A DNA stretch of 64,000 bases from an uncultured delta proteobacterium (lineage in GTDB: Bacteria; Myxococcota; Myxococcia; Myxococcales; Myxococcaceae), in contig CAWCKH010000005.1 of the NCBI GenBank assembly GCA_963796055.1, positions 188,579 to 252,578 on the forward strand, read 5' to 3'. Positions within the stretch are counted from its first letter, which is position 1. The number at the start of each line of letters is the position of its first letter. The notes beneath the pieces are model-generated. The model saw nothing but the letters and a program-made list of their open reading frames with translations. It did not search any database and was not told the DNA's origin. Of the stretch, positions 1 through 64,000 are shown piece after piece. Both the position numbers and the translations under genes were made by a program.

Positions 1-1071
1 GCCGCCATGGTAGGCCCGCGTCCAGCCACCGGCCGCGTTCCCGCTGTAGACGAAGCCGTCCGGAATCGCCCAGTCGAACGCCACGAACGGGCCGATGACC
101 CCGAAGCGCATCGACACCAGCGCATCGAGCTGCTTCTTGGAGAGGTTGCTGTCGGAGCCTGCCCAGATCCGCCAGGCCGCGATGTCAACGCTGAGCTCGA
201 GGTCGTCGCTGAACGGAATGTCGGCGAAGACGTCGAAGGCGAAGGTCGTCCAGCTCGTCATGCCGGTCGGTACCGCGGTCCCGCCGGCGGCGCTGGTGTA
301 CCCGGTCGTCCGGACTGAGTTGGTCTGGAAGTCACCCAGCACGCCGATGCTGACGATCGGGGACTTGGCGAAGCAGACCTGGCAGAACGCGTAGCCGTCC
401 TCCTTGCCCGCGATGTTGAAGCGCAGAGTTCCAGCGAACCGCGGCGCGTCGCCCGGGTTGATTCCCTCCGCGGCGGGGGTGGTCGCGATCGTCTGCTCTC
501 CATTGAAGACGCCGAGGCGGTAGTAGAGCCGGTCGTCCAGGAGGAGCCCGCGGAGCTCGACGCCCACATCGCGGGTGCCCCGCTGGCTGTTCGGCGCGTA
601 GGCGGTCGGGAAGAGGCTCACGCTCGCGAACTTCGCACCCGAGGTCAGCGGGTTGTGCAGGTTCGGGAGGAGCATCAGGCCGGCGTCGATGAGCAGCGCC
701 TTGCTGACCTTGTAGGTGGCCAGCGCATCGAGGAGGTAGAGGTTGTTGTTCCAGGAGACGCCGTCGGCGTTGGCCCCCGTCGGCGGGCCACCCTTCACCA
801 CCGCGCCGTAGCTGATGTCGGTTTCGATGAAGAACCCGATGTTTTCGTTGAACTGGCCACCGAGCAGGATGCGCGCCCGCCGGAGCAGAAAGTCGTTCGA
901 CGGGTCGCTCCCCGAGCCGGCCCCGTCCTGCGTGATGCGGTACTGCGCCTGAATCAGGGCACCGACGTCGACGAAGCCCTTCTCGCTGAACGAGATCTTC
1001 GCAGCGTTCGCCGTGCCCGCTGCCATCAGGCACAGCACTCCGAGACACGACTTCCAGGTTTGTGACCTCAT
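1..1071 (-). CDS. Outer-membrane porin, OprO/OprP-like (runs off the left edge of the window)
   Basis: Not in the ORF track. Manual translation from ATG 1071 (RBS GGAGAGGGG): MRSQTWKSCLGVLCLMAAGTANAA signal peptide, then KISFSEKGFVDVGALIQAQYR...DFLLRRARILLGGQFNENIGFFIETD, an amphipathic beta-strand pattern with the porin-type RRAR motif. Confidence 0.7.
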   Translation of the reverse strand, partial: MRSQTWKSCLGVLCLMAAGTANAAKISFSEKGFVDVGALIQAQYRITQDGAGSGSDPSNDFLLRRARILLGGQFNENIGFFIETDISYGAVVKGGPPTGANADGVSWNNNLYLLDALATYKVSKALLIDAGLMLLPNLHNPLTSGAKFASVSLFPTAYAPNSQRGTRDVGVELRGLLLDDRLYYRLGVFNGEQTIATTPAAEGINPGDAPRFAGTLRFNIAGKEDGYAFCQVCFAKSPIVSIGVLGDFQTNSVRTTGYTSAAGGTAVPTGMTSWTTFAFDVFADIPFSDDLELSVDIAAWRIWAGSDSNLSKKQLDALVSMRFGVIGPFVAFDWAIPDGFVYSGNAAGGWTRAYHGG

Positions 1072-1158
1072 TCGTCCCCTCTCCACGTGAATGCTGCCCC
1101 AGGGCACACGATGACCTAGCGCCAGTCGGCGACCAACTTTTTTTTGGCCCCGCTGTAG

Positions 1159-1173
1159 GCAATCCACGTTCCA
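1159..1173 (-). promoter_or_regulatory. Putative sigma-54 (-24/-12) promoter of the porin gene
   Basis: Minus strand TGGAACGTGGATTGC = GG-N10-GC with TTGC, about 90 nt upstream of the ATG. Confidence 0.55.
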
Positions 1174-1236
1174 GGGGCCTGCCCCTGCGTAGCTCAAGGA
1201 CTTGCGCGCAGGGGGACCGCTCCCGGCGTGTGGATG

Positions 1237-1263
1237 GGTAACGGAGCGTTACCAACGGTAACG
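1237..1263. promoter_or_regulatory. Triple alternating heptamer, candidate activator binding site
   Basis: GGTAACG-gag-CGTTACC-aac-GGTAACG, 65-90 nt upstream of the sigma-54 motif. Confidence 0.4.
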
Positions 1264-1374
1264 TCCGCGGGCGTTCACTGAGCCTGGAACGTCCGGGAAT
1301 TCCAAGGGATTTGAAACCCGTTGGCGACGGCGGCGTCACCAATCCGTCACCCGATCCGGGCGGCCGGAGACGGA

Positions 1375-1406
1375 GACGGCGGCACGCAGGATCACGTGCC
1401 GCCGTC
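1375..1406 (-). terminator. Hairpin downstream of tRNA-Lys
   Basis: GACGGCGGCACG...CGTGCCGCCGTC 12-bp stem directly 3' of the tRNA; no strong U-tract. Confidence 0.45.
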
Positions 1407-1409
1407 AGT

Positions 1410-1482
1410 TGAGAGCGGAGGGAATCGAACCCACAACCTATGGATTAAGAGTCCATTGCTCTGCCAATTGAGCTACGCTCCC
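1410..1482 (-). tRNA. tRNA-Lys(CTT)
   Basis: GGGAGCGTAGCTCAATTGGCAGAGCAATGGACTCTTAATCCATAGGTTGTGGGTTCGATTCCCTCCGCTCTCA folds as a cloverleaf with anticodon CTT; CCA not encoded. Confidence 0.95.
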
Positions 1483-1644
1483 GCTCGCCTGGCTGCGCGA
1501 GGGTCCGCGCGTATAACCGCCCGTGCTGCCATGAGTCAACGGCTGCGTCCTGGCACCCGACGGCTGCGTGATTGGCCTGTCGCCTCCTCCCGGACCTAGA
1601 CTCGTCACAGGTTGCGTTCGGAGGGGAGTGGTCGGAGGAGTCCC

Positions 1645-2823
1645 GTGGTGGCCAAGTCGCTGGCCGTCGCCGTGGTCCTGGTCCTCGCCTTGGGGTGCGC
1701 CACCCCTGCCGCCAGCCGGCATTCACTCGCCGAGAGCTGGATCGAGGAGGCCCGGGCCACCGACGGCTTGGTGCTCGAATCCCCGCTGACCGTCTCGCCG
1801 CAGGTCCGCTCGCTGGTCCGCGAGAAGGTGGGGTACGCGGGGACCGAGAAGTCCCGTCTCCTCAAGCTGGTGCGCTTCCTGTCCGAGGTGGACGGCCTCG
1901 GCTTCCAGTACCAGACCCAGAGCTCGCTTACCGCCGAGAAGGCCTTCGTCGCCCGCCGCGGCGACTGCATGAGCTACGCCAACCTCTTGGTCGCCCTGGC
2001 GCGGACGCTCGACGTGCCGGTGCGCTTCGTGCGCATCACCCAGCTGCCGGTGACCTGGGAGGCCGGCGGACGGTTCTTCGAGTCGTCGCACATGGCGGTG
2101 GCGCTGGGGCGCAATGCCTCGTGGGACCAGGCGGTGGTGGTCGACTTCGGCAACGTCCACACCTCGCCCTGGCGCTTCGCGCTCTACGACGATGTCTCGG
2201 ACGACGAGGCCTTCGTCCTCTTCCAGAACAACGTGGCGGTGCAGCGGATGCTGGCCGGCGACGTGGGCACCGCCGAGCGCATCCTCCGCATCCTGCACCA
2301 CCATGCGCCGCGCACTCCGGAGGTCCCCAACAATCTGTCGCTGGTGCTGCTCCAGACCGGGCGGGAGAGGGAGGCGATGGACCTGCTCGAGGTCTCGGTG
2401 GAGCAGTTCCCGCGCTTCCGGCCCCTGTTCGCCAACGCGGTCCACGCGGCGCGCCGGCTGGGAGACGAGGAGCTGGCCAGGACCCTCGAGGTCCGGGGAC
2501 GGGAGCTGCTGGAGGACGAGCCGGCCTGGAACTTCAACGAGGGAATGCGCTCGTACCATGCCCGCGCGTACTCCACCGCCGCGCTGCGCTTCGAGAAGGC
2601 CCTCTCGGCGGACCCGGACAACGTTCGCCTCCTCGCCTGGAGCGCCCGGGCCCACCTCGCCGCGGGCAATCTCCGCCGCGGGCTGGAGCAGGTGGAGCGC
2701 ATCCGCTCCGGCCCACCCTCGGAGGCCCGCTCCCAGCTGCTGGAGGACCTGAGGAACGCCTTCCCGCAGCTCGACTCGCCGGCGCCCCTTCCGCCACCGC
2801 CCGTCGCCGAACGCAAGCCCTGA
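1645..2823 (+). CDS. Transglutaminase-like/TPR lipoprotein
   Basis: Lipobox LALGC, RRGDCMSYANL transglutaminase-like Cys motif, SHM and VDF, helical TPR-like C-terminus; GTG start after GGAGG. Confidence 0.7.
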   Translation: MVAKSLAVAVVLVLALGCATPAASRHSLAESWIEEARATDGLVLESPLTVSPQVRSLVREKVGYAGTEKSRLLKLVRFLSEVDGLGFQYQTQSSLTAEKAFVARRGDCMSYANLLVALARTLDVPVRFVRITQLPVTWEAGGRFFESSHMAVALGRNASWDQAVVVDFGNVHTSPWRFALYDDVSDDEAFVLFQNNVAVQRMLAGDVGTAERILRILHHHAPRTPEVPNNLSLVLLQTGREREAMDLLEVSVEQFPRFRPLFANAVHAARRLGDEELARTLEVRGRELLEDEPAWNFNEGMRSYHARAYSTAALRFEKALSADPDNVRLLAWSARAHLAAGNLRRGLEQVERIRSGPPSEARSQLLEDLRNAFPQLDSPAPLPPPPVAERKP

Positions 2824-2850
2824 GACCCCTCCCCGGGGGAGCCGCCGCCT

Positions 2851-4794
2851 CTACCGCGCCTCCCTCGGAGCGAGGACGCGCTGCACGGCCTCCAGCAGCT
2901 CGAGGTGGGTGAACGGCTTCTGCAGGAAGTTGGTGCCCGGGTCGCGGCGCAGCTCGGGGTCCATCTGGCCCTCGCCGTATCCGCTCACCACCAGGACCCG
3001 CGCCGAAGGATGGCGCTGGTGGATTGTGCGGTAGGCGGCGATGCCGCTGAGGCCCGGCAGCACCGCGTCGAGGATGACCAGGTCCACCGCCACGCCCGCG
3101 AGCAGGGCCAGGGCCGACTCGGCGTCGTCCGCGGTCAGGGCCCGGAATCCGCTCCGCTCCAGCAGCCGCGCCAGGCCCTGGCGGACGGCGGCATCGTCCT
3201 CGACCACCAGCACCGTGCCGCCGGTGCGAGGGGCGGGAGTGCGGGAGCGCCGCTCGGCCTCGAGCGGGAGCCCCTCGATGGCGGGGAGGAGAATCTCGAA
3301 GGTGGATCCCCGGGCCGGCGCGCTCGACACCTCCACCACGCCCTGGTGCTGGCGGACGATGCCGTGCACCACTGCCAGGCCCAGCCCGGTTCCGCGTCCC
3401 GGGGCCTTGGTGGTGAAGAACGGCTCGAAGATGCGCTCCAGAGTGCCGGCAGGGATGCCCGCCCCGGTGTCCTTCACCGAAAGCTCGACCATCCGCTTGC
3501 CGGGCACCGTCCCGTGGCGGGCGGCGAACTCGGCGTCCACCTCGATGTTGCGCGTCCGGACGGTGAGCGTTCCACCCTCGGGCATGGCGTCGCGGGCGTT
3601 CACGCAGAGGTTCATCAGCACCTGCTCGAGCTGCGCCGGGTCGCCGGAGATGGTCCAGAGATCCTCCGCCAGCTCGGTCACCAGCTTCACCGGCTCGCCG
3701 ATGACCCGGCGGAGCAGGCTCTCCACGTCCAGCACCACCTGGTTCACGCTGAGCGAGCGCTGGGCGAGCGGCTGGCGGCGGGCGAAGGCAAGGAGCTGGC
3801 GGACCAGCGCTCCGGCCCGCTGGCATTGCCGCTCGATCTCCGCCAGATCGCTCTGGGCCGAGTGGTCCACCGGGAGGTCGAGGCGCGCCAGCGCCGCCGC
3901 GCTCTGGATGCCGGTGAGGACGTTGTTGAAGTCGTGCGCCACACCCCCGGCGAGCATGCCCACGGTGTCCATCTTCTGGGTGCGCTGCACCTCGGCCTCG
4001 AGGCGCTTGCGCTCGGTGACGTCGCGCACGCTCACCACCAGCCGCTGGTCGCCGCCCGGGACCTCGGCCACCGCCAGCTCGAGGTGGACCATGGTGCCGT
4101 CTCGACGGCGGGCCTCGCTGGAGCGACTCCCCTGCCCCACGTAGCCCTGGAAGCCCGGGGGGAGGATCTCGTCCGCGGGGCGACCCACCACCTCCGAGGC
4201 ATCGACGCCGAAGATGCGCTCGGCGGCGGGGTTCATGCTGACCAGCAGCCCTCCGGCGCTCACGGTGAGGAGCCCGTCTGGCACGTGCTCCATGACCGCC
4301 CGGAGGTCCATCTCGCTCCGGCGCAGCGCCGCATCGGCCCGGCGGCGGGCGGCGCGCTGCGCGGCCTCGGCGCACTCGCGTTCCACCGCCGGCGCGAGGC
4401 GGGCGAGGTTGTCCTTCATGAGGTAGTCGTGCGCGCCGGCCTTCATCGCCGCAACGGCGTGCGCCTCGTCCACCGTGCCGGAGACCAGGATGAAGGGCAC
4501 GTCCAGGCCGCTTCCCTGGAGCCGGCCCAGCGCCTCGAGAGCGTCGAACTGCGGCATCCGGTGGTCGGAGACGATGACGTCCCACGGCGCGGAGAGGAGC
4601 GCCTCCTGGAAGGCCTCGGCAGTGTCCACGCGGTGGAAGCGCACCAGCCGCCCCTCGGTCTGGAGCGCGTGCACGATGAGGGTCGCGTCGGCCTCGGAGT
4701 CCTCGACCAGGAGGACGCGGAGCGCGCTGCGGGTGGAAGCCGGAGAAGGTCTCACGAGGCCGGGATGCGGATCTGAACGCCCCAGGGTGGACAC
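2851..4794 (-). CDS. Hybrid sensor histidine kinase (REC-PAS-HisKA-HATPase-REC)
   Basis: VLLVEDS and SDHRMP receiver, PAS (NPAAERIFG), AHDFNNVL H-box, NARDA, DTGAGI, FFTTK, GTGLGL, C-terminal receiver. Confidence 0.9.
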
Positions 4795-4868
4795 AACAAG
4801 GTGGCTTCGTTGCGCAGGCGAGGCGCCGCTGTGTGCGCGCCGAAGGCAACGTGGTACGTGCGGTGTCG

Positions 4869-6236
4869 ATGCAGACCTGGGACGCGCTGGTCGTCGGCTC
4901 CGGTCAAGCGGGCGTTCCGCTGGCGGTCGCGCTCGCCCGCGCAGGGCGGCGGACGGCGATCGTCGAGCGGGCCGAGGTGGGCGGAACCTGCATCAACGTC
5001 GGGTGCACCCCGACCAAGACACTGGTGGCCAGCGCCCGCGCGGCAACTCTGGCCACCCGCGCCGCCGAGTACGGGATCGACACCGGCCCGGTGCACGCCC
5101 GCTGGCCGGCGGTGCGCGAGCGCGAGCAGGGCGTCGTTCGGCAGTTCCGGGCGGGAAGTGAGCGGCGGCTGCGCGAGGCCGGCGTCACCCTGCTGCGGGG
5201 CGAGGCCCGCTTCGTGGGGCAGCGCCGGCTCGTCGTCACCGGAGCGGACGGCGCCTTGGAGGAGCACCGGGCACCGGTGGTGGTGCTCGACACCGGAGTG
5301 CGCCCCCGCCGGCCCGAGCTGCCGGGGCTGGACTCGGTCCCGGCGCTCGACTCCTCCTCAATCCTCACCGTGCCCGAGCTCCCCCGACGGCTCCTGATGC
5401 TCGGGGGCGGCTACATCGCGCTCGAGCTTGGGCAGGTGTTCCGCCGTCTCGGCGCGGAAGTGACGGTGGTGGAGATGGCGCCACGGCTCGCTTCGCGCGA
5501 GGACGAGGACATCTCGCAGACGCTGGCCGAGGTGCTGGGCGCCGAGGGCATCGCCCTCCACCTCGGCGTCCGCGCGACGGGGGTCGCGGAATCCTCCGGC
5601 GGCATCCGGCTGGAGCTCGCGGGGGGGCCGACGCTGGCGGGGACGCATCTGCTGGTCGCGGTGGGCAGGACGCCGAACTCGGACGCGCTGGACTGCCCGG
5701 CGGGCGGCGTCGCGCTCGACGAGCGCGGCTTCATCCGGGTGGACGATCGGCTCCGGACGTCGGCAGAGGGCGTGTACGCCACCGGCGACGTCACCGGCGC
5801 GCCACAGTTCACCCACGTCTCGTACGACGACTTCCGGGTCCTCCGCGCCGAGCTGCTGGGCGGGGCGCCCCGGTCCCCGGTGGGACGGCTGATCCCCTAC
5901 ACCCTGTTCACCGATCCGCAGCTCGGCCGGGTGGGCCTCACCGAGGCCGAGGCGCGGGCCCGTGGGCTACCGATCCGGGTGGCGAAGCTGCCGATGAGCA
6001 GCGTCGCACGGGCCATCGAGTCGGGCGAGACGCGAGGGGTGCTGCGGGCGGTGGTGCACCAGGAGACCGATCGCATCCTGGGGTTCGCCGCGCTCGGGTT
6101 CGAGGGTGGCGAGCTGGCCTCGGTGGTGCACGTCGCCATGCTCGGGGACCTGCCCTGGACCGTCCTCCGCGACGGCATCTTTCCCCACCCCGGCCTGGCC
6201 GAATCGCTGAACAACCTCTTCGATTCCTGGGTCTAG
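4869..6236 (+). CDS. Pyridine nucleotide-disulfide oxidoreductase (mercuric reductase/RclA-like)
   Basis: GSGQAG FAD motif, GGTCINVGCTPTK redox disulfide, GGGYIALE, C-terminal HPGLAE; lacks the MerA C-terminal Cys pair. Confidence 0.85.
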   Translation: MQTWDALVVGSGQAGVPLAVALARAGRRTAIVERAEVGGTCINVGCTPTKTLVASARAATLATRAAEYGIDTGPVHARWPAVREREQGVVRQFRAGSERRLREAGVTLLRGEARFVGQRRLVVTGADGALEEHRAPVVVLDTGVRPRRPELPGLDSVPALDSSSILTVPELPRRLLMLGGGYIALELGQVFRRLGAEVTVVEMAPRLASREDEDISQTLAEVLGAEGIALHLGVRATGVAESSGGIRLELAGGPTLAGTHLLVAVGRTPNSDALDCPAGGVALDERGFIRVDDRLRTSAEGVYATGDVTGAPQFTHVSYDDFRVLRAELLGGAPRSPVGRLIPYTLFTDPQLGRVGLTEAEARARGLPIRVAKLPMSSVARAIESGETRGVLRAVVHQETDRILGFAALGFEGGELASVVHVAMLGDLPWTVLRDGIFPHPGLAESLNNLFDSWV

Positions 6237-7666
6237 AGGGGGCGGTAGTCCTCGCAGCGCCAGGCGCGGAAGCGGCGGACGATGCGCTCCCCCCGGCGGA
6301 CGAGCAGTGGCGGCTCCTCCACCACCCGGCCACAGCGCGCGAGCAGAGACGACGGGGGCCGGCCGGAGGGTGCGTCGTCGAAGCGGCGCGGATCCGAGTC
6401 GAGGAAGAGACCGGTGCGACCGGCCAGGCCCCGGACGTCGACACCCACGAAGTCGAACTGGAGCGCCGGCTCCCCCAGGAGATTTCGTCCGTAGGCCTCG
6501 ATGCTCCCGTCGAGCAGCAGCTCGGCGGTGGTCTTGTAGTCGTCGGCGGAGAAGGCGAACTCCGAGCGCCCGAGCCGGGCCCGCGTCTGCTCCCGGACAG
6601 AGCGCCATCCCACCCAGGTGTCGTCGCCGAGCCGGACCGGATAGGCGAACAGCTCCACCAGCACCAGCGCGTGCACCAGCGCCGAGGCGACGACGTTCCA
6701 GCGCAGCAGCAGCGGACCGGACCGCCGCGCCGCCCACAGCGTCCCGGCGATCCACAGGGGAAAGGGCCAGTTGGGCTTCACCACCGCGCCGAGGCTGACC
6801 AGGAGAAGAACCATCGCGGGCACGAGCGAGAAGACGGCGAGGAACAGCTCCTCTGGCTCGAGCGTCCGCCGCAGCATCCCCGGCACGGCCCGGAGGGCCG
6901 CGCGCCCCCACGCCACCAGCAGCGGCGGAAGCACCAGCACCAGCTGCGAGCCCACCAGCCCGAGCAGGTTCCACGGCGACAGCCCGCGGGCGTGCTCCAC
7001 CCGCCCTGCGGTCTGGTAGAGGAACGAGGCCCAGTCGTGCTCGGCGTTCCAGATCCACACCGGGGCCGTGGTGAATGCCGCGAGCAGCAAGCCGAGCCAT
7101 GGCCAGGGCGAGGCCAGCGCCCGGCGTCCCCGCGGAAGCGCGAGCAGCAGCAGACCCGCGCCGAGGAAGAGGAACGCCGCGCTGTACTTGGCATCGAACG
7201 CCAGCCCCGCGCACAGCCCGGCGGGCAGCCACGCCCTCGGGCGTCCGTCGAGGAGCGCCTCGGCCAGAAAGCAGAGCGTCCACGTCCAGGCCGCGACCAG
7301 CGGCCCATCGGGCAGCGCCACCACGCTCAGGATGCTGAACGCCCCGGTGGTGGCCAGCAGCAGCACCGCCCGGCCGGGCGCCCCGGGCACCAGGCGGCGC
7401 GCGAGCCGGATCATCCCCACCAGCGTGACCGCGGAGAAGGCGAGCGGGACGAGGCGGACCAGCACCGGCGGGGGGGGATGGAGCTGCGCGACTGGTGCCA
7501 GCGCCCAGGCGAGGGCTCCCGGGTGGTCGAAGTAGGAGAGCGCCGGATGGCGGGCGTAAAAGAGGTAGTACGCCTCCTGCGGTACCAGCTCGAACAGCGC
7601 GCCGACGAGGAGCCGCAGCAGCTGGAGCACGAGGAGCACCCGCACCCAGGACCAGGTGCGGCTCAC
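6233..7666 (-). CDS. ArnT/PMT-like membrane glycosyltransferase (GT-C fold)
   Basis: EAYY...LSYFDHPG, AKYSA, WNAEHDWASF motifs and many TM segments; GTG start after GAGG. Confidence 0.8.
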   Translation of the reverse strand: MSRTWSWVRVLLVLQLLRLLVGALFELVPQEAYYLFYARHPALSYFDHPGALAWALAPVAQLHPPPPVLVRLVPLAFSAVTLVGMIRLARRLVPGAPGRAVLLLATTGAFSILSVVALPDGPLVAAWTWTLCFLAEALLDGRPRAWLPAGLCAGLAFDAKYSAAFLFLGAGLLLLALPRGRRALASPWPWLGLLLAAFTTAPVWIWNAEHDWASFLYQTAGRVEHARGLSPWNLLGLVGSQLVLVLPPLLVAWGRAALRAVPGMLRRTLEPEELFLAVFSLVPAMVLLLVSLGAVVKPNWPFPLWIAGTLWAARRSGPLLLRWNVVASALVHALVLVELFAYPVRLGDDTWVGWRSVREQTRARLGRSEFAFSADDYKTTAELLLDGSIEAYGRNLLGEPALQFDFVGVDVRGLAGRTGLFLDSDPRRFDDAPSGRPPSSLLARCGRVVEEPPLLVRRGERIVRRFRAWRCEDYRPL

Positions 7667-7890
7667 GCCCGTTCCTCGCTTTCTTCGGGCGATTCGCTGC
7701 ACGGGGGTGCAACGGGTGCAGCGAGCGGTGTCCCGCACGCAGCGAGCACTGTGCCGGCACCATTGTCACAGTTCTGTGGTTGCCGTGTCTGAAAGTGGGA
7801 CGCAATCAACCGACCGGCCGCTCCGTACGAGCAGCCGGAAGGGGCCACTGCGGTGGGCTCGTCCGCGTTCACTTTCCTCTGGGAGATACC

Positions 7891-8301
7891 GTGAAGCCAG
7901 TCATCGCAGCACTCGTGTTCCTCGGCGCCGTCGCCTGCGCCACCTCCGGTTCCGGCGTCGATCCGCGACTGGAGTACACCTACAACAGCTCCGTGACCGG
8001 GGTGATCGTCGTCCCGGACGCCACCGCCGGCTCGGACGTGTGCAGCAATCTCTCGGTGATGGCGACGGTGGGCGAACAGCAGGTGGGCCGCCCGTCGCTC
8101 CACTCGAGCAAGGGCCGCTGCTCGTACCAGATCGACAACCTGCCCTCGGACAAGGAGGTGACGGTCAAGGTGCAGCCGGCCGCCGACCTCAAGTGCCAGG
8201 ACGGCTCGCCGATGGCCTTCGTCTCGGACATCCAGGGCCCGGTAAAGCTCGAGCCGTCGCAGGGCAAGCTCCAGGACTTCCGCGCCCAGTGCGGCGCGTA
8301 G
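7891..8301 (+). CDS. Hypothetical lipoprotein
   Basis: GTG start after GGAG; MKPVIAALVFLGAVAC lipobox; strong GC3 bias; four further Cys. Confidence 0.7.
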   Translation: MKPVIAALVFLGAVACATSGSGVDPRLEYTYNSSVTGVIVVPDATAGSDVCSNLSVMATVGEQQVGRPSLHSSKGRCSYQIDNLPSDKEVTVKVQPAADLKCQDGSPMAFVSDIQGPVKLEPSQGKLQDFRAQCGA

Positions 8302-8735
8302 TTCCCGAGGGGACAACGTTCACCGGAGGTCAGCAGCGGGTCGGCGCGTGGCGGACTCCCGCGCGCCGTCCTCGTTTGCGGGCCTGACCGCGGGCTCATG
8401 CCCGAGCCCCTTCCGGTGACCGCGCCGGTCTGCTCGCCGGGCGTGGACGGAGAGCTGGTGGGCGAGACGCCCGCCGAGAGCTGACCGTGCTCCCCGCACC
8501 GCGAACCTCCCAGCCTGAGCCGGCGCCCACTCCCGACCGGCGAGGCTGTATGCACGTATCCTGCTCGGTGAGTCGCTGCGAAGTCGCGTCGCCGCCGTCG
8601 AGCATCCGCATGCGGAAACCTCGGACTGAGGTGGCTGGCCCCTGGGGGACGCCCTGCGCCGAGTCGAAGCCTCTGGGACCGCGCTCGCCGAGCTCGAAAA
8701 CGCGCGGACGCCGGCCGGTCGTTCCAAAAAAAAAC

Positions 8736-8792
8736 AACTTGCTTCCTGCACGCAAGTATTTTCGAGAACTGTTTGCATGCAGGAAGCAAGTT
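8736..8792. repeat. AT-rich long inverted repeat in an intergenic region
   Basis: AACTTGCTTCCTGCACGCAA / TTGCATGCAGGAAGCAAGTT, 19 of 20 positions complementary, flanked by A and T tracts. Confidence 0.8.
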
Positions 8793-9042
8793 TCGATTTT
8801 TGAACCTGCCCCTGGTTCACTCGTCCCGCCCGGGATCGGTGTGTCTCCCGAATTCCCCCCGCGACAACCTGGCACCCCTCGAAGTGAGGCCAGCGTCGTC
8901 CCGGCACCCTCACCCCAACCGGCTGCGAAACCTCGCCTCTTCTCAGGGCAGCCGTTCCGGTGCGGACCGGCCACGTCGACCGGTGCACGCCGGCAGCTCG
9001 ACCGTGCGCCGAGACGGCTCAGCCTCCGGTACCCTTTCTGCC

Positions 9043-9441
9043 GTGCGCCCCCTACCCTTCGCCGCCGCTGTCGCTGCTTGCCTTCTCCTCGTCGATGCCC
9101 CCGTCGGTGGCCAGCCGGCACCCCCTCCGAAGGACGCGGGGCAGCTGATGCTGACCGTCTTCCTCCGGCACGATCAGTCCAGGACGCTGGGGGAGATCCG
9201 CGCCCAGCTGGAGAAGCAGGGCTACTTCCAGAAGTTCCCGCCGGCCGGCACCGAGGTCGTCTCCTGGTACGTGATGATGGGCGTGGGTCAGGTGGTGACC
9301 CTGCGCTTTCCGGCCGAGCGGCTGCGTGAGGTGAACGTGGCGCTGGAGCAGAGCGCCTGGGGCGCGTTCCGCACCGAGTTCTACCCGACGTACGACTACA
9401 AGCCGATCGCCGAGGCCGAGCGGAAGAAGGCGCGCCCCTGA
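9043..9441 (+). CDS. Conserved hypothetical exported protein
   Basis: Signal-like N-terminus, then LTVFLRHDQS...FPPAGTEVVSWYVMMGVGQVVTLR...AWGAFRTEFYPTYD with coding-like codon usage. Confidence 0.7.
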   Translation: MRPLPFAAAVAACLLLVDAPVGGQPAPPPKDAGQLMLTVFLRHDQSRTLGEIRAQLEKQGYFQKFPPAGTEVVSWYVMMGVGQVVTLRFPAERLREVNVALEQSAWGAFRTEFYPTYDYKPIAEAERKKARP

Positions 9442-9442
9442 C

Positions 9443-10228
9443 CTACCGCTCGAGCAGCCACCAGCGCCGGCGCATTGGCCGCGCCGAGCTGAGCCCGAAC
9501 CTGTGCAGGGCCACGTCGCGGACGTACTCCGCGGCCTCCTCGGGCGAGTCGGTGAGCAGGAAGCGATCGACGTCGGCCGCGTCGATGGTCCGCGCCGGCA
9601 CCAGCCGCTCGCGGAGAAACTCCACCAGGGGACGCCAGTACTCGACGCCCAGCAGCACCAGGGGGAAGTCCCGCATCTTCCCGGTCTGCACCAGCACCGC
9701 CACCTCGAACAGCTCGTCGAGGGTGCCCAGACCGCCCGGAGCGGCGACGAAGGCGTAGGAGTACTTCGCCAGTACCACCTTGCGGACGAAGAACGAGCGG
9801 GTCTCCACCCAGCGGTCCAGGTAGGCGTTGGGCTTCTGCTCCACCGGGAGCACGATGTTGCACCCCACCGAGACGCCCCCGGCCTCCTTCGCGCCACGGT
9901 TGGCGGCCTCCATCAGCCCCGGGCCGCCACCGGTCATCACGGTGAATCCGACCCGGGCGAGCGCCGCTCCCATCCTCAGCGAGAGCGCGTAGGCCGGATG
10001 CCCCTCCGCGTAGCGTGCCGAGCCGAAGACCGTCACGCAGGGGCCCAGGAAGTGCAGCTGCCGGAAGCACTTCAGGAACTCGCCCGCGGTGCGGAGCACC
10101 CACAGCAGCTCGAGCGGGCGGTTGCGCGGCCCTTCGAGGAACGCGTTCTCCGCGGTCCGTGGCGGGGCCTTGCCCCAGTCCTCGGCACCCCGCTCCGCTG
10201 GCCGCGCGACCAGCTCGGTGGAGGTCAC
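9443..10228 (-). CDS. LOG family protein (TIGR00730-like)
   Basis: VTVFGSAR, TGGGPGLMEAANRGA, FFVRK and PGGLGTLDE motifs. Confidence 0.9.
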   Translation of the reverse strand: MTSTELVARPAERGAEDWGKAPPRTAENAFLEGPRNRPLELLWVLRTAGEFLKCFRQLHFLGPCVTVFGSARYAEGHPAYALSLRMGAALARVGFTVMTGGGPGLMEAANRGAKEAGGVSVGCNIVLPVEQKPNAYLDRWVETRSFFVRKVVLAKYSYAFVAAPGGLGTLDELFEVAVLVQTGKMRDFPLVLLGVEYWRPLVEFLRERLVPARTIDAADVDRFLLTDSPEEAAEYVRDVALHRFGLSSARPMRRRWWLLER

Positions 10229-10758
10229 TTCTTCTGTGCGCCAAAGGGCTGGTAGCCGAACTTCTGCCCGCCCACGCTCGCCTCGTACATGAGCCCGGAC
10301 TTTGTGGCGACGAAGATGGCCACCCCGTTCTCGTAGTTGGCGCTGGCTGCTGCACCAGCCGACAGCGCCACGGCCGAGGCCTGCGCCGCCAGGGCGAAGT
10401 TGCCCTTCTTGAAGTCGTTGAGCGTCGAGGCGTCCTTGAAGAAGACGATCTCCGAGAAGCTCTCGCCGCCGAGCTGGAAGCCTACGCTGGCCTGACCCAG
10501 CGAGGCCTTTCCCACCGGCTGGCCACCGACGAAGAGGATCCCGTCGCCGCCGGCCCCGCCCACGATGAAACCCCCCTTGATGATGTTGGGGAACACCGCG
10601 TAGCCCGCGGCGGAGGAGAGGAACTTCTCGACGTTCGCGTCCTTCTTCTTGAAGTCCTGGACCACCGCCCGGGAGCTGGAGATCAGGTCGTCGTCGCCGG
10701 CCCGGGCCGCGGTTGCGGCCAGAACCACGAGTACGGGAAACACGGTTGAAAGTCTCAT
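10225..10758 (-). CDS. Ysc84/SYLF lipid-binding domain exported protein, paralog 1
   Basis: Signal peptide; AVFP..KGGFIVGGAGGDG, ASVGFQLGG, GLMYEASVGGQKF. Confidence 0.8.
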   Translation of the reverse strand: MRLSTVFPVLVVLAATAARAGDDDLISSSRAVVQDFKKKDANVEKFLSSAAGYAVFPNIIKGGFIVGGAGGDGILFVGGQPVGKASLGQASVGFQLGGESFSEIVFFKDASTLNDFKKGNFALAAQASAVALSAGAAASANYENGVAIFVATKSGLMYEASVGGQKFGYQPFGAQKK

Positions 10759-10867
10759 TCCGAGAGCCTAGTCGGTCCCCGGCGCAGCAGCCCCCGGAAC
10801 GTCAGGCCTGGCCGGCGCAGCGCAGGATGGCGGACACCGAGCGGGCCCGTCGCCCGCCGGACCAGCG

Positions 10868-11395
10868 TCACTTCTTGAACGGCTCGTAGCCGAACTTCTG
10901 GCCGCCCACGCTGGCCTCGTACATCAGGCCGCCCTTCGTCGCGGTGAACACCGCCACCCCGTGCTCGTACTTCGCATTGGCCGACGCTCCTGCCGCCAGG
11001 GCCACTGCCGAGGCCTGCGCCGCCAGCGCGAAATTCCCCTTCTTGAAGTCACTCAGCGCCGACGGGGTCTCGAAGAAGATGATCTCCGAGTACGTCTGAC
11101 CGCCGAGCTGGAAGCCGATGCTGGCCTGTCCCATCGACGACCTTCCTATCGGCTGGCCCCCCACGAAGAGGACGCCGTCGCCGCCGGCCCCACCCACCCC
11201 GACGGCTCCCTTGGCGATGGTGGGGAACACCACGTAGCCGGCAGCCGAGCCGAAGAACTTGTCCAGCTTCGGGTCCGTCTTCTTGAAGGTCGCGATGGTG
11301 GCCTTGGCTTCGGAGGTCAGCGCCGCGTTGTCGGCGGCGAGGGCGACCGAGGCCGCCAGGAGGGACACGACCAGCAGGGGGGCGAGGGTGCGCAT
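10868..11395 (-). CDS. Ysc84/SYLF lipid-binding domain exported protein, paralog 2
   Basis: Same motifs; highly similar to 10225-10758. Confidence 0.8.
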   Translation of the reverse strand: MRTLAPLLVVSLLAASVALAADNAALTSEAKATIATFKKTDPKLDKFFGSAAGYVVFPTIAKGAVGVGGAGGDGVLFVGGQPIGRSSMGQASIGFQLGGQTYSEIIFFETPSALSDFKKGNFALAAQASAVALAAGASANAKYEHGVAVFTATKGGLMYEASVGGQKFGYEPFKK

Positions 11396-11453
11396 GCCGC
11401 GGACCCTACCCCTTCCGACCGGGGCGGTTAACAGAAACGGCTCGCCCGAAGGA

Positions 11454-12842
11454 TCAGGCCCTCCCGGCGCAGCGGAGGATGGCGGAGACCGACCGGTCCA
11501 CGTCCTCCTCGGTGGTGTTCCACCCCGAGACGCTGATCCGCATCACGTCCTGCTCCTTCCACCTGCTCCCCCCGAGCCAGCAGGTCCCATCGGCCTGCAC
11601 CCGGGAGATGACCTCGCGGGTGAAGGCGTCCGCATCCCCGCCGCCCGTAGGCTCGAACCGCACCAGCACCTGGTTGAGCACCACCTCGTTCAGCACCCGG
11701 ACGCCGGGGGCCCGTCTCAGCTGCTCGGCGAAGCGCCGTGCCCGGGCGCAGCAGCGATCCACCAGCTCCTCCACCCCGCGCCGGCCGAGCGCGCGGAGCG
11801 CGGCGTACACCGCGGTGCCGCGCCCGCGCCGGCTGAACTCGGGGACGAAGTCCACCCCGTCGCGCTGCTCACTGGACTTCACCAGGTAGCTCGCCGAGGT
11901 CCCCATCGCGCGCCGGAGCACCTCCGCATCCCGGACGATGGCCACTCCCGAGTCGTAGGGGACGTTGAGCCACTTGTGGGTGTCCACCGCCCAGCTGTCC
12001 GCCGCCTCCACGCCGCGCAGGAGTTTTCGGGTGGCCGGGCTCGCCGCGCCCCACATTCCGAAGGCGCCATCGACGTGCACCCAGGCGCCGTGCGCGTGGG
12101 CCGCGGCGACCAGGGGCTCCATCGGGTCCACCGCCCCGGAGTTGACGTTCCCCGCCTGCAGACAGACCAGGGTGGGTCCCTTGCAGGCGGCCAGCACCGG
12201 ACCGAGCGCCTCCGGTTCCATTCGCCCCTGGGCGTCGGCGCGCACCCGCTTCACCCGGGCCTGTCCCAGCCCAAGGTAGCGCAGGGAACGGAGGACGGTG
12301 ACGTGCACCTCCTCGCCGACCACCACGTGGATCTCCGGAGCGCCGTAGAGCCCGTGGTCCGACACGTCCCAGCCCACCCGGCTCAGCAGCGCGTGGCGCG
12401 CGGCCGAGAGCCCGGTGAAGTTGGCCATCTGTCCGCCGGTCACGAAGCCCACCCCGGCGTCGACCGGGAGCCCGAGCAGACCGTTCAGCCACCGCCCGGC
12501 GATGTCCTCGAGGACGGCGACCGTGGGGGAGAGGATGTACAGGCCGCAGTTCTGATCCCAGGCCGAGGTGAGCCAGTCCGCACCGAGCGCCACCGGATGG
12601 CTCCCGCCGATGACGAAGCCGAAGAACCGCGGGCCCGCGGTGGCCATCAGCCCCGCCTCGCCGGCCCGGGCGAGCAGGTCGAGGACCTGGGCCGGATCCT
12701 CTCCCCGCTCGGGCAGCGCACCGCCGAAGGCCGCCTGCAGCGCGTGGAGCGACGCGGTGGGCCGCACCGGGCGCTTGCCGAGGGAGCCGATCCAGAAACG
12801 GGCGTGCGCGAGCGCGCGGTCCAGCGGGGCGAGAGGGTCCAT
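11454..12842 (-). CDS. Group II PLP-dependent decarboxylase
   Basis: PRFFGFV, HVDGAFG, DSWAVDTHKWLNVPYD (PLP lysine). Confidence 0.9.
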   Translation of the reverse strand: MDPLAPLDRALAHARFWIGSLGKRPVRPTASLHALQAAFGGALPERGEDPAQVLDLLARAGEAGLMATAGPRFFGFVIGGSHPVALGADWLTSAWDQNCGLYILSPTVAVLEDIAGRWLNGLLGLPVDAGVGFVTGGQMANFTGLSAARHALLSRVGWDVSDHGLYGAPEIHVVVGEEVHVTVLRSLRYLGLGQARVKRVRADAQGRMEPEALGPVLAACKGPTLVCLQAGNVNSGAVDPMEPLVAAAHAHGAWVHVDGAFGMWGAASPATRKLLRGVEAADSWAVDTHKWLNVPYDSGVAIVRDAEVLRRAMGTSASYLVKSSEQRDGVDFVPEFSRRGRGTAVYAALRALGRRGVEELVDRCCARARRFAEQLRRAPGVRVLNEVVLNQVLVRFEPTGGGDADAFTREVISRVQADGTCWLGGSRWKEQDVMRISVSGWNTTEEDVDRSVSAILRCAGRA

Positions 12843-12934
12843 GGAGGGCGCACCGTGCCCCCATCGCCGCCCTCGCAGCAAGCACAGGGCGCCGCCGATG
12901 CAGCCGGAACAGCGCCCGACGAAGCAGGCCCGTG

Positions 12935-13537
12935 TCAGTCCAGACGCCGGTAGCTCAGGGTCACGTCCACCGGCGCCGAGAGCCGACCGCTCTGCATCAG
13001 GCGGCGGACGCGGAGGGTGCGGCCGTCCGTGGATGGGGTGAAGACCGTCTCGCCGGATCCGTCGGCGCCCTTCCCCGCCTCCACCAGCGCGCCCTCCCGG
13101 AGCCGGAAGGTGGTCTGGCTCTCGTCGCCGAAGCGGTCGGTGACGTCGACCGGTGGACCGCCCACCTCGCCCCGCTCGGTCGGGTGGTCGGGCGAGGCGA
13201 TGCTCACCGTCGAGCCCTCGAAGCTCAGGGTGTAGGTCGGTCGTGGACTGGCACGGGCCCGCAGCGCCTCGGCCGCGAAGCCACGGGCGAGGAATCCCAT
13301 GTCCGCCGTTGCGCGCTCCACTGCCTCCTCCACCTGCGCCAGCTCGGCGTCACCGCCGGCATAGACCCAGGTACCGGCGAGCGCCGAACGTTCGGCCTCG
13401 GAGATCTGCGTCCCTCCGGCCGGCGGTGCGGCAGCTGATGGCTCGGCGGGAGGCGGCGCGTGGGCGCAGGCGGCGAGCGAGAGCAGAACGAGGGTCGGCG
13501 CCAGGCAGAGGTGCGGTGATGCTCGGCTCGGGCGCAT
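12935..13537 (-). CDS. Hypothetical lipoprotein
   Basis: LVLLSLAAC lipobox, Pro/Ala linker, LAGTW beta-rich domain. Confidence 0.65.
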   Translation of the reverse strand: MRPSRASPHLCLAPTLVLLSLAACAHAPPPAEPSAAAPPAGGTQISEAERSALAGTWVYAGGDAELAQVEEAVERATADMGFLARGFAAEALRARASPRPTYTLSFEGSTVSIASPDHPTERGEVGGPPVDVTDRFGDESQTTFRLREGALVEAGKGADGSGETVFTPSTDGRTLRVRRLMQSGRLSAPVDVTLSYRRLD

Positions 13538-13593
13538 CGGACGGGAGCTACCCACGAGCAGTCCTCGGCGCAACCGCCGGCCAGGGCCGCTTC

Positions 13594-13902
13594 CTAGAGC
13601 GGCAGGGCCAGCGCGGCCCGGGGCACGAGGTAGCGGAGCATCCGCTCGTGGTGCGCGTTCAGGCCCACGAACGAGACCGGACCGCGGTGCCGATCCACCA
13701 CCCACTCCAGGACCTCGGCCAGCGCGTGGTCCGAGAGGTCCACGGTGCGGGTGAAGTCCACGCGCACCGGTACGCGGGCTCCGAGCTCGGTGAGGCGCTG
13801 GCGCAGCTCGGCAGCCTCGGTCACGCCGAACTCCCGGCCGGCGCGGAACTCCGGTCCTTCTTCCCTCGTGCCCATCCAGGCAACCTCGAATGCCCGACCC
13901 AT
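13594..13902 (-). CDS. Small STAS-like protein
   Basis: VRVDFTRTVDLSDHALA...FVGLNAHHERMLRYL resembles a STAS fold; divergent from hsp20. Confidence 0.5.
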   Translation of the reverse strand: MGRAFEVAWMGTREEGPEFRAGREFGVTEAAELRQRLTELGARVPVRVDFTRTVDLSDHALAEVLEWVVDRHRGPVSFVGLNAHHERMLRYLVPRAALALPL

Positions 13903-14079
13903 GATGACGTCGCCTCCGCCAGGGGTGCGTGGAGGGGACGTGCACCTGCCGTACCGGCTGCGGATCGATCATCAGAGCGGACGGATGGCTCCGAGCAGTT
14001 CTGCTGTCGGAGCCGACGCGTCGCGCATTGCCGACGAACGATGTGCGCTCCGCGAAGCGTGCTGCGCCCGGAAAGATCG

Positions 14080-14094
14080 TGGCTCGGAAAATGC
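14080..14094 (+). promoter_or_regulatory. Putative sigma-54 promoter of hsp20
   Basis: TGGCTCGGAAAATGC = GG-N10-GC, 47 nt before the ATG. Confidence 0.55.
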
Positions 14095-14141
14095 TCGCTC
14101 CCCCGGCGGCCCGAGCAGACAGCGGGCCAGTGGAGGCTGTC

Positions 14142-14624
14142 ATGAACGACGTGATCGTACGCAGGACCCCCGAGCTACCGACGCTCGCCCCGTTGCATCC
14201 GCTTCGCTCGCTGCGCGAGCTGCTCGCGTGGGACCCGTTCCAGGAGATGGCGCCGCTGTTCCCGGTGGAGATGCACCGGGTGATTCCTCCGTTCGAGGTG
14301 CGAGAGACGAAGGACCGCTTCGTGTTCCAGGCGGATCTGCCCGGCGTGGAGGTCAAGGACATCGAGATCTTCCTCACCGGCAACCGGCTCACCATCAACG
14401 GGACGCGGATCGACAAGGTGGAGAAGGGCGAAGAGGGCGAGTACTACGCTCGTGAGCGGACCTACGGCGGCTTCAGCCGTTCGTTCACCCTTCCCGAGGG
14501 CGCGGATCTGAGCGCGGTTCAGGCGAACCTGACCAACGGCGTGCTCACCATCGTGTTCCCGAAGCTGGCCGCGGTGCAGCCGAAGAAGATCCCGGTGACG
14601 GTGGAGAAGGCCGCCCGAGTGTAG
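14142..14624 (+). CDS. Hsp20/alpha-crystallin small heat-shock protein
   Basis: WDPFQEM, ADLPGV, ERTYGGFSRSFTLP, ANLTNGVLTI, C-terminal IPV motif; RBS GGAGG. Confidence 0.92.
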   Translation: MNDVIVRRTPELPTLAPLHPLRSLRELLAWDPFQEMAPLFPVEMHRVIPPFEVRETKDRFVFQADLPGVEVKDIEIFLTGNRLTINGTRIDKVEKGEEGEYYARERTYGGFSRSFTLPEGADLSAVQANLTNGVLTIVFPKLAAVQPKKIPVTVEKAARV

Positions 14625-14879
14625 CTCCAGCAGTCCAGGGAGTCTTCAGCAATCTGCCGGGGCCGCAGCGGTTGCGTTCCGGGGCCCGTGCACTGCAATC
14701 GGTGCACCCCCTCCGAACTGCCGACCCCGGCAGCGCCCACGAGTTCTCAGTCACTTCCTCGGGCGTGCACAGCCGATGTACGCCCCTCGCCACGAAGACA
14801 TCGTGGAACCCCCGTGGCCGGGGGGAGGGCGGGGCGGTGCAGCCGAACGGCCGTCCCGCCCGCTTTCCGTTCGCGGACC

Positions 14880-16289
14880 TCAGCTCTCTGGGCCGTTCCC
14901 CGGGCTGGGGCCGGGTTGCGCCGCGCTCTCCTCGCGTTCCTGCGCATACTGCTTGAGCCGGTACTGGATGGTGCGGGTGCTGATGCCCAGCATCGCCGCG
15001 GCGCGCGAGGTGGAGCCGCCGACGACCTCCAGCGTCCGGAGGATCGCCTGCTTCTCGATCTCCTGCCACGTGCCGCCGGGGATGAGGCTGCTCATCGGCC
15101 GGTCGGAGGGGCGTGCGCCGAGGACGGTGGGCGGCAGATCGTCGGTGGTGAGGTACGGGCCCTGGGCCAGCACCACCGCGCGCTCGATGGAGTTCTCGAG
15201 CTCGCGGACGTTGCCCGGCCAGTCGTGACGGAGCAGGGCCTGGAGGGTGCCCGGGGCGAGCCCCTGGATCTTCTTCCCGTGGAGCTCGGTGAAGCGCCGG
15301 AGGAAGTGCGAGACCAGCGCCGGGATGTCCCCCTTGCGTGCCCGGAGCGGGGGCAGGGTCACCGAGATGACGTTCAGCCGGTAGAACAGGTCCTCGCGGA
15401 AGTGGCCGGCGGCGACCTCTGCGGCGAGGTCCTTGTTGGTGGCGGTGAGCAGCCGGACGTCGACCTTCAGGGTCTCGGTGCCACCCACCCGCTCGAACTC
15501 GCGGGTCTGGAGCACCCGGAGCAGCTTCACCTGGACCGACGGGGAGACGTCGCCAATCTCGTCGAGGAAGATCGTGCCCCCGTCAGCCCGCTCGAAGCGG
15601 CCCTCGCGCCGGGACACCGCGCCGGTGAAGGACCCTCGTTCGTGGCCGAAGAGCTCGGACTCGAGGAGCGTCTCGGTGAGCGCTCCGCAGTTCACCCGGA
15701 CGAAGGGGCGGTCCTTCCTTGGAGACAGCTCGTGCAGGGCCTGGGCGATGAGCTCCTTGCCGGTCCCCGACTCGCCGAGGATGAGCACGTTGGCGCGGGT
15801 GGGAGCGGCCCGCTGGACGACCTCGAACACCTCGCGGAGCGCCGGGCTGTCGCCGACGATGTTGTCGAAGTGGACCCGCTCGCGCACCCGGGCGCGCAGG
15901 CTCGCCGCTTCCTGGACCAGATGGCGCTTCTCCAGGGCCTTCTCGATGACCACCAGGACCGCCCGCTCGTCGAGCGGCTTCACCAGGAAGGTCTCCGCCC
16001 CGGCCTTCATCGCCTCCACCGCCATCTCGATGGAGCCGAAGGCGGTCATCACCACGAAGACGGAGTCGATGCCGCTCTCCCGTGCCTCGCGCAGCAGGGT
16101 GAGCCCATCCATCCGCTGCATCCGCACGTCCGCCAGGACCACGTCGGCCCCGGCGCTGCGGAGGACCGCCAGGGCCTCCACCCCGTCGCCGGCCTCGCTG
16201 ACCGCGTAACCCTCCTCGGTCAGGATGGTCCGCAGCGCACCGCGGGCGTTCGGCTCGTCGTCCACCACGAGGATGCGCGCTGACGCCAT
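14880..16289 (-). CDS. Sigma-54-dependent response regulator (NtrC/AtoC family)
   Basis: Receiver domain, GESGTGKE, ESELFGHERGSFTGA, FLDEIG, WPGNVREL, Fis-type HTH. Confidence 0.95.
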   Translation of the reverse strand: MASARILVVDDEPNARGALRTILTEEGYAVSEAGDGVEALAVLRSAGADVVLADVRMQRMDGLTLLREARESGIDSVFVVMTAFGSIEMAVEAMKAGAETFLVKPLDERAVLVVIEKALEKRHLVQEAASLRARVRERVHFDNIVGDSPALREVFEVVQRAAPTRANVLILGESGTGKELIAQALHELSPRKDRPFVRVNCGALTETLLESELFGHERGSFTGAVSRREGRFERADGGTIFLDEIGDVSPSVQVKLLRVLQTREFERVGGTETLKVDVRLLTATNKDLAAEVAAGHFREDLFYRLNVISVTLPPLRARKGDIPALVSHFLRRFTELHGKKIQGLAPGTLQALLRHDWPGNVRELENSIERAVVLAQGPYLTTDDLPPTVLGARPSDRPMSSLIPGGTWQEIEKQAILRTLEVVGGSTSRAAAMLGISTRTIQYRLKQYAQEREESAAQPGPSPGNGPES

Positions 16290-16373
16290 GTGTGGGTCGG
16301 CACTTTAGCAAAAGCCGGGCCGGCCCGTGTGTCGCCTTTTCCAGTGGATCCGGACTATCTGTGCGTCCAGCGC

Positions 16374-17516
16374 ATGACAGGGTTCTTCGTCGAGCTGCTG
16401 GACTACGTGGGGTTCGGGCACGCGGACCAGGTGATCCTGCGCGCTCTGCACCCCGGCCTGGCGCCGGAGTTCCCCGAGGTCTCGGAGGTCTTCTATGCCC
16501 GCATCCTCGAGTACCCCCCGGCCCGCGCGGTGCTCGAGCGAGGGGAGAGCTCGGTGGGCCGGCTCAAGCACTCGCTGGTGGCATGGATGGACGGGCTGTT
16601 CCAGGGGCCGTGGGACGGGGCGTACGTGGAGCGGCGTGCGCGGATCGGCCGGGCGCACGTCCGCATCGGGCTCCCGCAGCACTACATGTTCGGGGCGATG
16701 AACGTGCTCCGCCGCGAGCTCTCCGCCCGGATCTCCCGGCTGGTGCCCCCCACCTCCGCCGAGCACCACGTGGCGCAGAACGCGCTGTCCCGGATGCTGG
16801 ACCTCGAGCTGGCGATCATGCTCCAGACCTACCGGGAGGACCTGGAGGCGCAGAAGGCCCGCACCGAGCGGCTCTCGACCTTTGGCCAGGTGGTGGCGAG
16901 CATCGGCCACGAGCTGAGAAACCCGCTGGGCGTCGCCGAGTCGTCGGTCTTCCTCCTGGAGAAGCGCGTGGGAGGAGACCCCAACGCCCGGAAGCATCTG
17001 CAACGCATCGGCGAGCAGATCGCGGTCGCCAACGGCATCGTCGGGGCGCTGCTGGACCTGGTGCGCGACCGGCCCATGGACGCCCAGCCGCTGATGCTGT
17101 CCGAGCTGGTGGAGAGCGCGGTGGACCGGGTTCCCCGGCCGGAGGGGATCACCGTGGAGGTGAGGCCCCTCGACACGCTGCGCGTCCTGGGCGACGCTGC
17201 CCAGCTCCGGCAGGTATTCGTGAACCTGGTCCAGAACGCGGTCGACGCGTGCGGGCAGACCGGGCGGGTGACGGTGGAGGCCCGGAGCGTGGAGGGGAAG
17301 GTGGAGGTCGCGGTGGAGGACAACGGACACGGTCTGGACGCCTCGATCAAGGCCCGGCTCTTCGAGCCGCTCATCACCACCAAGTCCAAGGGCGTCGGCC
17401 TGGGCCTGGCGCTCGTCCGGCGCATCGTCGAGCGGCACGGCGGCACCATCGCCCACGTGGCCCCTCCCACCCGTGGGGCGCGCTTCGTGCTCACCCTCCC
17501 GGGGGTGAGGTCATGA
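16374..17516 (+). CDS. Globin-coupled (protoglobin) O2-sensor histidine kinase, AfGcHK-like
   Basis: N-terminal globin (FY distal Tyr, RIGRAHVRIGLPQHYMFGAM proximal His) plus GHELRNP H-box, NAVDA and GLGL; closely recalls Anaeromyxobacter AfGcHK from memory, not from an alignment. Confidence 0.88.
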   Translation: MTGFFVELLDYVGFGHADQVILRALHPGLAPEFPEVSEVFYARILEYPPARAVLERGESSVGRLKHSLVAWMDGLFQGPWDGAYVERRARIGRAHVRIGLPQHYMFGAMNVLRRELSARISRLVPPTSAEHHVAQNALSRMLDLELAIMLQTYREDLEAQKARTERLSTFGQVVASIGHELRNPLGVAESSVFLLEKRVGGDPNARKHLQRIGEQIAVANGIVGALLDLVRDRPMDAQPLMLSELVESAVDRVPRPEGITVEVRPLDTLRVLGDAAQLRQVFVNLVQNAVDACGQTGRVTVEARSVEGKVEVAVEDNGHGLDASIKARLFEPLITTKSKGVGLGLALVRRIVERHGGTIAHVAPPTRGARFVLTLPGVRS

Positions 17517-18157
17517 CTGCGGCGGGGGCACGGCGATACCTGGTGGTGGACGACAACCAGCCGCTTGCCGAGAACCTGGCGGAGATCCTCGAGACCAGCG
17601 GCGCCGAGGTGGACGTCGAGCTCGACTCGCGGGTGGCGCTCGGCCGGCTGCAGGCGCGGCGGTACACCGCGCTGGTGACCGACATGCGGATGCCGGGGCT
17701 GGGTGGCGCCGAGCTGCTCGCCGCCGCCCGTGTCTCCGACCCTGGCCTACCGGCCCTGGTGGTCACCGCCTTCATCGGCGATGCGGAGCTGGCGCGGGTG
17801 GAGCGGATGGGCGTGCTGGCCACTCTGCCGAAGCCGGTGCCGGTGGAGACCCTCCTCCAACGCCTGGAGCACGCCCGTCGGGGCGCGGTGGTGTGGGTGG
17901 TGTGCGGCGCCGCCGACCGGGTCAGCCGGTTGATGGAGTTCGTCCGCGACCACGGGTGCACGCCCCTGCCGTTCGCCGCGGCCGAGGCGACCCCCACGGG
18001 CCCCACCCCGCTCCTGGCGGTGCTGGCCGACGCGCCGGAGGCCGAGGCCTGGGCCCGGGCCCATCCGGAGGTGCACGTGGTTCGCCTTCCGACGTCGCTC
18101 GAGGCTCTGGCCACCGCGCTCGACGCGGGCCTCGCAAGGTTCGAGGAGGGTGGGTGA
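17513..18157 (+). CDS. Response regulator (N-terminal receiver, degenerate C-terminal domain)
   Basis: YLVVDDN, TDMRMP, VTAF, LPKP; ATGA overlap with the kinase. Confidence 0.85.
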   Translation: MTAAGARRYLVVDDNQPLAENLAEILETSGAEVDVELDSRVALGRLQARRYTALVTDMRMPGLGGAELLAAARVSDPGLPALVVTAFIGDAELARVERMGVLATLPKPVPVETLLQRLEHARRGAVVWVVCGAADRVSRLMEFVRDHGCTPLPFAAAEATPTGPTPLLAVLADAPEAEAWARAHPEVHVVRLPTSLEALATALDAGLARFEEGG

Positions 18158-19236
18158 GCCAGGGGCGCATCCTCCTCGTCGACGACAACGTCGACCTGGT
18201 CGACAACCTGGGTGAGATCCTCGAGGACGAGGGGTACAAGGTGCTGCGCGCCACGAGCTGCGCCACCGCCCGGGCCCGCGCCGCCGAGGGGTTCGACGTG
18301 GCGCTGGTGGATCTCCGGTTGCCGGACGGAGACGGCACCGAGCTCGCCGCCGAGCTGCACCAGACGGTCCACGGGGCCGAGGTGGTGCTCCTGACCGGAT
18401 TCGCGAGCGTGGAGTCCGCGGCGGCGGCCATCCGCGCCGGCGCCTGCGCCTACCTGGTCAAGCCGTGCGCGGTGCCCGAGCTGCTGCTCACCGTGGGCCA
18501 GGCCCTCCGGCAGGTCCGGCTCCAGGCCGAGCGCGAGGAGCTGACCCGGCGCGCCCAGCTGGCGGAGAAGCTGGCCGCGGTGGGCCGGTTGACGGCCGGG
18601 CTCTCGCACGAGATCAGAAACCCGCTCAACGCTGCGGCGCTCCAGCTCTCGGTGCTCGAGCGGCGGGTCCGCAAGCTCCCCGAGAACGCTCAGTCTGCCC
18701 TGCTCGAGCCGCTGGTCCTGGTCCGCGACGAGATCCGACGGCTGGACCAGACGCTCCAGGACTTCCTCCTCTTCTCCCGTCCGCGGGAGCTGGTGCGCCG
18801 GCCGGTCTCGCTCGAGGGGCTGCTTCGCAAGGTTGCCGATCTCCTGTCGGGCGACGCCGAGGCTCGCCTGGTGCAGCTGGCGGTGGACGTGGCGCCCGGC
18901 ACCCCGGCGGCCGCCGCGGATGAAGGTGTCCTCCGGCAGGTGCTGCTGAATCTGATCCTCAACGCGCTGGACGTGAGCCCGCGTGGCGGTCGGGTCCTGC
19001 TGCAGGGGCGCGGGATGGAGGACGGGGTGGAGCTGGTGGTCGCGGACGAGGGTCCGGGCATCCCGCCGGAGGTCCGCGACCGGCTGTTCGAGCCGTTCTT
19101 CACCACCAAGCCCAATGGGACTGGGCTCGGGCTGGCCATCGTGCACAGCCTGGTGGACCAGCACGGTGGTCGGGTGTGGGTCGACCGGGCGGCCTCGAAC
19201 GGAGCGGCGTTTCACATCCGGCTTCCGCGGGCCTGA
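18154..19236 (+). CDS. Receiver-histidine kinase hybrid
   Basis: ILLVDDN, DLRLPD, SHEIRNPL, NALD, DEGPGI, FFTTK, GTGLGL; GTGA overlap. Confidence 0.9.
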   Translation: MSQGRILLVDDNVDLVDNLGEILEDEGYKVLRATSCATARARAAEGFDVALVDLRLPDGDGTELAAELHQTVHGAEVVLLTGFASVESAAAAIRAGACAYLVKPCAVPELLLTVGQALRQVRLQAEREELTRRAQLAEKLAAVGRLTAGLSHEIRNPLNAAALQLSVLERRVRKLPENAQSALLEPLVLVRDEIRRLDQTLQDFLLFSRPRELVRRPVSLEGLLRKVADLLSGDAEARLVQLAVDVAPGTPAAAADEGVLRQVLLNLILNALDVSPRGGRVLLQGRGMEDGVELVVADEGPGIPPEVRDRLFEPFFTTKPNGTGLGLAIVHSLVDQHGGRVWVDRAASNGAAFHIRLPRA

Positions 19237-19337
19237 GCGACGCGCCTGCCGCAACCCTTGCGCGCCCGCGACCGCTGACCGCAGACCCTGCACCCGAAAG
19301 GGCAGTGCGGGAACCGGATCAGAGTGAAGACCCCCGT

Positions 19338-19353
19338 CGGCGCGACCATTGCT
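19338..19353 (+). promoter_or_regulatory. Putative sigma-54 promoter of the DksA/TraR-like gene
   Basis: CGGCGCGACCATTGCT = GG-N10-GC with TTGC; upstream palindrome CGCAACCCTTGCG (19250-19262) and related CGCAGACCCTGCA (19280-19292). Confidence 0.55.
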
Positions 19354-19369
19354 GACGTCCCGATCGACG

Positions 19370-19636
19370 ATGGGACTCACACCGGCGGAGACGCGGGCGC
19401 GGAACCGCTTGCTAATGCGGCGAGCGGTTCTGGCCCGAGCAGGGCAGAACCGAACCGAGGATCCCGAGGCGGAGCTGAACCGGATCGAGGCGGCCCTCCG
19501 GCGCATCGAGGAGGGCCGCTACGGGATCTGCGACGACTGCGGCGCAGCGATCGGAGCCCAGGTTCTCCTCACCAATCCGGCCTCTCCGCTCTGCGCGGCC
19601 TGCGCATCGCGCCCCGACCGGCACCACGGCGCCTGA
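19370..19636 (+). CDS. TraR/DksA C4 zinc-finger protein (short form)
   Basis: ELNRIEAALRRIEEGRYGICDDCGAAI...LCAAC. Confidence 0.8.
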   Translation: MGLTPAETRARNRLLMRRAVLARAGQNRTEDPEAELNRIEAALRRIEEGRYGICDDCGAAIGAQVLLTNPASPLCAACASRPDRHHGA

Positions 19637-19749
19637 GGGGCCGCCGATTGGCCAGGACTTGACGCATCGCGACCTCGGCGTGTGTGCTCTCCGTGGGGGC
19701 TGCCCTCGCGGGCGCGCCCGATGCAAGATTCCGCCAGGGGAGGAGCGCC

Positions 19750-20187
19750 ATGTACAAGCACATCCTGGTCCCGACCGATGGCTCCGAGCTCTCCGACCGC
19801 GCCGTGGGTGAGGCGGTCACCTTCGCCAAATCGCTCGGGGCCCGGATGACCGCGGTCATCGTGTCGCCGCCCTTCCACCTGACGGGTTACGACCCCTTTC
19901 TCATCACCGTGACGCCGACACAGTACGAGCGCGCGCACGAGAGCCGCGCCCGCGAGGTGCTGGGCGACGCGCGGTCCAAGGCCGCCTCGGCGGGCGTGCC
20001 CTGCGAGGTGGTCTCGGTGGTGAGCGACGCGCCCTGGCAGGCGATCATCGAGACAGCGCAGCGAATGGGCTGTGACCTGGTCTTCATGGCCTCGCACGGG
20101 CGGCGGGGCGTGGCGGGGATGCTGCTGGGCAGCGAGACCCAGCGGGTGCTCACCCACTGCAAGGTGCCGGTGCTGGTCTACCGCTGA
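19750..20187 (+). CDS. Universal stress protein (UspA family)
   Basis: MYKHILVPTDGS, CDLVFMASHGRRG...LLGSETQRVL, PVLV; GG-N10-GC at 19711-19724. Confidence 0.93.
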   Translation: MYKHILVPTDGSELSDRAVGEAVTFAKSLGARMTAVIVSPPFHLTGYDPFLITVTPTQYERAHESRAREVLGDARSKAASAGVPCEVVSVVSDAPWQAIIETAQRMGCDLVFMASHGRRGVAGMLLGSETQRVLTHCKVPVLVYR

Positions 20188-21401
20188 GCGCCGGGGCCGC
20201 TCCGGCGCGCTGCCCGCAGGAAGAGCGGGGCCGCCACGAGCTGGGCGACCACCGCGAGGACGACCATCGCCGGCCGTGAGCGATCATAGAGCCAGCCCAT
20301 CGTCGCGCTCCCCACGAACCAGGCGACCCCGAACACCGCGAAGAAGACGCCGTACGCCCTCCCTCGCTCGGCCTGCGGGACGAAGCGCGCCACCGCCGCC
20401 TTGTAGACGGACTCCTGGGCGCCCATCGCCACCGCCCACAGTGCGGCGCCGGCGAGCAGGGCGCTGGCCGAGCCTCCCAGGAACACCAGCGGGGCGGCGC
20501 CCGCGCCGACGACGCAGGACAGCGCCAGCACCCCGGGCCCGCGCCGGTCGAAGGCGTGGCCGAAGGCGAGTGCAGCGACCGCATCCACCGCCATGGCCCC
20601 GGCATAGAGCAGCGGCACCAGGCCCAGCGCGACCAGCCCCGAGCGACCGGCGTGGAAGGCGATCAGCGCCCAGTCTGCGAAGCCGAGGCCCACCAGGGAG
20701 GCCGCGGCCACGTGCAACCGGAAGGAGGCGCCGAGCGGGGCGGCGACGGGCGGAGCGGGTGGCTCCAGCTCCTCGGGAGCGGGGAAGGCGCGCCGCGCTC
20801 GGAGCACGAGCAGGAGGGTGATCAGCGCCGGGACTCCGAGGATCAGGAAGGCGAAGCGGTACCCCCCGAGGGGGTTGTCCGCCGGACGTGCCGCGATGGC
20901 GAGGGTGGTGAGCAGCGGGCCGGCCACCGCGCCGACCTGGTCCAGCGCCTCCTCCAGGCCGAAGCTCCTCCCCTCGCCGGCCCGTCGCGCGGCGTGGGAC
21001 ACCAGGGTGCTCCGCGCCGGCGAACGGATGGCCTTCCCCACCCGCTCGGCGATGACCAGCACCACTGCCATCTCCCAGCTGCTCACCAGGGCCAGGCCGG
21101 GGACGACGATCAGGTTGAACGCGTAGCCGAGGATGGTCAGGGGCCAGTGCGCCCGGGTCCGGTCGGCGACCCAGCCGGTGAGGAGGCGCAAGGTGTATCC
21201 GGCCAGCTCGCCGGCGCCGGCGGCGATGCCCACCGCGGCCGCCGAGGCGCCGAGCAGCCCGAGGTAGGGGCCCACCAGGCCGCGCGCGCCCTCGTAGGTC
21301 ATGTCGCCGAAGAGCGCGACCACGCCCATGGTGACGACGAAGCTCCGCGCGCGCCGCACCAGGTCGGCGTCGGTTCGAACGGGCCCGGCGTCGGCAGCCA
21401 T
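20178..21401 (-). CDS. MFS transporter
   Basis: About 12 TM helices; GDMTYEGAR, GWVADRT, ERVGKAIRSPAR, DQVGAVAGP. Confidence 0.88.
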   Translation of the reverse strand: MAADAGPVRTDADLVRRARSFVVTMGVVALFGDMTYEGARGLVGPYLGLLGASAAAVGIAAGAGELAGYTLRLLTGWVADRTRAHWPLTILGYAFNLIVVPGLALVSSWEMAVVLVIAERVGKAIRSPARSTLVSHAARRAGEGRSFGLEEALDQVGAVAGPLLTTLAIAARPADNPLGGYRFAFLILGVPALITLLLVLRARRAFPAPEELEPPAPPVAAPLGASFRLHVAAASLVGLGFADWALIAFHAGRSGLVALGLVPLLYAGAMAVDAVAALAFGHAFDRRGPGVLALSCVVGAGAAPLVFLGGSASALLAGAALWAVAMGAQESVYKAAVARFVPQAERGRAYGVFFAVFGVAWFVGSATMGWLYDRSRPAMVVLAVVAQLVAAPLFLRAARRSGPGAQR

Positions 21402-21407
21402 CGGCCT

Positions 21408-22202
21408 CTACACGATGGCGCGGACCACGCCGCCGTCCACCCGGAGCGCGGCGCCGTTCACCGCCGAGGCCGGGCCGCTGGCGACGAAGACCGCGAGCGC
21501 GGCCACCTCCTCCGGCGTCGCGAAGCGCTGGAGCAGCGAGGTGGGGCGGGCGGTGGAGAAGAACTCACGCTCCACCTGCGCCGCTGACACACCCTGCTGC
21601 GCGGCGAGCCCCTCCACGAAGCCCTCGACGCCCTCGCTCCGGGTGGGTCCGGCGAGGATGGCGTTCACCGTCACCCGGGTGCCGCGGGTGGTCTCGGCGA
21701 GCCCGCGCGCCACCGCCAGCTGCGCGGTCTTGGTGGTGCCGTAGTGGATCATCTCCACCGGGATCTGCAGCGCGCTCTCGCTGGAGATGAAGAGGATGCG
21801 CCCCCAGTTGCGGGCCTTCATTCCCGGCAGGTAGGCCCGGGCGAGCCGCACGCCGCTCAGCACGTTCACCTCGAAGAAGCGCGACCACTCGGCGTCGGGG
21901 ATGTCCTGGAACGGGACCGCGGCGAAGATGCCGAGGTTGTTCACCAGCACGTCCACCTCGGGCAGCTGGCGCACCACCAGCGCGCAGCCCTCGGTGGTCC
22001 CGAGGTCGGCAGCGATCCCGCGCACCCGCGCTCCCGGGTGGCGGGCGCGGACCTGGGCCATGGCCGCCTGCACCCGGGCCTCGGTGCGGCCATTGAGCAC
22101 CACCTCGGCGCCCTCGGCCGCGAGCCCGGCGGCGATGGCCCAGCCGATGCCTGCGGTGGAGCCACTCACCAGAGCGCGCTTCCCATCCAGCTCGAGCTTC
22201 AT
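21408..22202 (-). CDS. Short-chain dehydrogenase/reductase
   Basis: SGSTAGIG, VNNLG, YGTTK catalytic YxxxK, VDGG. Confidence 0.92.
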   Translation of the reverse strand: MKLELDGKRALVSGSTAGIGWAIAAGLAAEGAEVVLNGRTEARVQAAMAQVRARHPGARVRGIAADLGTTEGCALVVRQLPEVDVLVNNLGIFAAVPFQDIPDAEWSRFFEVNVLSGVRLARAYLPGMKARNWGRILFISSESALQIPVEMIHYGTTKTAQLAVARGLAETTRGTRVTVNAILAGPTRSEGVEGFVEGLAAQQGVSAAQVEREFFSTARPTSLLQRFATPEEVAALAVFVASGPASAVNGAALRVDGGVVRAIV

Positions 22203-22216
22203 GGCCGCCGTTGCTA

Positions 22217-23704
22217 TCAGCGCGGCGCCTCAGCGTCGAACGCGGCGGCGAAGGTTCCGTACTCCTGGCCCAGAGCTCGCCCGAACGCGACCGCGAACGG
22301 TGCACCCTTCGACACCTCGGCCAGGAGTGAGCGAACTCCCCGCTCGCCATGCCGCTCGATGACCCGCTCCACCGCGTGCCGAGCCTCGAGGTAGGCGTAC
22401 CAGGCGGCATGGCGACCCAGGGCCTGGAAGCTTCCCTCGAGGGACCGAAGCGGGAAGCTGTGGGCGTCCAGCCGGCAGAGGACCGCCGGGCCATTGTCGG
22501 CCCGACGCCGCGCCACCTCGGCGAAGCCCTCGTTCAACCAGGCGGGCACGCTCTTGCCGCCGGTGGCCCGGTGAAGGAGCGCGTGGGCGTACTCGTGGAA
22601 GAGCGTCCCCTTGAAGGCGAGCGAGTGCACATCCGCGCCGGCGGCGGGAAGGCGGATCTTCCCGTCGTAGACAGCGGCCGACCACGCGGCGTGGCCCTCC
22701 TTGTCGAAGGACCGCTCGGGGTAGAGGACGATCGGGATGGGGCCGTCCGGGTACAGCTCGAAGAGACCGCCGACGTCGCGATAGGCGGCCTCCATGATCT
22801 CCAGGCTGGCCCGGGCCGCGGGGACGTCCGCCCGGCCGTCGAAGGCGATGACGAAGTGCTCGGACGAGACCCGCTCCAGGCCGCCCAGCCGCTGCGACTC
22901 GGCGCGGCCACGCTCCAGCCGCCGCGTGAGCGCCGGGTCGCCCGGGGTGACGCGGAGCCCGCGCTCCCAGGTGTCGATGGCCCCGGACAGGTCGTTGTCC
23001 TGGAACTGGTACTCGCCGAGCGCGAGGTAGGCCTCGGGGGTGGCCTCGTCGAGGGCGAGCGCGGCACGCGCCTGCAGCCGGGACCGCTCGGGCTGGCCGG
23101 CCTTCGCCGAGGCGAGGGCGACAGTGGCCAGCGCCCGCGCGACCGCGGAGCGGGCGGCCGACTCGGAGGTGGGCAGTTCCTGCAGTCGCGGCAGCAGCGG
23201 CTCCACCTTGGCCAGCGCGCCGGCCCGCGCCCGGTTCCGGACGGCGACGGCGACCTGCTCGAGCGCCGGCTCCGCGGCCGCCGAGTGCGCGCGGTACAGC
23301 GCATGGACCTGCTCCAGCGCCGCAGCCAGGTCGTCCTCGGCCAGGAGAGCGGCCACCGGCGCGAGCTCCCCGCGCGCCGACGGTGGGACGCCCGCGCTGG
23401 TCGCCGAGCCGACGGCCGCAGAGAGACCGCCCGCGTCGGGGAGGAAGTCCGCGACCTGGCGGCCGGCATCTGTCCGCCCACGAGCGGCGCGGGCCTCCTC
23501 GTCGGCGCGGCGCTTGGCATCGGCGAGCCGCGCCATGCTGGCGGCGAACACCTCGTCGTCGGTGAGCCCCGCGTCGGATGACTCCGATGGCCCGGCGACC
23601 GGCGCGGGAGCCGGAGGAGGCGCCGCGGCGGGACGACGGAGCACGACCACCGCCACCGCACCGGCGGTCACCAGCACCGGGACGAGGAGGAGCGACCAGC
23701 GCAC
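22217..23704 (-). CDS. Membrane-anchored TPR + peptidase MA-like metalloprotein
   Basis: N-terminal TM, TPR (PEAYLALG), HEYAH zinc motif and PAWLNEGFAE. Confidence 0.8.
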   Translation of the reverse strand: MRWSLLLVPVLVTAGAVAVVVLRRPAAAPPPAPAPVAGPSESSDAGLTDDEVFAASMARLADAKRRADEEARAARGRTDAGRQVADFLPDAGGLSAAVGSATSAGVPPSARGELAPVAALLAEDDLAAALEQVHALYRAHSAAAEPALEQVAVAVRNRARAGALAKVEPLLPRLQELPTSESAARSAVARALATVALASAKAGQPERSRLQARAALALDEATPEAYLALGEYQFQDNDLSGAIDTWERGLRVTPGDPALTRRLERGRAESQRLGGLERVSSEHFVIAFDGRADVPAARASLEIMEAAYRDVGGLFELYPDGPIPIVLYPERSFDKEGHAAWSAAVYDGKIRLPAAGADVHSLAFKGTLFHEYAHALLHRATGGKSVPAWLNEGFAEVARRRADNGPAVLCRLDAHSFPLRSLEGSFQALGRHAAWYAYLEARHAVERVIERHGERGVRSLLAEVSKGAPFAVAFGRALGQEYGTFAAAFDAEAPR

Positions 23705-24048
23705 GAAGGGTTCTCCAGTTTGCCCGAGGGCCGAGCCAGCCGCACCGGGCGCTGCCGGACGCACACCTGCCGCTTCCGGATTGCGCTGCTGCGGAGGAGT
23801 GACCCCCACAGCTGTGGCGCCCGGGTCCGGCCGCGCGCTCCGGTCGCTGCGCACGGATTGCGCGCCAGGGCCGATGTGCTCGCCCCGGTTCAGCGTGCGC
23901 CGCGGCCCGTGCGCGCCTGACGCTGGTACGTCGATTGCGATGCCCTCGCTCGATCGGCGGCAGCCAGAGACGTCCGTTGACCCACCTTGGATCACCCGAA
24001 GTCAGTGCGGCGGCGCGGCGTGCGCGGGGGGTGCTCCAGCCCTGGGAC

Positions 24049-24867
24049 GTGACGCCTCGGGGAGCTCGCGCCTACCAGCGGATACGCCGGGCGGTGCTGG
24101 CAGTGAGCGTGCTGACGGTGGTGGGCACGCCGTTTCTCGCCGCGCGCTTCGCGGATCGGACCTGGCCCGCGGGCATCTTCGTCGGCGCCACCGGCGCGGC
24201 ACGGGCGCTCGGCGTGGAGCTCCTGGACCCGCTGATGTCCGCGGGCGTGGTGCTCGCCGGTGGGGCCCGGCCGGGGCTCCTGGCCGCGGTCCTGCCCGTC
24301 TTGCTGCTGGTGGTGGTGCTGGGGCGCTTCTTCTGCGGCTGGCTCTGTCCCTACCTTCCGCTTCTCACCCTGAGCAACGCGGTCCGCTGGGGCCTCGGAC
24401 GGCTGGGCATCCCGACCTTGGACCTGCGGCTGCCCGGGTGGGTGCGCTTCGCGGTGCTCGGTGGAGTGCTGGGCGGCACGGCGGCGCTCGGGGTCCAGCT
24501 CGCGGTGCTGGTGTACCCGCCAGCCCTGCTCGCCCGGAGCGCGTACCGGCTTGCCTTCGGGCTCGGGCTCGGCAGCGGTGCGGCGATCCTGGCCGGGGTG
24601 TGGCTCTTCGACACCACGGTGTCGCGGGCCGGCTTCTGTCGCTCGCTCTGCCCCGGCGGGGCGCTGTTCTCGCTGCTCGGAGCGCGTTCGCCCGTCGGCG
24701 TCCACCGCGTGGCGAGCCGGTGCACCGGCTGCACCGTCTGTGACGTGGTGTGCAATCTCGGGCAGCAACCGATGAGCGACGGGGCTGGCCCGGGCTGCGA
24801 GCGGTGCGGGCGGTGCGTCGCCTCCTGCCCCACGGAAGCGCTCTCCCTCGGGGGGAAGCGGCCATGA
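24049..24867 (+). CDS. NapH/MauN-like membrane polyferredoxin
   Basis: GRFFCGWLCP and FCRSLCPGG motifs; CTGCTVCDVVC and CERCGRCVASCP. Start approximate. Confidence 0.8.
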   Translation: MTPRGARAYQRIRRAVLAVSVLTVVGTPFLAARFADRTWPAGIFVGATGAARALGVELLDPLMSAGVVLAGGARPGLLAAVLPVLLLVVVLGRFFCGWLCPYLPLLTLSNAVRWGLGRLGIPTLDLRLPGWVRFAVLGGVLGGTAALGVQLAVLVYPPALLARSAYRLAFGLGLGSGAAILAGVWLFDTTVSRAGFCRSLCPGGALFSLLGARSPVGVHRVASRCTGCTVCDVVCNLGQQPMSDGAGPGCERCGRCVASCPTEALSLGGKRP

Positions 24868-25433
24868 ACCGCCGGGGCGTGCTCGCGCTCGCGGCCGGCG
24901 CGGTGTCCGGCCTGCTGGTCCGACGTCCCCACGCCGCGGCGGCCGAGCTGCGCCCGCCAGGAGCCCTGCCTCCCGGTGCGTTCGAGCGGGCGTGCATCGG
25001 CTGCTTCCGCTGCGCCGAGGTGTGTCACACGCGGGCGATCCGCTTTCCGTCCGGTGCGGGGCTCGACGCAGGGCATCCCTTCCTCGCGCTGCGCGAATCA
25101 CCCTGTGTGCTCTGCATGGCCTGCACCGGGGTGTGCCCGACCGGCGCCCTGGCTCGCATCGAGCCGATTCCGGCGCGGGTGGCGACCGAGGTCCACATCG
25201 GTGTTCCGGTGCTCGACCGAAAGTCCTGCCTCCCCTGGAGCGGCCAGGGCGTGTGCCGGCTCTGTGCCTACGTCTGTCCGCTGGGCACCCGGGCGGTGGA
25301 GCTGGTCGGCCCGCAGCAGGCGCCGCTCTTCCACGCCGAGGGCTGCGTCGGCTGCGGGCTGTGCGAGGAGGCCTGTCCCGAGGAGGCCCGGGCGATCCGC
25401 ATCGCCGCACCGGCGCAGGCGGGTGGCGCATGA
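24864..25433 (+). CDS. NapG/MauM-like Tat-exported polyferredoxin
   Basis: MNRRGVL Tat-like signal, LRPPGAL, four [4Fe-4S] motifs. Confidence 0.82.
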   Translation: MNRRGVLALAAGAVSGLLVRRPHAAAAELRPPGALPPGAFERACIGCFRCAEVCHTRAIRFPSGAGLDAGHPFLALRESPCVLCMACTGVCPTGALARIEPIPARVATEVHIGVPVLDRKSCLPWSGQGVCRLCAYVCPLGTRAVELVGPQQAPLFHAEGCVGCGLCEEACPEEARAIRIAAPAQAGGA

Positions 25434-27523
25434 GCCGGCGCCGCCGACTCTCGCGCCGGGACCTGCTCCGCGCAGCGCCCATCGCCGGTGCGGGCGTGGC
25501 GGCGGTGGCCACCGCGGTGGTGGCACGCGCGCCGCCGCCGACGCGGGTGCGGCGAGGCGAATGCCACTTTTGCCTGCTCCACTGCGACCTTGCGGCCCGG
25601 GCGTCCGGGAGCACGCTCCTCCGCGTGGATGGAGATCCGGCCGGCGAGAGCCGCGGTTTCCTCTGTCACCACGGGCACGCGCTGCCCTCGGTGGTGCACT
25701 CCCCGGAGCGTGTTCGCCGCCCGCTGGTACGCCACGGGGACCGGCTGGTGGAGACGTCCTGGGACGGAGCGCTGGGGCTCATCGGTGAGCGGATGGCCGC
25801 GGTGCGGGCGCGCTTCGGTCCCGAGGCGGTCGCCTTCCAGACCGGGTGGCCGCTCGTCCGCCACCCGCTGATGGACTGGATCCACCGGCTGGCCCGGGCG
25901 TGGGGAACGCCGAACGTGGTGTCGGTGGCGAGCCTCTGCGAGACCGCCGGCCGGATGGGCCAGGCGCTGACCGTGGGCAGCAAGTACCGGCACGACCTCC
26001 GCCGGACGCGAACCCTGGTGCTCTGGGGCGCAAACCCGACGCACAGCACGCCGCTGCTGGCGCACGTGGTGGCGCGCAAGGCGACGGAGGGTCGGCTGGT
26101 GGTGGTGGATCCGGTCCGTACCGAGCTGGCCGCGCTGGCGACGGAGCACCTCGCGGTGCGGCCGGGCACCGACGGCGCGCTCGCGCTGGGGCTGGTGCGG
26201 GTGCTGGTGCACGAGGGGCTGGTGGACAGGGCGTGGCTGGAGCGCGAGACGGTGGGCTTCGAGGCGCTCGCCGGGCTCGCCCGGGCGTACACTCCCGAGC
26301 GGGTCGCGGGCCTCACCGGCGTCCCGCCCGAGCAAGTGGTGCGCGCGGCGCGCTTGCTGGGGACCGAAACGCCGACCGGCATCTGGTCCGGCCTCGGGGT
26401 GGAGCACCACGAGAACGGAGTCCAGACGGTGCGGGCCATCGCCGCGCTCGAGGCGCTGTGTCGACGGAGCGGCGAGCCGGAGATCCGCCAGGACCTCACG
26501 CCGGTGGCGACGGCCGACGTCACCGGCCCCCTGCCCGCGCTTCCTCGCTTTCACACCCCGGAGCCCGTGCCGCCGCCGGTCGAGGCAGTGCCGGTGGGCT
26601 CGGAGGAGCATCCGCTCTTCGAGATGTTCAACCGCGAGGCGCAGGGAACCCTGCTCGCCCGGGCCATCCTGGAAGACCGGCCGTACCCGGTGCGCGCGCT
26701 GGTGCTGGTGGCGTCCAACGCGCTGGTGACCTCACCGGGAAGCCCGGCGCTCTCGCGGGCGGCGGAGCGGCTCGAGCTGCTGGTGTCGGTGGACCCCTTC
26801 CTCACCGCGAGCGGCCGCCGCGCCCACGTGGTGCTTCCGGCCGCCACCTTCGCCGAGTCGGAGGGGGTGGCGCCGCTGCAGCACGAGGCCTGGCCGGACT
26901 GGAAGGTGGTGTTCGGGCTTGCCCGGGCGATGGGCCTCGGGGCCTGGTTCCCGTGGGGGACGTGGTCGGAGGCCGAGCGCGCGCCCCGCGTACCCGTGCC
27001 CGCCCCGCCGGAGCTGGCGCCTGGTCTGGAGCCCGGTTCCGGGCTGCCACGGGTGGGGACTCCATCAGGGCGGATCGAGCTCGCCTCGGGGCTGCTTGCG
27101 CGCGCCGGTCAACCTGCCCTGCCCGAGTGGACGCCGCCGTCGCTGCGTCCGTCGGCCGAGTTCCCGCTGATGCTGGTCACCGGCCCGCGGACCCGGGCGT
27201 ACATCAACTCGCAGTTCCGGCAAGTGGCGCGCATCCGGCTGCTCGAGCCGGAGCCGCTGGTCCGGGTGCACCCCGAGGCGGCGCGCGCGGCTGGACTCGG
27301 GGACGGCGCCCGCGTTGCCATCGTCTCGCCGGTGGGGCGGGTGGAGATGCGGCTCGCGGTGACCACCGACGTGCGGCCGGACGTGGCGGTGATGCCCGCC
27401 GGCTGGGAAGAGGCGAACGCGAACCTCCTCATCGATGGAAAACGGCTCGATCCGATCTCGGGGTTCCCGGCGTTCCGGTCGGGCGTGTGCCGGCTCGAGC
27501 CGGTGGTGGCGGTGCACGGCTGA
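25430..27523 (+). CDS. Tat-exported molybdopterin (bis-PGD) oxidoreductase catalytic subunit
   Basis: SRRDLL Tat motif, CHFCLLHC...LC N-terminal cluster, SLC putative Mo ligand, LWGANP, VDP, C-terminal VHPE..GL.DG domain. Confidence 0.85.
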   Translation: MSRRRRLSRRDLLRAAPIAGAGVAAVATAVVARAPPPTRVRRGECHFCLLHCDLAARASGSTLLRVDGDPAGESRGFLCHHGHALPSVVHSPERVRRPLVRHGDRLVETSWDGALGLIGERMAAVRARFGPEAVAFQTGWPLVRHPLMDWIHRLARAWGTPNVVSVASLCETAGRMGQALTVGSKYRHDLRRTRTLVLWGANPTHSTPLLAHVVARKATEGRLVVVDPVRTELAALATEHLAVRPGTDGALALGLVRVLVHEGLVDRAWLERETVGFEALAGLARAYTPERVAGLTGVPPEQVVRAARLLGTETPTGIWSGLGVEHHENGVQTVRAIAALEALCRRSGEPEIRQDLTPVATADVTGPLPALPRFHTPEPVPPPVEAVPVGSEEHPLFEMFNREAQGTLLARAILEDRPYPVRALVLVASNALVTSPGSPALSRAAERLELLVSVDPFLTASGRRAHVVLPAATFAESEGVAPLQHEAWPDWKVVFGLARAMGLGAWFPWGTWSEAERAPRVPVPAPPELAPGLEPGSGLPRVGTPSGRIELASGLLARAGQPALPEWTPPSLRPSAEFPLMLVTGPRTRAYINSQFRQVARIRLLEPEPLVRVHPEAARAAGLGDGARVAIVSPVGRVEMRLAVTTDVRPDVAVMPAGWEEANANLLIDGKRLDPISGFPAFRSGVCRLEPVVAVHG

Positions 27524-28000
27524 CTTCGGGTACCCGCGTGGGCAGCGACCTCGCGGTGCGGGACGCACTGGTGCGACGCATTGGCCCAGGGCGGAAGCCG
27601 GGCTCGATGCTCACGATCGCATCCGGGCGTCCGGACGGCCTGCGCGCCTTCCGAGCGCTCAGGGAAAGCACGGGGATGGACGCCGGAGTCTGGAGGCGAC
27701 TGGTCCGCCGCCGGCGTCTGCTGCCCGACCGGTTCGGTATCTGGAACACGCTTCCAGGCACAAAATCGGTCGCCCGACGGCCGGCAGCTTCCGGGCCCCG
27801 CGCTCACCCACTCGCTGCGGACCCCGCGGGCCACTCGCTTCGGCGGCCCTCGCACCGGGGTTGCCGGCGTCCCCTCGGGGCGATCCCTCGCGGTGCGATG
27901 CAGCCCCAACGCCGGGACCCGAGCTCAACGGACAAAGCCCGCCCGGTCTCCCGGCGCCGCCCCGTCGACGCCTCGCCCGCAGAGGGCGACAGACGCGCCG

Positions 28001-28600
28001 TCAGCCGACCTCCGCCTCCACGGAGGGCTCCGCCATCTCCTCCAGCGCGAGCCGCATCCCGGCGAGGATGTGTCCGTGGATCTCGTGCGTCAGCCGCCGC
28101 TCGAGCGGACGGAAGATCACCCGGGGACGGAGGTGACCGCGGTACCTGGTGGTGAGCGCCACCTCGGAGCCGGCCGGGATCGCCCGGATCTCGTAGACCC
28201 CATCGCTGAGCGACAGACAGCGCTCGAGCCCGAGCCGCTGCTCGAGCACCTCGAACCGAAGCAGGCTCGGGGGCTCGGTCGAGGTGGTGCGCTTGAGCAC
28301 GTACCCACCCTCGTACACGCAGCGGACGGTGCCTCCGACCCGCAGCTTGTCGCCCTCGGAGCGCACCGGCGCCGGCAGACCGATCCGGAGCAACGCTCCC
28401 GGGCGCGACGGGACCTCCTCGTAGAACTTCAGCGAGCTCCAGACGCGCTCGGGTGGCGCTGGCAGCTGCACTCGCGTGGTGATCTCCTCCACCGCGGCGC
28501 TCGGTGCGAAGAGCCCGCCGTACCAGTCGAGGAGCGTGCGAACGACTCCGGAGAAGGGCGGCGCGTCCGCGGCCCGCGTGGCGAGATCGGCACGTTGCAT
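28001..28600 (-). CDS. Hypothetical protein, SRPBCC/START-like
   Basis: TTRVQLPAPPERVWSSL, VGGTVRCVY, LLRFEV, HEIHGHIL pattern; start uncertain. Confidence 0.5.
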   Translation of the reverse strand: MQRADLATRAADAPPFSGVVRTLLDWYGGLFAPSAAVEEITTRVQLPAPPERVWSSLKFYEEVPSRPGALLRIGLPAPVRSEGDKLRVGGTVRCVYEGGYVLKRTTSTEPPSLLRFEVLEQRLGLERCLSLSDGVYEIRAIPAGSEVALTTRYRGHLRPRVIFRPLERRLTHEIHGHILAGMRLALEEMAEPSVEAEVG

Positions 28601-28699
28601 GGGGGGCCCCATCGTGCACGCACTGCGCCAAACCTGGAAGCGCGCAATGGCAGGAGCCCGCGACGCAACCCATGCGGGACCGAACCCGGGGCTTCCTGC

Positions 28700-28900
28700 C
28701 AGGTCATTGGCGAGCAGCGCGTGGACGAGTTCGGTACTGCCCTGGGTGACGAGGTTCGGGCCGTCTTCCTGCTTCAGGCGCTTCACGTCGGCGATGTCGC
28801 GCAGGAGCACTGAGCCCGCCCAGCTCGTATCGACCTCGCCTGAGCGCGAAACCGCGTACTTCTTGATGTCCTTGAACAGCTTGGCGATGCCGCCATGGGT
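28700..28900 (-). pseudogene. Internal fragment of a DHFR/RibD-C family gene
   Basis: KKYAVSR...W..S..L.D..DVKRLKQEDGPNLVTQGSTELVHALLANDL; both ends missing. Confidence 0.6.
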
Positions 28901-29038
28901 CGAGATTTGTAGAAGAACCGCAGCGTTCTCCCCGATTGGCTCGGGTTGGTCCCTCCCGCTGAGGCGTACGCGAGGTGCTCGCGGTAACCCCTTACGCATG
29001 CTAGGGAATCTGTTGTCTGGCTCCGTAGCTCATCTGGA

Positions 29039-29308
29039 TACCACGACGCAGATCCACGCGCGTCCAACGAAGTCCAGGGGAGTCCAGAGCAGAGTGCTTC
29101 CGGCGAGATCGCGCCGCGGGATGGCTCACCGACCCCTCCGCAGAGTCCCTCGAAGTCCATCGAAGACCGCTCCAATCGACCCAAATCGAGCACAGACCTC
29201 GTCCCGGTGCCGCTCCTGGAGGACCCGGGGATCGCGATCTTGCTCACCCCCGAGGAGCTGGAGCTGGTTCTGCGGCACCGCCGGGAGAAGAAGACCGCGC
29301 CGACCTAG
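29039..29308 (+). other. Orphan 3' segment of integrase A (89 codons, rejoined on excision)
   Basis: Open frame YHDADP...LLTPEELELVLRHRREKKTAPT* begins in the att core in the same phase as integrase A. Confidence 0.65.
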
Positions 29309-29335
29309 AAGGAGCGGGACCGCTAGGCCTCCGCT

Positions 29336-30794
29336 CTGATGATCCTACACATGTCAGGGGGCTGTGATCGCGTCGAGGGATGCCGCCGAGCCAGCATGCC
29401 GCAGCCCTTCCTACGCTGTCGTCCGAGCTCGGCGATGCCGACTTGGGCGATGCCCGCCTGACTCGACGACTCGGAAGGCTCGCCGACAGAATCGCTGACC
29501 AGCCCGGGGAGAGTTTCCCCAACGTTTTCGATGATGCCGACCTCGAGGCGGCGTATCGCTTCTTTGGCAACGAAGGGGTCGGCCCCGACGCGATCCTCGC
29601 CCCGCACTTCCGGCAGTCGGCCCGGAGGGCAGCGGGGCTACCGCGAATCATCGTCGCCCATGACACCACGGCGTTCGAGTTCGGCGGCCAAACGAAGCGT
29701 GCGGGTCTTGGCCATCTGATACGCCCGTCGGCACAGGGCTTCTTCGGGCACTTCTCTCTCGGCATGAGTGCTGATGGGGAGCGCACCCCACTGGGGCTGT
29801 TGGCGATGGAGACGGTATTCCGTCTCCAGGAGTCCATCGGCCACAAGGAATGGTCGCGCGAGCAGAGCCTCGGTGAGTCGGCCCGTTGGCTTCGTTCCGT
29901 GGAAGCGGTGGAAGCTCAACTGGAAGGCCGCGTTGAAGCCATTCACGTCATGGATCGTGAAGGCGATCAATACGAACTCCTGGCGGCACTCGCCGAGGCA
30001 GTTCGGCCATTCGTCATTCGGTCGTTCCAGGACCGCCGTCTTGTGGGAGAGGACGAGGCTCGTCTTCGAGCCGCTGCCTGCACTGCCAAGGTGACGCTCC
30101 AACGGGATGTTCCTCTATCCCCACGGCCCCACCTCAAAGGCCCGAAGGGCGAGCGCCATCCGGCGCGACGCCATCGCATCGCGAGGCTGAGTTTCGCTGC
30201 CTCCACAGTGGAGTTAGTGCGACCGTCGGACGCAGGGAAGGTGCACGCTCCGACCCTGAGATTGAACGTGATCCACGTTTTCGAGCGCAGACCACCAAAG
30301 GGTGAGCCTCCGGTCGAGTGGTATCTGCTTACCAACCTTCCAACCGACTGCGACGACGCGATCGCTTTTGCTGTCGACTGCTACCGAGCGCGCTGGGTGG
30401 TCGAAGAGTTCTTCAAGGCTCTGAAAACGGGTTGCCAGTTCGAGCGGCGCCAGCTCGAGAGCGCTCCCGCCCTCCTGAATGTGCTCGCAGTACTGGCACC
30501 GGTCGCCTGGCGGCTTCTCCTCCTCCGGCACCTTGCCCGCTCGAAAAGGACAGCTCCGGCCTCGAGTGCGTTGACGCCGAAGCAACTGGAAGTGCTTCGT
30601 GCTGTCGCCAAGAAACCGCTCCGCGCACGACCAACTGCTCGTGACGCCATGCTCGCTGTCGCCTCCCTCGGCGGCCATCTCGCCAGCAACGGCGACCCCG
30701 GTTGGCTCGTCCTTGGCCGCGGCATGCACGATCTGTTGCTTCTAGAGCTCGGTTGGCGCGCGCGGGAACAGGCCGAGATGTGATCAATCATGAG
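29336..30794 (+). mobile_element. IS4-family (IS50-like) insertion sequence
   Basis: Ends CTGATGATCCTACACATGT and (reverse complement) CTCATGATTGATCACATCT; flanked by 11-bp direct repeat AGGCCTCCGCT (29325-29335, 30795-30805). Confidence 0.85.
29380..30783 (+). CDS. IS4/Tn5-type DDE transposase
   Basis: LGDARLTRRL, HDTT, DREGD, YRARWVVEEFFKALK (YREK motif), LGGHL...PG. Confidence 0.92.
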   Translation: MPPSQHAAALPTLSSELGDADLGDARLTRRLGRLADRIADQPGESFPNVFDDADLEAAYRFFGNEGVGPDAILAPHFRQSARRAAGLPRIIVAHDTTAFEFGGQTKRAGLGHLIRPSAQGFFGHFSLGMSADGERTPLGLLAMETVFRLQESIGHKEWSREQSLGESARWLRSVEAVEAQLEGRVEAIHVMDREGDQYELLAALAEAVRPFVIRSFQDRRLVGEDEARLRAAACTAKVTLQRDVPLSPRPHLKGPKGERHPARRHRIARLSFAASTVELVRPSDAGKVHAPTLRLNVIHVFERRPPKGEPPVEWYLLTNLPTDCDDAIAFAVDCYRARWVVEEFFKALKTGCQFERRQLESAPALLNVLAVLAPVAWRLLLLRHLARSKRTAPASSALTPKQLEVLRAVAKKPLRARPTARDAMLAVASLGGHLASNGDPGWLVLGRGMHDLLLLELGWRAREQAEM

Positions 30795-30989
30795 AGGCCT
30801 CCGCTAAGACCTCCGCTAGGCCCGGCAACGACGGCACCCAGCTCAGCCGGTCGAGGATAGCGTTCGCGGTGCGGAAGGACTTGGATGGCGCGCTCGAAGG
30901 TTCCGTCCGTGCCGCACTGCAGGAACCAGCCGAAGATGTTCCCTCGATGGGGTCTGCGTCGGGCGCGAGATAAGGCGCATTCTCGGTGG

Positions 30990-31107
30990 CGTCCCGGATC
31001 TGCGCCGCGAGGGATCGACGAGCTCCTGCCGGACCACTGGAACCCACCCACCCCGAACACGTCCTGAGCGATCAGCACACCCGGTGATCCAGGGTCGATC
31101 TGTCACC
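30990..31107 (+). pseudogene. Remnant 3' end of a diverged IS66 (tnpC tail plus degenerate terminus)
   Basis: GIDELLPDHWNPPTPNTS* matches RIDELLPDRWMQPAPNTS* of the intact copies; ends in GTCAC instead of GTTAC. Confidence 0.65.
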
Positions 31108-31129
31108 ACTGCGAGATTCGGGATTTCGT

Positions 31130-31175
31130 TGGGCGACCAACCGGGATTGAACTGGTAACCCCCGGAGCCACAGTC
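31130..31175 (-). repeat. tRNA-His 3' half (att-like), copy 1
   Basis: Minus strand GACTGTGGCTCCGGGGGTTACCAGTTCAATCCCGGTTGGTCGCCCA: GTG anticodon loop, T-arm, acceptor 3' strand; no 5' half. Confidence 0.8.
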
Positions 31176-31349
31176 CGAAAAGAACCACCCACTGACCTGA
31201 AGCGTCCGTCAAGACTCTTGACAAGTCTAAGCGATTCCTGGCTTCGACCTGACCACCACCCGGACGAACGCGGATTGCGTCGTCAGGGATTGAGGGAGCG
31301 CCAACTCCCTCAATCTTCCCTCAATCACCTCCCGCGGGGCTGCTTACCG

Positions 31350-31628
31350 ATTCGCGCGGCGCTCGAGCACCGTCACCGTCCGCTCTCCAACCACCCAGGC
31401 CCCTCCCTCTCGCCCCGGCCACCTCCCCGCCCCAGCTCGGCTTCTGGTGAGTGCCGTCCGAGGTTCGAGACTCACCCCCCTGACGCCAGGCTCGGGACTG
31501 CTCTACACTCGGCTGCGGTGAGCACCTCCGCCGAGGCCTCTGGGCACCGTCGCTCCGCCCCTCGCCGGCCGAAGCCACACGCTCCCGACCCAGGCCTCGG
31601 TTCGCAAACCCGGGTTGTACTTCCTTGG
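31350..31628 (+). mobile_element. IS91/ISCR-like 3' end remnant (transposase tail to ori-like terminus)
   Basis: IRAALEH...CCGCCCCAGCTCGGCTTCTGGTGA, shared downstream segment, terminus GGTTGTACTTCCTTGG. Confidence 0.6.
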
Positions 31629-31674
31629 ATCCGACCCCATCCGGCTCACAGGAATCGGGGCTTCAGGCCGCCCG

Positions 31675-33723
31675 TCACTTGGTCCGGGTAAAGGTGTAGT
31701 TCGACTCGATGTAGAAGTCGCCGAAGTGGTCATAATCGCGATACTTCCCAGCGATAGACCTTCGGTCTGAGCTGACCGCGCTGGCCTCATCGGGCGCCAA
31801 TAAGAGCCAAGGGGTGTTCGCCCGTTTGGTGAACATCGACGTGTCTCCGGAACAGTCTGCGGTGACCTCAAACTCGGGCCCATACGTATAGATCGACCCA
31901 TAGTACTGGACTGGGTTGACCGTGGTGTTGAAGACCAGCTCGGAGTCGCGCGAGATCTCCTGGGTCACCTCGAAGGTGATGGACGTGGCCGTGAAGGTAC
32001 AGAACACCCCCGGGGAAGGCGTATCGTCGTATTTCACGCTGCCGCCGGTGACGACGTACCTGGGGTGTGGCTCCGACACCGCCTGGCCCGGCGCGAACTT
32101 GAGGGTCAAGTGGGTGGTGGAGGACCACTCTGTTTTAGGAATGTTTTTGGTAAACCCGGCCGTGGCTACCGCGTCGAGCTGCCACTCGAAGCCCATGATG
32201 GGTTCCGAACCGGTGAGCGTTGCGCCCGACTCGTGTTTGCTCTCACCCCCGTCGTGCAGGTTTACCCAGGCGCGGAACTGTACCGGGGCTGCCTGCTTGA
32301 GGTCGTAGGACAGCGGCAGAATGCCGCTCAGGGTCCATTGGTCCTCGTCGTTGCGCTGGCCGCTGGCGAGGGCCACCGGCACGGTCTCTTTACCGTCGAT
32401 TGAGACATGAACCATCATATCGGCGGCCAGCTCCTGCTTGACCCCATCGATTCGGACCAAGAATGGTGCGGCATCGGGCGTCCCGTCGTTTTCGGTACCC
32501 TGGATCTCCACCAAGTCTGATGGCGTGAGGATCTGACCGGTAGCGGGGTTTAGCAGGTAGACCACTTCGCGAATCCTGAGGTCACCCCCTTCGGTACGGC
32601 CGGCCAGGAGCAAGGTGGGAGCGCTCCGACCGGGTGCCGCCGTACCAACCTTGAGTGTCCCAAGCTGGTCGTAGGCAACCTGGGCAGGATACCCACGCTC
32701 CGCCAGAGCATCGTACAGCGCAACGGCGGCAGCGGCAGCATCATCCGAATCGACCGTCTCGGTCCAACCAAACACCACGCTCGTACTTCCTTTGATGGCA
32801 TCGACCAGGTCGGTGGCCTGAGGTCCGAAGGATTGGCAGGCGTTGAGGAAGACCAACGTGTTCTTCAGCCCGGCCGGGTAGTGAGCCCGAAAGAAGTCCG
32901 CGTCGAGCGTCAGATACTCGGTCTTTGGCCCCTTGGCGTAAGTCACACCCTCGAGGGTCAGCGCACGCAGCTTCTCGGCTTTGGTTCCGGGACCGGCGGG
33001 AAGATGGTTGTTGAGCACGCCTCCTATCAGCATCGCCTTGCACTGCCCCTCGTGGCAGATACGTGTTCCGTGACTGGAGACGTGGACGACCTGGTAATCG
33101 TTCCAATGCATGAAGCTCTCCGGACCGACGTTCTTCGAGCTCTGCTGCGCATTTTCTTGATACGTGACCCCGCTCTCGTATCCGCGGGTCCCCGAGAGGA
33201 TCGCGGCCACGGCCGAGGATTCATCGGAGTCGGGCCAATTCCAGTGGAAGGGCGAGAGGACCAGAGCCTTCTTCTTGGCTGCCTCGGGGCCCGCGGCGAC
33301 CCACGAGGCGGTCCGCGGGATACGAGCTGGGGAAGGGACAGGGGGCACGCCCGAGAAGGACTCAGGGCTGAAGGCCCCTTTCCCCAGGATCCAAATCCCG
33401 GTCCCTCCTTTGGGTCGGAACCAGATGCCGGTCTCATCCCACCTCACTTCCGCCACGTCGGACTGGCCAGCGAGGAACCCCGCGACGTCGCTGGTCGGGG
33501 CGCCACCCTCCAACCGTGCCAGCGCTTCATCGCCGAGTGCATCCCCGCGCTCCAGGACCGCGATGGGAACTTCCGAGAGGGAGCAGGGATAACCGCGAAC
33601 CTGGCACTCCAGAGGACCGGTCCGCCCCGGGGCCGGCCCCGATGGCGAAGCAGAGCCGCACGAGGCGGTCGTGACAGCAATTCCTGTAGCGAGGAGGAGC
33701 GAAGATACTTGCAGCGACTGCAT
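31675..33723 (-). CDS. Large lipoprotein with clan CD protease-like His/Cys motifs
   Basis: Lipobox-like TASC; VHVSSHG and VFLNACQS; lower GC than the flanking genes. Confidence 0.65.
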   Translation of the reverse strand: MQSLQVSSLLLATGIAVTTASCGSASPSGPAPGRTGPLECQVRGYPCSLSEVPIAVLERGDALGDEALARLEGGAPTSDVAGFLAGQSDVAEVRWDETGIWFRPKGGTGIWILGKGAFSPESFSGVPPVPSPARIPRTASWVAAGPEAAKKKALVLSPFHWNWPDSDESSAVAAILSGTRGYESGVTYQENAQQSSKNVGPESFMHWNDYQVVHVSSHGTRICHEGQCKAMLIGGVLNNHLPAGPGTKAEKLRALTLEGVTYAKGPKTEYLTLDADFFRAHYPAGLKNTLVFLNACQSFGPQATDLVDAIKGSTSVVFGWTETVDSDDAAAAAVALYDALAERGYPAQVAYDQLGTLKVGTAAPGRSAPTLLLAGRTEGGDLRIREVVYLLNPATGQILTPSDLVEIQGTENDGTPDAAPFLVRIDGVKQELAADMMVHVSIDGKETVPVALASGQRNDEDQWTLSGILPLSYDLKQAAPVQFRAWVNLHDGGESKHESGATLTGSEPIMGFEWQLDAVATAGFTKNIPKTEWSSTTHLTLKFAPGQAVSEPHPRYVVTGGSVKYDDTPSPGVFCTFTATSITFEVTQEISRDSELVFNTTVNPVQYYGSIYTYGPEFEVTADCSGDTSMFTKRANTPWLLLAPDEASAVSSDRRSIAGKYRDYDHFGDFYIESNYTFTRTK

Positions 33724-33882
33724 GGAGAACCCCCCGACAGCACCAAGGTAGCGTTAGGTGACGCGACCGTCCAGACACTGCTGTCCGCCCACTGGTGGGC
33801 GGTCGGCGACACACCGGGAGGGAAGCAGGCGAGTGGTGGGGTGCCAGGAACTGGTGGATTACACTCCAGGACGGGGGACAGT

Positions 33883-34630
33883 TGTACAGACTGCTACGCC
33901 GAGGTGCTGGTCCCCATCTCCTGCAAGTCACGCGGGGTGTGCCCCTCCTGCAACGCCTGCCGAGAGCACGACACGGCCATCCACCTCGTTGAGCGGGTGC
34001 TTCCCCGGACTCCGGACCGCCCGTGGACGCTCCCACTCCCCATACCCGTGCGCTTCGCTCTGGCCAGGAATGCCCGACTCCTCTCGCTAGTGCTGGGACT
34101 CTTCGTCCGTGCGCTCTTTGCCGTCCAGCGCCGGACGGCTAGGCGGCTCGGGGTGTCCCGGCCGCTGACCGGCGCCGTGGCCCTCGTCCAGCGCTTCGGT
34201 TCGGCGCTGCAGCTGACGCCCCACTTCCACGTCCTCGTCCCCGAGGCCGGCTTCGAGGAGATGGACGAGGGGAGCTGCGGCTGGACCTCTACCGCGGCCC
34301 ACCGACGCCGAGGTGGAGACGCGTCGCCGTCCCCGTCGCCCGGCGCGCCCTCGCGCTGTTCCGTGGCGCGCGGGGTGCTCGAGGAGGAAGCCATGCCGGA
34401 CGGAGCGCTCGATGTCCTGCAGCTCGAGAGCCTCCAGGTGCTGGCCGCTTCCGCCCGCCGTGCGTCCGATCCGCCGGACTGCCTTCGTCGACGGCTTCTC
34501 GCTCCACGCCGACACCTGGCTTCACGAGAATGACGTCGTTGGCCTCGAGCGCCTGTGCAACTACGGCGCCCGAGGGCCACTGTCGCTCGAGCGACTCTCC
34601 GCCTTGCCTGACGGACGGCTCGCTTGCCGC
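33883..34630 (+). pseudogene. IS91/ISCR-like HUH transposase, truncated and frameshifted
   Basis: CTDC...SCKSRGVCPSC zinc domain, QRFGSALQLTPHFHVL HUH motif, then in another frame GFSLHA...LERLCNYGAR. Confidence 0.85.
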
Positions 34631-34898
34631 GGCGACAGCTTGAATGGACCCGCGGAAATTTGGATCTCTCCTCGTAGCCCTCACCATTCCCTCATTCGTC
34701 GCCAATGCATCGGAACTACTCAGGTGATATTGGCGAACCCCCGGATGCTCGGTCCGGCGCTAGCCGCCGGTTTTCGCAACGATTCAGGCGTCTTCGAACG
34801 TAGCTCCGTAGCGCTGCCGACTCGCGCATCCTGACGATTTCCCGCAGCACACGTGGGATGTGTCGGACGAGCTACCGGCGAAAAGGCGTGTAATTTCC

Positions 34899-34944
34899 TG
34901 GGCGACCAACCGGGATTGAACCGGTAACCCCCGGAGCCACAGTC
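34899..34944 (-). repeat. tRNA-His 3' half (att-like), copy 2
   Basis: Minus strand GACTGTGGCTCCGGGGGTTACCGGTTCAATCCCGGTTGGTCGCCCA. Confidence 0.8.
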
Positions 34945-35099
34945 TGGGCAGGCGGGTTGAGCAAGAACGGTACCAGCGCCGTACTACTTAAGAATGTTCG
35001 ATAGACGCACCGACCCTCGGCGATCATCGAAGTTCCATTCTTCGGATTGGGGGCATCTGAGCCCCCAGCGGTGCCCCCACGGGGCTTGATCAGAAGGGT

Positions 35100-35310
35100 G
35101 GAGTGGCTGGGCTCGGTTGCCGTTGTCCTCCGTTCCGCCACTGCCCGGGCCATCCTGGAGCATCTGCGGCTCCCCTCCAGGCCCCTCCTCTCGCGCCGGC
35201 CCCCCCCGCCCCAGCTCGGCCTCTGGTGAGTGCCGTCCGAGGTTCGAGACGTGCCCACCCCGACGACGGGCCACGCAGTGCTCTACCCTCAGCAGCGGTG
35301 AGCACTCCTT
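35100..35310 (+). mobile_element. IS91/ISCR-like transposase C-terminus and downstream repeat
   Basis: AVVLRSATARAILEHLRLPSRP...PPPQLGLW*, followed by the segment shared with 31450-31530. Confidence 0.7.
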
Positions 35311-35559
35311 CCGACTGCCTCCTGCCTTCGTCGTCTCAGCGCCAGGTCATGGCGCGGGAGGCAGCAACTCACGGACGGTTGCCACACCCTGAACCGCTCC
35401 GCTGCGTCGGCCTCCGGTAAGAGCAACACCACGGAAATCCGGGACTTGGAATTCGCGAATTTCCCTGCATCAGCTCGGTCGCCCGCTTACCGATCGGGCA
35501 CAGTTCTCCAGGGTGGTGAGCGGGCGGCTTCTGTCGCCTGATGCAACCAGGAGGCGGCC

Positions 35560-38001
35560 ATGAAAAGGATTGCATCGCTCCTGGGCTCGCTCCTGTTGTT
35601 CTCCTGTAGCGGGCTGGAAGGCGCGACGTCCGAGCAGGAGCTGGCGGTGCACGAGCGCGGGCCCACCGCGCTCGACCTCGTGCAGGACCCGAGCATTCTC
35701 GTCGACCCCCTGGTCAGCGCGATCGACCGAACGCTCGCCGAGATCGATCAGGCCGCCCCGGTTCGCCGCGATCCTGGCACCGACGTCTCAGAGAACTTGA
35801 TGCCATTTCGCCGCCTGTTGCTGGCAAGCCGCGCGGCGCTCGATCAGGCACACCGACAGCTTCCTGACGGCGACGTGTGCAAGGGATCCGAGTCACTCTT
35901 CCTGGCGCGGCAGGGCCTCGACCTGCTCGTCGCCACGGCCAAGCTCGCCGAACGCCTGGTCACCGCCCCCAGGGATCCTGACACCCAGAGCGGAGACGCA
36001 ACCCCGCAGGGCGGCCGATTGGCTGTCGTCCATTATTTTGAACTGCAGTTTGCGGAGATGGCGGCGGACGCGCGGGACGCCGAAACGGCGGTTCGCGCTC
36101 TGTGCCGATCGCTCAGTGCTCCCCGCACCGTCACCGGGACCGTCATGAAGATCGACGACGCCAGGCGACGCATCCGACTCGCCGACGGCACCATCCTTGG
36201 ATTGCGCGAAACCCGCGATCGGAATCCCATCTCTGCGGGCGTCCGGATCAGCGCCCAGGCGCGCTTCTTCGCGGATGGAAGCGGCTTCGCCACGGTCTAC
36301 GACGTGGTCACACTTCAAAACGGTGACGTCGCGCTCGCCCCGTGCATTGACGTCCGGGTGGCCCCGGTTCAACCGTTCCCGCCTCTCTTCTCGAATGGGA
36401 CCGCCCTGGGAACGGACGGCCGCACCGGCCTACCAGCACCCCTGCCCGGCGCTGGCCCCTACGGCCTGACTCGGATCGCGGGTTTGGAGCAGGCCCAGAA
36501 TCTCCACTATTTCGAAGCCGGCATGCGGATGGCCGCGGTCAAACAGGCGTGCCTTGCCGATATCGACGATACCGACGCGCAGTTCCATCGCTTCAGCCTG
36601 GAGATCACTTACATCGCCGGAGGCTCCACCTATAACGTCGCCGATCAACTCGAGCCGGGTGACGCACCCGCGCCCTTCCCGCCCAACACGCCGATCGCCT
36701 CCTCGGGCCTCCTGCGGGTTCGAACCAAGGTGCAGGAATGCCATCTCGCCGTCGGTCAAACTCCATTCAAGTCGCGACTGTCTCCCGATGAGATTCATGC
36801 CTGCAGCCCGACGGAGAGCGAGTGTGCGTGCGACCCGAACGCATCCTTCTGCCCGGTCCTGCCCGACTTCGACGACTTCTTCGTCGACGACCCGTATGTT
36901 TGCACCGCGCCGCAGTACCTCGGCGTACAGTTCTTCCCGATCACCTTCGGTGCCCAGGGCTCGTTCTGCGCACTCGAGTACGCGCAAAAGACGTTCGATC
37001 TCGAAGACGACGACGTGAGTAGTTTCCGCAGCACCCAGATTAGCGGCGTGACGAAGAGCTTCTCCTCCCCCACCGCCTTCTGGGCCGATGGCTACGTTCC
37101 CCAGGCGCCGGCGCCGTACTCCGGCAGCACGACCATCGTGACGCCCATGAAGGTGCAGGACCAGCAGAGCTTCGGCATCTTCAGCTTCGAGCCTTGCGGG
37201 CCCGTGTTTTCCCCGGGCAACAGCACACCCACCAGCGGCTGCTTCTTCCCAGATGACACTGCGTTCGCGCGGAACGCATTCGGCGTGACCAGGCCAGCGG
37301 GCCTACGCTGGCCCCGTATCGTGGGCAAGAATCTTCTCGGCAACGAGACCTACGCCTACTCCTGCACCGTTCCGCGCATCACCCGCGACGCGCTCGGGTT
37401 CTGTGGCCTGGGATCGGAGCCCATGTTTTATCGATCTCCCTTTGGTCCTGACGCACTGCCGCCGCTTCCCAGCACAGTAACCATGGGTCAGGCGAACTGT
37501 GCTTGCTGCGGTAATTGTGGCTGCACGCACTGTTGCGGGTGCGCTCAACACTACGCCTTTGACTTCAAGCCCAATGTCGTCGGATCGGCGATCCGGGCGA
37601 CGCGTGGTGGTGTGGTCAAGGATCTCGTCACCACCGCCGCCGACACCGACAACTGCTGGCAAAAGCCGTGTCTGGGACCAGGCGGTGCGTGGGGCAACTA
37701 CGTCACCATCGAGCATCAAGATGGAACCGCAGGCTCCTACATGCACATGCCCTTCGGGTTCCCGAGCGTCGTCAAAGGGCAGCACATCAAGCGAGGTGAT
37801 GTCATCGGCATCGAGGGAAACACTGGAAACTCGTCCGAGCCGCACACCCATCATCAGGAGCAGGTGTCGGTTTCCAATGGCACCACGCAGCTGATGCTCT
37901 ATCGAATCGCCCGGTTTGATGGCGGCATCCTGAATGGCTCCTGGACGACGCTCGACTGCTATACGCCGGTGAGCGGTGACCTGCTGACCTGGGTTCACTG
38001 A
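35560..38001 (+). CDS. Cys-rich lipoprotein with C-terminal M23 peptidase domain
   Basis: RBS GGAGG; lipobox LFSC; HYAFD, GNYVTIEH..G..Y.H and GNTGNSSEPHTH M23 motifs. Confidence 0.8.
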   Translation: MKRIASLLGSLLLFSCSGLEGATSEQELAVHERGPTALDLVQDPSILVDPLVSAIDRTLAEIDQAAPVRRDPGTDVSENLMPFRRLLLASRAALDQAHRQLPDGDVCKGSESLFLARQGLDLLVATAKLAERLVTAPRDPDTQSGDATPQGGRLAVVHYFELQFAEMAADARDAETAVRALCRSLSAPRTVTGTVMKIDDARRRIRLADGTILGLRETRDRNPISAGVRISAQARFFADGSGFATVYDVVTLQNGDVALAPCIDVRVAPVQPFPPLFSNGTALGTDGRTGLPAPLPGAGPYGLTRIAGLEQAQNLHYFEAGMRMAAVKQACLADIDDTDAQFHRFSLEITYIAGGSTYNVADQLEPGDAPAPFPPNTPIASSGLLRVRTKVQECHLAVGQTPFKSRLSPDEIHACSPTESECACDPNASFCPVLPDFDDFFVDDPYVCTAPQYLGVQFFPITFGAQGSFCALEYAQKTFDLEDDDVSSFRSTQISGVTKSFSSPTAFWADGYVPQAPAPYSGSTTIVTPMKVQDQQSFGIFSFEPCGPVFSPGNSTPTSGCFFPDDTAFARNAFGVTRPAGLRWPRIVGKNLLGNETYAYSCTVPRITRDALGFCGLGSEPMFYRSPFGPDALPPLPSTVTMGQANCACCGNCGCTHCCGCAQHYAFDFKPNVVGSAIRATRGGVVKDLVTTAADTDNCWQKPCLGPGGAWGNYVTIEHQDGTAGSYMHMPFGFPSVVKGQHIKRGDVIGIEGNTGNSSEPHTHHQEQVSVSNGTTQLMLYRIARFDGGILNGSWTTLDCYTPVSGDLLTWVH

Positions 38002-38074
38002 TCAGCAAATCAGCCCCTCGGCCTGTTGCAGTGGTGTGTCGAGCGAGGCCGGCCCACTCGTGGAGTGCCTCCAG

Positions 38075-38165
38075 GCATCAGAGCGTCCCGAGCGTCACTG
38101 AGCGCTACGCACACCTTGGCAGGAGTGACCCTCCACGATGCGGTGCGGGTGCTCAAGGCCAACTT
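38075..38165 (+). pseudogene. Degraded C-terminus of a tyrosine integrase
   Basis: RHQSV..VTERYAHL and, in a shifted frame, TLHDAVRVL, just upstream of tRNA-His half copy 3. Confidence 0.5.
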
Positions 38166-38264
38166 TCTCGAGCGTCCCGCATCGCCCGCGACAAGTCGAG
38201 GCACAAGGGGAGTACATGCGGGAACGGTAGAAGGGCAGAGCGGACCAAAAGTCCTGCAATTTCC

Positions 38265-38310
38265 TGGGCGACAAACCGGGAGTGAACCGGTAACCCCCGG
38301 AGCCACAGTC
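38265..38310 (-). repeat. tRNA-His 3' half (att-like), copy 3
   Basis: Two substitutions relative to copy 2; shares the flank AATTTCC with copy 2. Confidence 0.78.
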
Positions 38311-38403
38311 CCGCCCGAGGCGGACGAGTAGCGCTGGGACGTCCAGATTCCCTCGGGTTAGTCCTGCCTGGTCCAGCCAAGCAGCCGGCTGTCCGGAGCA
38401 ACC

Positions 38404-39140
38404 GAGCGCGCCTCTCTGGCGGACAAATTGCGGACACTTCTCCAGGAACTCGAGGCCTAAAGTCACGTCCCGCAATCAATTGCGGGATCGGCGTTTTGGG
38501 GCTCGAAATGGCTCTCGAATCCGCCCGAAAGTACGCTCCACAATGCGCTCCCGGATCGGGCGCATTGTCGGGCCGTTTGCCGGGCCGAATGCCGGGCGGC
38601 TTCGAGCAGCCGTCGTCAAGCAGGTCGCGCCCTTCCGCCCTCGCCCACCCGGTTCGCCTGCAGCACCGGGAGTAGCCCTGCGTTTCCCGCTCACGCCCTC
38701 GCAACCATGAAACTGAGGGCGTGAGCGGGGAACTCGGGGTACCCCTGAATTCGAACGGGGTGGGCGAGGGCGAAAGGACCCTCATTTGTTGAGTCCTGAT
38801 GAGGAAAGGTCTTGAGATGGAGTGAAGAAGGAAGGGAGGGCAGTGAGAAAGGCGTAAGCAACGATGGAACGTGCATCCCCCGAGGGGCTCGAGCAAACCG
38901 GTCGGCGCGGGCGGCTGAGGCGAAAGGACCGACAGCTGGTTGGCGCACTTGGACTTTGTCGGTACCTGACCATCCGGCAAGTCATCGAACTCGGAGTGGG
39001 CGCCAAGACGGAGAAGGCAACCGGGTACAGGCTCCGCGGCCTGGCCGGCGAGGAAACGAGGTCCAAGGTGCGAGCATCGAGGCCCGCGCCGTTGAGATGC
39101 TTTCCTTTTCCGTTCCTTCGAGGACGAACGGCTGCACCTG
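38404..39140 (+). repeat. About 735-bp duplicated segment, copy 1 (hairpin-rich leader plus relaxase 5' end)
   Basis: Colinear and highly similar to 53065-53798. Confidence 0.9.
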
Positions 39141-39410
39141 TGGCGCTGACCCCCGCAGGCTATCGCGTGGCCGGCGTCGAGCTGGGTCTCACGCTCCAGG
39201 TTCCGCGAACCGACATTGGCGCGCAGTTCGCCGAGCACTTCGTGTTGCTGACCGACCTCCTCGTCCAGCTCCTCCGCCCACGCCTGCACCGGCGCGTCCC
39301 TGCGCGACCTCCCCTTCCGGTGGGACGTCGTTGGGGACTTCGACTTGCGCTGGCGAGAGACCGACACCGCGGGCGAAAGCAGGACGCGCCGGTGCTGTGG
39401 CGTGGGCGGA
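38864..39410 (+). pseudogene. Replication-relaxation family protein, truncated
   Basis: RLRRKDRQLVGALGLCRYLTIRQVIEL...RLRGL...ALTPAG...EHFVLLTDL; frame decays after about 39300. Confidence 0.6.
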
Positions 39411-39775
39411 GGTCTATCTCGACTCGGAGCGTCGCTCGCTCGACCCGCTCGTCCCGAGCTACCCGCCCGAGTGGAAGACGCGCCTGGTCTCGAAGGCGGG
39501 GACCATCTCGGTGAACGACGAGGTGGTGTTCGTCAGCACGGCGCTCGCGGGCCAGATCGTCGGTCTCAAGCAGGAAGGGATCCTGCGCTGGCGAGCTCAC
39601 TTCTTCAGCATCGACCTCGGGCCCCCCTCGCGAACGTGCTCACACCCGATGAGGTCAGGTCGTTAGAGGCTGTCAACGCCACTGTCACCTGGGACGCGCT
39701 GCTGAACGCGCGAGCCGTAAACGCCTGAGAAACGCGCCGTCACCCTGCAGTCAACTGTCAGCGATGTCTTGATTC
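39410..39775 (+). pseudogene. IS481-like transposase C-terminal fragment
   Basis: YPPEWKTRLVSKAGTISVNDEVVFVSTALAGQIVGL...WRAHFFSIDLG followed by TGTCA-containing terminal repeats. Confidence 0.55.
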
Positions 39776-39809
39776 GTTCCCTGCCGGGGGACTGAATGGG
39801 CAGCCCAGC

Positions 39810-39833
39810 TTGACAGTAGATTCTATTTAGAAT
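39810..39833 (+). promoter_or_regulatory. Promoter/operator box upstream of integrase A
   Basis: TTGACA next to palindrome TTCTA-TT-TAGAA; the same 14-mer occurs at 42835-42848. Confidence 0.55.
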
Positions 39834-39848
39834 TAGCAGACGAAGAAA

Positions 39849-40742
39849 CACCTGCGCGGCTACCTAAATCGCGCGTTCGAGCTGGCGGCCGAGCGCGAGT
39901 GGTGGACCGGGCCCAATCCCGTCGCCGCTGTCCCAGTGCCGAAGGTCCCGAAGTCCCGCGTGGGCGACTACCTGCGCCTGGAGGAGATCCCGAAGGTGCT
40001 CGCCGCTCTCGCCCCCGAGCACCGCGTGATGCTCGCTGCGAGCCTCTACACCGGTCTCCGGAAGGGCGAGCTTTGCGCGCTGCAGAAGCGGGACGTGGAC
40101 CTGGTGAACCGCCGTCTTGTCGTGGGCCGGAGCTGGAACCGGGACACGACCAAAGGCGGGACCTCGATGGTCATTCCGATCCACTCGGAGGCGGTGCCGT
40201 GGTTCGAGCAGGCGATCAAGGCCAGCACCTCGCACCTGGTGTTCCCGCGGGTGGATGGGAAGATGCGCAGCCGCGACACGAAGCTGGCGGACCTGCTCCG
40301 GCGGGCTCTCGTGCGAGCGGGCATCGTGGACCACTACCTCCATCGCTGCCGGAAGCATGGGTGCAAGCACCAGGAGCAGGCTCCGGACGCAGATGCGAGG
40401 CGCTGCCCGAAGCACCGGCTGAAGCTGTGGGCAAAGCCGGTGGCCCGGCGCATCCGCTGGCACGACACCCGGCACAGCGCTGCGACCTTGCTCCTCCAGG
40501 CGGGGGCGAGCATCCCGGTGGTCCAGCGCGTCCTCCGGCACCATGATCCGAAGCTGACCACGAACCTCTACGGTCACCTGGAGGCGGACTGGCTGGGCGG
40601 GCAGATCGAGCGCTTGAAGCTGAATCGGCTCAGTTCGAGCACAGCTCCCCAAACGGACGCGAACACGGACGAGGAAACCGACGCGAGTCCGGACACTTCG
40701 GTGGTAGATCAGGCTCACTGGCTCCGTAGCTCATCTGGATAG
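39849..40742 (+). pseudogene. Tyrosine integrase A (N-terminus deleted; stop codon created at att)
   Basis: HLRGYLNRAF...YTGLRKGE, TTK, WHDTRH, LRH, NLYGHL; in-frame stop at 39834 and no N-terminal domain. Confidence 0.85.
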
Positions 40743-40793
40743 AGCACCGGCCTTCGAAGCCGGGGGTAGCAGGTTCGAGTCCTGCCGGAGTCG
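40720..40793 (+). tRNA. tRNA-Arg(TCG)
   Basis: GGCTCCG TAGCTCATCTGGATAGAGCA CCGGC CTTCGAA GCCGG GGGTA GCAGG TTCGAGT CCTGC CGGAGTC G; complete cloverleaf. Confidence 0.95.
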
Positions 40794-42139
40794 CTTGGCA
40801 AAGGGGGCGAGATACCCCGGGTTTTCTCGCCGGGATTGTGGCTCTGTTGTCCACGGCGGCATCCCGGGTCCCGCGGGGGTCCCGCTCCCGTTCACCACGG
40901 CCTTCGCGCAGACGTCCTCGGGCTCAGGCATCCCCTCGAAGCGCAGCCGGTCCACTCCATCGCGAAGGAAGTCATCCGCGAGGTGCCCGTAGACCTGCTC
41001 CGTCAACTTCGGGTCCCGGTGCCGGAGCACCTTCTGCACGACGACGAGCGGCACCTTCTCACGGAGGAGCAGCGTCGCGGTCGTGTGCCGGAGGTCGTGG
41101 AAGCGAATCGGTCGTACCACGGGCTTTGGCCACAGGCGCATCTGACACTTCGGGCAACGTCGCAGCGTCCCGTCCGCATCGTTCTCGGCGTGTCGGCACC
41201 CGCGGCGGCGGCACACGTGCTTCCAGCCGCGGACGATGCCGGCGCGGCCCAGGGCCCGTCGAAGGACGGCCTCGAGCGGCACCTCGCGGGAGAGCATCGC
41301 GCCCGGGCCGCGACACTGCCGCTTGCGGCAGCTCGAAGAGCACACATGTGGGAAGACGAGTTCCGAGGGTGAACGCTGGAGCGCCTCCTCGAGCCAGGGG
41401 ACCAGCGCCGCGGCGATGGGTACCGCGTCGGCGTGTCCGCCCTTCGTTGTCTCCCGTTCCCAGCTCCTCCGAACGAGGAGAACTCGCGCCTCGACGTCCA
41501 CGTCCTCTCGCCGGAGCGCTGCGAGCTCGCCCTTGCGAAGGCCGGTGTAGATGGCGCAGGCGAACATCGGCCGCCAGCGCGGGTGGAGGTTGGCCAGCAC
41601 GCGCGGAACCTCCTCCACCCGGAGGTAGTCGCCGACGCTGGCCCTGGGCACCTTCCGCTTGCGGACGAGCGCCACCGGGTTACTGCCCGGCCACTTGCCG
41701 ACTCGAATCGCCGCGGCGAAGGCCCGCGAGAGGAACGCCCGCAGGTGGTTGACGGTCTGCGGCCGGAGCCCCTCGGCTTCCTTCGCGTCCAGGAACTGTT
41801 CCACCACGGCGGGTGTGCACGCGTCGAGGCGCCCCTGAGCAAGGGGGCCGGGAGAAGATGACCGCGAACGCTGCCCGCGTTCGACGCGTGGGAGGCGAGC
41901 CGGGCTGAATACATCACGAGCCACCACTCGAGCAGCTCGCCCACGCTGCCCCCGCCGTTGCGGGGCAGTTTCGGGGTGAGACCCTCCTGCTGTCGCCGGG
42001 CATTGAGCTGCAGCTCCTCGGCGAGCGCCTTCGCCGCGGCACGCCTGTTCGGAACGACCGCCCGGCTCCTGCGGATACCGCTCGCGTCGACCCATCGGGC
42101 GAGCCAGATGCCCCGGCTGTTCTTGCGGACCGTCGCCAT
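40731..42139 (-). CDS. Tyrosine integrase B (apparent frameshift near 41845; reads through att into the tRNA antisense strand)
   Basis: N-terminus MATVRKNSRGIWLARWVD in one frame, then YTGLRKGE, TTK, FHDLRH, LRH, VYGHL in another; ends ...PPASKAGALSR*. Confidence 0.85.
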
Positions 42140-42372
42140 CAGGCGTCCCCCGACATCTCGGGCTTGAGCGGGAGGACGATAGTCTCCCGGGAGCCCGCCT
42201 GAGCAAACCGTCGCACCGCAGCGGGGTCAAACCGGAGCATGCCACCCACCCGCAGCGACGGGAGCTGACCTCGTTCCGCCTTGGCGTAGACCCAGGACCG
42301 AGACACCTTGAGCGCTCGGGCCACCTCGCGCCAGGTCCAGAGCTCCCATTCCGCGTCGAGGCCAGCGCTCAT
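42139..42372 (-). CDS. Excisionase-like HTH_17 DNA-binding protein
   Basis: LWTWREVARALKVSRSWVYAKAERGQLPSLRVGGMLRFD; TGATG overlap with the integrase. Confidence 0.85.
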   Translation of the reverse strand: MSAGLDAEWELWTWREVARALKVSRSWVYAKAERGQLPSLRVGGMLRFDPAAVRRFAQAGSRETIVLPLKPEMSGDA

Positions 42373-42495
42373 TCCGGGGCCCTCTCGCCAGCGGCCGCGG
42401 TGGACGAGGCGCGCTTGGCCTTCCGGGAGGGCAGGGCAAGGCGGGCCGCGGCCCGCGCGGGGGCGAGCCAGGCCGGCGCGTCCGCCTTCGGGGTC

Positions 42496-42831
42496 TCAGC
42501 GACGAGGGGCACGGTGTGGGGCTCCAGGGGAAGCAGGCTTCTGGTCCTTCAGGGCCTCGTACCGGCGAAGGAGCAGCTCCTGGACGTAACCCAGGATGTT
42601 GAGCCTCTTGGCCTTCATCTCCGCCTCCAGGACGTCCACGACGTACTGGGGGAGGCGGAAGCAGGTCCGGAGCTGGACGAGGACCTCCCGGACCGCTTCG
42701 GCGTTGTACGAGACCCCGAGGGCCGGTTTGAGGACCTCCTGAACGAAGTAGAGGTCCTCGGAGGGGACCTTCACGTTGAGCGGCTGGAGCGCCTCGTCCT
42801 TCGGGAGCGGAGTCTTTCCCACGGTCCTCAA
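42496..42831 (-). CDS. Hypothetical protein, possible element regulator
   Basis: High GC3 ORF upstream of xis-int and directly downstream of the TTGACA/operator box. Confidence 0.65.
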   Translation of the reverse strand: MRTVGKTPLPKDEALQPLNVKVPSEDLYFVQEVLKPALGVSYNAEAVREVLVQLRTCFRLPQYVVDVLEAEMKAKRLNILGYVQELLLRRYEALKDQKPASPGAPHRAPRR

Positions 42832-42834
42832 GTG

Positions 42835-42859
42835 GATTCTATTTAGAACTCATTGTCAA
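42835..42859 (-). promoter_or_regulatory. Promoter/operator box of the element B int operon
   Basis: Minus strand TTGACA-ATGAG-TTCTAAATAGAA-TC. Confidence 0.6.
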
Positions 42860-43025
42860 TGGGAGGGGCCCGGTTGCTCGGTCGTGTTTTCCGGTTAGCG
42901 AGGGGAGAACGGAATGCTCGGCCACGCGATTGCCTGATCCAGCCCGTGGACTTCGGCGGCAGGTGTCGTGGCCCGCCGTCGTGTCGCTGATCACTCCTTT
43001 GCATCCCACCGGCATTTGGGCTGGA

Positions 43026-43170
43026 TGGGCCTCCGGTGGCCGATCGGGATCCCGCTCGCCATCCTCCTCGTCTGGGCGCTCGAAGGGGCTGCCGAGCTCG
43101 TGAAGCGCCGCTACGCCAAGGGCGGGATCGACCGGGAGACCTACGACCGCATGCTCCGGGATTTGAAGCC
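43026..43170 (+). pseudogene. SHOCT-domain membrane protein remnant
   Basis: TM segment followed by ELVKRRYAKGGIDRETYDRMLRDL. Confidence 0.5.
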
Positions 43171-43583
43171 GTGCTGGCGAAGACCATTCGGTGAGCACGT
43201 GCGCGCAGAAGCCCGCAACAGCGCCCGGTTGCTGGCCCCAGAGCGCGCACGAGCACGCGTTCGGCCGCACCGCGTGTAGTACGGAAGTGGCGGCCCCTGG
43301 CGAGGCCGACTCGGTGAGCATGGCACTCATGGAGGTCGCTGTGCGGTGGCGGGGGCTGCGGAGCCCGGAGCAGCTTCGTCAGTCCCTACTGAAGTTGCTC
43401 CTTCTCATGGACCGCATCCGGCTCCCGCGTTCTCCAGACGCCAAGCGCGACGACGAGTGACGCTGTCCTGCGCGATTCACCCACCACCCGCGCACGCCCA
43501 CTGGCTCAGCCGACGACGCCTGCACGCTTCTCGGAACGCTGTTGGCGATAGAGTGCCGGTCTTCGAATGAGAGAGCCGGGCGG

Positions 43584-43796
43584 CTAGAAGTACTGATGCA
43601 TCCCGTGATGCCCCGGGCCGAGAGTGCACTTGCCGCCCTGCGCGTTTGGAGTCCCGCATCGGGGTGCTCGCCTACCCGTCCGGCGGCGTTTGGCTCCAGT
43701 GTCAGGGTCCGTCCAGACGCACTCACCAGTGTGTCCACGTTCAAGCTCACACGAGACAACAGGACCAACGCCGGAAATTGGCTTTCCGCAGTTCAT
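43584..43796 (-). CDS. Small Cys/His protein with two C-x-C-x4-GHxGx[C/H] units
   Basis: MNCGKP...SCELERGHTGEC...RCGTP...KCTLGPGHHGMH, 70 aa. Confidence 0.5.
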   Translation of the reverse strand: MNCGKPISGVGPVVSCELERGHTGECVWTDPDTGAKRRRTGRRAPRCGTPNAQGGKCTLGPGHHGMHQYF

Positions 43797-44156
43797 TTCC
43801 GGGAAGTCTACTAGGGGTACCAACCAGGGGGCCAACGCGCTGGTCCCTGGCCCCGGGCAATTTGCTGTGCCACTGCCGAGGGTAGGGGAAGGGCACGGGG
43901 ACCTCCGAGATGAGTCATCGCAGCTGAGCCTCGCCTCGCTCCGTCTCCGCATCCCAGCAGCCCGGCGCGACCATGCCGCCTTCGACACCGACGCTGGCCG
44001 GGCCCGGCACCTGCTCCGACACCTCGGGAGCTATCAGGCGCCGCGGCTCACGCTCCGGGAGGTGGACGCATACCGTGGGGCACGGCTTCAGGAGAGGACG
44101 CGGCGGGGTGCAGCTCCGGCCCCGGCGACGCTCGACCGCGAAGTCGAGCTCCTGAA

Positions 44157-44238
44157 GCGGGTGCTGGCCTACGCGGTCCGCTCGCGGCTCCTTCTGGAGC
44201 ATCCGCTCCGGGACGTACCGCTACTCCGTAGGCCGAAC
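44157..44238 (+). repeat. 82-bp direct repeat flanking IS66 copy 1 (partner 46532-46613)
   Basis: GCGGGTGCTGGCC...CGTAGGCCGAAC is identical on both sides of the IS. Confidence 0.95.
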
Positions 44239-44297
44239 GTAACCGACCGACGACGGACGTCTTGAGCCGTAGCGGCTGACCGGCAGAGTCGGGCGCC

Positions 44298-44627
44298 ATG
44301 CCCCGACGACCCAGCACCGAGGAGTGGATCGCCCTCCTGGCCGAGTTCGAGCAGAGCGGCCTGCAGCAGAAGGAATTCTGCGCCAAGCACGACCTCTCCA
44401 TCGCCGCATTTCAGTATTGGATGTACAGGAAGGCCAAGAAGCACTCCGAATCGGCAGCCAAGCTTTCCGAGTCCTTCCTGCCCATCGAAGTCGTAGGCTC
44501 TGCCGCGCCTCCAGCGCGGCCAGGGGGAGTGGTTGTGGAGATCGCGCTCGCCGGAGGCATCGTGGTCCGGCTGCCGGCCGGGACCGAGCCCAGGTACGTG
44601 AGCGAGCTGCTTCGGGCGCTGCGGTAG
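44298..44627 (+). CDS. tnpA: IS66 accessory protein TnpA
   Basis: EWIALLAEFEQSGLQQKEFCAKHDLSIAAFQYW HTH; FLPIEV...VEIAL. Confidence 0.88.
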   Translation: MPRRPSTEEWIALLAEFEQSGLQQKEFCAKHDLSIAAFQYWMYRKAKKHSESAAKLSESFLPIEVVGSAAPPARPGGVVVEIALAGGIVVRLPAGTEPRYVSELLRALR

Positions 44628-44634
44628 CCGCCCG

Positions 44635-45234
44635 GTGCTGCTCCTCCCGCGGGCAGTCCGCATCCTCCTCGCCGCGAAGCCCGTGGACATGCGCAACAGC
44701 ATCGACGGGCTCGCCGCCATCATCCGTAACGAGTGGAAGGAGGACCTCTACGCAGGGGACCTCTTCATCTTCGTCAGCCGGCGAGGCGATAGGACGAAGG
44801 TGCTGACCTGGGACAACGGGGGCTTCGTCCTGTTCTACAAGCGGCTCGAGCAGGGCCGCTTCCGGCTCCCGGCCTTCCGCGAGGGTGCGCTCGGAGCGCG
44901 GCTGCAGAGCAGCCAGCTCGCCATGCTGCTCGACGGCATCGACCTCAGCCGCGTCCGCCGGCCCAAGCAGTGGGTCCCCCCGCACCCAGTTTCCAACGAG
45001 GGGGGAGGTATGATCTCTACTGCGCGTTGGCACCAGGCTCCGAAGACCACGAGTGTGCGTGGCGAGACGAAGCCGAACGGCTCGCAGCGGAGCTCGCTCA
45101 AGTCCAGGACCGACAGCAGCAGCTCGAGGGTCAGCTCGCTGCGCTCCAGCGCCACATCTTCGGGCAGCGCAGCGAGAAGATGCCGCCGGTCGCCGAGCAG
45201 CTCCGGGCAGAGAAGCCGGTCGACCCCGCGGTGA
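44635..45234 (+). CDS. tnpB: IS66 accessory protein TnpB
   Basis: PVDMRNSIDGL, LFIFVSRR, KVLTWD..GF.LFYKRLEQGRF; frame extends over the tnpC start. Confidence 0.88.
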   Translation: MLLLPRAVRILLAAKPVDMRNSIDGLAAIIRNEWKEDLYAGDLFIFVSRRGDRTKVLTWDNGGFVLFYKRLEQGRFRLPAFREGALGARLQSSQLAMLLDGIDLSRVRRPKQWVPPHPVSNEGGGMISTARWHQAPKTTSVRGETKPNGSQRSSLKSRTDSSSSRVSSLRSSATSSGSAARRCRRSPSSSGQRSRSTPR

Positions 45235-46490
45235 CGCAGGCGACGCGGCGCGCACGCCGCGAAGCGAGGGCCGCGCTCCCCGAGCGCCTCGTCGAGCACC
45301 GAGTCGCTGACGAGAAGCGGACCTGCCCGAAGTGCGGGAGCTCGGAGCTGCGGCCCGTGGGCGAAGGGAAACGGACGTACTTGTACGAGTACGTGCCGGC
45401 CCGCTTCGAGCGACAAGTGCACGTGCAAGAGACGCTGGCCTGCCGATGCGGCGAAGGCCTCGTCACCGCGGACGGGCCTCGCCGCGTGGTGGACAAGTGC
45501 CAATACGGGCCTGGCCTGCTCGCCCACGTCGTCACGGCGAAGTGCGCCGACAGCATTCCTTTGTACCGCCAGGCCAAGGCGCTGGCCCGCGCCGGCGTGC
45601 CCATCAACCGCACCACGCTCGGAGACCTCTTCCACACCACAGCGGACGTGCTCGCGCCCTTGGCCGCTCGGATTCTCCAGCGGGTGCGCGACGCGCAGCT
45701 GGTCCGAGCGGATGAAACGCCCATCCGCGTCCTTGCGGAGGAGAAGACACGTCGCGGCTACATCTGGACGTTTCGGACGGAGAAGCTCATCGCCTACGAG
45801 TACAGCGCGTCCCGGAGCGGTGAGACGCCCGCGAGGGTGCTCGAAGGCACGAAGGGCTATCTGCTTGTCGACGCGTACAGCGGCTACAACGCCGTCACCC
45901 TGCCCGATGGACGCATCCGCGTGGGCTGCTGGGCGCACGTGCGGCGGAAATTCTTCGACGCGCTCGGCACCGCCCCCGAGGCCCAGGGCATGCTGGACCT
46001 CATCCTTGGCCTGTACCGAGTCGAGCACGCCGCCCGCGACGCGGGCGTCCTCGGCCAGCCGGAGCACCTCCAGCTCCGAGCTGAGCAGAGCGTCCCGCTT
46101 CTCGGGAAAATTCGCGACTGGCTGGCCACACAGGTCCCGCTCCATCCGCCGAAGTCTCCGCTGGGCGAGGCGATCCGCTACGCACGTGGGCAGTGGGAGG
46201 CGCTGGGCCACTTCGTGGAGGGTGCCTCGCTGCCGCTCGACAACAACGCTTCGGAGAACGCGCTCCGCACCGTCGCCCTCGGTCGGAAGAACTTCCTCTT
46301 CGTGGGGCACGACGAAGCCGGAGCCGGACTCGCTGGTCTCTACTCCCTCGTGGCCACCTGCCAGGCGAACGGAGTCAATCCGGAGGCGTACCTCGCGGAT
46401 GTCCTCCTCCGCGTGCAGAGCCACCCGGCGGCGCGGATCGACGAGCTGCTCCCGGACCGGTGGATGCAGCCAGCTCCGAACACCTCCTGA
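45027..46490 (+). CDS. tnpC: IS66 DDE transposase TnpC
   Basis: Leucine zipper then FGQRSEK, CPKCG zinc finger, ADETP, VDAY, CWAHVRRKF, DNNASENALR; start approximate. Confidence 0.93.
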   Translation: MAPGSEDHECAWRDEAERLAAELAQVQDRQQQLEGQLAALQRHIFGQRSEKMPPVAEQLRAEKPVDPAVTQATRRARREARAALPERLVEHRVADEKRTCPKCGSSELRPVGEGKRTYLYEYVPARFERQVHVQETLACRCGEGLVTADGPRRVVDKCQYGPGLLAHVVTAKCADSIPLYRQAKALARAGVPINRTTLGDLFHTTADVLAPLAARILQRVRDAQLVRADETPIRVLAEEKTRRGYIWTFRTEKLIAYEYSASRSGETPARVLEGTKGYLLVDAYSGYNAVTLPDGRIRVGCWAHVRRKFFDALGTAPEAQGMLDLILGLYRVEHAARDAGVLGQPEHLQLRAEQSVPLLGKIRDWLATQVPLHPPKSPLGEAIRYARGQWEALGHFVEGASLPLDNNASENALRTVALGRKNFLFVGHDEAGAGLAGLYSLVATCQANGVNPEAYLADVLLRVQSHPAARIDELLPDRWMQPAPNTS

Positions 46491-47598
46491 CCGCTCAGCT
46501 CGGCCGGAGGATCCAAGCTCGAATCGGTTACGCGGGTGCTGGCCTACGCGGTCCGCTCGCGGCTCCTTCTGGAGCATCCGCTCCGGGACGTACCGCTACT
46601 CCGTAGGCCGAACGTGCGCCGGACGGTACTGGACGAGGAAGGGTTTCAGCGGCTCTTCGCAGCGGCGGAAGAGGCGCTCCGACCCGTCCTCCTGGTGGCC
46701 TTCGACACCGGGATGCGGAAGGCAGAGATTCTGAGGCTGCGCTGGGAACAGCTCGACCTCGCAGCCGGGCACATCCGGCTCGAGGCCGAGGACACGAAGA
46801 CGAACCAAGCCCGCCTGATTGTCCTCACCGAGCGGGTGAAGCACGCGCTCCGTGCTCTCCCCCGTGGACTCGGGCGAGCCTCGGTCTTCGCCAATCCGGC
46901 AACCGGAGCCGCGTGGGCCGACCTTCGAAAGGCGTTCCACCGGGCCCTCGAGACAGCGAAGCTCGAGGGCCTCTGGTTCCACGACCTGCGGCGCAGCTTC
47001 GTCACCCGCGCGCGGAAGCACCGCATCCCCGAGTCGGTGGCGATGCGGATGTCCGGGCACCGCACCCGGGCGGTGTTCGATCGGTACAACGTGGTGGACG
47101 ACGAGGATCTGCGAGCGGCCGTGCGCGCGCTCGAAAATCCAGGACACGTTTAGGACAAAGCGACCAAATGCGCCCCCAGAAACACCAAAGCCCCACCGTC
47201 TAAGGGACGGAAGGGCTTCGGCTTTTCGGAGTTGCGGGGGCCTGCTTTTTGGCCTACCGCGAACCGTTCTCCGGTCGCTGGTGGCTGCCACGCGCGGCAG
47301 AGGCCAGGTTCGTGACCGGCAGAGTCGGGCGCCATGCCCCGACGACCCAGTCCGTAGCCGACGTCCGCCGCCAAAACCCCGTTTGTTCTTCCTTGGACCA
47401 CGAGGGGCCCCAGGCGTCGTGCTGTCTGCGTCGCAGATGCGCGCTACCTCGGCTCCCGAGTCGCGGTCGGACCGTAGGCCGAGCTCGCCGGCACGCGATT
47501 CACCGCCTCGCGCGGTTCGCGGTCTTCGGGAGCCCCCGGTCCAGCCGTCTGCACGACGCCAGGCGCGCGGGGCCTGATACGCTCGGGCGGTGATCGTG

Positions 47599-48858
47599 AT
47601 GAGAGGGGTGCGTGGACTCGGGGCTGCTCTTCTGCTGGCCCTGTTCGCCTGCCCGGTGCCGCCTCCGTCGCCGCCGCCCTTCGACTTCGTGCCGTCGGTC
47701 TTCCCTCCGCATCCGTTCATCGACGTACCAGGGACGGGCCTGCCTCTCTCCTTCGAAGCGACGGCGAGCAGCGGAACGCCCGGGCCGATCTCCATCGAGC
47801 TGGTTGGGCTGCCGCCCGGAGCGACCACCAGTCCACCGCTGCCGGCCACCCTCGTCGTCGGACAGTCGCTGCAGGTGACGCTCTCGGTCACCGCGAGCGA
47901 GGGCGACTTTCCTCTGCAGGCGGTGTTCACTGCGGGCTCCCAGGTTCACGACGCGGGCCTGCTGCTGTCGACCCGCGCCGCTCCGCTGGTCAGAACCTAC
48001 GAGGTGGGCACCCTCCGCTTTCTCGAGTTGACCACCGACGCCGGGACCGCGCGGATCGGACTCGAGACCGCCTGGGGAGGCGCGATCGTCGAGGCGAGCT
48101 TCGACGGCCGAAACGCGGTCAACCGCCACGACGACGGCCGCGAGGTCCAGATCGCTCTGTACGACGGCGCGCGCGACAGCGTGGCGACTCCGTTCGCGTG
48201 GGATCCGGTGCAAGGCGGAGACACTTACGGCCATGGGAGCCCGGTAATCGACGAGGCGCAGACCACGGCGAGCCTGTACCTGAAGACGCTCCCCCTCGAG
48301 TGGATCCCGGACGACAAGGACGGCGGCCCGTCGCAAGGGATCCTCTCGGACGTAGTCTTCGAGCAGTGGGTCTACCCGGTGCCGAATGCATTCCCGATCT
48401 TCCGGGTTCACGTTCGGGTCACCCATCTGGGCACTGACTCTCATCCCACGGCGGGCCAGGAGTTTCCCGCCGCGTACAGCTTGCTCGAGCTCAACCACTT
48501 CCTGGTCCCGTCGGGCTCGGCGTGGGCGCTCGGGCCCGTCACGGATCTCGCCCCGAAGACAGCCTCGGAGATCAGCCACGCCTCGAGCGAGGGCTGGGTC
48601 GCGCGGGCGGACGACGGCGGGTTCGGGTTGACGATCTTTGTGCCCGGCTCCTGCGGAGTGGGGGCCACGCAAGACTTCGCGGGGCCGGGCGGCGAGCTCG
48701 GTAACGGTACAGGGTACTTCCGGCTGAATACCAGTTTCCCGATCGGCCCTTCGCAAGTCCTGGATGCCGATTACTATGTCGCCGCCGGAGACTACCGATC
48801 GATCCGCGAGCGGATCTACGGCCTGCGCGCGGTCAGCCCCGCCGCGCTCTGCCAGTAG
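47599..48858 (+). CDS. Hypothetical lipoprotein with Ig-like and beta-sandwich regions
   Basis: LALFAC lipobox, Pro linker, NRHDDGREVQIALYDG and WDPVQGGD. Confidence 0.65.
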   Translation: MRGVRGLGAALLLALFACPVPPPSPPPFDFVPSVFPPHPFIDVPGTGLPLSFEATASSGTPGPISIELVGLPPGATTSPPLPATLVVGQSLQVTLSVTASEGDFPLQAVFTAGSQVHDAGLLLSTRAAPLVRTYEVGTLRFLELTTDAGTARIGLETAWGGAIVEASFDGRNAVNRHDDGREVQIALYDGARDSVATPFAWDPVQGGDTYGHGSPVIDEAQTTASLYLKTLPLEWIPDDKDGGPSQGILSDVVFEQWVYPVPNAFPIFRVHVRVTHLGTDSHPTAGQEFPAAYSLLELNHFLVPSGSAWALGPVTDLAPKTASEISHASSEGWVARADDGGFGLTIFVPGSCGVGATQDFAGPGGELGNGTGYFRLNTSFPIGPSQVLDADYYVAAGDYRSIRERIYGLRAVSPAALCQ

Positions 48859-50160
48859 ATCGGACCTTCGATTCTCCACGACCCGTTCACCTTCCGCTTC
48901 GGCGTCCCCTTGCCGAACCGCATCCCTGTCCCCCTGAAGCCAACTCTCCCCTCACTCGACTCCTCATCCGAGCCTCCCGGCACGCGCACCCGGACTCCGC
49001 ACGAAACGAGGGCTGGACGGCCACCGGCCTGTGTGCGCCGCGCCCCGGCCCGGGAGGCCGTCCTCAGCAGCCTCACACGGACGAGCCCCTCCACTTCGGA
49101 TCAGCGCGGTTTCTTTCGCTGGCTCGCCGGTGGGATCCCAAGCACTTCACGGTATTTGGCCACCGTGCGTTTGGCGATGTCGATTCCTCGGGCGCGGAGC
49201 AAAGAGACGATCTCATAGTCCGAGTAGGGGCTCCTGGCGTCCTCGGCGGCGACGATCTGCTGGATGTGCTTCGTCACCACCTCGCTGGGGATGTCGTCGC
49301 CGACGACGTGCGACCAGTTCCGCCCGGGCTTCGGGTCCAGCTTGGCGAGGAGCTTGCTCGCATCCACCACCTCGGAGAGGCTGATCTTCAGCTCGCGGGC
49401 AATGGCGGGCAGGTTCTTCGACTCGAGCAGCTCGAGGTGGCGCTTGAGGATGAGCGAGAGGAGCGGGGCCCGGGCATCCTTGAGGCCCGCGGCCTGGATG
49501 AGCAGGCACTCCTGGAGGTCGCGGGCGCCGCAGCCCCTCGGCTCGAGCTGCTGAATTTTCCGGAGCGTCCGCTCGGCCAGCGCCATCGACACGTCCGCCT
49601 CGCTCGCCAGGCGGATGAGGGGGTCGCCCTCGACGTCGGGCAGGGTGAGGTAGCCGTCGTCGTCGAGGTTGCCGAGCACCAGCGAGGCGATGCGCCGCTC
49701 GGCGTCGTTGAGCTTCTCGAAGTCCAGCTGAGTCCAGAGGTCGTGGGCCAGGCCCCCCTTCTTCGCCAGGTTGGCGTAGAACGACAGGGGGTCCTCGGCG
49801 GCGACGTTGCCCTTGTTGGAGGCGGTGCCGGGCTCGTTGAACTGGTAGCTATTGAAGTAGGCGTCCCAGTCGATCTCCGCCGGGCCCTCGCCCTTGACCT
49901 CCTCGGCGCGCTCGGGGACCTTGTCCTCGAGGGCTCCCGGAAGGGGTTCGGTGGTCTCCGCCTCCAGGCTGGCCTCGCCGGGGGCCTTCTCGTCGAGGTT
50001 GCCGTCAGTGGTCTCCTCCGGCCCCTCTAGGAGGGGGTTCTGCTCCAGCTCCTCCCGGACGGTTTCCAGCAGCTCTATCCGGGACAGCTGCAGAAGCTGG
50101 GGGGGCATCGCCAGCGACAGTGAAGATCTGAGGTGCTTGCGCATCAGCGCGTGGATCTCT

Positions 50161-50206
50161 TCCCGCAGGGCGTGAACGGGCACCCCGACGAAATCGGCCA
50201 GAGGGC
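50161..50206 (+). repeat. 46-bp direct repeat flanking IS66 copy 2 (partner 52499-52544)
   Basis: TCCCGCAGGGCGTGAACGGGCACCCCGACGAAATCGGCCAGAGGGC is identical on both sides. Confidence 0.95.
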
Positions 50207-52498
50207 GTAACCGATCGAGCTTGGATCCTCCGGCCGAGCTGAGCGGTCAGGAGGTGTTCGGAGCTGGCTGCATCCACCGGTCCGGGAGCAGCTCGTCGAT
50301 CCGCGCCGCCGGGTGGCTCTGCACGCGGAGGAGGACATCCGCGAGGTACGCCTCCGGATTGACTCCGTTCGCCTGGCAGGTGGCCACGAGGGAGTAGAGA
50401 CCAGCGAGTCCGGCTCCGGCTTCGTCGTGCCCCACGAAGAGGAAGTTCTTCCGACCGAGGGCGACGGTGCGGAGCGCGTTCTCCGAAGCGTTGTTGTCGA
50501 GCGGCAGCGAGGCACCCTCCACGAAGTGGCCCAGCGCCTCCCACTGCCCACGTGCGTAGCGGATCGCCTCGCCCAGCGGAGACTTCGGCGGATGGAGCGG
50601 GACCTGTGTGGCCAGCCAGTCGCGAATTTTCCCGAGAAGCGGGACGCTCTGCTCAGCTCGGAGCTGGAGGTGCTCCGGCTGGCCGAGGACGCCCGCGTCG
50701 CGGGCGGCGTGCTCGACTCGGTACAGGCCAAGGATGAGGTCCAGCATGCCCTGGGCCTCGGGGGCGGTGCCGAGCGCGTCGAAGAATTTCCGCCGCACGT
50801 GCGCCCAGCAGCCCACGCGGATGCGTCCATCGGGCAGGGTGACGGCGTTGTAGCCGCTGTACGCGTCGACAAGCAGATAGCCCTTCGTGCCTTCGAGCAC
50901 CCTCGCGGGCGTCTCACCGCTCCGGGACGCGCTGTACTCGTAGGCGATGAGCTTCTCCGTCCGAAACGTCCAGATGTAGCCGCGACGTGTCTTCTCCTCC
51001 GCAAGGACGCGGATGGGCGTTTCATCCGCTCGGACCAGCTGCGCGTCGCGCACCCGCTGGAGAATCCGAGCGGCCAAGGGCGCGAGCACGTCCGCTGTGG
51101 TGTGGAAGAGGTCTCCGAGCGTGGTGCGGTTGATGGGCACGCCGGCGCGGGCCAGCGCCTTGGCCTGGCGGTACAAAGGAATGCTGTCGGCGCACTTCGC
51201 CGTGACGACGTGGGCGAGCAGGCCAGGCCCGTATTGGCACTTGTCCACCACGCGGCGAGGCCCGTCCGCGGTGACGAGGCCTTCGCCGCATCGGCAGGCC
51301 AGCGTCTCTTGCACGTGCACTTGTCGCTCGAAGCGGGCCGGCACGTACTCGTACAAGTACGTCCGTTTCCCTTCGCCCACGGGCCGCAGCTCCGAGCTCC
51401 CGCACTTCGGGCAGGTCCGCTTCTCGTCAGCGACTCGGTGCTCGACGAGGCGCTCGGGGAGCGCGGCCCTCGCTTCGCGGCGTGCGCGCCGCGTCGCCTG
51501 CGTCACCGCGGGGTCGACCGGCTTCTCTGCCCGGAGCTGCTCGGCGACCGGCGGCATCTTCTCGCTGCGCTGCCCGAAGATGTGGCGCTGGAGCGCAGCG
51601 AGCTGACCCTCGAGCTGCTGCTGTCGGTCCTGGACTTGAGCGAGCTCCGCTGCGAGCCGTTCGGCTTCGTCTCGCCACGCACACTCGTGGTCTTCGGAGC
51701 CTGGTGCCAACGCGCAGTAGAGATCATACCTCCCCCCTCGTTGGAAACTGGGTGCGGGGGGACCCACTGCTTGGGCCGGCGGACGCGGCTGAGGTCGATG
51801 CCGTCGAGCAGCATGGCGAGCTGGCTGCTCTGCAGCCGCGCTCCGAGCGCACCCTCGCGGAAGGCCGGGAGCCGGAAGCGGCCCTGCTCGAGCCGCTTGT
51901 AGAACAGGACGAAGCCCCCGTTGTCCCAGGTCAGCACCTTCGTCCTATCGCCTCGCCGGCTGACGAAGATGAAGAGGTCCCCTGCGTAGAGGTCCTCCTT
52001 CCACTCGTTACGGATGATGGCGGCGAGCCCGTCGATGCTGTTGCGCATGTCCACGGGCTTCGCGGCGAGGAGGATGCGGACTGCCCGCGGGAGGAGCAGC
52101 ACCGGGCGGCTACCGCAGCGCCCGAAGCAGCTCGCTCACGTACCTGGGCTCGGTCCCGGCCGGCAGCCGGACCACGATGCCTCCGGCGAGCGCGATCTCC
52201 ACAACCACTCCCCCTGGCCGCGCTGGAGGCGCGGCAGAGCCTACGACTTCGATGGGCAGGAAGGACTCGGAAAGCTTGGCTGCCGATTCGGAGTGCTTCT
52301 TGGCCTTCCTGTACATCCAATACTGAAATGCGGCGATGGAGAGGTCGTGCTTGGCGCAGAATTCCTTCTGCTGCAGGCCGCTCTGCTCGAACTCGGCCAG
52401 GAGGGCGATCCACTCCTCGGTGCTGGGTCGTCGGGGCATGGCGCCCGACTCTGCCGGTCAGCCGCTACGGCTCAAGACGTCCGTCGTCGGTCGGTTAC
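50207..52498 (-). mobile_element. IS66-family element, copy 2 (inverted; tnpA 52110-52439, tnpB 51503-52102, tnpC 50247-51710)
   Basis: Protein translations identical to copy 1; 2292 bp, one base shorter near the right terminus. Confidence 0.95.
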
Positions 52499-52979
52499 TC
52501 CCGCAGGGCGTGAACGGGCACCCCGACGAAATCGGCCAGAGGGCTGCATTCGACACGCAGGGCCATCGTCTCGACCACGCGTGCAATGCCTGCGGCCCCG
52601 AGCGGGAATCCGCGTTCGCGCGCCAGCTCCTGCTTGAGCTGAGCAATACGCTCCAGTGAGTGCCCACCACGTCGCGCGAGCGTATCCCGGACCTCGCTGT
52701 CCAGTCCGTTGCCTTCGGCCACGTACTCCCTCATCACCCCCGCGAGCTCCAGCTCCAGCGCGCAGGCCCAGAGCGGGTGGCTCTGAATCACCGCGTCGGC
52801 GAACAGGCGCGCGATCACCTCGCGAGCAATGACTTGGACGACCCTCGAGAGGAGTTTCATCGGACCCCCGGAGCTTCCCGGCGCGGGCGATGCTAGCCAA
52901 CTGCGTGCGACGAGTCTCGGAACGGCGCCCGAGGGACAGCCGAATTCGGCCAACACACTTCCGTTGCACGGTAGTCCGT

Positions 52980-53063
52980 GGGCTTGATCTCGTGGACAGT
53001 CTGACTACGCGATCGCCCCCGTACCCACGTCTCCGAAGGTGTCCACCGGAACGGATCAAGCCC
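52980..53063. repeat. 84-bp miniature inverted-repeat element
   Basis: GGGCTTGATC...GATCAAGCCC perfect 10-bp terminal IR with inner GTGGACA/TGTCCAC. Confidence 0.5.
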
Positions 53064-53064
53064 A

Positions 53065-53798
53065 GAGCGCGCCTCTCTGGCGGACCAGGTGCGGACACTT
53101 CTCCAGGAACTCGAGGCCTAAAGTCACGTCCCGCAATCAATTGCGGGATCGGCCTTTTGGGGCTCGAAATGGCTCTCGAATCCGCCCGAAAATACGCTCC
53201 ACAATGCGCTCCCGGATCGGGCGCATTGTCGGGCCGTTTGCCGGGCCGAATGCCGGGCGGCTTCGAGCAGCCGTCGTCAAGCAGGTCGCGCCCTTCCGCC
53301 CTCGCCCACCCGGTTCGCCTGCAGCACCGGGAGCACCCCCGAGTTTCCCGCTCACGCCCTCGCAACCATGAAACTGAGGGCGTGAGCGGGAAACTCTGGG
53401 TACCGTGAATTCTAACGGGGTGGGCGAGGGCGAAAGGACCCTCATTTGTGGAGTCTTGATGAGGAAGGTCTTGAGATGAAGTGAGTGACGAAGGGAGGGC
53501 AGTGAGAAAGGCGTGAGCAATGATGGAACGTGCATCCCCCGAGGGGCTCGAACAGACCGGTTGGCGCGGACGGCTGAGGCGAAAGGACCGACAGCTGGTT
53601 GGCGCACTTGGACTCTGTCGGTAGCTGACCATCCAGCAAGTCATCGAACTCGGAGTGGGCGCCAGGACGGAGAAGGCGACCGGGTACAGGCTCCGTGGAC
53701 TCGCCGGCCTTGAAACCAGGTCCAAGGTGCGAGCATCGAGGCCCGGACTGTTGAGACGCTTTCCTTTCCGTTCTTTCGAGGGCGAGCGGCTGCACCTG
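53065..53798 (+). repeat. About 735-bp duplicated segment, copy 2 (relaxase 5' end with premature TAG)
   Basis: Colinear with 38404-39140; CGG-TAC in copy 1 is CGG-TAG here. Confidence 0.9.
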
Positions 53799-53857
53799 GA
53801 AACCGGAGGTACCTTGTCGGCTTAGCCCACCCGTCTACGAGACCAGGGGAAGCTCAC

Positions 53858-53924
53858 TCCGCCCCAGCTCGGCCTCTAGTGAGGCCGGCCGAGGTTCGAG
53901 ACGCGCCCCGCCCTGACGACGGGC
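53858..53924 (+). mobile_element. Short IS91/ISCR-like 3' remnant
   Basis: CCGCCCCAGCTCGGCCTCTAGTGA...GAGGTTCGAGAC...CCCTGACGACGGGC, shared with the other copies. Confidence 0.55.
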
Positions 53925-54133
53925 CCGACGTCCGGGAGGCGGTGAACGCTTGGATCCGGAAATCGGGTGAGTTCGATGCGGTCCTCGACTTCGACGCCGC
54001 CCTCCGCGATCCGCGCCATCCGAAGCGCCTGCTGCCCGAGTACGACAGTGGTGACCACCTCCACCCGAACCGCGCCGGGCACAGGGCGATGGGCGAGGCC
54101 ATCGACGTGCGCCTTTTCGACGGCCCCGCCTAG
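53925..54133 (+). pseudogene. C-terminal fragment of an SGNH/GDSL hydrolase
   Basis: REAVNAWIR...FDAVLDFD..LRDP...YDSGDHLHPNRAGH. Confidence 0.7.
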
Positions 54134-55731
54134 GAGCCTGTAGGGCGTAGAGGTCAGGGCGGCGTGATCCGCTGGGCGGCATGAAGACCTGCCGCCCGTG
54201 GGCGCCGCTGCAGTCGTACCTGCTCCCGCCGTCGCCGGCGGACTGGCTCCCGGAGGGGCACCTCGCCTATTTCGTGCTCGAGGTGGTGGACCAGCTCGAC
54301 GTCGCCGCCATCGAGCGAGCCATTTCCCAGAAGGACCCGCGTGGGGAGCGCCCGTACTCGCCGCGGATGTTGCTGGGGCTGCTCATGTACGGCTACTGCG
54401 TGGGCCTGTTTTCCTCGCGGAGGCTGGCGCGCGGGACGTACGAGGACGTGGCGCTTCGGGTGCTGGCGGGGGAAGAGCATCCGCACTTCACCACCATCAA
54501 CCAATTCCGGCTGGTGCACCGGACGGCCATCGCCGGCCTCTTCGTGCAGGTGCTGGAGCTCTGCCGTCGAGCCGGGTTGGTGAAGCTGGGACACGTGGCG
54601 CTGGACGGGACGAAGCTGCTGGCCAATGCGAGCAAGCACAAGGCGATGAGCTACGAGCGGATGAAGAAGGACGAGACGCGGCTGCGAGGAGAAGTGGAGA
54701 GCCTGCTCACCCAAGCCGACGCGGTGGACGAAGCCGAGGACGCCCGCTACGGCAGAGGCATTGCCCCCGACGACTTGCCGGCCGAGTTGCAGCGTCGCGA
54801 GACGCGGCTCGAGCGCATTCGGCAGGCCAAGGCAGCGCTCGAAGAGGAGGCCCGCGCAGCACGGGCCCGGAGACTTCGAGAGAACGCCGAGGGGCTCGAG
54901 GCGGACGCGCTGAACGCCCAACTACCCGCCCGCCAGCGCAAGACAGCAGCCACCCTCGCCAAGCGGAGCGCCGCTCAAGCGGACCTGCTCGACGGCGGAC
55001 GAAAGGACGACGATGACGACCCGCCCTCAGGCGGTGCCACCGGCCTACCCACCCATCGGGTGAGGGCTCACGTCGACGGCACTCCGAAGTCGAAGGCACA
55101 GCGGAACTTCACCGACCCCGACAGCCGCATCATGGAGAAGAACGGCAGCTTTCTGCAGGCATACAACGCCCAAGTCGTGGTGGACGAAGCCCACCAAGTC
55201 ATTCTCGCGCACGGCCTGTCCAACCAGCCGCCCGACGTCGAGTACCTCGAGCCACTGCTGAGGGCCGCTGTCGCCAACTGCGGGGCGTCACCGGAGAAGG
55301 CCTCTGCGGATTCGGGCTACTTCTCGGCGGAGAACGTCGCGGCGTGCGACTCCTTGGGCATCTCGGCCTACATCTCCGTCGGTCGCGACGCGCACGACGG
55401 GCGCATCACCGACCCACGAACGACTCCGGCGAAGGACGCGATGCGGCTGAAGCTCGAGTCGGAGGAGGGCAGAGCCGTGTACGCGCGCCGGAAGGCCATC
55501 GTCGAGCCTGTCTTCGGGCAGATGAAGGCAGTCCGCGGCTTCCGTCGCCTCTCGATGCGGGGCAGGCAGAAGGCAGCGGGCGAGTGGGGCCTCGTTTGCC
55601 TCACCCACAACCTCCTGAAGCTCTTCCGGGAGGCCTGGCTCCCGGCACTCATGCCCGCGTAGCGCCGACGGGCCGCCAGTCAGCCACCGACGGCGCCCGC
55701 GCCAACGAGAGCGGCTACGCCCTACAGGCTC
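54134..55731 (+). mobile_element. IS1182-family element
   Basis: Perfect 17-bp IR GAGCCTGTAGGGCGTAG / CTACGCCCTACAGGCTC; CTAG on both sides. Confidence 0.9.
54181..55662 (+). CDS. IS1182-family transposase
   Basis: LLPPSPADWLPEGHLA, PYSPRMLL, LDGTKLLANAS, TDPDSRIM, ADSGYFS, RKAIVEPVFG. Confidence 0.92.
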   Translation: MKTCRPWAPLQSYLLPPSPADWLPEGHLAYFVLEVVDQLDVAAIERAISQKDPRGERPYSPRMLLGLLMYGYCVGLFSSRRLARGTYEDVALRVLAGEEHPHFTTINQFRLVHRTAIAGLFVQVLELCRRAGLVKLGHVALDGTKLLANASKHKAMSYERMKKDETRLRGEVESLLTQADAVDEAEDARYGRGIAPDDLPAELQRRETRLERIRQAKAALEEEARAARARRLRENAEGLEADALNAQLPARQRKTAATLAKRSAAQADLLDGGRKDDDDDPPSGGATGLPTHRVRAHVDGTPKSKAQRNFTDPDSRIMEKNGSFLQAYNAQVVVDEAHQVILAHGLSNQPPDVEYLEPLLRAAVANCGASPEKASADSGYFSAENVAACDSLGISAYISVGRDAHDGRITDPRTTPAKDAMRLKLESEEGRAVYARRKAIVEPVFGQMKAVRGFRRLSMRGRQKAAGEWGLVCLTHNLLKLFREAWLPALMPA

Positions 55732-55804
55732 CTAGCGGCGCGCGCGACCGGGGTGTTGGGTCCCGGTCGCGGCAGCCTCCGGAACGGAGTAGGGTCGCCA
55801 GCCA

Positions 55805-58472
55805 ATGGAGCTCGGACCGGGCGCGCGCCTCGGACCTTACGAGATCCTCGCTCACCTCGGCGCCGGAGGGATGGGTGAGGTCTGGCGCGCACGGGACCCA
55901 CGCCTGGGGCGTGAGGTGGCGCTCAAGGTCCTCCAGGCCGACGTCTCGCACGACGAGGAGTGGCGGCGACGCTTCGAACGAGAGGCCCGGTCCGCCGCGA
56001 GCCTCTCGCACCCTCACGTCTGTGCCGTGTACGACGTCGGCCGCGAGGGAACCCGGGACTATTTGGTGCTCGAGCTCCTGGAGGGCGAGACGCTCGAGGC
56101 GCGGCTCGAGCGTGGCGCGCTTCCCTACCCGGAGGTACTCCGGCTCGGAGCACAGATCGCCGCCGCCCTCGCCGCCGCTCACGCATCGGGCCTCATCCAC
56201 CGAGACCTCAAGCCCGGAAACGTGATGCTGGTCAGCGCCGGGGTGAAACTGCTCGACTTCGGGCTCGCCAAGCTGGTCCTCGAGGCCGCGCCCTCGGCCG
56301 GGAACACCCTCGGCTCGACCGCCGGCATGGGTCTGACCAGGCACGGCTCACTGCTCGGCACGGTGCCGTACATGTCACCCGAGCAGGCGGCGGGGAAGCC
56401 GGTGGACGCGCGGAGCGACATCTTCGCCCTGGGCGCGGTGCTCTACGAGATGGCCACCGGTGAGCGGGCGTTTCCCGGTCAGACTTCGGCCGAGGTTCTC
56501 TCGGCGATTCTGACCCGCGATCCGCCGGCGATCTCCAAGCTTCGTCCGGCCACGCCGGCAGGCTTCGACCGGCTGGTGGCAGGCTGCCTGGCCAAGGATC
56601 CGGCGGACCGGTGGGACTCGGCCCACGACCTGTCCATCCGGCTGAGGACGCCGGAGGTCGAGGTCGGGCCCTCCGGAGAGGGAGCGTCCCGGGCGCCACG
56701 ACGTCGGGTGGTGGCCGCCGTGCTGTTCGTGGGCGTGCTCCTGGGCGCCGTCGGGGCCTTGCTCATCCGGTCCCCGGCACCGGCGCCCGAGCCGGCCTCA
56801 CCGGTCCACCTCCTCCAGCCGCCCCCCACTGGAACCAAGATCTTCAACGTGCCCGAGACGAGCTCGATCGCCGTGTCGCCGGACGGCAAGCGCATCGCCT
56901 TCGTCGCCTACCAATCGGGACTGGCGAGGTCGGCGTGGATGCTGCCGGAGGGCAGACAGGTCTGGGTGCGAAACCTGTCCGAGCCCGAGGCCCACCCGGT
57001 CCCCTTCACCGAGGACGCGACGTCGGTCTTCTGGTCACCTGACGGAACCGCGCTCGGCTTCGTCGTCCCCGGGGCGATGAAGCGGGTGAACCTCGACGGA
57101 GCCATCCCGGTGCTGATCTGCCCGATGGGCCCGGGGGCACTGGCCAGCTGGGGCCCCGATGGGAACATCGTCTTCACCAGGCTGGTGGAAGCCGCGCTGT
57201 TCCAGGTTCCGGCGGCGGGAGGCGAGCCACGCCCGCTCTTCCAGCCCGACCGCTCCAGCGGGGACACGGCGTACAGCTGGCCGGTTTACCTGCCCAACGG
57301 ATGGTTGCTGTTCCTCGCCCGGAGAGGGGATGGAACCTACCGGCTGATGATGGCCAGACCGGGGGAGCCTCCCCGGCCGCTGATGCCCGTGAGCTCCAAG
57401 GTGCAATTCACCGAACCGGGACTCCTGGTGTTCGTGCGGGACGCCGCCCTGCTCGCGCAGCGCTTCGACCTTCGTTCGCAGAAGCTGGTGGGCGAGCCCT
57501 GGGCGATCGCCAGCCACGTCAGGAACTTCGCCTCCAACGCATCCGCGGAGTTCGCCACCTCTGCCGGTGGCACCCTGGTCTGGCAACCCGCCGACAGCGT
57601 GGGGTCGCTGACCTGGTTCGACCGCGCCGGTCACTCCCTCGGGCGGCTGGGAGAGGACGGGTCGTGGAGGGCAGTGTCGATCTCTCCCGACGGCGAGTCC
57701 GTCGCCTGCAGCCGTGCCCGGCCGGACACGGGCGTCTTCGAATCTCTGGTCCTTCGACATCTCGCGTGGCCTTGCCACGCCCATCGCTCCCAACCGCTTC
57801 ACCGAGAACTTGCCAGTGTGGCACCCCTCGGGAGCCGAGCTGGTGTTCACCGGAGCTGAGCGAGGAGTTCCCAACCTCCGCCGTCTGAACCTCGCCACCG
57901 GCGAGGTGGTGGAGCTCCGGCCGTCCGGAACGTTCCAGATCCCCCAGACGTTCTGCCCCGATGGACGCACCCTGGTGTTCACCGAGCGGGAGGGGAACGG
58001 CGAGCAGCGGGCCTACGAGATGCCGTTCAGGCCCGGCGCGGAGTCGAAGCGCTTGCCACTCTCGGACGCCGACACCTGGTCCCTGCGCTGCTCGCCGGAC
58101 GGACATGACCTGGCGTACATCTCGAGCGCGTCGGGGCGCGGCGAGCTCTACATCGCGCGCAACGACCACCCCGGCAGCCCGGTGCGGGTCTCGCGCGACG
58201 GCGCCGTGCTGGCCCGCTGGTCGCGAGGAACCCAGGAGCTCATCTACCTCGCGCCCGACCGGAAGGTCTGGTCCGTTCCGGTGGCCACCGACCGGTCGCT
58301 CCGAGCCGGTGTTCCGGCACTTCTCTTCGACTCTGAACAGAGCTTGCCCTGGGTGGACTTTGACGTCTCACCCGATGGGCAGCGCATCCTGGCGAACGTC
58401 CCGCTGATCGACGCCGACGGGATGCCGCTGGAGGTGCTGGTACACTGGCCCGCGGCGGCGGCGCCCCACTGA
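55805..58472 (+). CDS. Ser/Thr protein kinase with TM and PD40/TolB-like beta-propellers (frameshift near 57740)
   Basis: GAGGMGEV, VALK, HRDLKPGN, DFGLAK, YMSPEQ, SPDG repeats; the propeller continues in ORF 57714-58472. Confidence 0.88.
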
Positions 58473-58554
58473 GGTTCGTTCGGCGCCGACGGAAGGCGAC
58501 CGCCAAGAAAGCGACACCCGAGAGCCCAGCTCCGCCTGCCGCCTCGGTCCGAGG

Positions 58555-58685
58555 TCAGCGAAGGACGAGCACCGGGATCTTGCTGTGGGTCAGCACTTTG
58601 GTGGTCTCGCTCCCGATCAGCAGGGCCTGCACCCCTCGCCGCCCGTGCGAGGCCATCATGATGAGGTCACAGCCCTCCGCCACCG
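58555..58685 (-). pseudogene. C-terminal fragment of a UspA-family gene
   Basis: AEGCDLIMMASHGRRGVQALLIGSETTKVLTHSKIPVLVLR*; the 5' part is replaced by an IS91-like remnant. Confidence 0.8.
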
Positions 58686-58949
58686 CGAGAGACCATCCTC
58701 GCCGGAAGCGTCCCTGAGAGGCCCCTCCTCTCGCCCCGGCCACCTCCCCGCCCCAGCTCGGCCTCTGGTGACTGCAGTCCAAGCCTCGAGACTCCCTCCG
58801 CCCTGACGACGAGCCAGCGACTGCTCGACCCTCGTCAGCGGTGAGCACCTCCGCCGAGCCTTCCCGCAGCCTCGTCCTGGCCCTCCGCCCCGGCGACGCG
58901 GGTCCCCTGCCCAGGCCTCCGCCACGAAAGCCGGTTTGTTCTTCCTTGG
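58686..58949 (+). mobile_element. IS91/ISCR-like 3' end remnant with ori-like terminus
   Basis: Similar to 31350-31628; ends GTTTGTTCTTCCTTGG. Confidence 0.6.
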
Positions 58950-58967
58950 GCTCGTCCACGCTGAGGC

Positions 58968-59300
58968 TTACCGGCCACCTCTGCGGATGAAGTCTTCGAG
59001 GTCCTCGACCCGCACCCGGATGGCGTTGGACACCCGGACGTGCCGGAGTTCGCTGCGCTCGCACAGCGCGTAGACGGTCGCGGTCGACACACGCAGGTGC
59101 TCCGCGGCCTCGCGGACGGTGAGCAGGGCTGGGACGGAGAAGGAAAGGCCCTGGAGCCTTGGCTTGGGTCCCGCGGGGGTCCCGCTCCGCAGCGTCCGCT
59201 GGAGCCCACGCGGTGCTAAGCCGCCCGAATCACCTTCGCGACCCTCAATGTTTGTCACGGGTTGGATGGAGGAGGAGGCTGTGGAAAGGGGCGCGACCGA
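58968..59300 (-). CDS. Detached C-terminal segment of integrase B with an HTH_17 domain
   Basis: LLTVREAAEHLRVSTATVYALCERSELRHVRV; frame is open up to the att core and in phase with integrase B. Confidence 0.8.
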   Translation of the reverse strand, partial: SVAPLSTASSSIQPVTNIEGREGDSGGLAPRGLQRTLRSGTPAGPKPRLQGLSFSVPALLTVREAAEHLRVSTATVYALCERSELRHVRVSNAIRVRVEDLEDFIRRGGR

Positions 59301-59346
59301 CTTCGAAGCCGGGGGTAGCAGGTTCGAGTCCTGCCGGAGTCGCTCG

Positions 59347-60270
59347 TCAGCTCATGAGCCCCAGCGCCGCGGCGATGGCCGCGACCGCGGTGTCGTGCAC
59401 CGGCGTGGGGACGCCCACCTGACGCCCCAGCCGGCTCACCGCGCCAGAGAGGACGTCGAGCTCGGTCGGACCGCCTCGCTCCACGTCCAGTAGGAAGCTG
59501 GGCTTCATCGGCGCGGGCATCGACCGCACCTGCTCCAGGACGCGCGTCACCTCGTCCGCAGCGAAGCCGATGCCCATCGCCCGCCCCACCGCCACCGACT
59601 CGGCCGTCGCTCGCTCGAGAAGCGTCTGACCCAGGGGCGCCCCGCGGACCGGACCGACCGGCGTGCGCGCCAGGCCACAGCAGCTGGACATGGTGGTGAT
59701 GAAGACGAACTTCCGCCAAAGCTCGAGCGCCATCTCGGCGCTTGCCCGGGCCTCGATGCCCGCGGCGGAGAGGACGCCGGCGATGTTCCGTGCGCGCTCG
59801 GAGAGGCCACCAGCGAGCTCGCCCAGCACCACCCGGTTGAAGGGACTGTTGCGGACGATCTGCCCCGGGCCGGTGCGCTCGGCGCTGATCGCCGCCAGCC
59901 CGCCCAGGATCGACTGCCGTGGAACCCCGAGCTGCTCGAGCCGGTCGGCCGCCTCCACGCCGTTGAGGAGCGGGAGCACGGTCGCGCCGTGCCGGGCAAG
60001 GTCGCCGGCGACGGGTCCGACGGCGTCCAGGTCGTAGCTCTTGACGGTCACCAGCGCGAGCTCGGCGCCACGCAGCGCCGCCGGGTCGTCGGTGGCGGTG
60101 ACCGGTGCGCGCCAGGTGCTCCCGTCGGGCTCGGTGATCCGGAGACCCTGGGAACGGATGGCCTCGAGGTGCTTGCCCCGGGCGAGCAGCTGGACCTCGT
60201 TGTTCGCCCTGGCCAGCACCCCGCCGTCGTAACCGCCCACTCCACCGGCGCCGAGAATCGCGATCCGCAT
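59347..60270 (-). CDS. panE: 2-dehydropantoate 2-reductase
   Basis: MRIAILGAGGVGG, VTVKSYD, LLNGV, WRKF, KPSFLLD...TELD. Confidence 0.88.
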   Translation of the reverse strand: MRIAILGAGGVGGYDGGVLARANNEVQLLARGKHLEAIRSQGLRITEPDGSTWRAPVTATDDPAALRGAELALVTVKSYDLDAVGPVAGDLARHGATVLPLLNGVEAADRLEQLGVPRQSILGGLAAISAERTGPGQIVRNSPFNRVVLGELAGGLSERARNIAGVLSAAGIEARASAEMALELWRKFVFITTMSSCCGLARTPVGPVRGAPLGQTLLERATAESVAVGRAMGIGFAADEVTRVLEQVRSMPAPMKPSFLLDVERGGPTELDVLSGAVSRLGRQVGVPTPVHDTAVAAIAAALGLMS

Positions 60271-60356
60271 GGGCGGTCAGCGTAACGACGCGCCGGGGCG
60301 CCTGCTCTACTCCATGGGACCCCACCGTGCTGTTGCGTCGCTGACGGCGGCCTTCG

Positions 60357-61058
60357 TCATCCCTGGTCCAGGAACCGGACCGCTCCGGTGGAGAGCTCCG
60401 CCACCGCACCCACGAGCCTCATCACTCCCTCGGCCTGTCTTGCCCGACCTTCCGGCGACTCGAGGATCTGCCGCATGGTCCACCGGACGTTCGCCTCGAC
60501 TCCAGCGCGGAGCTGCTCCTTCGCCGGGAGCGCGGGATCGACCCCGTCCAGGCCAGGAAGGATGCTCTGCAGAAGCACCTCGATCCGGCCCGGCTCGTGG
60601 GCACCGTGGAACTTTGCCGCCAGCGCTGCCTGCACGGCGCCGCACCCCTCGTGCCCGAGAACGAGGAAGAGCGGTGTCCGAAGATGCACTCCCGCGTACT
60701 GGAGGGTTCCTTCCACCTCGGGCGAGACGACGTTCCCGGCGAGGCGCACCACGAACAGCTCGCCGAACCCGGCGTCGAACAGGAGCTCCGGCGGCACCCG
60801 CGAGTCGCTGCATCCGAGGATGGTGACCTGGGGTTGCTGTTCCTTTGCCAGAGCCGCCAGAACCGTCCTGCACGTCCTGGGAAACCGGGCCTTCCCGTGC
60901 ACGAAGCGCGCATTGCCGGCACGAAGCCGCTCCAGGGCCTCACCGCCGGGGTCCGAGCTGTGGGAACGTTTCACGGGTATGGGCGAAGGTGAAAGGCTCC
61001 TCGCAGGGTCGCACCTGCACCATGAGACCAAGGTCCAGCTTGAGCGGCCCTTAGGCAT
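60357..61058 (-). CDS. Beta-class carbonic anhydrase
   Basis: AGNARF, GCSDSRV, RLAGN, GHEGCGAV; start uncertain. Confidence 0.92.
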   Translation of the reverse strand: MPKGRSSWTLVSWCRCDPARSLSPSPIPVKRSHSSDPGGEALERLRAGNARFVHGKARFPRTCRTVLAALAKEQQPQVTILGCSDSRVPPELLFDAGFGELFVVRLAGNVVSPEVEGTLQYAGVHLRTPLFLVLGHEGCGAVQAALAAKFHGAHEPGRIEVLLQSILPGLDGVDPALPAKEQLRAGVEANVRWTMRQILESPEGRARQAEGVMRLVGAVAELSTGAVRFLDQG

Positions 61059-61090
61059 CAGGGACTTCCAGGACCCAGACCTGCGCGCGA

Positions 61091-62608
61091 ATGAACACTC
61101 CCGGTGAAAACGGTCTCGCGCCCCGTCGGCTGGTCCGCCGCAGCTGGAGCTGGGCGATCCTTCCGGCGTTCCTCTGGACGGCGGGCGTGCACAGCCAGGG
61201 CGAGGGAGCAGCGCCTCCGGCCCCCCACCAGATCCCGCTTTCCAACGTGCCCTGGAAGGGCGACCTGGAAGCGATGCTCGACCGACGGGTCATCCGGGTG
61301 CTCGTCCCCTACAGCCGGACCCTCTTCTTCAGCGATCGGGGGCACGAACGCGGCATCACCGCCGATCTGGTCCGCGAGCTCGAGCGGTACCTGAACACGA
61401 AGCACAGCAAGCGTCTCGGGAAGCGACCGGTCACCGTCATCCTCGTTCCGACCACCCGGGACAAGCTGCTCTCCGGGATCGAGGAGGGCCTCGGCGACAT
61501 CGCGGCCGGCAACCTGACCATCACCGACAGTCGTCGCCAGCGCGTGGACTTCGTGCCCCTGACTGGACTTTCGACCGTGAAGGAGGTCGTGGTGGCCGGG
61601 CCGGCTGCACCTGCGCTGGAGCGGGTCGAGGACCTGTCCGGCCAGACGGTTCACGTGCGCGCCTCGAGCAGCTACGCCGAGAGCCTCGACGCGCTCAATG
61701 GTCGGCTCAAGGCAGCCGGGCGGGTGCCTATCGAGGTCGTGCACCTGCCCGACGCGCTCGAGGACGAGGACGTCCTGGAGATGCTGAACGCCGGCATTCT
61801 CGGGCTGACCGTGGTGGACGACTGGATGGCGCGGATCTGGGCCAGGGTGCTGCCGAAGATTCGCGTCCGTACCGACCTTTCGCTGCGTGACGAGGGGCAG
61901 ATCGGCTGGGCGATCCGCAAGGACAGTCCGCAGCTCGCCGCGGAGGTGGGGCGCTTCTTCACCGTCACTTCTCGCAACTGGGGCGGGTTCGGCTCGCGCG
62001 TCGCGAGCTTCGAGCGGCGAATCAAGCAGGTAACGAACAATACCCGCAGCCAGGAGGCGCGGCGCTTCGACCAGACCATCGACCTCTTCAAGAAGTACGG
62101 GGAGCGGTACAACTTCGACCCGCTGCTGCTCACCGCGCAAGGGTTCCAGGAGTCGAAGCTCCGCCAGGAGGTGAGGAGCGCCGCCGGCGCGGTCGGCGTG
62201 ATGCAGGTGCTGCCGTCCACTGCCGCCGATCTCAAGGTGGGAGACATCACCCAGCTCGAGCCGAACATCCACGCGGGTACGAAGTACATGAGCCAGCTGA
62301 TGACCCGGTACTTCCCGGACGCCTCGTTCGACGCGACGAACCGGCCGCTCTTCGCCTTCGCCAGCTACAACGCCGGGCCCGGCGCCATCGCCAAGCTGCG
62401 GCGCGAAGCGGAACGCCGGGGGCTCGACCCCGACCGGTGGTTCAACAACGTCGAGGTCGTGGTCGCGGAGAAGATCGGGATCGAGACCACCACCTACGTC
62501 CGGAACATCTACAAGTACTACGTCGCCTACAGCCTGCTGGTCTCCGCGCGGGAGGCCCAGCGAGCCGCACGGGAGAAGGCGACCCAGCCGGGGGCGGCGC
62601 CACCCTGA
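61091..62608 (+). CDS. MltF-like lytic transglycosylase (substrate-binding + SLT domains)
   Basis: DIAAGNLTIT, FQESKL, GAVGVMQV, ASYNAGPG, ETTTYV. Confidence 0.9.
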   Translation: MNTPGENGLAPRRLVRRSWSWAILPAFLWTAGVHSQGEGAAPPAPHQIPLSNVPWKGDLEAMLDRRVIRVLVPYSRTLFFSDRGHERGITADLVRELERYLNTKHSKRLGKRPVTVILVPTTRDKLLSGIEEGLGDIAAGNLTITDSRRQRVDFVPLTGLSTVKEVVVAGPAAPALERVEDLSGQTVHVRASSSYAESLDALNGRLKAAGRVPIEVVHLPDALEDEDVLEMLNAGILGLTVVDDWMARIWARVLPKIRVRTDLSLRDEGQIGWAIRKDSPQLAAEVGRFFTVTSRNWGGFGSRVASFERRIKQVTNNTRSQEARRFDQTIDLFKKYGERYNFDPLLLTAQGFQESKLRQEVRSAAGAVGVMQVLPSTAADLKVGDITQLEPNIHAGTKYMSQLMTRYFPDASFDATNRPLFAFASYNAGPGAIAKLRREAERRGLDPDRWFNNVEVVVAEKIGIETTTYVRNIYKYYVAYSLLVSAREAQRAAREKATQPGAAPP

Positions 62609-62625
62609 GGTGTCCGCCGAGGACC

Positions 62626-63951
62626 ATGACCGCCGACCCGGACAGCGCATCCGCCACGGACCGGAAGGCCCTGGAGCTCAACCTGGACCCGACCAGCTAC
62701 GGAACGTTCGCCGAGATCGGGGCCGGGCAGGAGGTCGCCAACTGGTTCCTGCGGGTGGGAGCGGCCTCGGGCACGGTGGCCCAGACCATCTGCGCGTACG
62801 ACAAGGGGTTCAGCGACGAGCGATACGGGCACGGAACACGCTACGTCTCGCGGGAGCGGCTGCTGGCGATGCTGGATCGGGAGTTCCAGCCCCTGGAAGA
62901 ACGCCTGCGGGCGGACCGCGGGCCCCAGGTGCGCTTCTTCGCCTTCGCGGACACCGTTGCGGCGCGAAACTTCAAGGGCGACAACGAACAGCATGGCTGG
63001 GTGGGGATTCGCTTCCAGCTGGAGAGCGGCGCGGCGCCCAACGACATGCTCTTGCACGTCGAGCTCCGGGACCGCGACGTTGCCCTGCAGCGGGAGGCGC
63101 TGGGGGTGCTGGGAGTCAACCTCGTTCATGCAGTCTTTCACCGGCCGCTCGAACCCGAGCCATTCCTCCGCGCGACGTTCGAGGATCTCTCCAGCGATCG
63201 TCTGGAGATCGACGTCATCGAGCTGCGGGGAGCCGCCTTTGCAGCCACCGACAGCCGTCTGTGGTGCCTCGAGGCGCTCCGCCAGGGCATCTGTCGCGGG
63301 ATCGTCTTCGACCGGGAAGGCCAGCCGGATCAGCCCTCCACGATCCTGCGCAAGCGCGCACTGGTCGCCGGCAACGAAGGGAGCGCATCGGCGATCGAGA
63401 ATCCTCTCGGGGTCATCTCCGCTGCCTTCGAGCAGATGAAGCAGGAGATGGGAAGCCTGGAGCGTGAGCCGATCACGGTGCTGGATCTCCGCCTCCGCGA
63501 GCTGAGCCATCTCTCGTCGAGCGGACCCTCGGCGGTGCTGGATCACCTGGGGCGAGCAACCGCTCGGTCCACGGTGGTGATCACCAACGAGGTGCTGCTC
63601 TATCCGGTGGTCGAGTACCTGCGGCGGTACTCTTCCGGCCCCTTCCGGCTGGTGGCCAGCGTCTCGGCATTTGCACGACTGATCTCGGAGAGCTACTCGG
63701 CGCTTCCGGGAACCCTGCTCGAGGGACTGGCCAAGCTCCTCCTCGAGGACGTGAAGCTGTACCTCTACCCGGTGCCGCTGCAGGTGTTTCTCCGGGAGCA
63801 GGAGCAGGATCGACTCGAACGCGTGACCGCTTCCGCGCAGAGTGGAATGGTCTCGGTCGATGACCTTCGCTGCGAGCCGCCACTCGATCATCTCCTCCGG
63901 TACCTCCGGGGGGCGGAGTGGATCGTCCCCCTGGAGCTGCCTCCGGCTTGA
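62626..63951 (+). CDS. Conserved protein, often annotated nicotinate/NMN adenylyltransferase-like
   Basis: KALELNLD..YGTFAEIGAGQEVA.WF..G.ASGTVA...AYD..FSD.RYG...RYVS.ERL signature; function not established. Confidence 0.65.
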   Translation: MTADPDSASATDRKALELNLDPTSYGTFAEIGAGQEVANWFLRVGAASGTVAQTICAYDKGFSDERYGHGTRYVSRERLLAMLDREFQPLEERLRADRGPQVRFFAFADTVAARNFKGDNEQHGWVGIRFQLESGAAPNDMLLHVELRDRDVALQREALGVLGVNLVHAVFHRPLEPEPFLRATFEDLSSDRLEIDVIELRGAAFAATDSRLWCLEALRQGICRGIVFDREGQPDQPSTILRKRALVAGNEGSASAIENPLGVISAAFEQMKQEMGSLEREPITVLDLRLRELSHLSSSGPSAVLDHLGRATARSTVVITNEVLLYPVVEYLRRYSSGPFRLVASVSAFARLISESYSALPGTLLEGLAKLLLEDVKLYLYPVPLQVFLREQEQDRLERVTASAQSGMVSVDDLRCEPPLDHLLRYLRGAEWIVPLELPPA

Positions 63952-64000
63952 TCCGCTTTTCCTTGGACTCTTCGCGGTGCGGGCGTGCTTGACTGAGCCC

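Follow-up and report, generated by a model that had tools for sequence, protein, structure and literature searches.

The only tRNA gene with a tcg anticodon in the genome of a soil myxobacterium, tRNA-Arg(TCG), has a decayed mobile island on either side, one in the front of the gene and the other in its back. We analyzed this locus in a stretch of 64,000 nt (the window). The gene is very probably an integration hot spot that was struck twice by one myxobacterial family of small elements, whose integrases are relatives of the integrase (Int) of phage Mx9 and carry the attachment site within their own gene; both elements would have decayed since. The landmarks of the locus are as follows:

28001-28686, minus strand, host left-flank gene of the Polyketide_cyc2/SRPBCC type (Pfam PF10604)
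28937-29016, plus strand, native tRNA upstream region, stranded with the 5' fragment (sequence comparison)
29017-29040, plus strand, displaced tRNA-Arg(TCG) 5' fragment at the outer junction of element A (identical to 40718-40741, 24/24 nt)
29041-40717, element A, between the tRNA 5' fragment and the intact tRNA
40720-40794, plus strand, intact tRNA-Arg(TCG) (ARAGORN)
40796-59300, element B, between the tRNA and the 3' fragment
59301-59344, plus strand, displaced tRNA-Arg(TCG) 3' fragment at the outer junction of element B (identical to 40752-40795, 44/44 nt)
59347-60270, minus strand, host right-flank gene panE (ketopantoate reductase; PF02558 and PF08546)

The intact gene is also matched by the Rfam tRNA model (40720-40793, 64.9 bits), and an Rfam scan of 27000-61000 returned nothing besides this tRNA. 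The repeat of element A corresponds to tRNA positions -2 to +22, i.e., the 5' acceptor strand, the 5' D-stem strand, and the entire D-loop, exactly as given in a preliminary description of this DNA (the first 22 tRNA nucleotides plus two upstream). The repeat of element B runs from tRNA position 33, the first anticodon-loop base, to one base beyond the 3' end. The 44-nt duplication reported for it is likewise exact, but it consists of 43 tRNA bases plus one downstream base instead of 44 bases of the tRNA. With the B-type neighbor in place, the two repeats together leave just ten bases of the present tRNA gene uncovered (positions 23-32; 40742-40751), and the two cores are therefore non-overlapping, as had been stated, with a gap of 10 nt. 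Allowing up to two mismatches, we found exactly two copies of the 24-mer in the 5,530,790-base genome and none of the reversed 24-mer used as control; the doubt raised earlier, that this sequence might be common elsewhere in the genome, was thus removed.

The two integrase genes flank the tRNA directly:

39837-40742, plus strand, IntA remnant (PF00589; residues about 126-426 of a 426-aa integrase)
40731-42139, minus strand, IntB, full-length homologue of the family integrases, broken in the assembly by a one-base frameshift

Their ORFs (39936-40742, plus strand, and 40731-42245, minus strand) converge on the tRNA, and each contains a PF00589 domain (E 8e-24). IntA and IntB share 51.6% identity over 275 aa (E 1.6e-81), and the motifs quoted in the preliminary description are present in both translations. 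The convergence and the paralogy described there were therefore borne out, with the restriction that neither gene is intact as assembled. In both elements the integrase reading frame crosses the attachment core: the IntA ORF runs in sense into the tRNA, where its stop codon (TAG, 40740-40742) straddles the core end, and the IntB ORF passes antisense through the tRNA and is open to 40731. The best phage match of IntB is Mx9 Int (record AY247757.2; 35% identity, 82% query coverage, E 2e-35), a protein of 548 aa in which PF00589 is accompanied by HTH_17 at the C-terminus. At E 1e-5, IntB matched 119 phage records; those from Myxococcus phages comprised two of Mx9 and two of Mx4, but none of Mx8. 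A and B are members of a single family of small elements in myxobacteria that is related to phage Mx9; intact members would measure about 6-7 kb. Another member resides at tRNA-Pro(CGG) of the same genome; it has a repeat from tRNA position 33, a length of about 6.0 kb, and the same gene order as element B.

Within this family, element B would represent the ordinary type with a 3' site and element A a derived clade, whose site would reproduce, in sense orientation, the tRNA from its 5' end as far as the D-loop. For the trees, site types were assigned by C-terminal peptide motifs, not by DNA context. On this basis 46 of the 80 family sequences have C-terminal motifs of the kind expected from a T-arm read in antisense, and in the A-type orthologues P0001, P0002, and P0003, as well as in P0071, the C-terminus is the translated tRNA 5' end. 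The A-type sequences form one clade (SH-aLRT 100), nested in a clade of 48 sequences (support 99) that contains 34 of the 3' type; Mx9 is located on the other side of the tree. A second tree agrees with this placement; the trees are quick searches with no bootstrap, and 11 sequences were left out of the first one (four shorter than 260 aa, seven with long branches). The choice of the 5'/D-loop site is a property of the whole integrase clade.

An intact A-type element was found at locus L056, where the gene of a 436-aa integrase runs, on the same strand, into tRNA-Arg(TCT) and a 22-nt repeat (tRNA positions -2 to +20) is located 6996 bp upstream, so that a complete 7.0-kb unit is delimited. Its cargo ORFs gave no match in Pfam or PHROGs and included no recognizable phage genes, and no B-type integrase was found downstream of the tRNA. 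A metagenome scan with the outer arm of element A (29041-29329) identified five loci (L062-L066) in three host contexts. All five are integrated, with the arm directly after a tRNA-Arg 5' fragment and a repeat of positions -2 to +20.

The relatives contain empty as well as singly occupied sites, and the empty-site comparison proposed in the preliminary description came out positive. In one genome (G006, contig C60), an upstream flank of the window type (80 nt), an intact tRNA, and panE follow each other in one run, i.e., neither side is occupied. The sequence that immediately precedes this intact tRNA is 74% identical to 28937-29016 plus the core, and 28937-29016 also matches the flank of metagenome locus L065. 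In G001 (contig C675), the tRNA directly adjoins panE and an A-type integrase remnant is present, which represents A without B. The reverse case, B without A, is found in G003, where a B-type integrase follows the tRNA and no 5' fragment is present in 27 kb upstream. The left-flank gene is conserved in six same-genus genomes (G003, G004, G007, G008, G010, and G012; 78-84% identity), but of the 12 genomes of this genus that were searched, G004 alone has it next to the tRNA (contig C18; 284 nt separate it from the intact gene). The distance is 27-30 kb in G003 and G007, and the DNA in between has no counterpart in the genome studied here. Because this flank is so variable among relatives, its history is not simple.

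These observations bear on the question whether element A is a 5'-side insertion at all. The 24-nt copy could also stem from a local duplication or rearrangement or from another element, and the integrase could be there by chance; the variable left flank would fit such an origin, as would further tRNA 5' fragments of 47, 40, and 20 nt in G006 and G007, which have no family integrase nearby. But the conserved A-type arm follows the fragment in six other loci, including one at a different tRNA gene, the int frame of the clade ends in the translated tRNA 5' end, and L056 is a complete unit with the same kind of repeat. We regard such an origin, in place of a 5'-side insertion, as extremely improbable.

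The preliminary description had explained the two insertions by related integrases that partitioned one target gene, which would allow both elements to co-reside. In an adaptive form of this idea, cores without overlap would have evolved in one gene, sparing the elements competition and recombination with each other. The positions of the cores (-2 to 22 versus 33 to 76) and the paralogy of IntA and IntB agree with this idea, and if one element were excised, the tRNA and the junction of its neighbor would be preserved. However, elements of this family also stack at one and the same site, both in the tandem array at tRNA-Pro(CGG), with fragments at 1665763 and 1671772, and in the relative G005 (contig C251), with two 3' fragments 11.8 kb apart. 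Co-residence therefore needs no separate sites. Furthermore, the A-type site choice is clade-wide and extends to the tRNA-Arg(TCT) of L056 with no B neighbor, and at tRNA-Arg(TCG) itself each type occurs without the other. Adaptive partitioning is thus quite unlikely and was not retained; two hits by members of one family, with a clade-specific site in the case of element A, remain our preferred explanation.

Element A consists of a conserved outer arm, a mosaic interior, and the integrase remnant:

29041-29329, plus strand, conserved outer arm (homology to the L056 arm)
29330-30812, plus strand, insertion sequence with an IS4-like DDE transposase ORF (29380-30783; PF14706 and PF01609)
30813-38403, interior with mosaic cargo (Pfam, PHROGs, and repeat search)
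31675-33723, minus strand, cargo ORF of 682 aa, unknown
within 32833-34533, IS91-like fragments in the cargo
35560-38001, plus strand, cargo gene for an 813-aa protein with M23-peptidase domain
about 31112-31540, 34881-35320, and 38247-38310, multi-copy repeat units
38404-39140, plus strand, conserved non-annotated family module (91-97% direct repeat of 53065-53798)

The GC content of the interior is 63-67%, compared to 75% in the left flank. The family module is also present in L056, in the tRNA-Pro element, and in about ten further places of the genome. The repeat units have 12-32 genome matches. They had been considered as attachment scars of further tRNA insertions, but were rejected, since they look like the reverse complement of a tRNA 3' end on visual inspection only and are family repeats present in many copies.

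The insertion sequence is missing from L056, where 29329 is joined to 30813, and also from a soil-metagenome contig, which joins 29325 to 30821. Mapped against L056, element A has suffered a deletion that removed geneX, the excisionase gene xis (for both, see element B below), and the 5' third of int. IntA has retained its catalytic domain but lacks about 127 N-terminal residues; against a full-length paralogue it matches residues 128-400 only. The intact IntA orthologues P0001 and P0002 are 93% identical. Because IntA is truncated and an excisionase is lacking, element A is now immobile by itself. The loss of geneX, xis, and the first ~127 int codons as well as the gain of the insertion sequence would all have followed integration.

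In the account that we propose, the attachment site would lie within the 3' end of the int frame. Integration would then sever a C-terminal tail of the integrase, which is left at the far end of the element. For element B, such a tail can be recognized in the outer arm:

58968-59300, minus strand, outer arm of element B, encoding an HTH_17 domain (PF12728, E 7.6e-14)

In the excised form reconstructed in silico, the IntB frame continues through the core into this arm, and the same applies to the tRNA-Pro element, whose matching end is 87% identical. The arm therefore appears to be a detachable C-terminal domain. Natural fusions of Int with HTH_17 (521-588 aa) are represented by eight sequences among the 120 homologues listed, and both these fusions and the reconstructed Int-core-HTH_17 frame match the phage form of Mx9 Int.

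The situation is less clear for element A. Its arm is 92.7% identical between L056 (4289-4603) and the window (29015-29329), and read in frame with the core it offers 89 open codons, to about 29308. The frame is open in all four distinct versions, but matches neither Pfam nor HTH_17. The variable columns are spread over the three codon positions (11, 9, and 14 of 91 each), so the conservation may reflect DNA-binding arm sites and not coding. Judged from its sequence, the A arm would either encode a tail that IntA carries at its C-terminus when the element is excised and loses on integration, or consist of integrase arm sites.

We tentatively suggest, at somewhat less than even odds, that this clade of Mx9-like integrases flipped its in-gene site from the antisense tRNA 3' part to the sense 5' part, that the TAG in the D-arm of the tRNA ends the integrated int, and that excision regains the conserved tail of about 90 residues, which would amount to a reversible protein switch. 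The flip may have exploited the likeness of the two acceptor-stem strands when read from either side. In our preferred account, the crossover of element A would fall in or just before the D-loop; its exact position, the order of the two insertions, and the translation and role of the tails are inferred. The first 20-22 tRNA bases would be restored by element A, which would also have to supply tRNA transcription. Promoter and terminator scans of 40300-40850 and 28700-29100 gave no promoter-like site, including the region upstream of the tRNA within element A. A circular, excised form of element A was found in none of the five metagenome loci, and the sequencing runs, compared via assembled contigs with at most 0.35 of the sampled words contained in the best DNA run, gave no clear joint.

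Element B has a more complex interior:

42139-42372, minus strand, xis, excisionase-type HTH_17 gene (PF12728, E 1.9e-9; PHROG excisionase families)
42496-42831, minus strand, geneX, conserved small family gene upstream of xis (homology)
43624-47153, plus strand, second, unrelated tyrosine recombinase gene, split (PF00589 on 46536-47153)
44239-46522, IS66 copy 1, splitting the second recombinase gene (IS66 families in Pfam)
50215-52498, minus strand, IS66 copy 2, a 100% identical inverted repeat of copy 1 (2284 nt)
between the IS66 copies, an unknown 422-aa ORF and a 360-aa sigma-54-like gene (49101-50183, minus strand)
53065-53798, plus strand, family module, copy 2, whose orientation to IntB is the reverse of that in other elements
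54181-55662, plus strand, DDE transposase (Pfam)
55805-57859, plus strand, Ser/Thr kinase with PD40 repeats (Pfam)

With L056 (8928-9218) and the tRNA-Pro element, geneX shares 87-89% identity; it has no family match in Pfam or PHROGs. The 5' part of the second recombinase gene (43624-44265) gives a weak integrase PHROG match. In the tRNA-Pro element, the kinase is matched at C4:1662969-1663639 (67%). With three transposons and the split second recombinase gene, the interior is a mosaic; element B would have gained the two IS66 copies, another insertion sequence, and other DNA after its integration. The description of A and B as mirror images is therefore adequate in so far as A restores the 5' part of the gene and B its 3' part, but it does not extend to their present content, given the losses of A and the mosaic structure of B.

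The frameshift of IntB is due to one missing base in the G5 run at 41843-41847. Residues 1-101 of the full-length paralogue match 42139-41837 (frame -1), and residues 105-454 match 41828-40740 (frame -3). A related metagenome contig (run X1) has G6, i.e., one extra G, at the position of the break, and the frameshift may be an assembly error. If so, element B might still be active, with excision at low frequency in the population. Its xis, geneX, and HTH_17 arm are present. In run X4, 31 of the 54 contigs compared have an identity of 99% or more to element A, and in one contig of this run the tRNA end leads into 16 nt that are the same as in the panE flank. Yet this B-less contig may stem from another strain, the comparison was made on assembled contigs with no run above 0.35 of the sampled words, and the three transposons and the split recombinase gene fit a long residence. 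We consider present activity rather unlikely, and prefer an element B that has decayed in place and whose int, unless the assembly is in error, carries a one-base frameshift.

Compared to Mx9, a phage of 53 kb, the elements described here are small (6-7 kb) and have no recognizable phage genes, and in the A-type clade the site is at the other end of the tRNA and on the other strand, with a tail that does not match HTH_17. In 2003, Julien is said to have located the attP of Mx9 within its int gene. An element of "reversed orientation" with a 5' tDNA fragment configuration was reportedly described by Zhao and Williams in 2002. Both elements presumably follow the same principle as Mx8 IntP (Tojo et al. 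1996; Tojo and Komano 2003).

The use of the 5' side, the D-loop site, and the double occupancy of a tRNA-Arg gene have already been described, and no new principle is involved. In Klebsiella pneumoniae, islands upstream of the tRNA-Arg gene arg2 are integrated at its 5' end, and in strains 616 and A708 arg2A carries two islands, one upstream and one downstream (bioRxiv 10.1101/2020.11.02.365908). As in element A, which lies upstream of the tDNA and whose repeat reaches from the 5' acceptor half through the D-stem strand and the D-loop, the arg2 type has a 5'-side D-loop sublocation; the likeness concerns the site layout, whereas the host phylum differs, and no mention of an attachment site inside the integrase gene was found in that account. 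In the Islander collection, a 5' tDNA fragment upstream of the restored gene occurs in 159 of 3919 islands (PMC4383910), in line with the earlier statement that 5'-end use is uncommon. The crossover classes listed there are T-stem and anticodon-centred only, in contrast to the D-loop crossover proposed for element A. An integrase, an intact tDNA with a cognate fragment in the same orientation at the opposite end (5' fragments upstream, 3' fragments downstream), and unoccupied relatives, which define an island there, are found for both A and B.

The locus provides a clean natural pair for studying how tyrosine integrases change their target: two paralogues have used different sublocations of one 75-nt gene, in orientations opposite to each other, and both have the site inside int. 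The sites of Mx8 and Mx9 are standard tools for myxobacteria (PMC11610982), and the intact integrases P0001, P0002, and P0003, together with their defined junctions, could help to find or re-aim integrases for myxobacterial genome engineering.

The locus centres on a tRNA-Arg(TCG) gene with an island on either side, element A upstream (29041-40717) and element B downstream (40796-59300), each with a tyrosine integrase gene, here called IntA and IntB:

40720-40794, + strand: tRNA-Arg(tcg), called by ARAGORN, Rfam concordant
39936-40742, + strand: IntA ORF, phage-integrase domain
40731-42245, - strand: IntB ORF, phage-integrase domain

The two repeats that the preliminary description saw flanking this tRNA gene were recovered as exact copies by both sequence reading and a repeat finder. 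The stretch 40718-40741 recurs at 29017-29040 and takes in tRNA positions 1-22 with the two bases before them; these positions comprise the 5' strands of acceptor stem and D-stem, bases 8-9, and the entire 9-nt D-loop. The stretch 40752-40795 recurs at 59301-59344 and runs from position 33 (anticodon loop base 1) to one base beyond the gene, leaving tRNA positions 23-32 as a gap between the two repeat blocks. The genome holds a single gene for a tRNA with the tcg anticodon, and the 24-mer, whose possible commonness had been raised as an objection, occurs only twice in 5.53 Mb with ≤2 mismatches allowed (reversed control: 0). Overall, the reading of the locus as two elements is supported.

The claim that the integrases are paralogous also held, with 51.6% identity between IntA and IntB over 275 residues. 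As a ruler for integrase length, we used a full-length paralogue of 456 aa that adjoins tRNA-Pro(CGG) in the same genome (contig C4, 1659717-1661087). Compared with this protein, IntB is full length, but its frame switches near 41830-41840; the break is one base missing from a G5 run (41843-41847). A related soil-metagenome contig has one extra G in this run, and the break may be genuine or may reflect an assembly error in the homopolymer. The match of IntA is limited to residues 128-400 of the paralogue. Intact IntA orthologues, 426 aa long and 93% identical, are present in public data (P0001, P0002).

An intact element of the A type (5'/D-loop-targeting) is carried by L056, a Myxococcaceae MAG contig. 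The integrase, of 436 aa, shares its strand with a tRNA-Arg(TCT) and reads into it, and a 22-nt repeat (tRNA -2 to +20) lies 6996 bp upstream. The outer arm, the element end distal to the intact tRNA, is 92.7% identical to 29015-29329. Since the match breaks at 29329 and restarts at 30813, the segment in between is an inserted IS, which is absent from one metagenome contig:

29330-30812: inserted IS in element A, IS4-like transposase, interrupting the match to L056

Between the counterpart of 39692-39780 and the integrase gene, L056 carries two genes, geneX (a short, conserved ORF without a name) and xis (an excisionase gene of the HTH_17 type), the window counterparts of which lie in element B (42554-42846 and 42230-42355, respectively). 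Because L056 has both genes ahead of int, the window's A must have undergone a deletion of ~1.5 kb that removed geneX, xis, and the first ~127 int codons.

Scanning metagenome contigs with one 24-mer from the outer arm of A yielded five loci. In all five, the outer arm stands directly 3' of a tRNA-Arg 5' fragment (-2 to +20). Three host contexts are represented: that of L062 and L066 resembles L056, the flank of L063 and L064 aligns with the region upstream of the intact tRNA in the same-genus genome G004, and the flank of L065 resembles the window's, both aligning with the region upstream of the intact tRNA in another relative, G006. In G006 (contig C60), window-type upstream sequence leads to the intact tRNA and on to panE, the right-flank host gene; this is the doubly empty site that the preliminary description had proposed for relatives. 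In G001 (contig C675), panE adjoins the tRNA and a decayed A-type integrase remnant lies upstream; G004 (contig C18) has 284 nt between the left-flank gene and the intact tRNA. A contig of sequencing run X4 has the panE flank directly after the tRNA, and the sample also contains near-identical A contigs. In G003 and G007, 27-30 kb separate the left-flank gene from the tRNA, DNA without counterpart in the window's genome. G006 and G007 have further tRNA-Arg(TCG) 5' fragments (47, 40, and 20 nt), none of them near an integrase of the family. The 47-nt fragment (L042, G006:C60, 4495-4541) precedes the intact gene by 3.8 kb; in G007 (L045, contig C18), a MOSC-domain gene is located between the 20-nt and 40-nt fragments (4309-4328 and 3337-3376), and this genome gave no match to intact tRNA-Arg(TCG) or panE. 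The spacing in G003 and G007 and the extra 5' fragments count against a simple history, and the tRNA-Arg(TCG) locus is a hot spot for several kinds of event.

As a separate observation, the 196-nt intergenic stretch 28699-28894 is 94% identical to G002:C244:8826-9021 of another relative, the flanking genes of relatives being only about 80-87% identical. It is single-copy in its own genome, two soil-metagenome contigs span just that stretch, and it matched no Rfam family.

Element B and a ~6.0-kb element at tRNA-Pro(CGG) in the same genome have matching gene order (int, xis, geneX, family module, kinase, HTH_17 gene, tRNA fragment). Their outer arms are 87% identical, and in the tRNA-Pro element the tRNA repeat likewise starts at position 33. 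More fragments beyond it make up a tandem array of B-type (3'-targeting) elements (C4:1659706-1671790). The 456-aa integrase of this array is intact; its tRNA fragments measure 48 nt (at 1665763, with a remnant integrase gene after it) and 19 nt (at 1671772). On sequence comparison, elements A and B are members of one family. The family module of ~740 nt (38404-39140 and 53065-53798) has about 10 further copies in the genome. It contains internal inverted repeats, is conserved across A-type and B-type elements, and gave no match in a protein-family search; it may serve these elements in regulation or replication.

A quick maximum-likelihood tree covered 77 integrase rows, including Mx9 Int, with site types labeled by C-terminal motifs and not by DNA context. 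In it, the four A-type rows group as a single clade (SH-aLRT 100). This clade is nested in a 48-row clade (support 99) with 34 3'-type rows, IntB among them; Mx9 and two more clades fall outside. Four rows of <260 aa and seven long-branch rows were left out, the latter including P0077, which combines an A-type N-terminus with a shifted C-terminus. A 76-row tree was concordant (A-type clade support 99). Every other tRNA-adjoining family paralogue of the genome (Pro-CGG, Arg-CCG, Arg-CCT) belongs to the 3' type. The simplest reading is a single switch to the 5'/D-loop site inside a 3'-targeting family.

Integrated IntA reads in sense direction into the tRNA, its TAG stop (40740-40742) falling on the border of the core, the repeated tRNA stretch. 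The same translated tRNA 5' end forms the C-terminus of P0001, P0002, P0003, and P0071. The frames of IntB and of the tRNA-Pro integrase cross the tRNA in antisense, and C-terminal peptide motifs of the antisense T-arm type were found in 46 of 80 family rows. The excised forms were modeled by script. In modeled excised B and tRNA-Pro element, int is in frame with a far-end HTH_17 ORF, which in B is:

58968-59300: far-end HTH_17 ORF, in frame with IntB in the modeled excised form

Natural fusions (521-588 aa), in which an antisense-tRNA linker joins the recombinase domain to a C-terminal HTH_17, account for 8 of the 120 homologues listed. Among phage proteins, Mx9 Int of phage Mx9 matches IntB best (35% identity, E 2e-35), and it too is built of recombinase and C-terminal HTH_17. 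For IntP of Mx8, integration reportedly changes the C-terminus. In the excised model of A, no stop interrupts the frame over 89 codons of the outer arm (to about 29308), which holds in four distinct versions. Since this tail gave no match in a family search and its variable sites are even across codon positions (11, 9, and 14 of 91 each), its translation as a C-terminal extension is an analogy, not a result.

That related integrases had partitioned one target gene so that both elements could co-reside, as suggested earlier, was not borne out. Tandem arrays at one same site occur within the family, A is found without B (G001, L056), and B without A (G003). Co-residence is therefore possible without separate cores, and nothing found here points to selection for them.

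Table 1 of the Islander paper counts a 5' tDNA fragment in 159 of 3919 islands (PMC4383910). For Klebsiella pneumoniae islands upstream of tRNA-Arg arg2, the site is described as the 5' acceptor half, D-stem, and D-loop, termed a novel D-loop sublocation, and two strains have islands on either side of arg2A (10.1101/2020.11.02.365908). The point added here is a 5'/D-loop clade within an Mx9-like family that has its attachment site inside the integrase gene; otherwise, the locus belongs to known kinds.

The DNA that has enlarged the window's B to 18.5 kb consists of IS66 in two identical copies of opposite orientation, a third transposase gene, a second recombinase gene that IS66 interrupts, and a sigma-54-like gene between the IS66 copies:

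49101-50183, - strand: sigma-54-like gene, 360 aa, with activator-interacting, core-binding, and DNA-binding domains
44157-44240 = 46532-46615: exact direct repeat around an IS66 copy
50161-50206 = 52499-52544: exact direct repeat around an IS66 copy

The sigma-54-like gene is possibly an rpoN copy carried as cargo. The direct repeats that flank the IS66 copies on both sides, 84 nt long for one copy and 46 nt for the other, far exceed the target duplication usual for IS66. A 38-nt piece of the IS66 end is found again at 47313-47350.

Follow-up and report, generated by a model that had tools for sequence, protein, structure and literature searches.

The window, by which we mean the whole 64,000-nucleotide stretch that was analysed, comes from the genome of an uncultured soil myxobacterium and contains an 18.5-kb island bounded by 44-bp repeats. 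Inside this island lie two copies of an insertion sequence (IS), inverted with respect to each other, each interrupting a gene and each adjoined at both ends by a long direct repeat. The features, together with the third copy found elsewhere in the genome, are as follows.

40752..40795, unstranded: left 44-bp repeat of the island, at the 3' end of tRNA-Arg (40720-40794); C5 229330-229373
43624..44238, plus strand: 5' part of an integrase gene (tyrosine recombinase), interrupted by copy 1
44157..44238, unstranded: left 82-bp repeat, read as a target duplication, abutting the left inverted repeat (IRL) of copy 1; pair 100% identical
44239..46531, plus strand: IS66-family element copy 1, 2293 bp, with ends GTAACCGACCGACG... 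and ...CGAATCGGTTAC, from a reading of the junctions and Pfam/NCBIfam matches
44298..44627, plus strand: tnpA of copy 1, 109 aa, IS66 accessory protein (NF047593 IS66_ISAeme5_TnpA, E 3.6e-16, 59.4 bits, cut-off 28)
44635..45234, plus strand: tnpB open frame of copy 1, 199 aa to the stop, TnpB_IS66 domain at residues 9-108 (PF05717, E 5.5e-34)
44970..46490, plus strand: tnpC of copy 1, 506 aa, DDE transposase (PF03050 E 1.5e-85, PF13817, PF13005 zinc finger, PF13007)
46532..46613, unstranded: right 82-bp repeat, read as a target duplication, abutting the right inverted repeat (IRR) of copy 1
46532..47153, plus strand: 3' part of the integrase gene (PF00589, E 2.5e-20)
49101..50206, minus strand: 3' part of a sigma-54-like gene (PF04963, PF04552, PF00309), interrupted by copy 2
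50161..50206, unstranded: 46-bp repeat, read as a target duplication, adjoining IRR of copy 2; pair (D3) 100% identical
50207..52498, minus strand: IS66-family element copy 2, 2292 bp, in the opposite orientation to copy 1
50247-51767, 51503-52102 and 52110-52439, minus strand: tnpC, tnpB and tnpA of copy 2
52499..52544, unstranded: 46-bp repeat, read as a target duplication, adjoining IRL of copy 2
52499..52860, minus strand: 5' part of the sigma-54-like gene, starting MKLLSRV, its stop codon made by the first IS bases
59301..59344, unstranded: right 44-bp repeat of the island; C5 247879-247922
G000:C4:26220-28511, outside the window: copy 3, the third and last in the genome

The element is a complete, genuine IS66-family IS. 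Its genes stand in the order tnpA, tnpB, tnpC, with the accessory genes upstream of tnpC in the IS66 manner, and in copy 1 the last 265 nt of the tnpB open frame are shared with the start of tnpC; the profile matches of TnpA, TnpB and TnpC bear out the family placement made in the initial annotation. TnpC carries the IS66-type catalytic domain (the PF03050 match covers profile positions 1-282 of 284), zinc finger, leucine zipper and C-terminal domain, all present. As read from four junctions, the element begins GTAACCGACCGACG... on the left and ends ...CGA(A)TCGGTTAC on the right, and its terminal inverted repeats begin GTAA, the consensus start of such repeats in the family being 5'-GTAA; GTAACCGACCGACGACGGAC and GTAACCGATCGAGCTTGGAT agree at 14 of 20 positions, within the range of 14-20 for elements with 8-bp duplications. 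In ISfinder, family assignment is based on transposase similarity, and the 8-bp duplication of IS66 is characteristic but is not the criterion.

Copies 1 and 2 form an inverted repeat that is identical over 2284 nt, and a 1-nt indel near the right end is their sole difference (99.956% identity). There are exactly three copies in the source genome, 99.87-100% identical and all with full-length TnpB and TnpC, and the element is recently active. In the populations sampled it is mobile: contigs of runs X2 and X4 show its ends attached at three sites where this genome has no copy. A 38-nt fragment that matches IS positions 39-76 (44277-44314) exactly stands by itself between the two copies, at 47313..47350 (plus strand).

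All coordinates that the initial annotation gave for the two IS66 copies and their repeats hold, and the repeats of 82 and 46 bp that it described as perfect and adjoining the IS ends are indeed 100% identical pairs. The longer pair, D1, runs on to 84 nt (44157-44240 and 46532-46615, 100% identical), that is, 82 nt of target plus a 'GT' that coincidentally matches the start of the IS. Genome-wide, in a 5.53-Mb assembly, there are 20 pairs of isolated exact direct repeats of at least 30 nt spaced 0.3-30 kb apart, of which the 84-nt pair is the longest, and since exact matches of 46 and 82 nt are placed exactly at IS ends, a chance origin is excluded. The repeat at copy 3 is 11 bp long (GATGACCCGAC), and all six junctions in the genome fall exactly at the IS termini. 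Repeats of 8 bp at other copies had been named in advance as a finding that would speak against the long ones; with lengths of 82, 46 and 11 bp, the family's 8 bp is found at none of the three copies. When the duplicated targets were folded and compared with shuffles, no significant secondary structure was found (z -1.39 for the 82-bp and -0.21 for the 46-bp target), and a hairpin or cruciform was rejected as a feature of the targets, the 8-bp stem near the ends of the 82-bp target going with the z of -1.39 and the 46-bp target being without a stem.

Removal of the IS and one repeat in silico restores a frame that is open across the junction in both interrupted genes, as had been claimed: 389 codons for the integrase, whose homologues measure 374-394 aa, and 521 codons for the sigma-54-like gene. 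Three integrase paralogues in the same genome (91%, 69% and 62% amino acid identity) align with the restored integrase over 270-274 residues with no gaps, the alignments span residues 183-210, which the repeat encodes, and the 82-bp stretch is present once in each of the three. For the sigma-54-like gene, an intact allele occurs on a separate 11.67-kb metagenome contig from a different assembly, where it encodes a 519-aa protein (P0004) that is identical to the 5' piece at 121 of 121 positions (residues 1-121) and to the 3' piece at 348 of 351. Both gene pieces overlap on P0004 residues 114-121, so the 46-bp stretch is present only once there, as it likewise is in a second intact homologue, P0001. 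A search for orthologous empty sites in 12 other genomes of the genus found none that reaches a junction, the islands being strain-specific. Site-specific recombination and a tandem duplication already present in the target are both rejected, because the repeat differs from copy to copy and the intact homologues carry the stretch once. On these sequence comparisons, the 82- and 46-bp repeats are confirmed as true target duplications made at insertion.

To place these lengths among those of other elements, we compiled 42 IS66 insertions from Myxococcaceae with both ends defined, whose TnpC is 51-61% identical. Their repeats are exactly 8 bp in 26 cases, 8 bp with one mismatch in one, 7 bp in two, 9 bp in one and 0-1 bp in 12, and a repeat of 10 bp or more was found in none of the 42. 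The nearest clade in genomes, a relative 73-74% identical, is represented by three insertions in two genomes with repeats of 8, 8 and 11 bp, the 11-bp repeat sitting in another long-read bin. Duplications other than 8 bp follow the clade of the element across at least two host genera. As for other elements of the same assembly, the best flanking repeat of 19 copies from six other IS families (with a wobble of +/-10 nt) is 3-11 nt, and repeats of at least 30 bp therefore occur at two of three copies of the element versus none of 19 other IS copies (Fisher p about 0.013, by hand arithmetic).

Further relatives came from metagenomes. Two short-read contigs, L036 with the left end of a 91-97% relative and L035 with the right end, break one and the same IS110-like transposase gene, and their breakpoints overlap by exactly 19 bp (reading ...NIAATARM / AATARMDPVTARL...), a suffix-prefix match found for no other pair of left and right flanks in the comparison. 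This close relative probably made a duplication of 19 bp, judging from an overlap between contigs of two samples that have two differences in the shared 60 nt of IS and so could represent two separate insertions. Five of five short-read metagenome contigs with an 84-96% relative and both flanks lack a flanking repeat altogether (0-3 bp); these are read as chimeric joins through a multi-copy repeat and favour neither 8-bp nor long repeats. At the right end of another relative (L038), an 84-bp tandem repeat of 1.9 units was rejected as a footprint and taken for a pre-existing array, being intergenic and resembling the REP-like arrays (period 79-83 bp) of the source genome. No further full copy at 75% identity or more was found in the species-representative genomes (201 of the family, 13 of the genus, 363 of the order and 401 of the phylum) or in the genome-contig collection, and viral contigs gave no matches; all that these searches did yield was one copy at 91%, which is truncated (G091), and some end fragments (G058).

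We found no correlate of repeat length in TnpC or in the terminal repeats when the element was compared with its 8-bp relatives. The TnpC differences amount to a 3-residue deletion near residue 270, four clade-specific substitutions and small terminal indels, the latter including a 14-residue stretch near residue 5 that is absent from the 8-bp relatives, and nothing else.

What might produce such footprints? As DDE transposases generally do, this one would join the element's two 3' ends to opposite strands of the target, except that in this clade the two joining events would escape the fixed 8-bp stagger and land at any distance from 8 to about 80 bp from each other. The two single-stranded gaps would then be filled by host repair synthesis, so that the whole interval is copied to either side of the element. 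We consider it probable that, in this clade, the two ends are transferred to the target strands without a fixed stagger between them, and on balance we favour the view that the clade has lost the fixed 8-bp spacing, with duplications from 8 to more than 80 bp here, mostly 8 bp in relatives whose TnpC is 72% identical and strictly 7-9 bp in those at 51-61%. Staggered strand transfer followed by gap repair is what the footprint suggests, and the cause would lie in the element rather than in the host. An unusual, widely staggered transfer by a subgroup of IS66 had been proposed in the initial annotation. What stands of that proposal is the target duplications and the lack of 8 bp at all three copies, the stagger being a reading of the footprint, and the subgroup is a tiny one: the long duplications come from three insertions of one element, all in one long-read metagenome bin, and the nearest genomic relatives give 8, 8 and 11 bp.

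It could be argued that the long repeats were made during assembly, the true duplications being 8 bp and reads from filled and empty sites having been mixed so that the flank overshoots the junction by 38 or 74 bp. The source genome is a 7-contig long-read metagenome bin whose IS copies show scattered single-base indels typical of long-read consensus, and contigs of all four runs lack the extra A that copy 1 has in its right end. Moreover, the empty-site allele of the sigma-54-like gene occurs in nature (P0004), and it is precisely in a population where some cells have the site filled and others have it empty that a consensus might run past a junction; P0003, the truncated 5' piece ending in the IS, is recorded only from this genome's own contig; and contig C6 ends in an imperfect tandem duplication of about 425 bp, which means that this assembly may contain duplication artefacts. 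We nevertheless regard this explanation as unlikely. First, six other IS families, with 19 copies between them in this assembly, do not show the effect, and an artefact would need to strike two of three copies of one element. Second, the repeats are perfect and terminate exactly at the IS ends. Finally, the 11 bp of copy 3, the 11 bp in the other long-read bin and the 19-bp short-read overlap are not 8 bp either, and overshoot does not explain them. In the four best runs, which offered low-depth contigs only, none joins a flank in the window to the IS, a result that speaks neither for nor against the junctions. One X3 contig ends at 46586, the expected branch point between repeat-to-IS and repeat-to-flank, but a nearby strain difference would have the same effect, and we attach no weight to it.

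The duplications could also be real but made by the host, one end being joined normally and the second through replication or repair at a distant nick, gap or fork, by the same ill-understood route as the 'insertion with long target duplication' of restriction-modification units. Inserts with no transposase and with long, variable target duplications are documented in many bacteria in the part of PMC2853133 available to us, this very genome has a 2.46-kb insert other than an IS, with an imperfect repeat of about 66 bp on either side, at the 3' end of a release-factor-3-like gene, and the element is not distinguished by any feature of its TnpC or terminal repeats. Against this, the other IS families of this host, with 19 copies, show no long duplication; all six junctions lie exactly at IS termini, as expected where a transposase catalyses the joining at both ends; and the non-8-bp duplications track the clade of the element over at least two host genera. 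We think a host-made origin doubtful at best.

Two nearby 8-bp insertions facing the same way, whether in sister chromosomes or in strains living side by side, followed by homologous recombination inside the IS, would leave a similar footprint, and recombination between IS66 copies is documented (PMC6778807, in the portion available), the location of the element varies between samples so that independent insertions do occur, and 12 of the 42 relatives lack a duplication as expected after recombination between copies; but this would need two independent hits in one orientation within 82 bp and again within 46 bp of a 5.5-Mb genome, with further pairs 3 and 11 bp apart for the 11- and 19-bp cases, and with no such recombination product among the 42 relative insertions we judge it very improbable.

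Apart from its duplications, the element closely resembles canonical IS66 elements. IS66 of Agrobacterium and ISPa75 of Pseudomonas have tnpA, tnpB and tnpC with the same Pfam and NCBIfam domains, and canonical elements share its length of about 2.3 kb and its terminal inverted repeats starting GTAA, whereas they make 8-bp duplications and the element here has 82, 46 and 11 bp. The 8-bp rule, which the initial annotation had stated, agrees with the available text of PMC6778807, where three IS66 elements have unique 8-bp repeats, and with ISPa75, for which every duplication quoted in the accessible part of PMC12888890 is 8 bp (five of ten are written out). That same part counts 254 IS66 entries in ISfinder. 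Our search of the published literature turned up no paper with long duplications for an IS66-family element, although ISfinder may contain an entry with an unusual repeat length.

The long, variable duplications of IS1549 and IS1634 have been known since the late 1990s, and the IS1634 family is related to IS4. These elements, found in Mycoplasma and Mycobacterium, share the behaviour of the element here, with long direct repeats whose length varies by copy (8-514 bp in the section of PMC2266710 available), in agreement with the comparison drawn in the initial annotation; as of that paper, in 2008, no mechanistic model had been put forward for them. Their transposase is unrelated, however, being one DDE protein of the IS4 type unaccompanied by tnpA or tnpB, while TnpC here has PF03050; since TnpC lacks an IS4-type domain and the element has three genes, it is not an IS1634-family element by its transposase. 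IS1630 of Mycoplasma, which we take to be of the IS30 family, is again of a different family from the element here, and has a narrower range. The restriction-modification units of Helicobacter, Haemophilus and others leave the same footprint, duplicating tens to hundreds of base pairs with a length specific to the site (PMC2853133, as far as its available text goes). In contrast to the complete IS described here, with junctions exactly at its ends, such inserts have no transposase or terminal inverted repeats, and the only mark of a restriction-modification-type insertion that we found is a duplication of more than 30 bp, at two of three sites.

The size of the target duplication left by a DDE transposase reflects the geometry of the complex in which the two transposon ends are joined to the target, and each family normally has one fixed size. 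For the IS66 family, the chemistry of transposition and what TnpA and TnpB contribute to it are, to our knowledge, poorly understood. If the reading of unfixed stagger is true, IS-annotation tools that seek 8-bp repeats would misjudge insertions of this kind, and a second, unrelated transposase family would share the unexplained behaviour of IS1634 and IS1549. It would also provide a graded series of natural relatives in which to map the determinant of target stagger: because the element gives 11-82 bp and its close relatives a normal 8 bp, they offer a comparative handle on what sets the stagger, which swaps of transposase or ends between the element and its 8-bp relatives would show.

The window carries two copies of one IS66-family element, and a repeat finder run on it reported them as a perfect inverted repeat of 2284 nt (44239-46522 versus 50215-52498). 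Reading the four junctions gave the element termini as GTAACCGACCGACG... and ...CGA(A)TCGGTTAC, and therefore placed copy 1 at 44239-46531 (+) and copy 2 at 50207-52498 (-), in agreement with the coordinates of the initial annotation. The single difference between them is an additional A close to the right end of copy 1, which is absent from contigs of all four public runs compared and is therefore probably a consensus error. The element is a complete IS66-family element, with the following genes in copy 1:

44298-44627, tnpA, 109 aa, matching NF047593 (IS66 TnpA)
44635-45234, tnpB, a 199-codon frame with PF05717 (TnpB_IS66) across residues 9-108
44970-46490, tnpC, 506 aa, with PF03050, the IS66 zinc finger, a leucine zipper and the C-terminal element

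The stop of tnpB and the start of tnpC usually overlap only briefly in IS66 elements; here the overlap is 265 nt, the tnpB frame being open through its 199 codons, which may be a mere effect of high G+C content. The source assembly, a long-read metagenome bin of 5.53 Mb in seven contigs (C1, C3-C6 below; the window is C5:188579-252578), holds exactly three copies, the third at C4:26220-28511 and 99.87% identical.

Both window copies lie between perfect direct repeats. The repeat finder gave 84 nt for copy 1 (44157-44240 and 46532-46615), of which 82 bp are target and the remaining GT is the IS start, matching the next flank letters by chance; for copy 2 it gave 46 nt (50161-50206 and 52499-52544). 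As the initial annotation had claimed, removing the IS and one repeat reopens both interrupted genes, and a script returned frames of 389 codons at the first site (an integrase) and 521 codons at the second (a sigma-54-like gene). The restored integrase is 91%, 69% and 62% identical to three paralogues of its own genome, in gap-free alignments across 270-274 residues that cover the repeat-encoded residues 183-210, and its database homologues, at 374-394 aa, are of similar length. For the second site we found an intact protein of 519 aa (P0004), encoded on an 11.67-kb contig from another metagenome assembly, that is identical to the 5′ piece at 121/121 residues and to the 3′ piece at 348/351. 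Because its residues 114-121 are matched by the 5′ and the 3′ piece alike, P0004 has the duplicated stretch a single time, as does P0001, an intact and more distant homologue; P0004 represents a natural empty site for the copy 2 insertion. The observation is real, and the flanking repeats are target duplications made at insertion.

An 18.5-kb island (within 40720-59344) encloses the two copies; its edges, at 40752-40795 and 59301-59344, carry the same 44 bp in direct orientation, corresponding to the 3′ end of tRNA-Arg(tcg). The integrase gene that copy 1 interrupts may belong to the island itself; most of the other frames lack Pfam matches. A 38-nt stretch standing isolated at 47313-47350 matches IS positions 39-76 with 100% identity, a segment that immediately precedes tnpA and takes in its start. 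This stretch is found 700 bp beyond copy 1 on the downstream side, at the point where the paralogous integrase loci cease to be similar. Another IS of about 1.6 kb (54130-55742; ends CTAGGAGCCTGTAGGGCG...) encodes a 493-aa transposase with DDE_Tnp_1 and DUF772 domains and occupies at least six genome sites, of which two lie at C1 contig ends.

Duplications of this length depart from what is described for the family. IS66 is reported with 8-bp duplications (PMC6778807), and the duplications quoted for ISPa75 are all 8 bp (PMC12888890). Our literature search, which covered papers rather than ISfinder entries, returned no report of long duplications for the IS66 family. Elsewhere, published accounts give 8-514 bp for IS1634 and IS1549, without a proposed model as of 2008 (PMC2266710), 19-26 bp for IS1630, and insertion with long target duplications for restriction-modification units (PMC2853133).

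Repeat length varies among the copies themselves: 82, 46 and, for the third copy, 11 bp (GATGACCCGAC), so that the one further copy in the genome does not show 8 bp either. A relative at 73-74% nucleotide identity (TnpC 72-73% aa) has repeats of 8, 8 and 11 bp at three insertions in two genomes. Among 42 insertions of less closely related Myxococcaceae elements (TnpC 51-61% aa), 26 have exact 8-bp repeats, one has 8 bp with a mismatch, two have 7 bp, one 9 bp and 12 have 0-1 bp; none of the 42 reaches 10 bp. These 42 had both ends definable from inverted repeats, the set leaving out loci without an end pair (11 of 38 in one search, several in others), loci ending within the IS and three duplicates of counted loci; where several candidate end pairs existed, the one enclosing the transposase match and having a repeat was chosen, which biases the set toward finding repeats. 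By hand arithmetic, 3/3 versus 0/42 with at least 10 bp corresponds to 1 in 14190, a figure that treats related elements as independent draws, which they are not.

Short-read metagenomes hold further TnpC relatives, at 13 loci, and give an independent hint. When left flanks were compared with right flanks, the sole suffix-prefix match joined L036, whose left flank terminates in ...GCCGCAACTGCGAGGATGG, to L035, whose right flank opens with the identical 19 letters; the two flanks are collinear portions of one IS110-like transposase gene. The overlap is best read as a 19-bp duplication, although the two contigs belong to different samples and disagree at 2 of the 60 IS positions they have in common. 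Five metagenome contigs include a relative together with its two flanks, and none of them has a flanking repeat; we attribute these joins to chimeras through the multi-copy element and draw nothing from them. No contig bridged a window junction among the low-depth contigs of runs containing this DNA. In two public soil runs, contigs join IS ends, with one junction visible each, to three sites that are empty in this genome:

C4 near 240199
C4 near 3427290
C4 near 665283 (minus strand)

In these populations, then, the element is both mobile and polymorphic. Relatives at L034 (384-1865) and L036 (885-2213) are themselves broken by other inserts of 1.3-1.5 kb, and a 9-bp overlap between the two IS parts of L034 looks like the second insert's target duplication. 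At L038 (4574-4735), a tandem repeat (84 bp x 1.9, 96% matches) begins precisely where an 85% relative of the IS has its right end; we judge it a pre-existing REP-like array. This genome has tandem arrays of GC-rich 79-83 bp units with the motif GACTGCGGCCGCCCTGA (C3:69983-70857 and C6:101618-102444), REP-like intergenic repeats that also occur singly, scattered through the genome.

A cause was sought in the target, the ends and the transposase, and none was found. The duplicated targets fold no better than shuffled sequence, and the terminal repeats, with 14 of 20 positions matching, fall inside the 14-20 range of 8-bp relatives. The only differences between TnpC and its counterparts in those relatives are four clade-specific substitutions, the deletion of 3 residues near residue 270, and small indels at the termini; one of these indels is a stretch of 14 residues near residue 5 that is missing from the 8-bp relatives.

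A live alternative is that the host completes the second junction by repair or replication. Consistent with such a route, the same genome has a 2.46-kb non-IS insert (C4:2056609-2059171) where a release-factor-3-like gene has its 3′ end. The insert holds a frame of 485 codons but encodes no transposase, and the direct repeat of about 66 bp that flanks it is imperfect (three mismatches); it may be an earlier case of 'insertion with long target duplication' that has nothing to do with IS66. That the consensus of a mixed population overshot the junctions is improbable: a long-read metagenome bin with a known empty allele leaves room for it, yet none of 19 full copies of six other IS families shows a long repeat (best flanking repeats 3-11 nt, allowing ±10 nt of freedom per end), and the 11-, 11- and 19-bp cases also speak against it. 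A scan of the whole genome gave 20 isolated pairs of exact direct repeats (at least 30 nt, 0.3-30 kb apart), and beyond the two IS66 pairs these are mostly tRNA gene 3′ ends bounding 3-18 kb islands; from these controls, the assembly does not generally put long repeats around IS. About 425 bp are imperfectly duplicated in tandem at C6:186636-187473, within 250 bp of a contig end; this may be an assembly artefact and bears on trust in the bin's junction-level detail.

The footprint fits the usual DDE reaction, but with a stagger that varies: as we infer, the two IS 3′ ends would be transferred to opposite strands at points separated by 8 to about 80 bp, and the gaps after strand transfer would then be filled by repair synthesis. 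With three insertions in one metagenome bin and supporting hints as its basis, a wide and variable stagger of strand transfer within an IS66 clade, as the initial annotation had proposed, is the best explanation and a reasonably probable one.

Follow-up and report, generated by a model that had tools for sequence, protein, structure and literature searches.

The stretch of DNA analysed here, which we call the window, is 64,000 nucleotides long and contains an island, island B, with an integrase gene at one end and an open frame for a helix-turn-helix (HTH) domain at the other. The frame of the integrase, integrase B, runs through an att core into a tRNA gene. This arrangement raises the question of whether the two frames are parts of a single gene that integration has separated and, if so, whether the separation controls the direction of recombination. 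The initial annotation, made from the sequence alone, had proposed that recombination toggles between an Int-HTH fusion in the circle and a tail-less Int in the integrated form, as a directionality switch.

Island B and the integrase B gene

The intact tRNA-Arg (anticodon TCG), which is the integration target, was located with ARAGORN at 40720..40794 on the forward strand and is the sole tRNA-Arg(TCG) noted in the window. A repeat search, with the exact extent fixed by script, gave two att cores of 44 bp, which are identical direct repeats. The left copy (attL, 40752..40795) is composed of the last 43 bases of tRNA-Arg(TCG) and one further base, and the right copy (attR, 59301..59344) is a displaced 3' fragment of tRNA-Arg. 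Measured from start to start, the cores are 18549 bp apart (3 x 6183), and the distance in the initial annotation, a multiple of three, was accurate. The body of the island between them (40796..59300; 18.5 kb) was analysed by Pfam on 20 ORFs and by a repeat search. Besides xis and two IS66 copies, it carries a DDE transposase, a fragment of a tyrosine recombinase, a sigma-54-like gene and a gene for a Ser/Thr kinase, and Pfam recognised no phage structural gene among the 20 ORFs. The IS66 copies (44239-46522 and 50215-52498) are 2284 nt long, 100% identical and inverted in orientation. On the right flank, the host gene panE (ketopantoate reductase PanE/ApbA; 59347..60276, minus strand; Pfam ApbA and ApbA_C) ends 3 bp from the attR core and shares its strand with the detached tail described below. 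When two genomes of the same genus were checked for an empty site, one (G102) possessed panE (78% identity) without an adjoining tRNA and the other (G045) gave no match. Metagenome contig sets carry only parts of the window (the best share of words was 0.38). Among the joints listed for contigs of four metagenome runs, there was no attP or attB joint, and contigs cannot reveal rare circles.

The ORF of integrase B (40731-42245, minus strand) crosses the left core and ends ...AGALSR* six codons further on, inside the tRNA, with its stop codon at 40731-40733; translation and ARAGORN agree with the initial annotation on this point. The main part of the gene (40731..41843, minus strand) encodes the core-binding and catalytic domains and the antisense-tRNA codons, as assigned by Pfam, translation and tblastn with the relative P0004 (79% identity, frame -3). 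The Phage_integrase match (PF00589) covers residues 207-424 with 84.7 bits (cut-off 27.1; E=8.4e-24). All of the catalytic residues (R, K, H-x-x-R, H and Y) are situated upstream of the core, in near-invariant alignment columns. The first 100 codons (MATVRKN...), which encode an arm-binding-type domain, were found by tblastn with P0004 at 41840..42139 (minus strand, frame -1); these residues 1-100 show 80% identity to P0004, and the Pfam match to Int_N was below the cut-off. The ORF start at 42245 was rejected as spurious: according to tblastn and the frame reading, the actual N-terminus of int is the ATG at 42139, in the other frame.

A 1-nt frameshift near 41842, beside a C5 run, parts the first 100 int codons from the remainder. 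In related metagenome contigs from two runs, one extra base is present behind 41842 (X1) or 41843 (X3). Because these contigs hold one more base at this place, int in this assembly lacks one nucleotide and is thereby broken; the deletion may be genuine or may be a homopolymer error at the C5 run. An intact int gene is not present in this copy, and this bears on its activity and not on its family membership. Judging from the frameshift and the IS elements in the sequence, this copy of island B is probably decaying and no longer mobile. Because int is frameshifted, the switch considered in the last section may have stopped operating in this genome.

A separate xis gene had been mentioned in the initial annotation and was found adjoining int. 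This Uoi-like excisionase gene (42139..42372, minus strand) encodes 77 aa, and its product matches HTH_17 (E=1.9e-9) and TIGR01764 (33.7 bits). The stop codon of xis overlaps the start codon of int, the A of the ATG at 42139 being the last base of the xis stop.

The detached tail and its HTH domain

With attP inside int, recombination with the tRNA gene carries the last 110 codons to the opposite end of the island and puts six antisense-tRNA codons in their place. We joined the cores by script as in excision: the int frame then continued for 110 codons (59300-58968), replacing the six. This detached C-terminal tail (58968..59300, minus strand; stop codon at 58968-58970), defined by translation, the in-frame join and tblastn, has no start codon of its own at the core. 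The initial annotation had noted a frame of 110 residues without a stop from 59300 onward and had suggested an in silico assembly of attP with HMM searches. The joined frame was indeed open, its tail residues agreed with those given in the initial annotation, and both Phage_integrase and HTH_17 were found in it.

The open frame by itself is a weak argument. When 20000 random positions and strands of this window (about 70% G+C) were sampled, at least 110 open codons followed at 37.7% of them. Because long open frames are frequent in such a GC-rich window, the openness of the joined frame is not significant by itself. Of the three frames at the junction, the in-frame reading is open for 110 codons and holds the HTH, and the other two close after 14 and 17 codons. 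Residues 424-559 of another relative, P0018, match across the right core into the tail (tblastn, E=9e-16). It is the comparative evidence, that is, sequence homology, rather than the open frame that is decisive for a split integrase.

The tail carries an excisionase-family winged HTH (HTH_17) at its residues 59-108 (58977..59126, minus strand), assigned with Pfam, TIGR01764 and AlphaFold. The score with PF12728 is 52.1 bits (cut-off 27; E=7.9e-14) and that with TIGR01764 ('excise') is 39.7 bits (cut-off 28.8), which bears out the excisionase-like HTH that had been noticed in the tail. The separate Xis and the tail HTH are 38% identical over 52 residues. In an AlphaFold model based on a 12-row alignment, tail residues from about 59 to 108 are predicted with pLDDT above 90 and the topology E-H-H-E-E-H, and residues 1-58 are predicted to be disordered (mean pLDDT of 45-64 per 10-residue block over residues 1-60). 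The nearest PDB folds found by Foldseek are BldC, mycobacteriophage Pukovnik Xis, RdfS, GIsul2 Xis and Tn916 Xis. The Foldseek probabilities were 1.00; for the first three of these folds, the rmsd was 1.2-1.5 A over 49 residues, with E-values of 0.01-0.03. The E-values across all five folds (0.01-0.4) are modest because the tail domain is small. Compared with Pukovnik Xis, the model gave a TM-score of 0.80 (normalised to the target) at 31% identity. When the PDB was searched by sequence alone, Pukovnik Xis (4j2n) was the sole match for the tail, and a weak one (E=0.46). A tblastn search of phage records with the tail returned three weak matches, two of which are mycobacteriophage 'excise' genes; Mx9 was not among them.

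Full-length relatives and other split elements

The best phage match of integrase B is the Int of myxophage Mx9 (AY247757; 548 aa), with 35.6% identity over residues 144-442. Mx9 Int possesses HTH_17 at residues 489-537 (E=3.5e-11) and also matches TIGR01764; this HTH was detected by profile only. Between the catalytic domain and the HTH, the strand opposite to Mx9 int codons ~458-478 carries a tRNA-like segment (Rfam tRNA, 25.3 bits, E=0.019, which is below the gathering score). The joined IntB and Mx9 Int can be aligned end to end, HTH included. Thus, island B int and Mx9 int share the order of catalytic domain, tRNA-like segment and C-terminal HTH_17/TIGR01764 domain. They differ in three respects: no phage structural genes were recognised in island B, but Mx9 is a tailed phage and complete; the tRNA-like segment of Mx9 int is similar to the 5' two-thirds of a tRNA, but the core of island B is the 3' part of tRNA-Arg; and the linker of Mx9 Int is much shorter than that of the joined IntB.

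Proteins of the full-length type occur elsewhere too. A search of a 5.8-billion-protein collection gave 861 relatives at E<=1e-10, and the best 120 of these 861 were listed. Eight of the 120 are 521-588 aa long and possess PF12728 in addition to PF00589, in the order of catalytic domain, tRNA-derived peptide, linker and HTH. The majority of the other listed relatives are about 455-465 aa long and have PF00589 only; the three short proteins that were examined (P0008, P0012 and P0055) end in or just past the tRNA-derived peptide. When 121 genomes of the same order were searched with P0018, 99 had a match at E<=1e-6, a count that may include more distant integrases. Nearly all of the listed matches cover P0018 residues from 1 to about 400-460, and three span the whole length; by Pfam, these three genomic forms carry Phage_integrase plus HTH_17. 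A scan of IMG/VR with P0018 yielded three loci with partial, weak matches (27-64 residues) and no full-length Int-HTH with the patterns used. The initial annotation would have been undermined if no homolog possessed a C-terminal HTH; Mx9 Int, the eight listed relatives and the three genomic forms all possess one.

To see the integrated state elsewhere, we used a replicate sample of five genomes (1-20 contigs, strong Int matches), which were picked before any tail was inspected and which gave seven elements. In all seven, a tRNA gene encoded on the other strand directly borders the integrase gene, and a distal HTH_17 ORF, oriented like the integrase gene and in frame with it, is found at a distance of 8-37 kb. 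The HTH is intact in six of the seven. In five elements, the common core is 45-73 bp long and a virtual join in frame adds 105-118 aa ending in the HTH. Of the other two, the G058 element has a 48-bp core that is read in one frame at either end of the element, and its HTH tail is intact. In the G108 element, the core is degenerate and the tail is in frame, its HTH being disrupted by a frameshift. All four of the tails that were submitted to Pfam matched HTH_17. In the genome from which the window comes, the tail of an element at tRNA-Pro joins in frame too. Strong conservation of the HTH_17 domain and of its recognition helix was seen both in the full-length relatives of the alignment and in orphan tails that target different tRNAs. 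This conservation implies selection on the tail. As for the other integrase of the window, IntA, its tail is 88 aa long and has no recognisable domain. With the in silico join, Mx9 Int, the full-length relatives and the seven elements taken together, the claim has held that the circle would encode Int-HTH, and that the Int of the integrated form is tail-less.

Tandem elements provide an internal control. In G103, two tandem elements share one tRNA-Gly core and use two reading frames, and each int frame continues into the tail of its own element alone. The genome of the window likewise has a contiguous junction of Int fragment, core and tail (C4:1665436-1666140). Such arrays allow a reading in which the tail serves as a recombination directionality factor tethered to Int: an int re-fused at a tandem junction would then drive excision or resolution, not integration. 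The tail does have the fold of excisionases, and tandem elements do exist, as these two examples demonstrate. However, the upstream int of the G103 pair is out of frame with the tail of its neighbour; therefore, re-fusion in arrays is not general, and we regard this reading as very unlikely.

Paired repeats on both sides of the core also connect the tail with int. A 23-nt block within the int ORF (40866..40888, encoding SGTPAGP) and a 23-nt block within the tail ORF (59166..59188) are 100% identical, and each is made of two 9-mers 11 bp apart. The 9-mer has four copies in the 64-kb window, all of which are in the two blocks; their total is not above chance, but their placement is. After joining, the blocks are positioned about 80-90 bp before the core and 115-130 bp after it, and both are in coding sequence. 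In the six elements compared (that of the window and five others), paired direct repeats of 9-11 nt, 11-12 bp apart, were present at about -90/-79 and +117/+129 from the core. The repeat sequence is specific to each element and yet the same on both arms of each of the six, and in the proteins it gives a short repeated motif that flanks the tRNA-derived peptide. The close relatives P0003-P0006, which have another target tRNA, retain the motif of the window. From their sequence and placement, these pairs are most simply explained as candidate arm-type binding sites. The joined int reads, in order, as the N-terminal arm-binding-type domain, catalytic domain, repeat pair, 44-bp core (antisense tRNA), identical repeat pair, disordered linker and winged HTH. 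In the six elements, a small and related sample, those with different repeats also differ in the N-terminal domain and in Xis, and the recognition helix of the tail hardly changes. The variable repeats may be bound by the N-terminal domain, which is variable too, or by Xis, and the tail HTH, with its nearly invariant recognition helix, would bind something common to all these elements.

It might be argued that the ORF 58968-59258 is an independent gene for a small excisionase or regulator, translated from its own GTG, and that its frame matches int by coincidence. The GTG at 59258 gives a 96-aa ORF with a complete HTH_17, long open frames are frequent in the window (the 37.7% given above), and HTH_17 genes are widespread, the family being matched in 11 of 14 control genomes. 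Furthermore, the upstream gene panE has the same orientation and no terminator-like site separates it from the tail, so the tail region could be transcribed; a scan of 58700-59500 on both strands for terminators and sigma-70-type promoters found nothing. However, the GTG has no purine-rich ribosome-binding site upstream, the preceding bases being CCTCC-rich, and coincidence does not explain the full-length Int-HTH proteins found in nature, the in-frame tails of all seven other elements and of one in the same genome, the tail-side repeat equal to the int-side repeat, or the P0018 alignment that crosses the core into the tail. An independent gene is hardly credible, and some extra stand-alone expression in the integrated state would be compatible with a split int. 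We conclude that attP very probably lies inside int, that integration detaches the 110-codon HTH tail and that excision would rejoin it in frame.

Comparison with known systems and a possible directionality switch

Phage Mx8 was named as the precedent in the initial annotation. On integration at its target, said to be tRNA-Asp, Mx8 Int reportedly exchanges about 112 C-terminal residues for about 13. Arm sequences within int, to either side of the core, are reportedly required, and the prophage form is said to be less active. According to passages of PMC6070905, attP of Mx8 lies in int, integration creates a new 3' end that alters the behaviour of the integrase and works as a switch, and the integration of Mx9 follows 'a similar principle'. 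In Mx8, the HTH_17 excisionase gene uoi is located just upstream of int and overlaps it, as xis does in island B. The precedent was therefore right in kind. However, the relationship to Mx9 is closer: the sequence of Mx8 Int is more distant, its tail aligns poorly, and it has no HTH_17 at E<0.1. The arrangement of island B is of the Mx8/Mx9 kind and closest to that of Mx9.

Two other types of integrase were compared. In the archaeal SSV-type 'suicidal' integrases, as passages of PMC7253208 and PMC8371274 describe them, attP is in the ORF, the core is translated, tRNA genes are the targets and the disruption serves as directionality control. Island B shares with them an attP within the integrase ORF, a translated core and a tRNA target. 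However, the SSV-type split gives two inactive pseudogenes and involves no recombination directionality factor (RDF), whereas island B keeps all the catalytic residues on one piece and has xis. Assignment to the SSV type was ruled out: only a C-terminal accessory domain is removed from integrase B. It should be noted that a passage of an archaeal review calls suicidal integrases exclusive to archaea. With lambda-type Int/Xis systems, island B has in common a tyrosine integrase whose N-terminal domain is of the arm type (the Int_N match being below the cut-off), candidate arm repeats around the core and a small winged-HTH RDF. In the lambda type, as in Pukovnik Xis, RdfS and Tn916 Xis, the winged HTH is a separate protein that promotes excision, whereas in island B a second copy is fused to Int in the excised state only. 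An excisionase-type fold thus sits on a form that exists only after excision, which is opposite to the usual role of this fold.

By analogy with Mx8, the following model can be drawn. The full-length form encoded by the circle would be an efficient integrase for attP x attB. Integration would leave the truncated prophage form, which would act together with the separate Xis in excision. In this way, the reaction would rewrite its own enzyme and its direction would be biased. The HTH could have an architectural role on attP or could interplay with Xis. Because Mx8 Int has no detectable HTH_17, the transfer of function from Mx8 to the HTH tail is indirect, and we give this directionality-switch model about even odds.

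The split may also be real and functionally neutral, with the arms of attP simply overlapping the 3' end of int and the tail being irrelevant to direction and efficiency. The truncated form retains all of its catalytic residues, a title in the reference list of PMC11610982 calls the Mx8 tail dispensable for excision, and IntA has the tail without a recognisable domain mentioned above. Against neutrality, HTH_17 and its recognition helix are strongly conserved even where the tRNA targets differ, and the swap in Mx8 alters the behaviour of its integrase, as stated in passages of PMC6070905. A neutral split therefore seems unlikely. Returning to the switch, a more far-reaching form of it can be proposed tentatively, as a possibility that falls well short of likely: the winged helix with the excisionase fold may be a tethered, integration-specific directionality module, attached and detached by recombination throughout a large clade of Myxococcota integrases, in reverse of the usual role of the fold. 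In the lysogen, the orphan tail would perhaps be made alone and act in trans; for example, it could compete with Xis or repress int. Taken as a whole, functional model included, the reading of island B as an integrative element of the Mx8/Mx9 myxophage integrase lineage, located in the 3' half of tRNA-Arg(TCG), is in our judgement probable.

This reading has consequences for annotation and for genetic tools. Gene callers label prophage forms as complete integrases of about 460 aa, and their tails as orphan 'excisionases' or hypothetical ORFs. Island finders that bar tRNA fragments within coding sequence can miss the ends of such islands; Islander, according to passages of PMC4383910, makes an explicit exception for the Mx8-type case. 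Integration vectors based on Mx8 and Mx9 are standard tools of myxobacterial genetics, as passages of PMC6070905 and PMC11610982 indicate, and the HTH tail and the candidate arm sites inside the ORF would be useful for defining minimal attP-int cassettes. In the passages that were consulted from the secondary literature on Mx8 and Mx9, neither a tail that is an excisionase-family HTH nor a family-wide design in Myxococcota is stated. The layout of Mx8, in which an integrase rewrites its own gene, is a family-wide design in Myxococcota that extends beyond one phage, and in the Mx9-like branch the exchanged piece is a recognisable DNA-binding domain.

A second integrase at tRNA-Arg

A second integrase of the same family, IntA (39837-40742, + strand), is located at the tRNA-Arg gene and has 47% identity to residues 128-441 of P0004, a database relative of integrase B. 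IntA lacks the N-terminal approximately 127 residues. The 23-bp core of IntA is the 5′ end of tRNA-Arg (40719-40741). A second copy of this core is located 11.7 kb leftward (29018-29040), where the G+C content falls to 0.62-0.67. When the two cores were joined virtually, IntA gained 88 further open codons; no Pfam domain was found in this tail. IntA approaches tRNA-Arg from the side opposite to integrase B, and its stop codon lies within the 5′ part of the tRNA.

A segment of about 740 bp with internal inverted repeats is present just left of IntA (38404-39140) and again inside island B (53065-53798), with 91-97% identity. The long ORFs spanning these copies (404 and 417 aa) had no Pfam match. 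The segment is possibly a mobile element, as yet unclassified, by which IntA was truncated.

Integrase B and the IS66 copies of its island

In contigs of related organisms from two metagenome runs, one extra base is present at 41842-41843. With this base, both parts of integrase B would share one reading frame. Further inside island B, two IS66 copies (TnpB_IS66 and DDE_Tnp_IS66; 44239-46522 and 50215-52498) form a perfect 2284-bp inverted repeat. The 3.7 kb between them contains a tyrosine-recombinase fragment, an uncharacterised ORF of 426 aa and a sigma-54-like gene, a layout like that of a composite transposon.

Family copies elsewhere in the same genome

Outside the window, a same-family element is present at tRNA-Pro (contig C4, 1659706-1666140). 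At its distal end, an integrase fragment, the core and an HTH tail form one contiguous junction. Such a junction would be expected if, in a tandem array, the tail of the first element had been re-fused to a second int gene that is now truncated. An unsplit family integrase is encoded at 770117-771831 of contig C3, with a tRNA-derived peptide and with an HTH tail that is in another frame; there is no tRNA gene nearby. This chromosomal arrangement is attP-like, and its core and HTH are separated by a frameshift. At the tRNA-His locus (C4, 4966-31621), five partial tRNA-His copies (offsets 4966, 14771, 16390, 19305 and 20320) lie within 27 kb upstream, and an HTH tail ORF is located at 25962-26138. 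Repeated integrations may have left this arrangement as a row of att scars.

Family members in other genomes

In another genome of the order (G103), two tandem elements occupy tRNA-Gly(CCC) (loci L007 and L008; C1, 524000-557500). The same 47-49-bp core is translated in two different reading frames, and each element matches its own tail only. In a further genome (G067, contig C52), a full-length Int-HTH ORF was found at 2940-4634 of locus L013. On its opposite strand, ARAGORN detected a complete tRNA-Asp gene (4249-4322), located in the stretch that separates the catalytic domain from the HTH.
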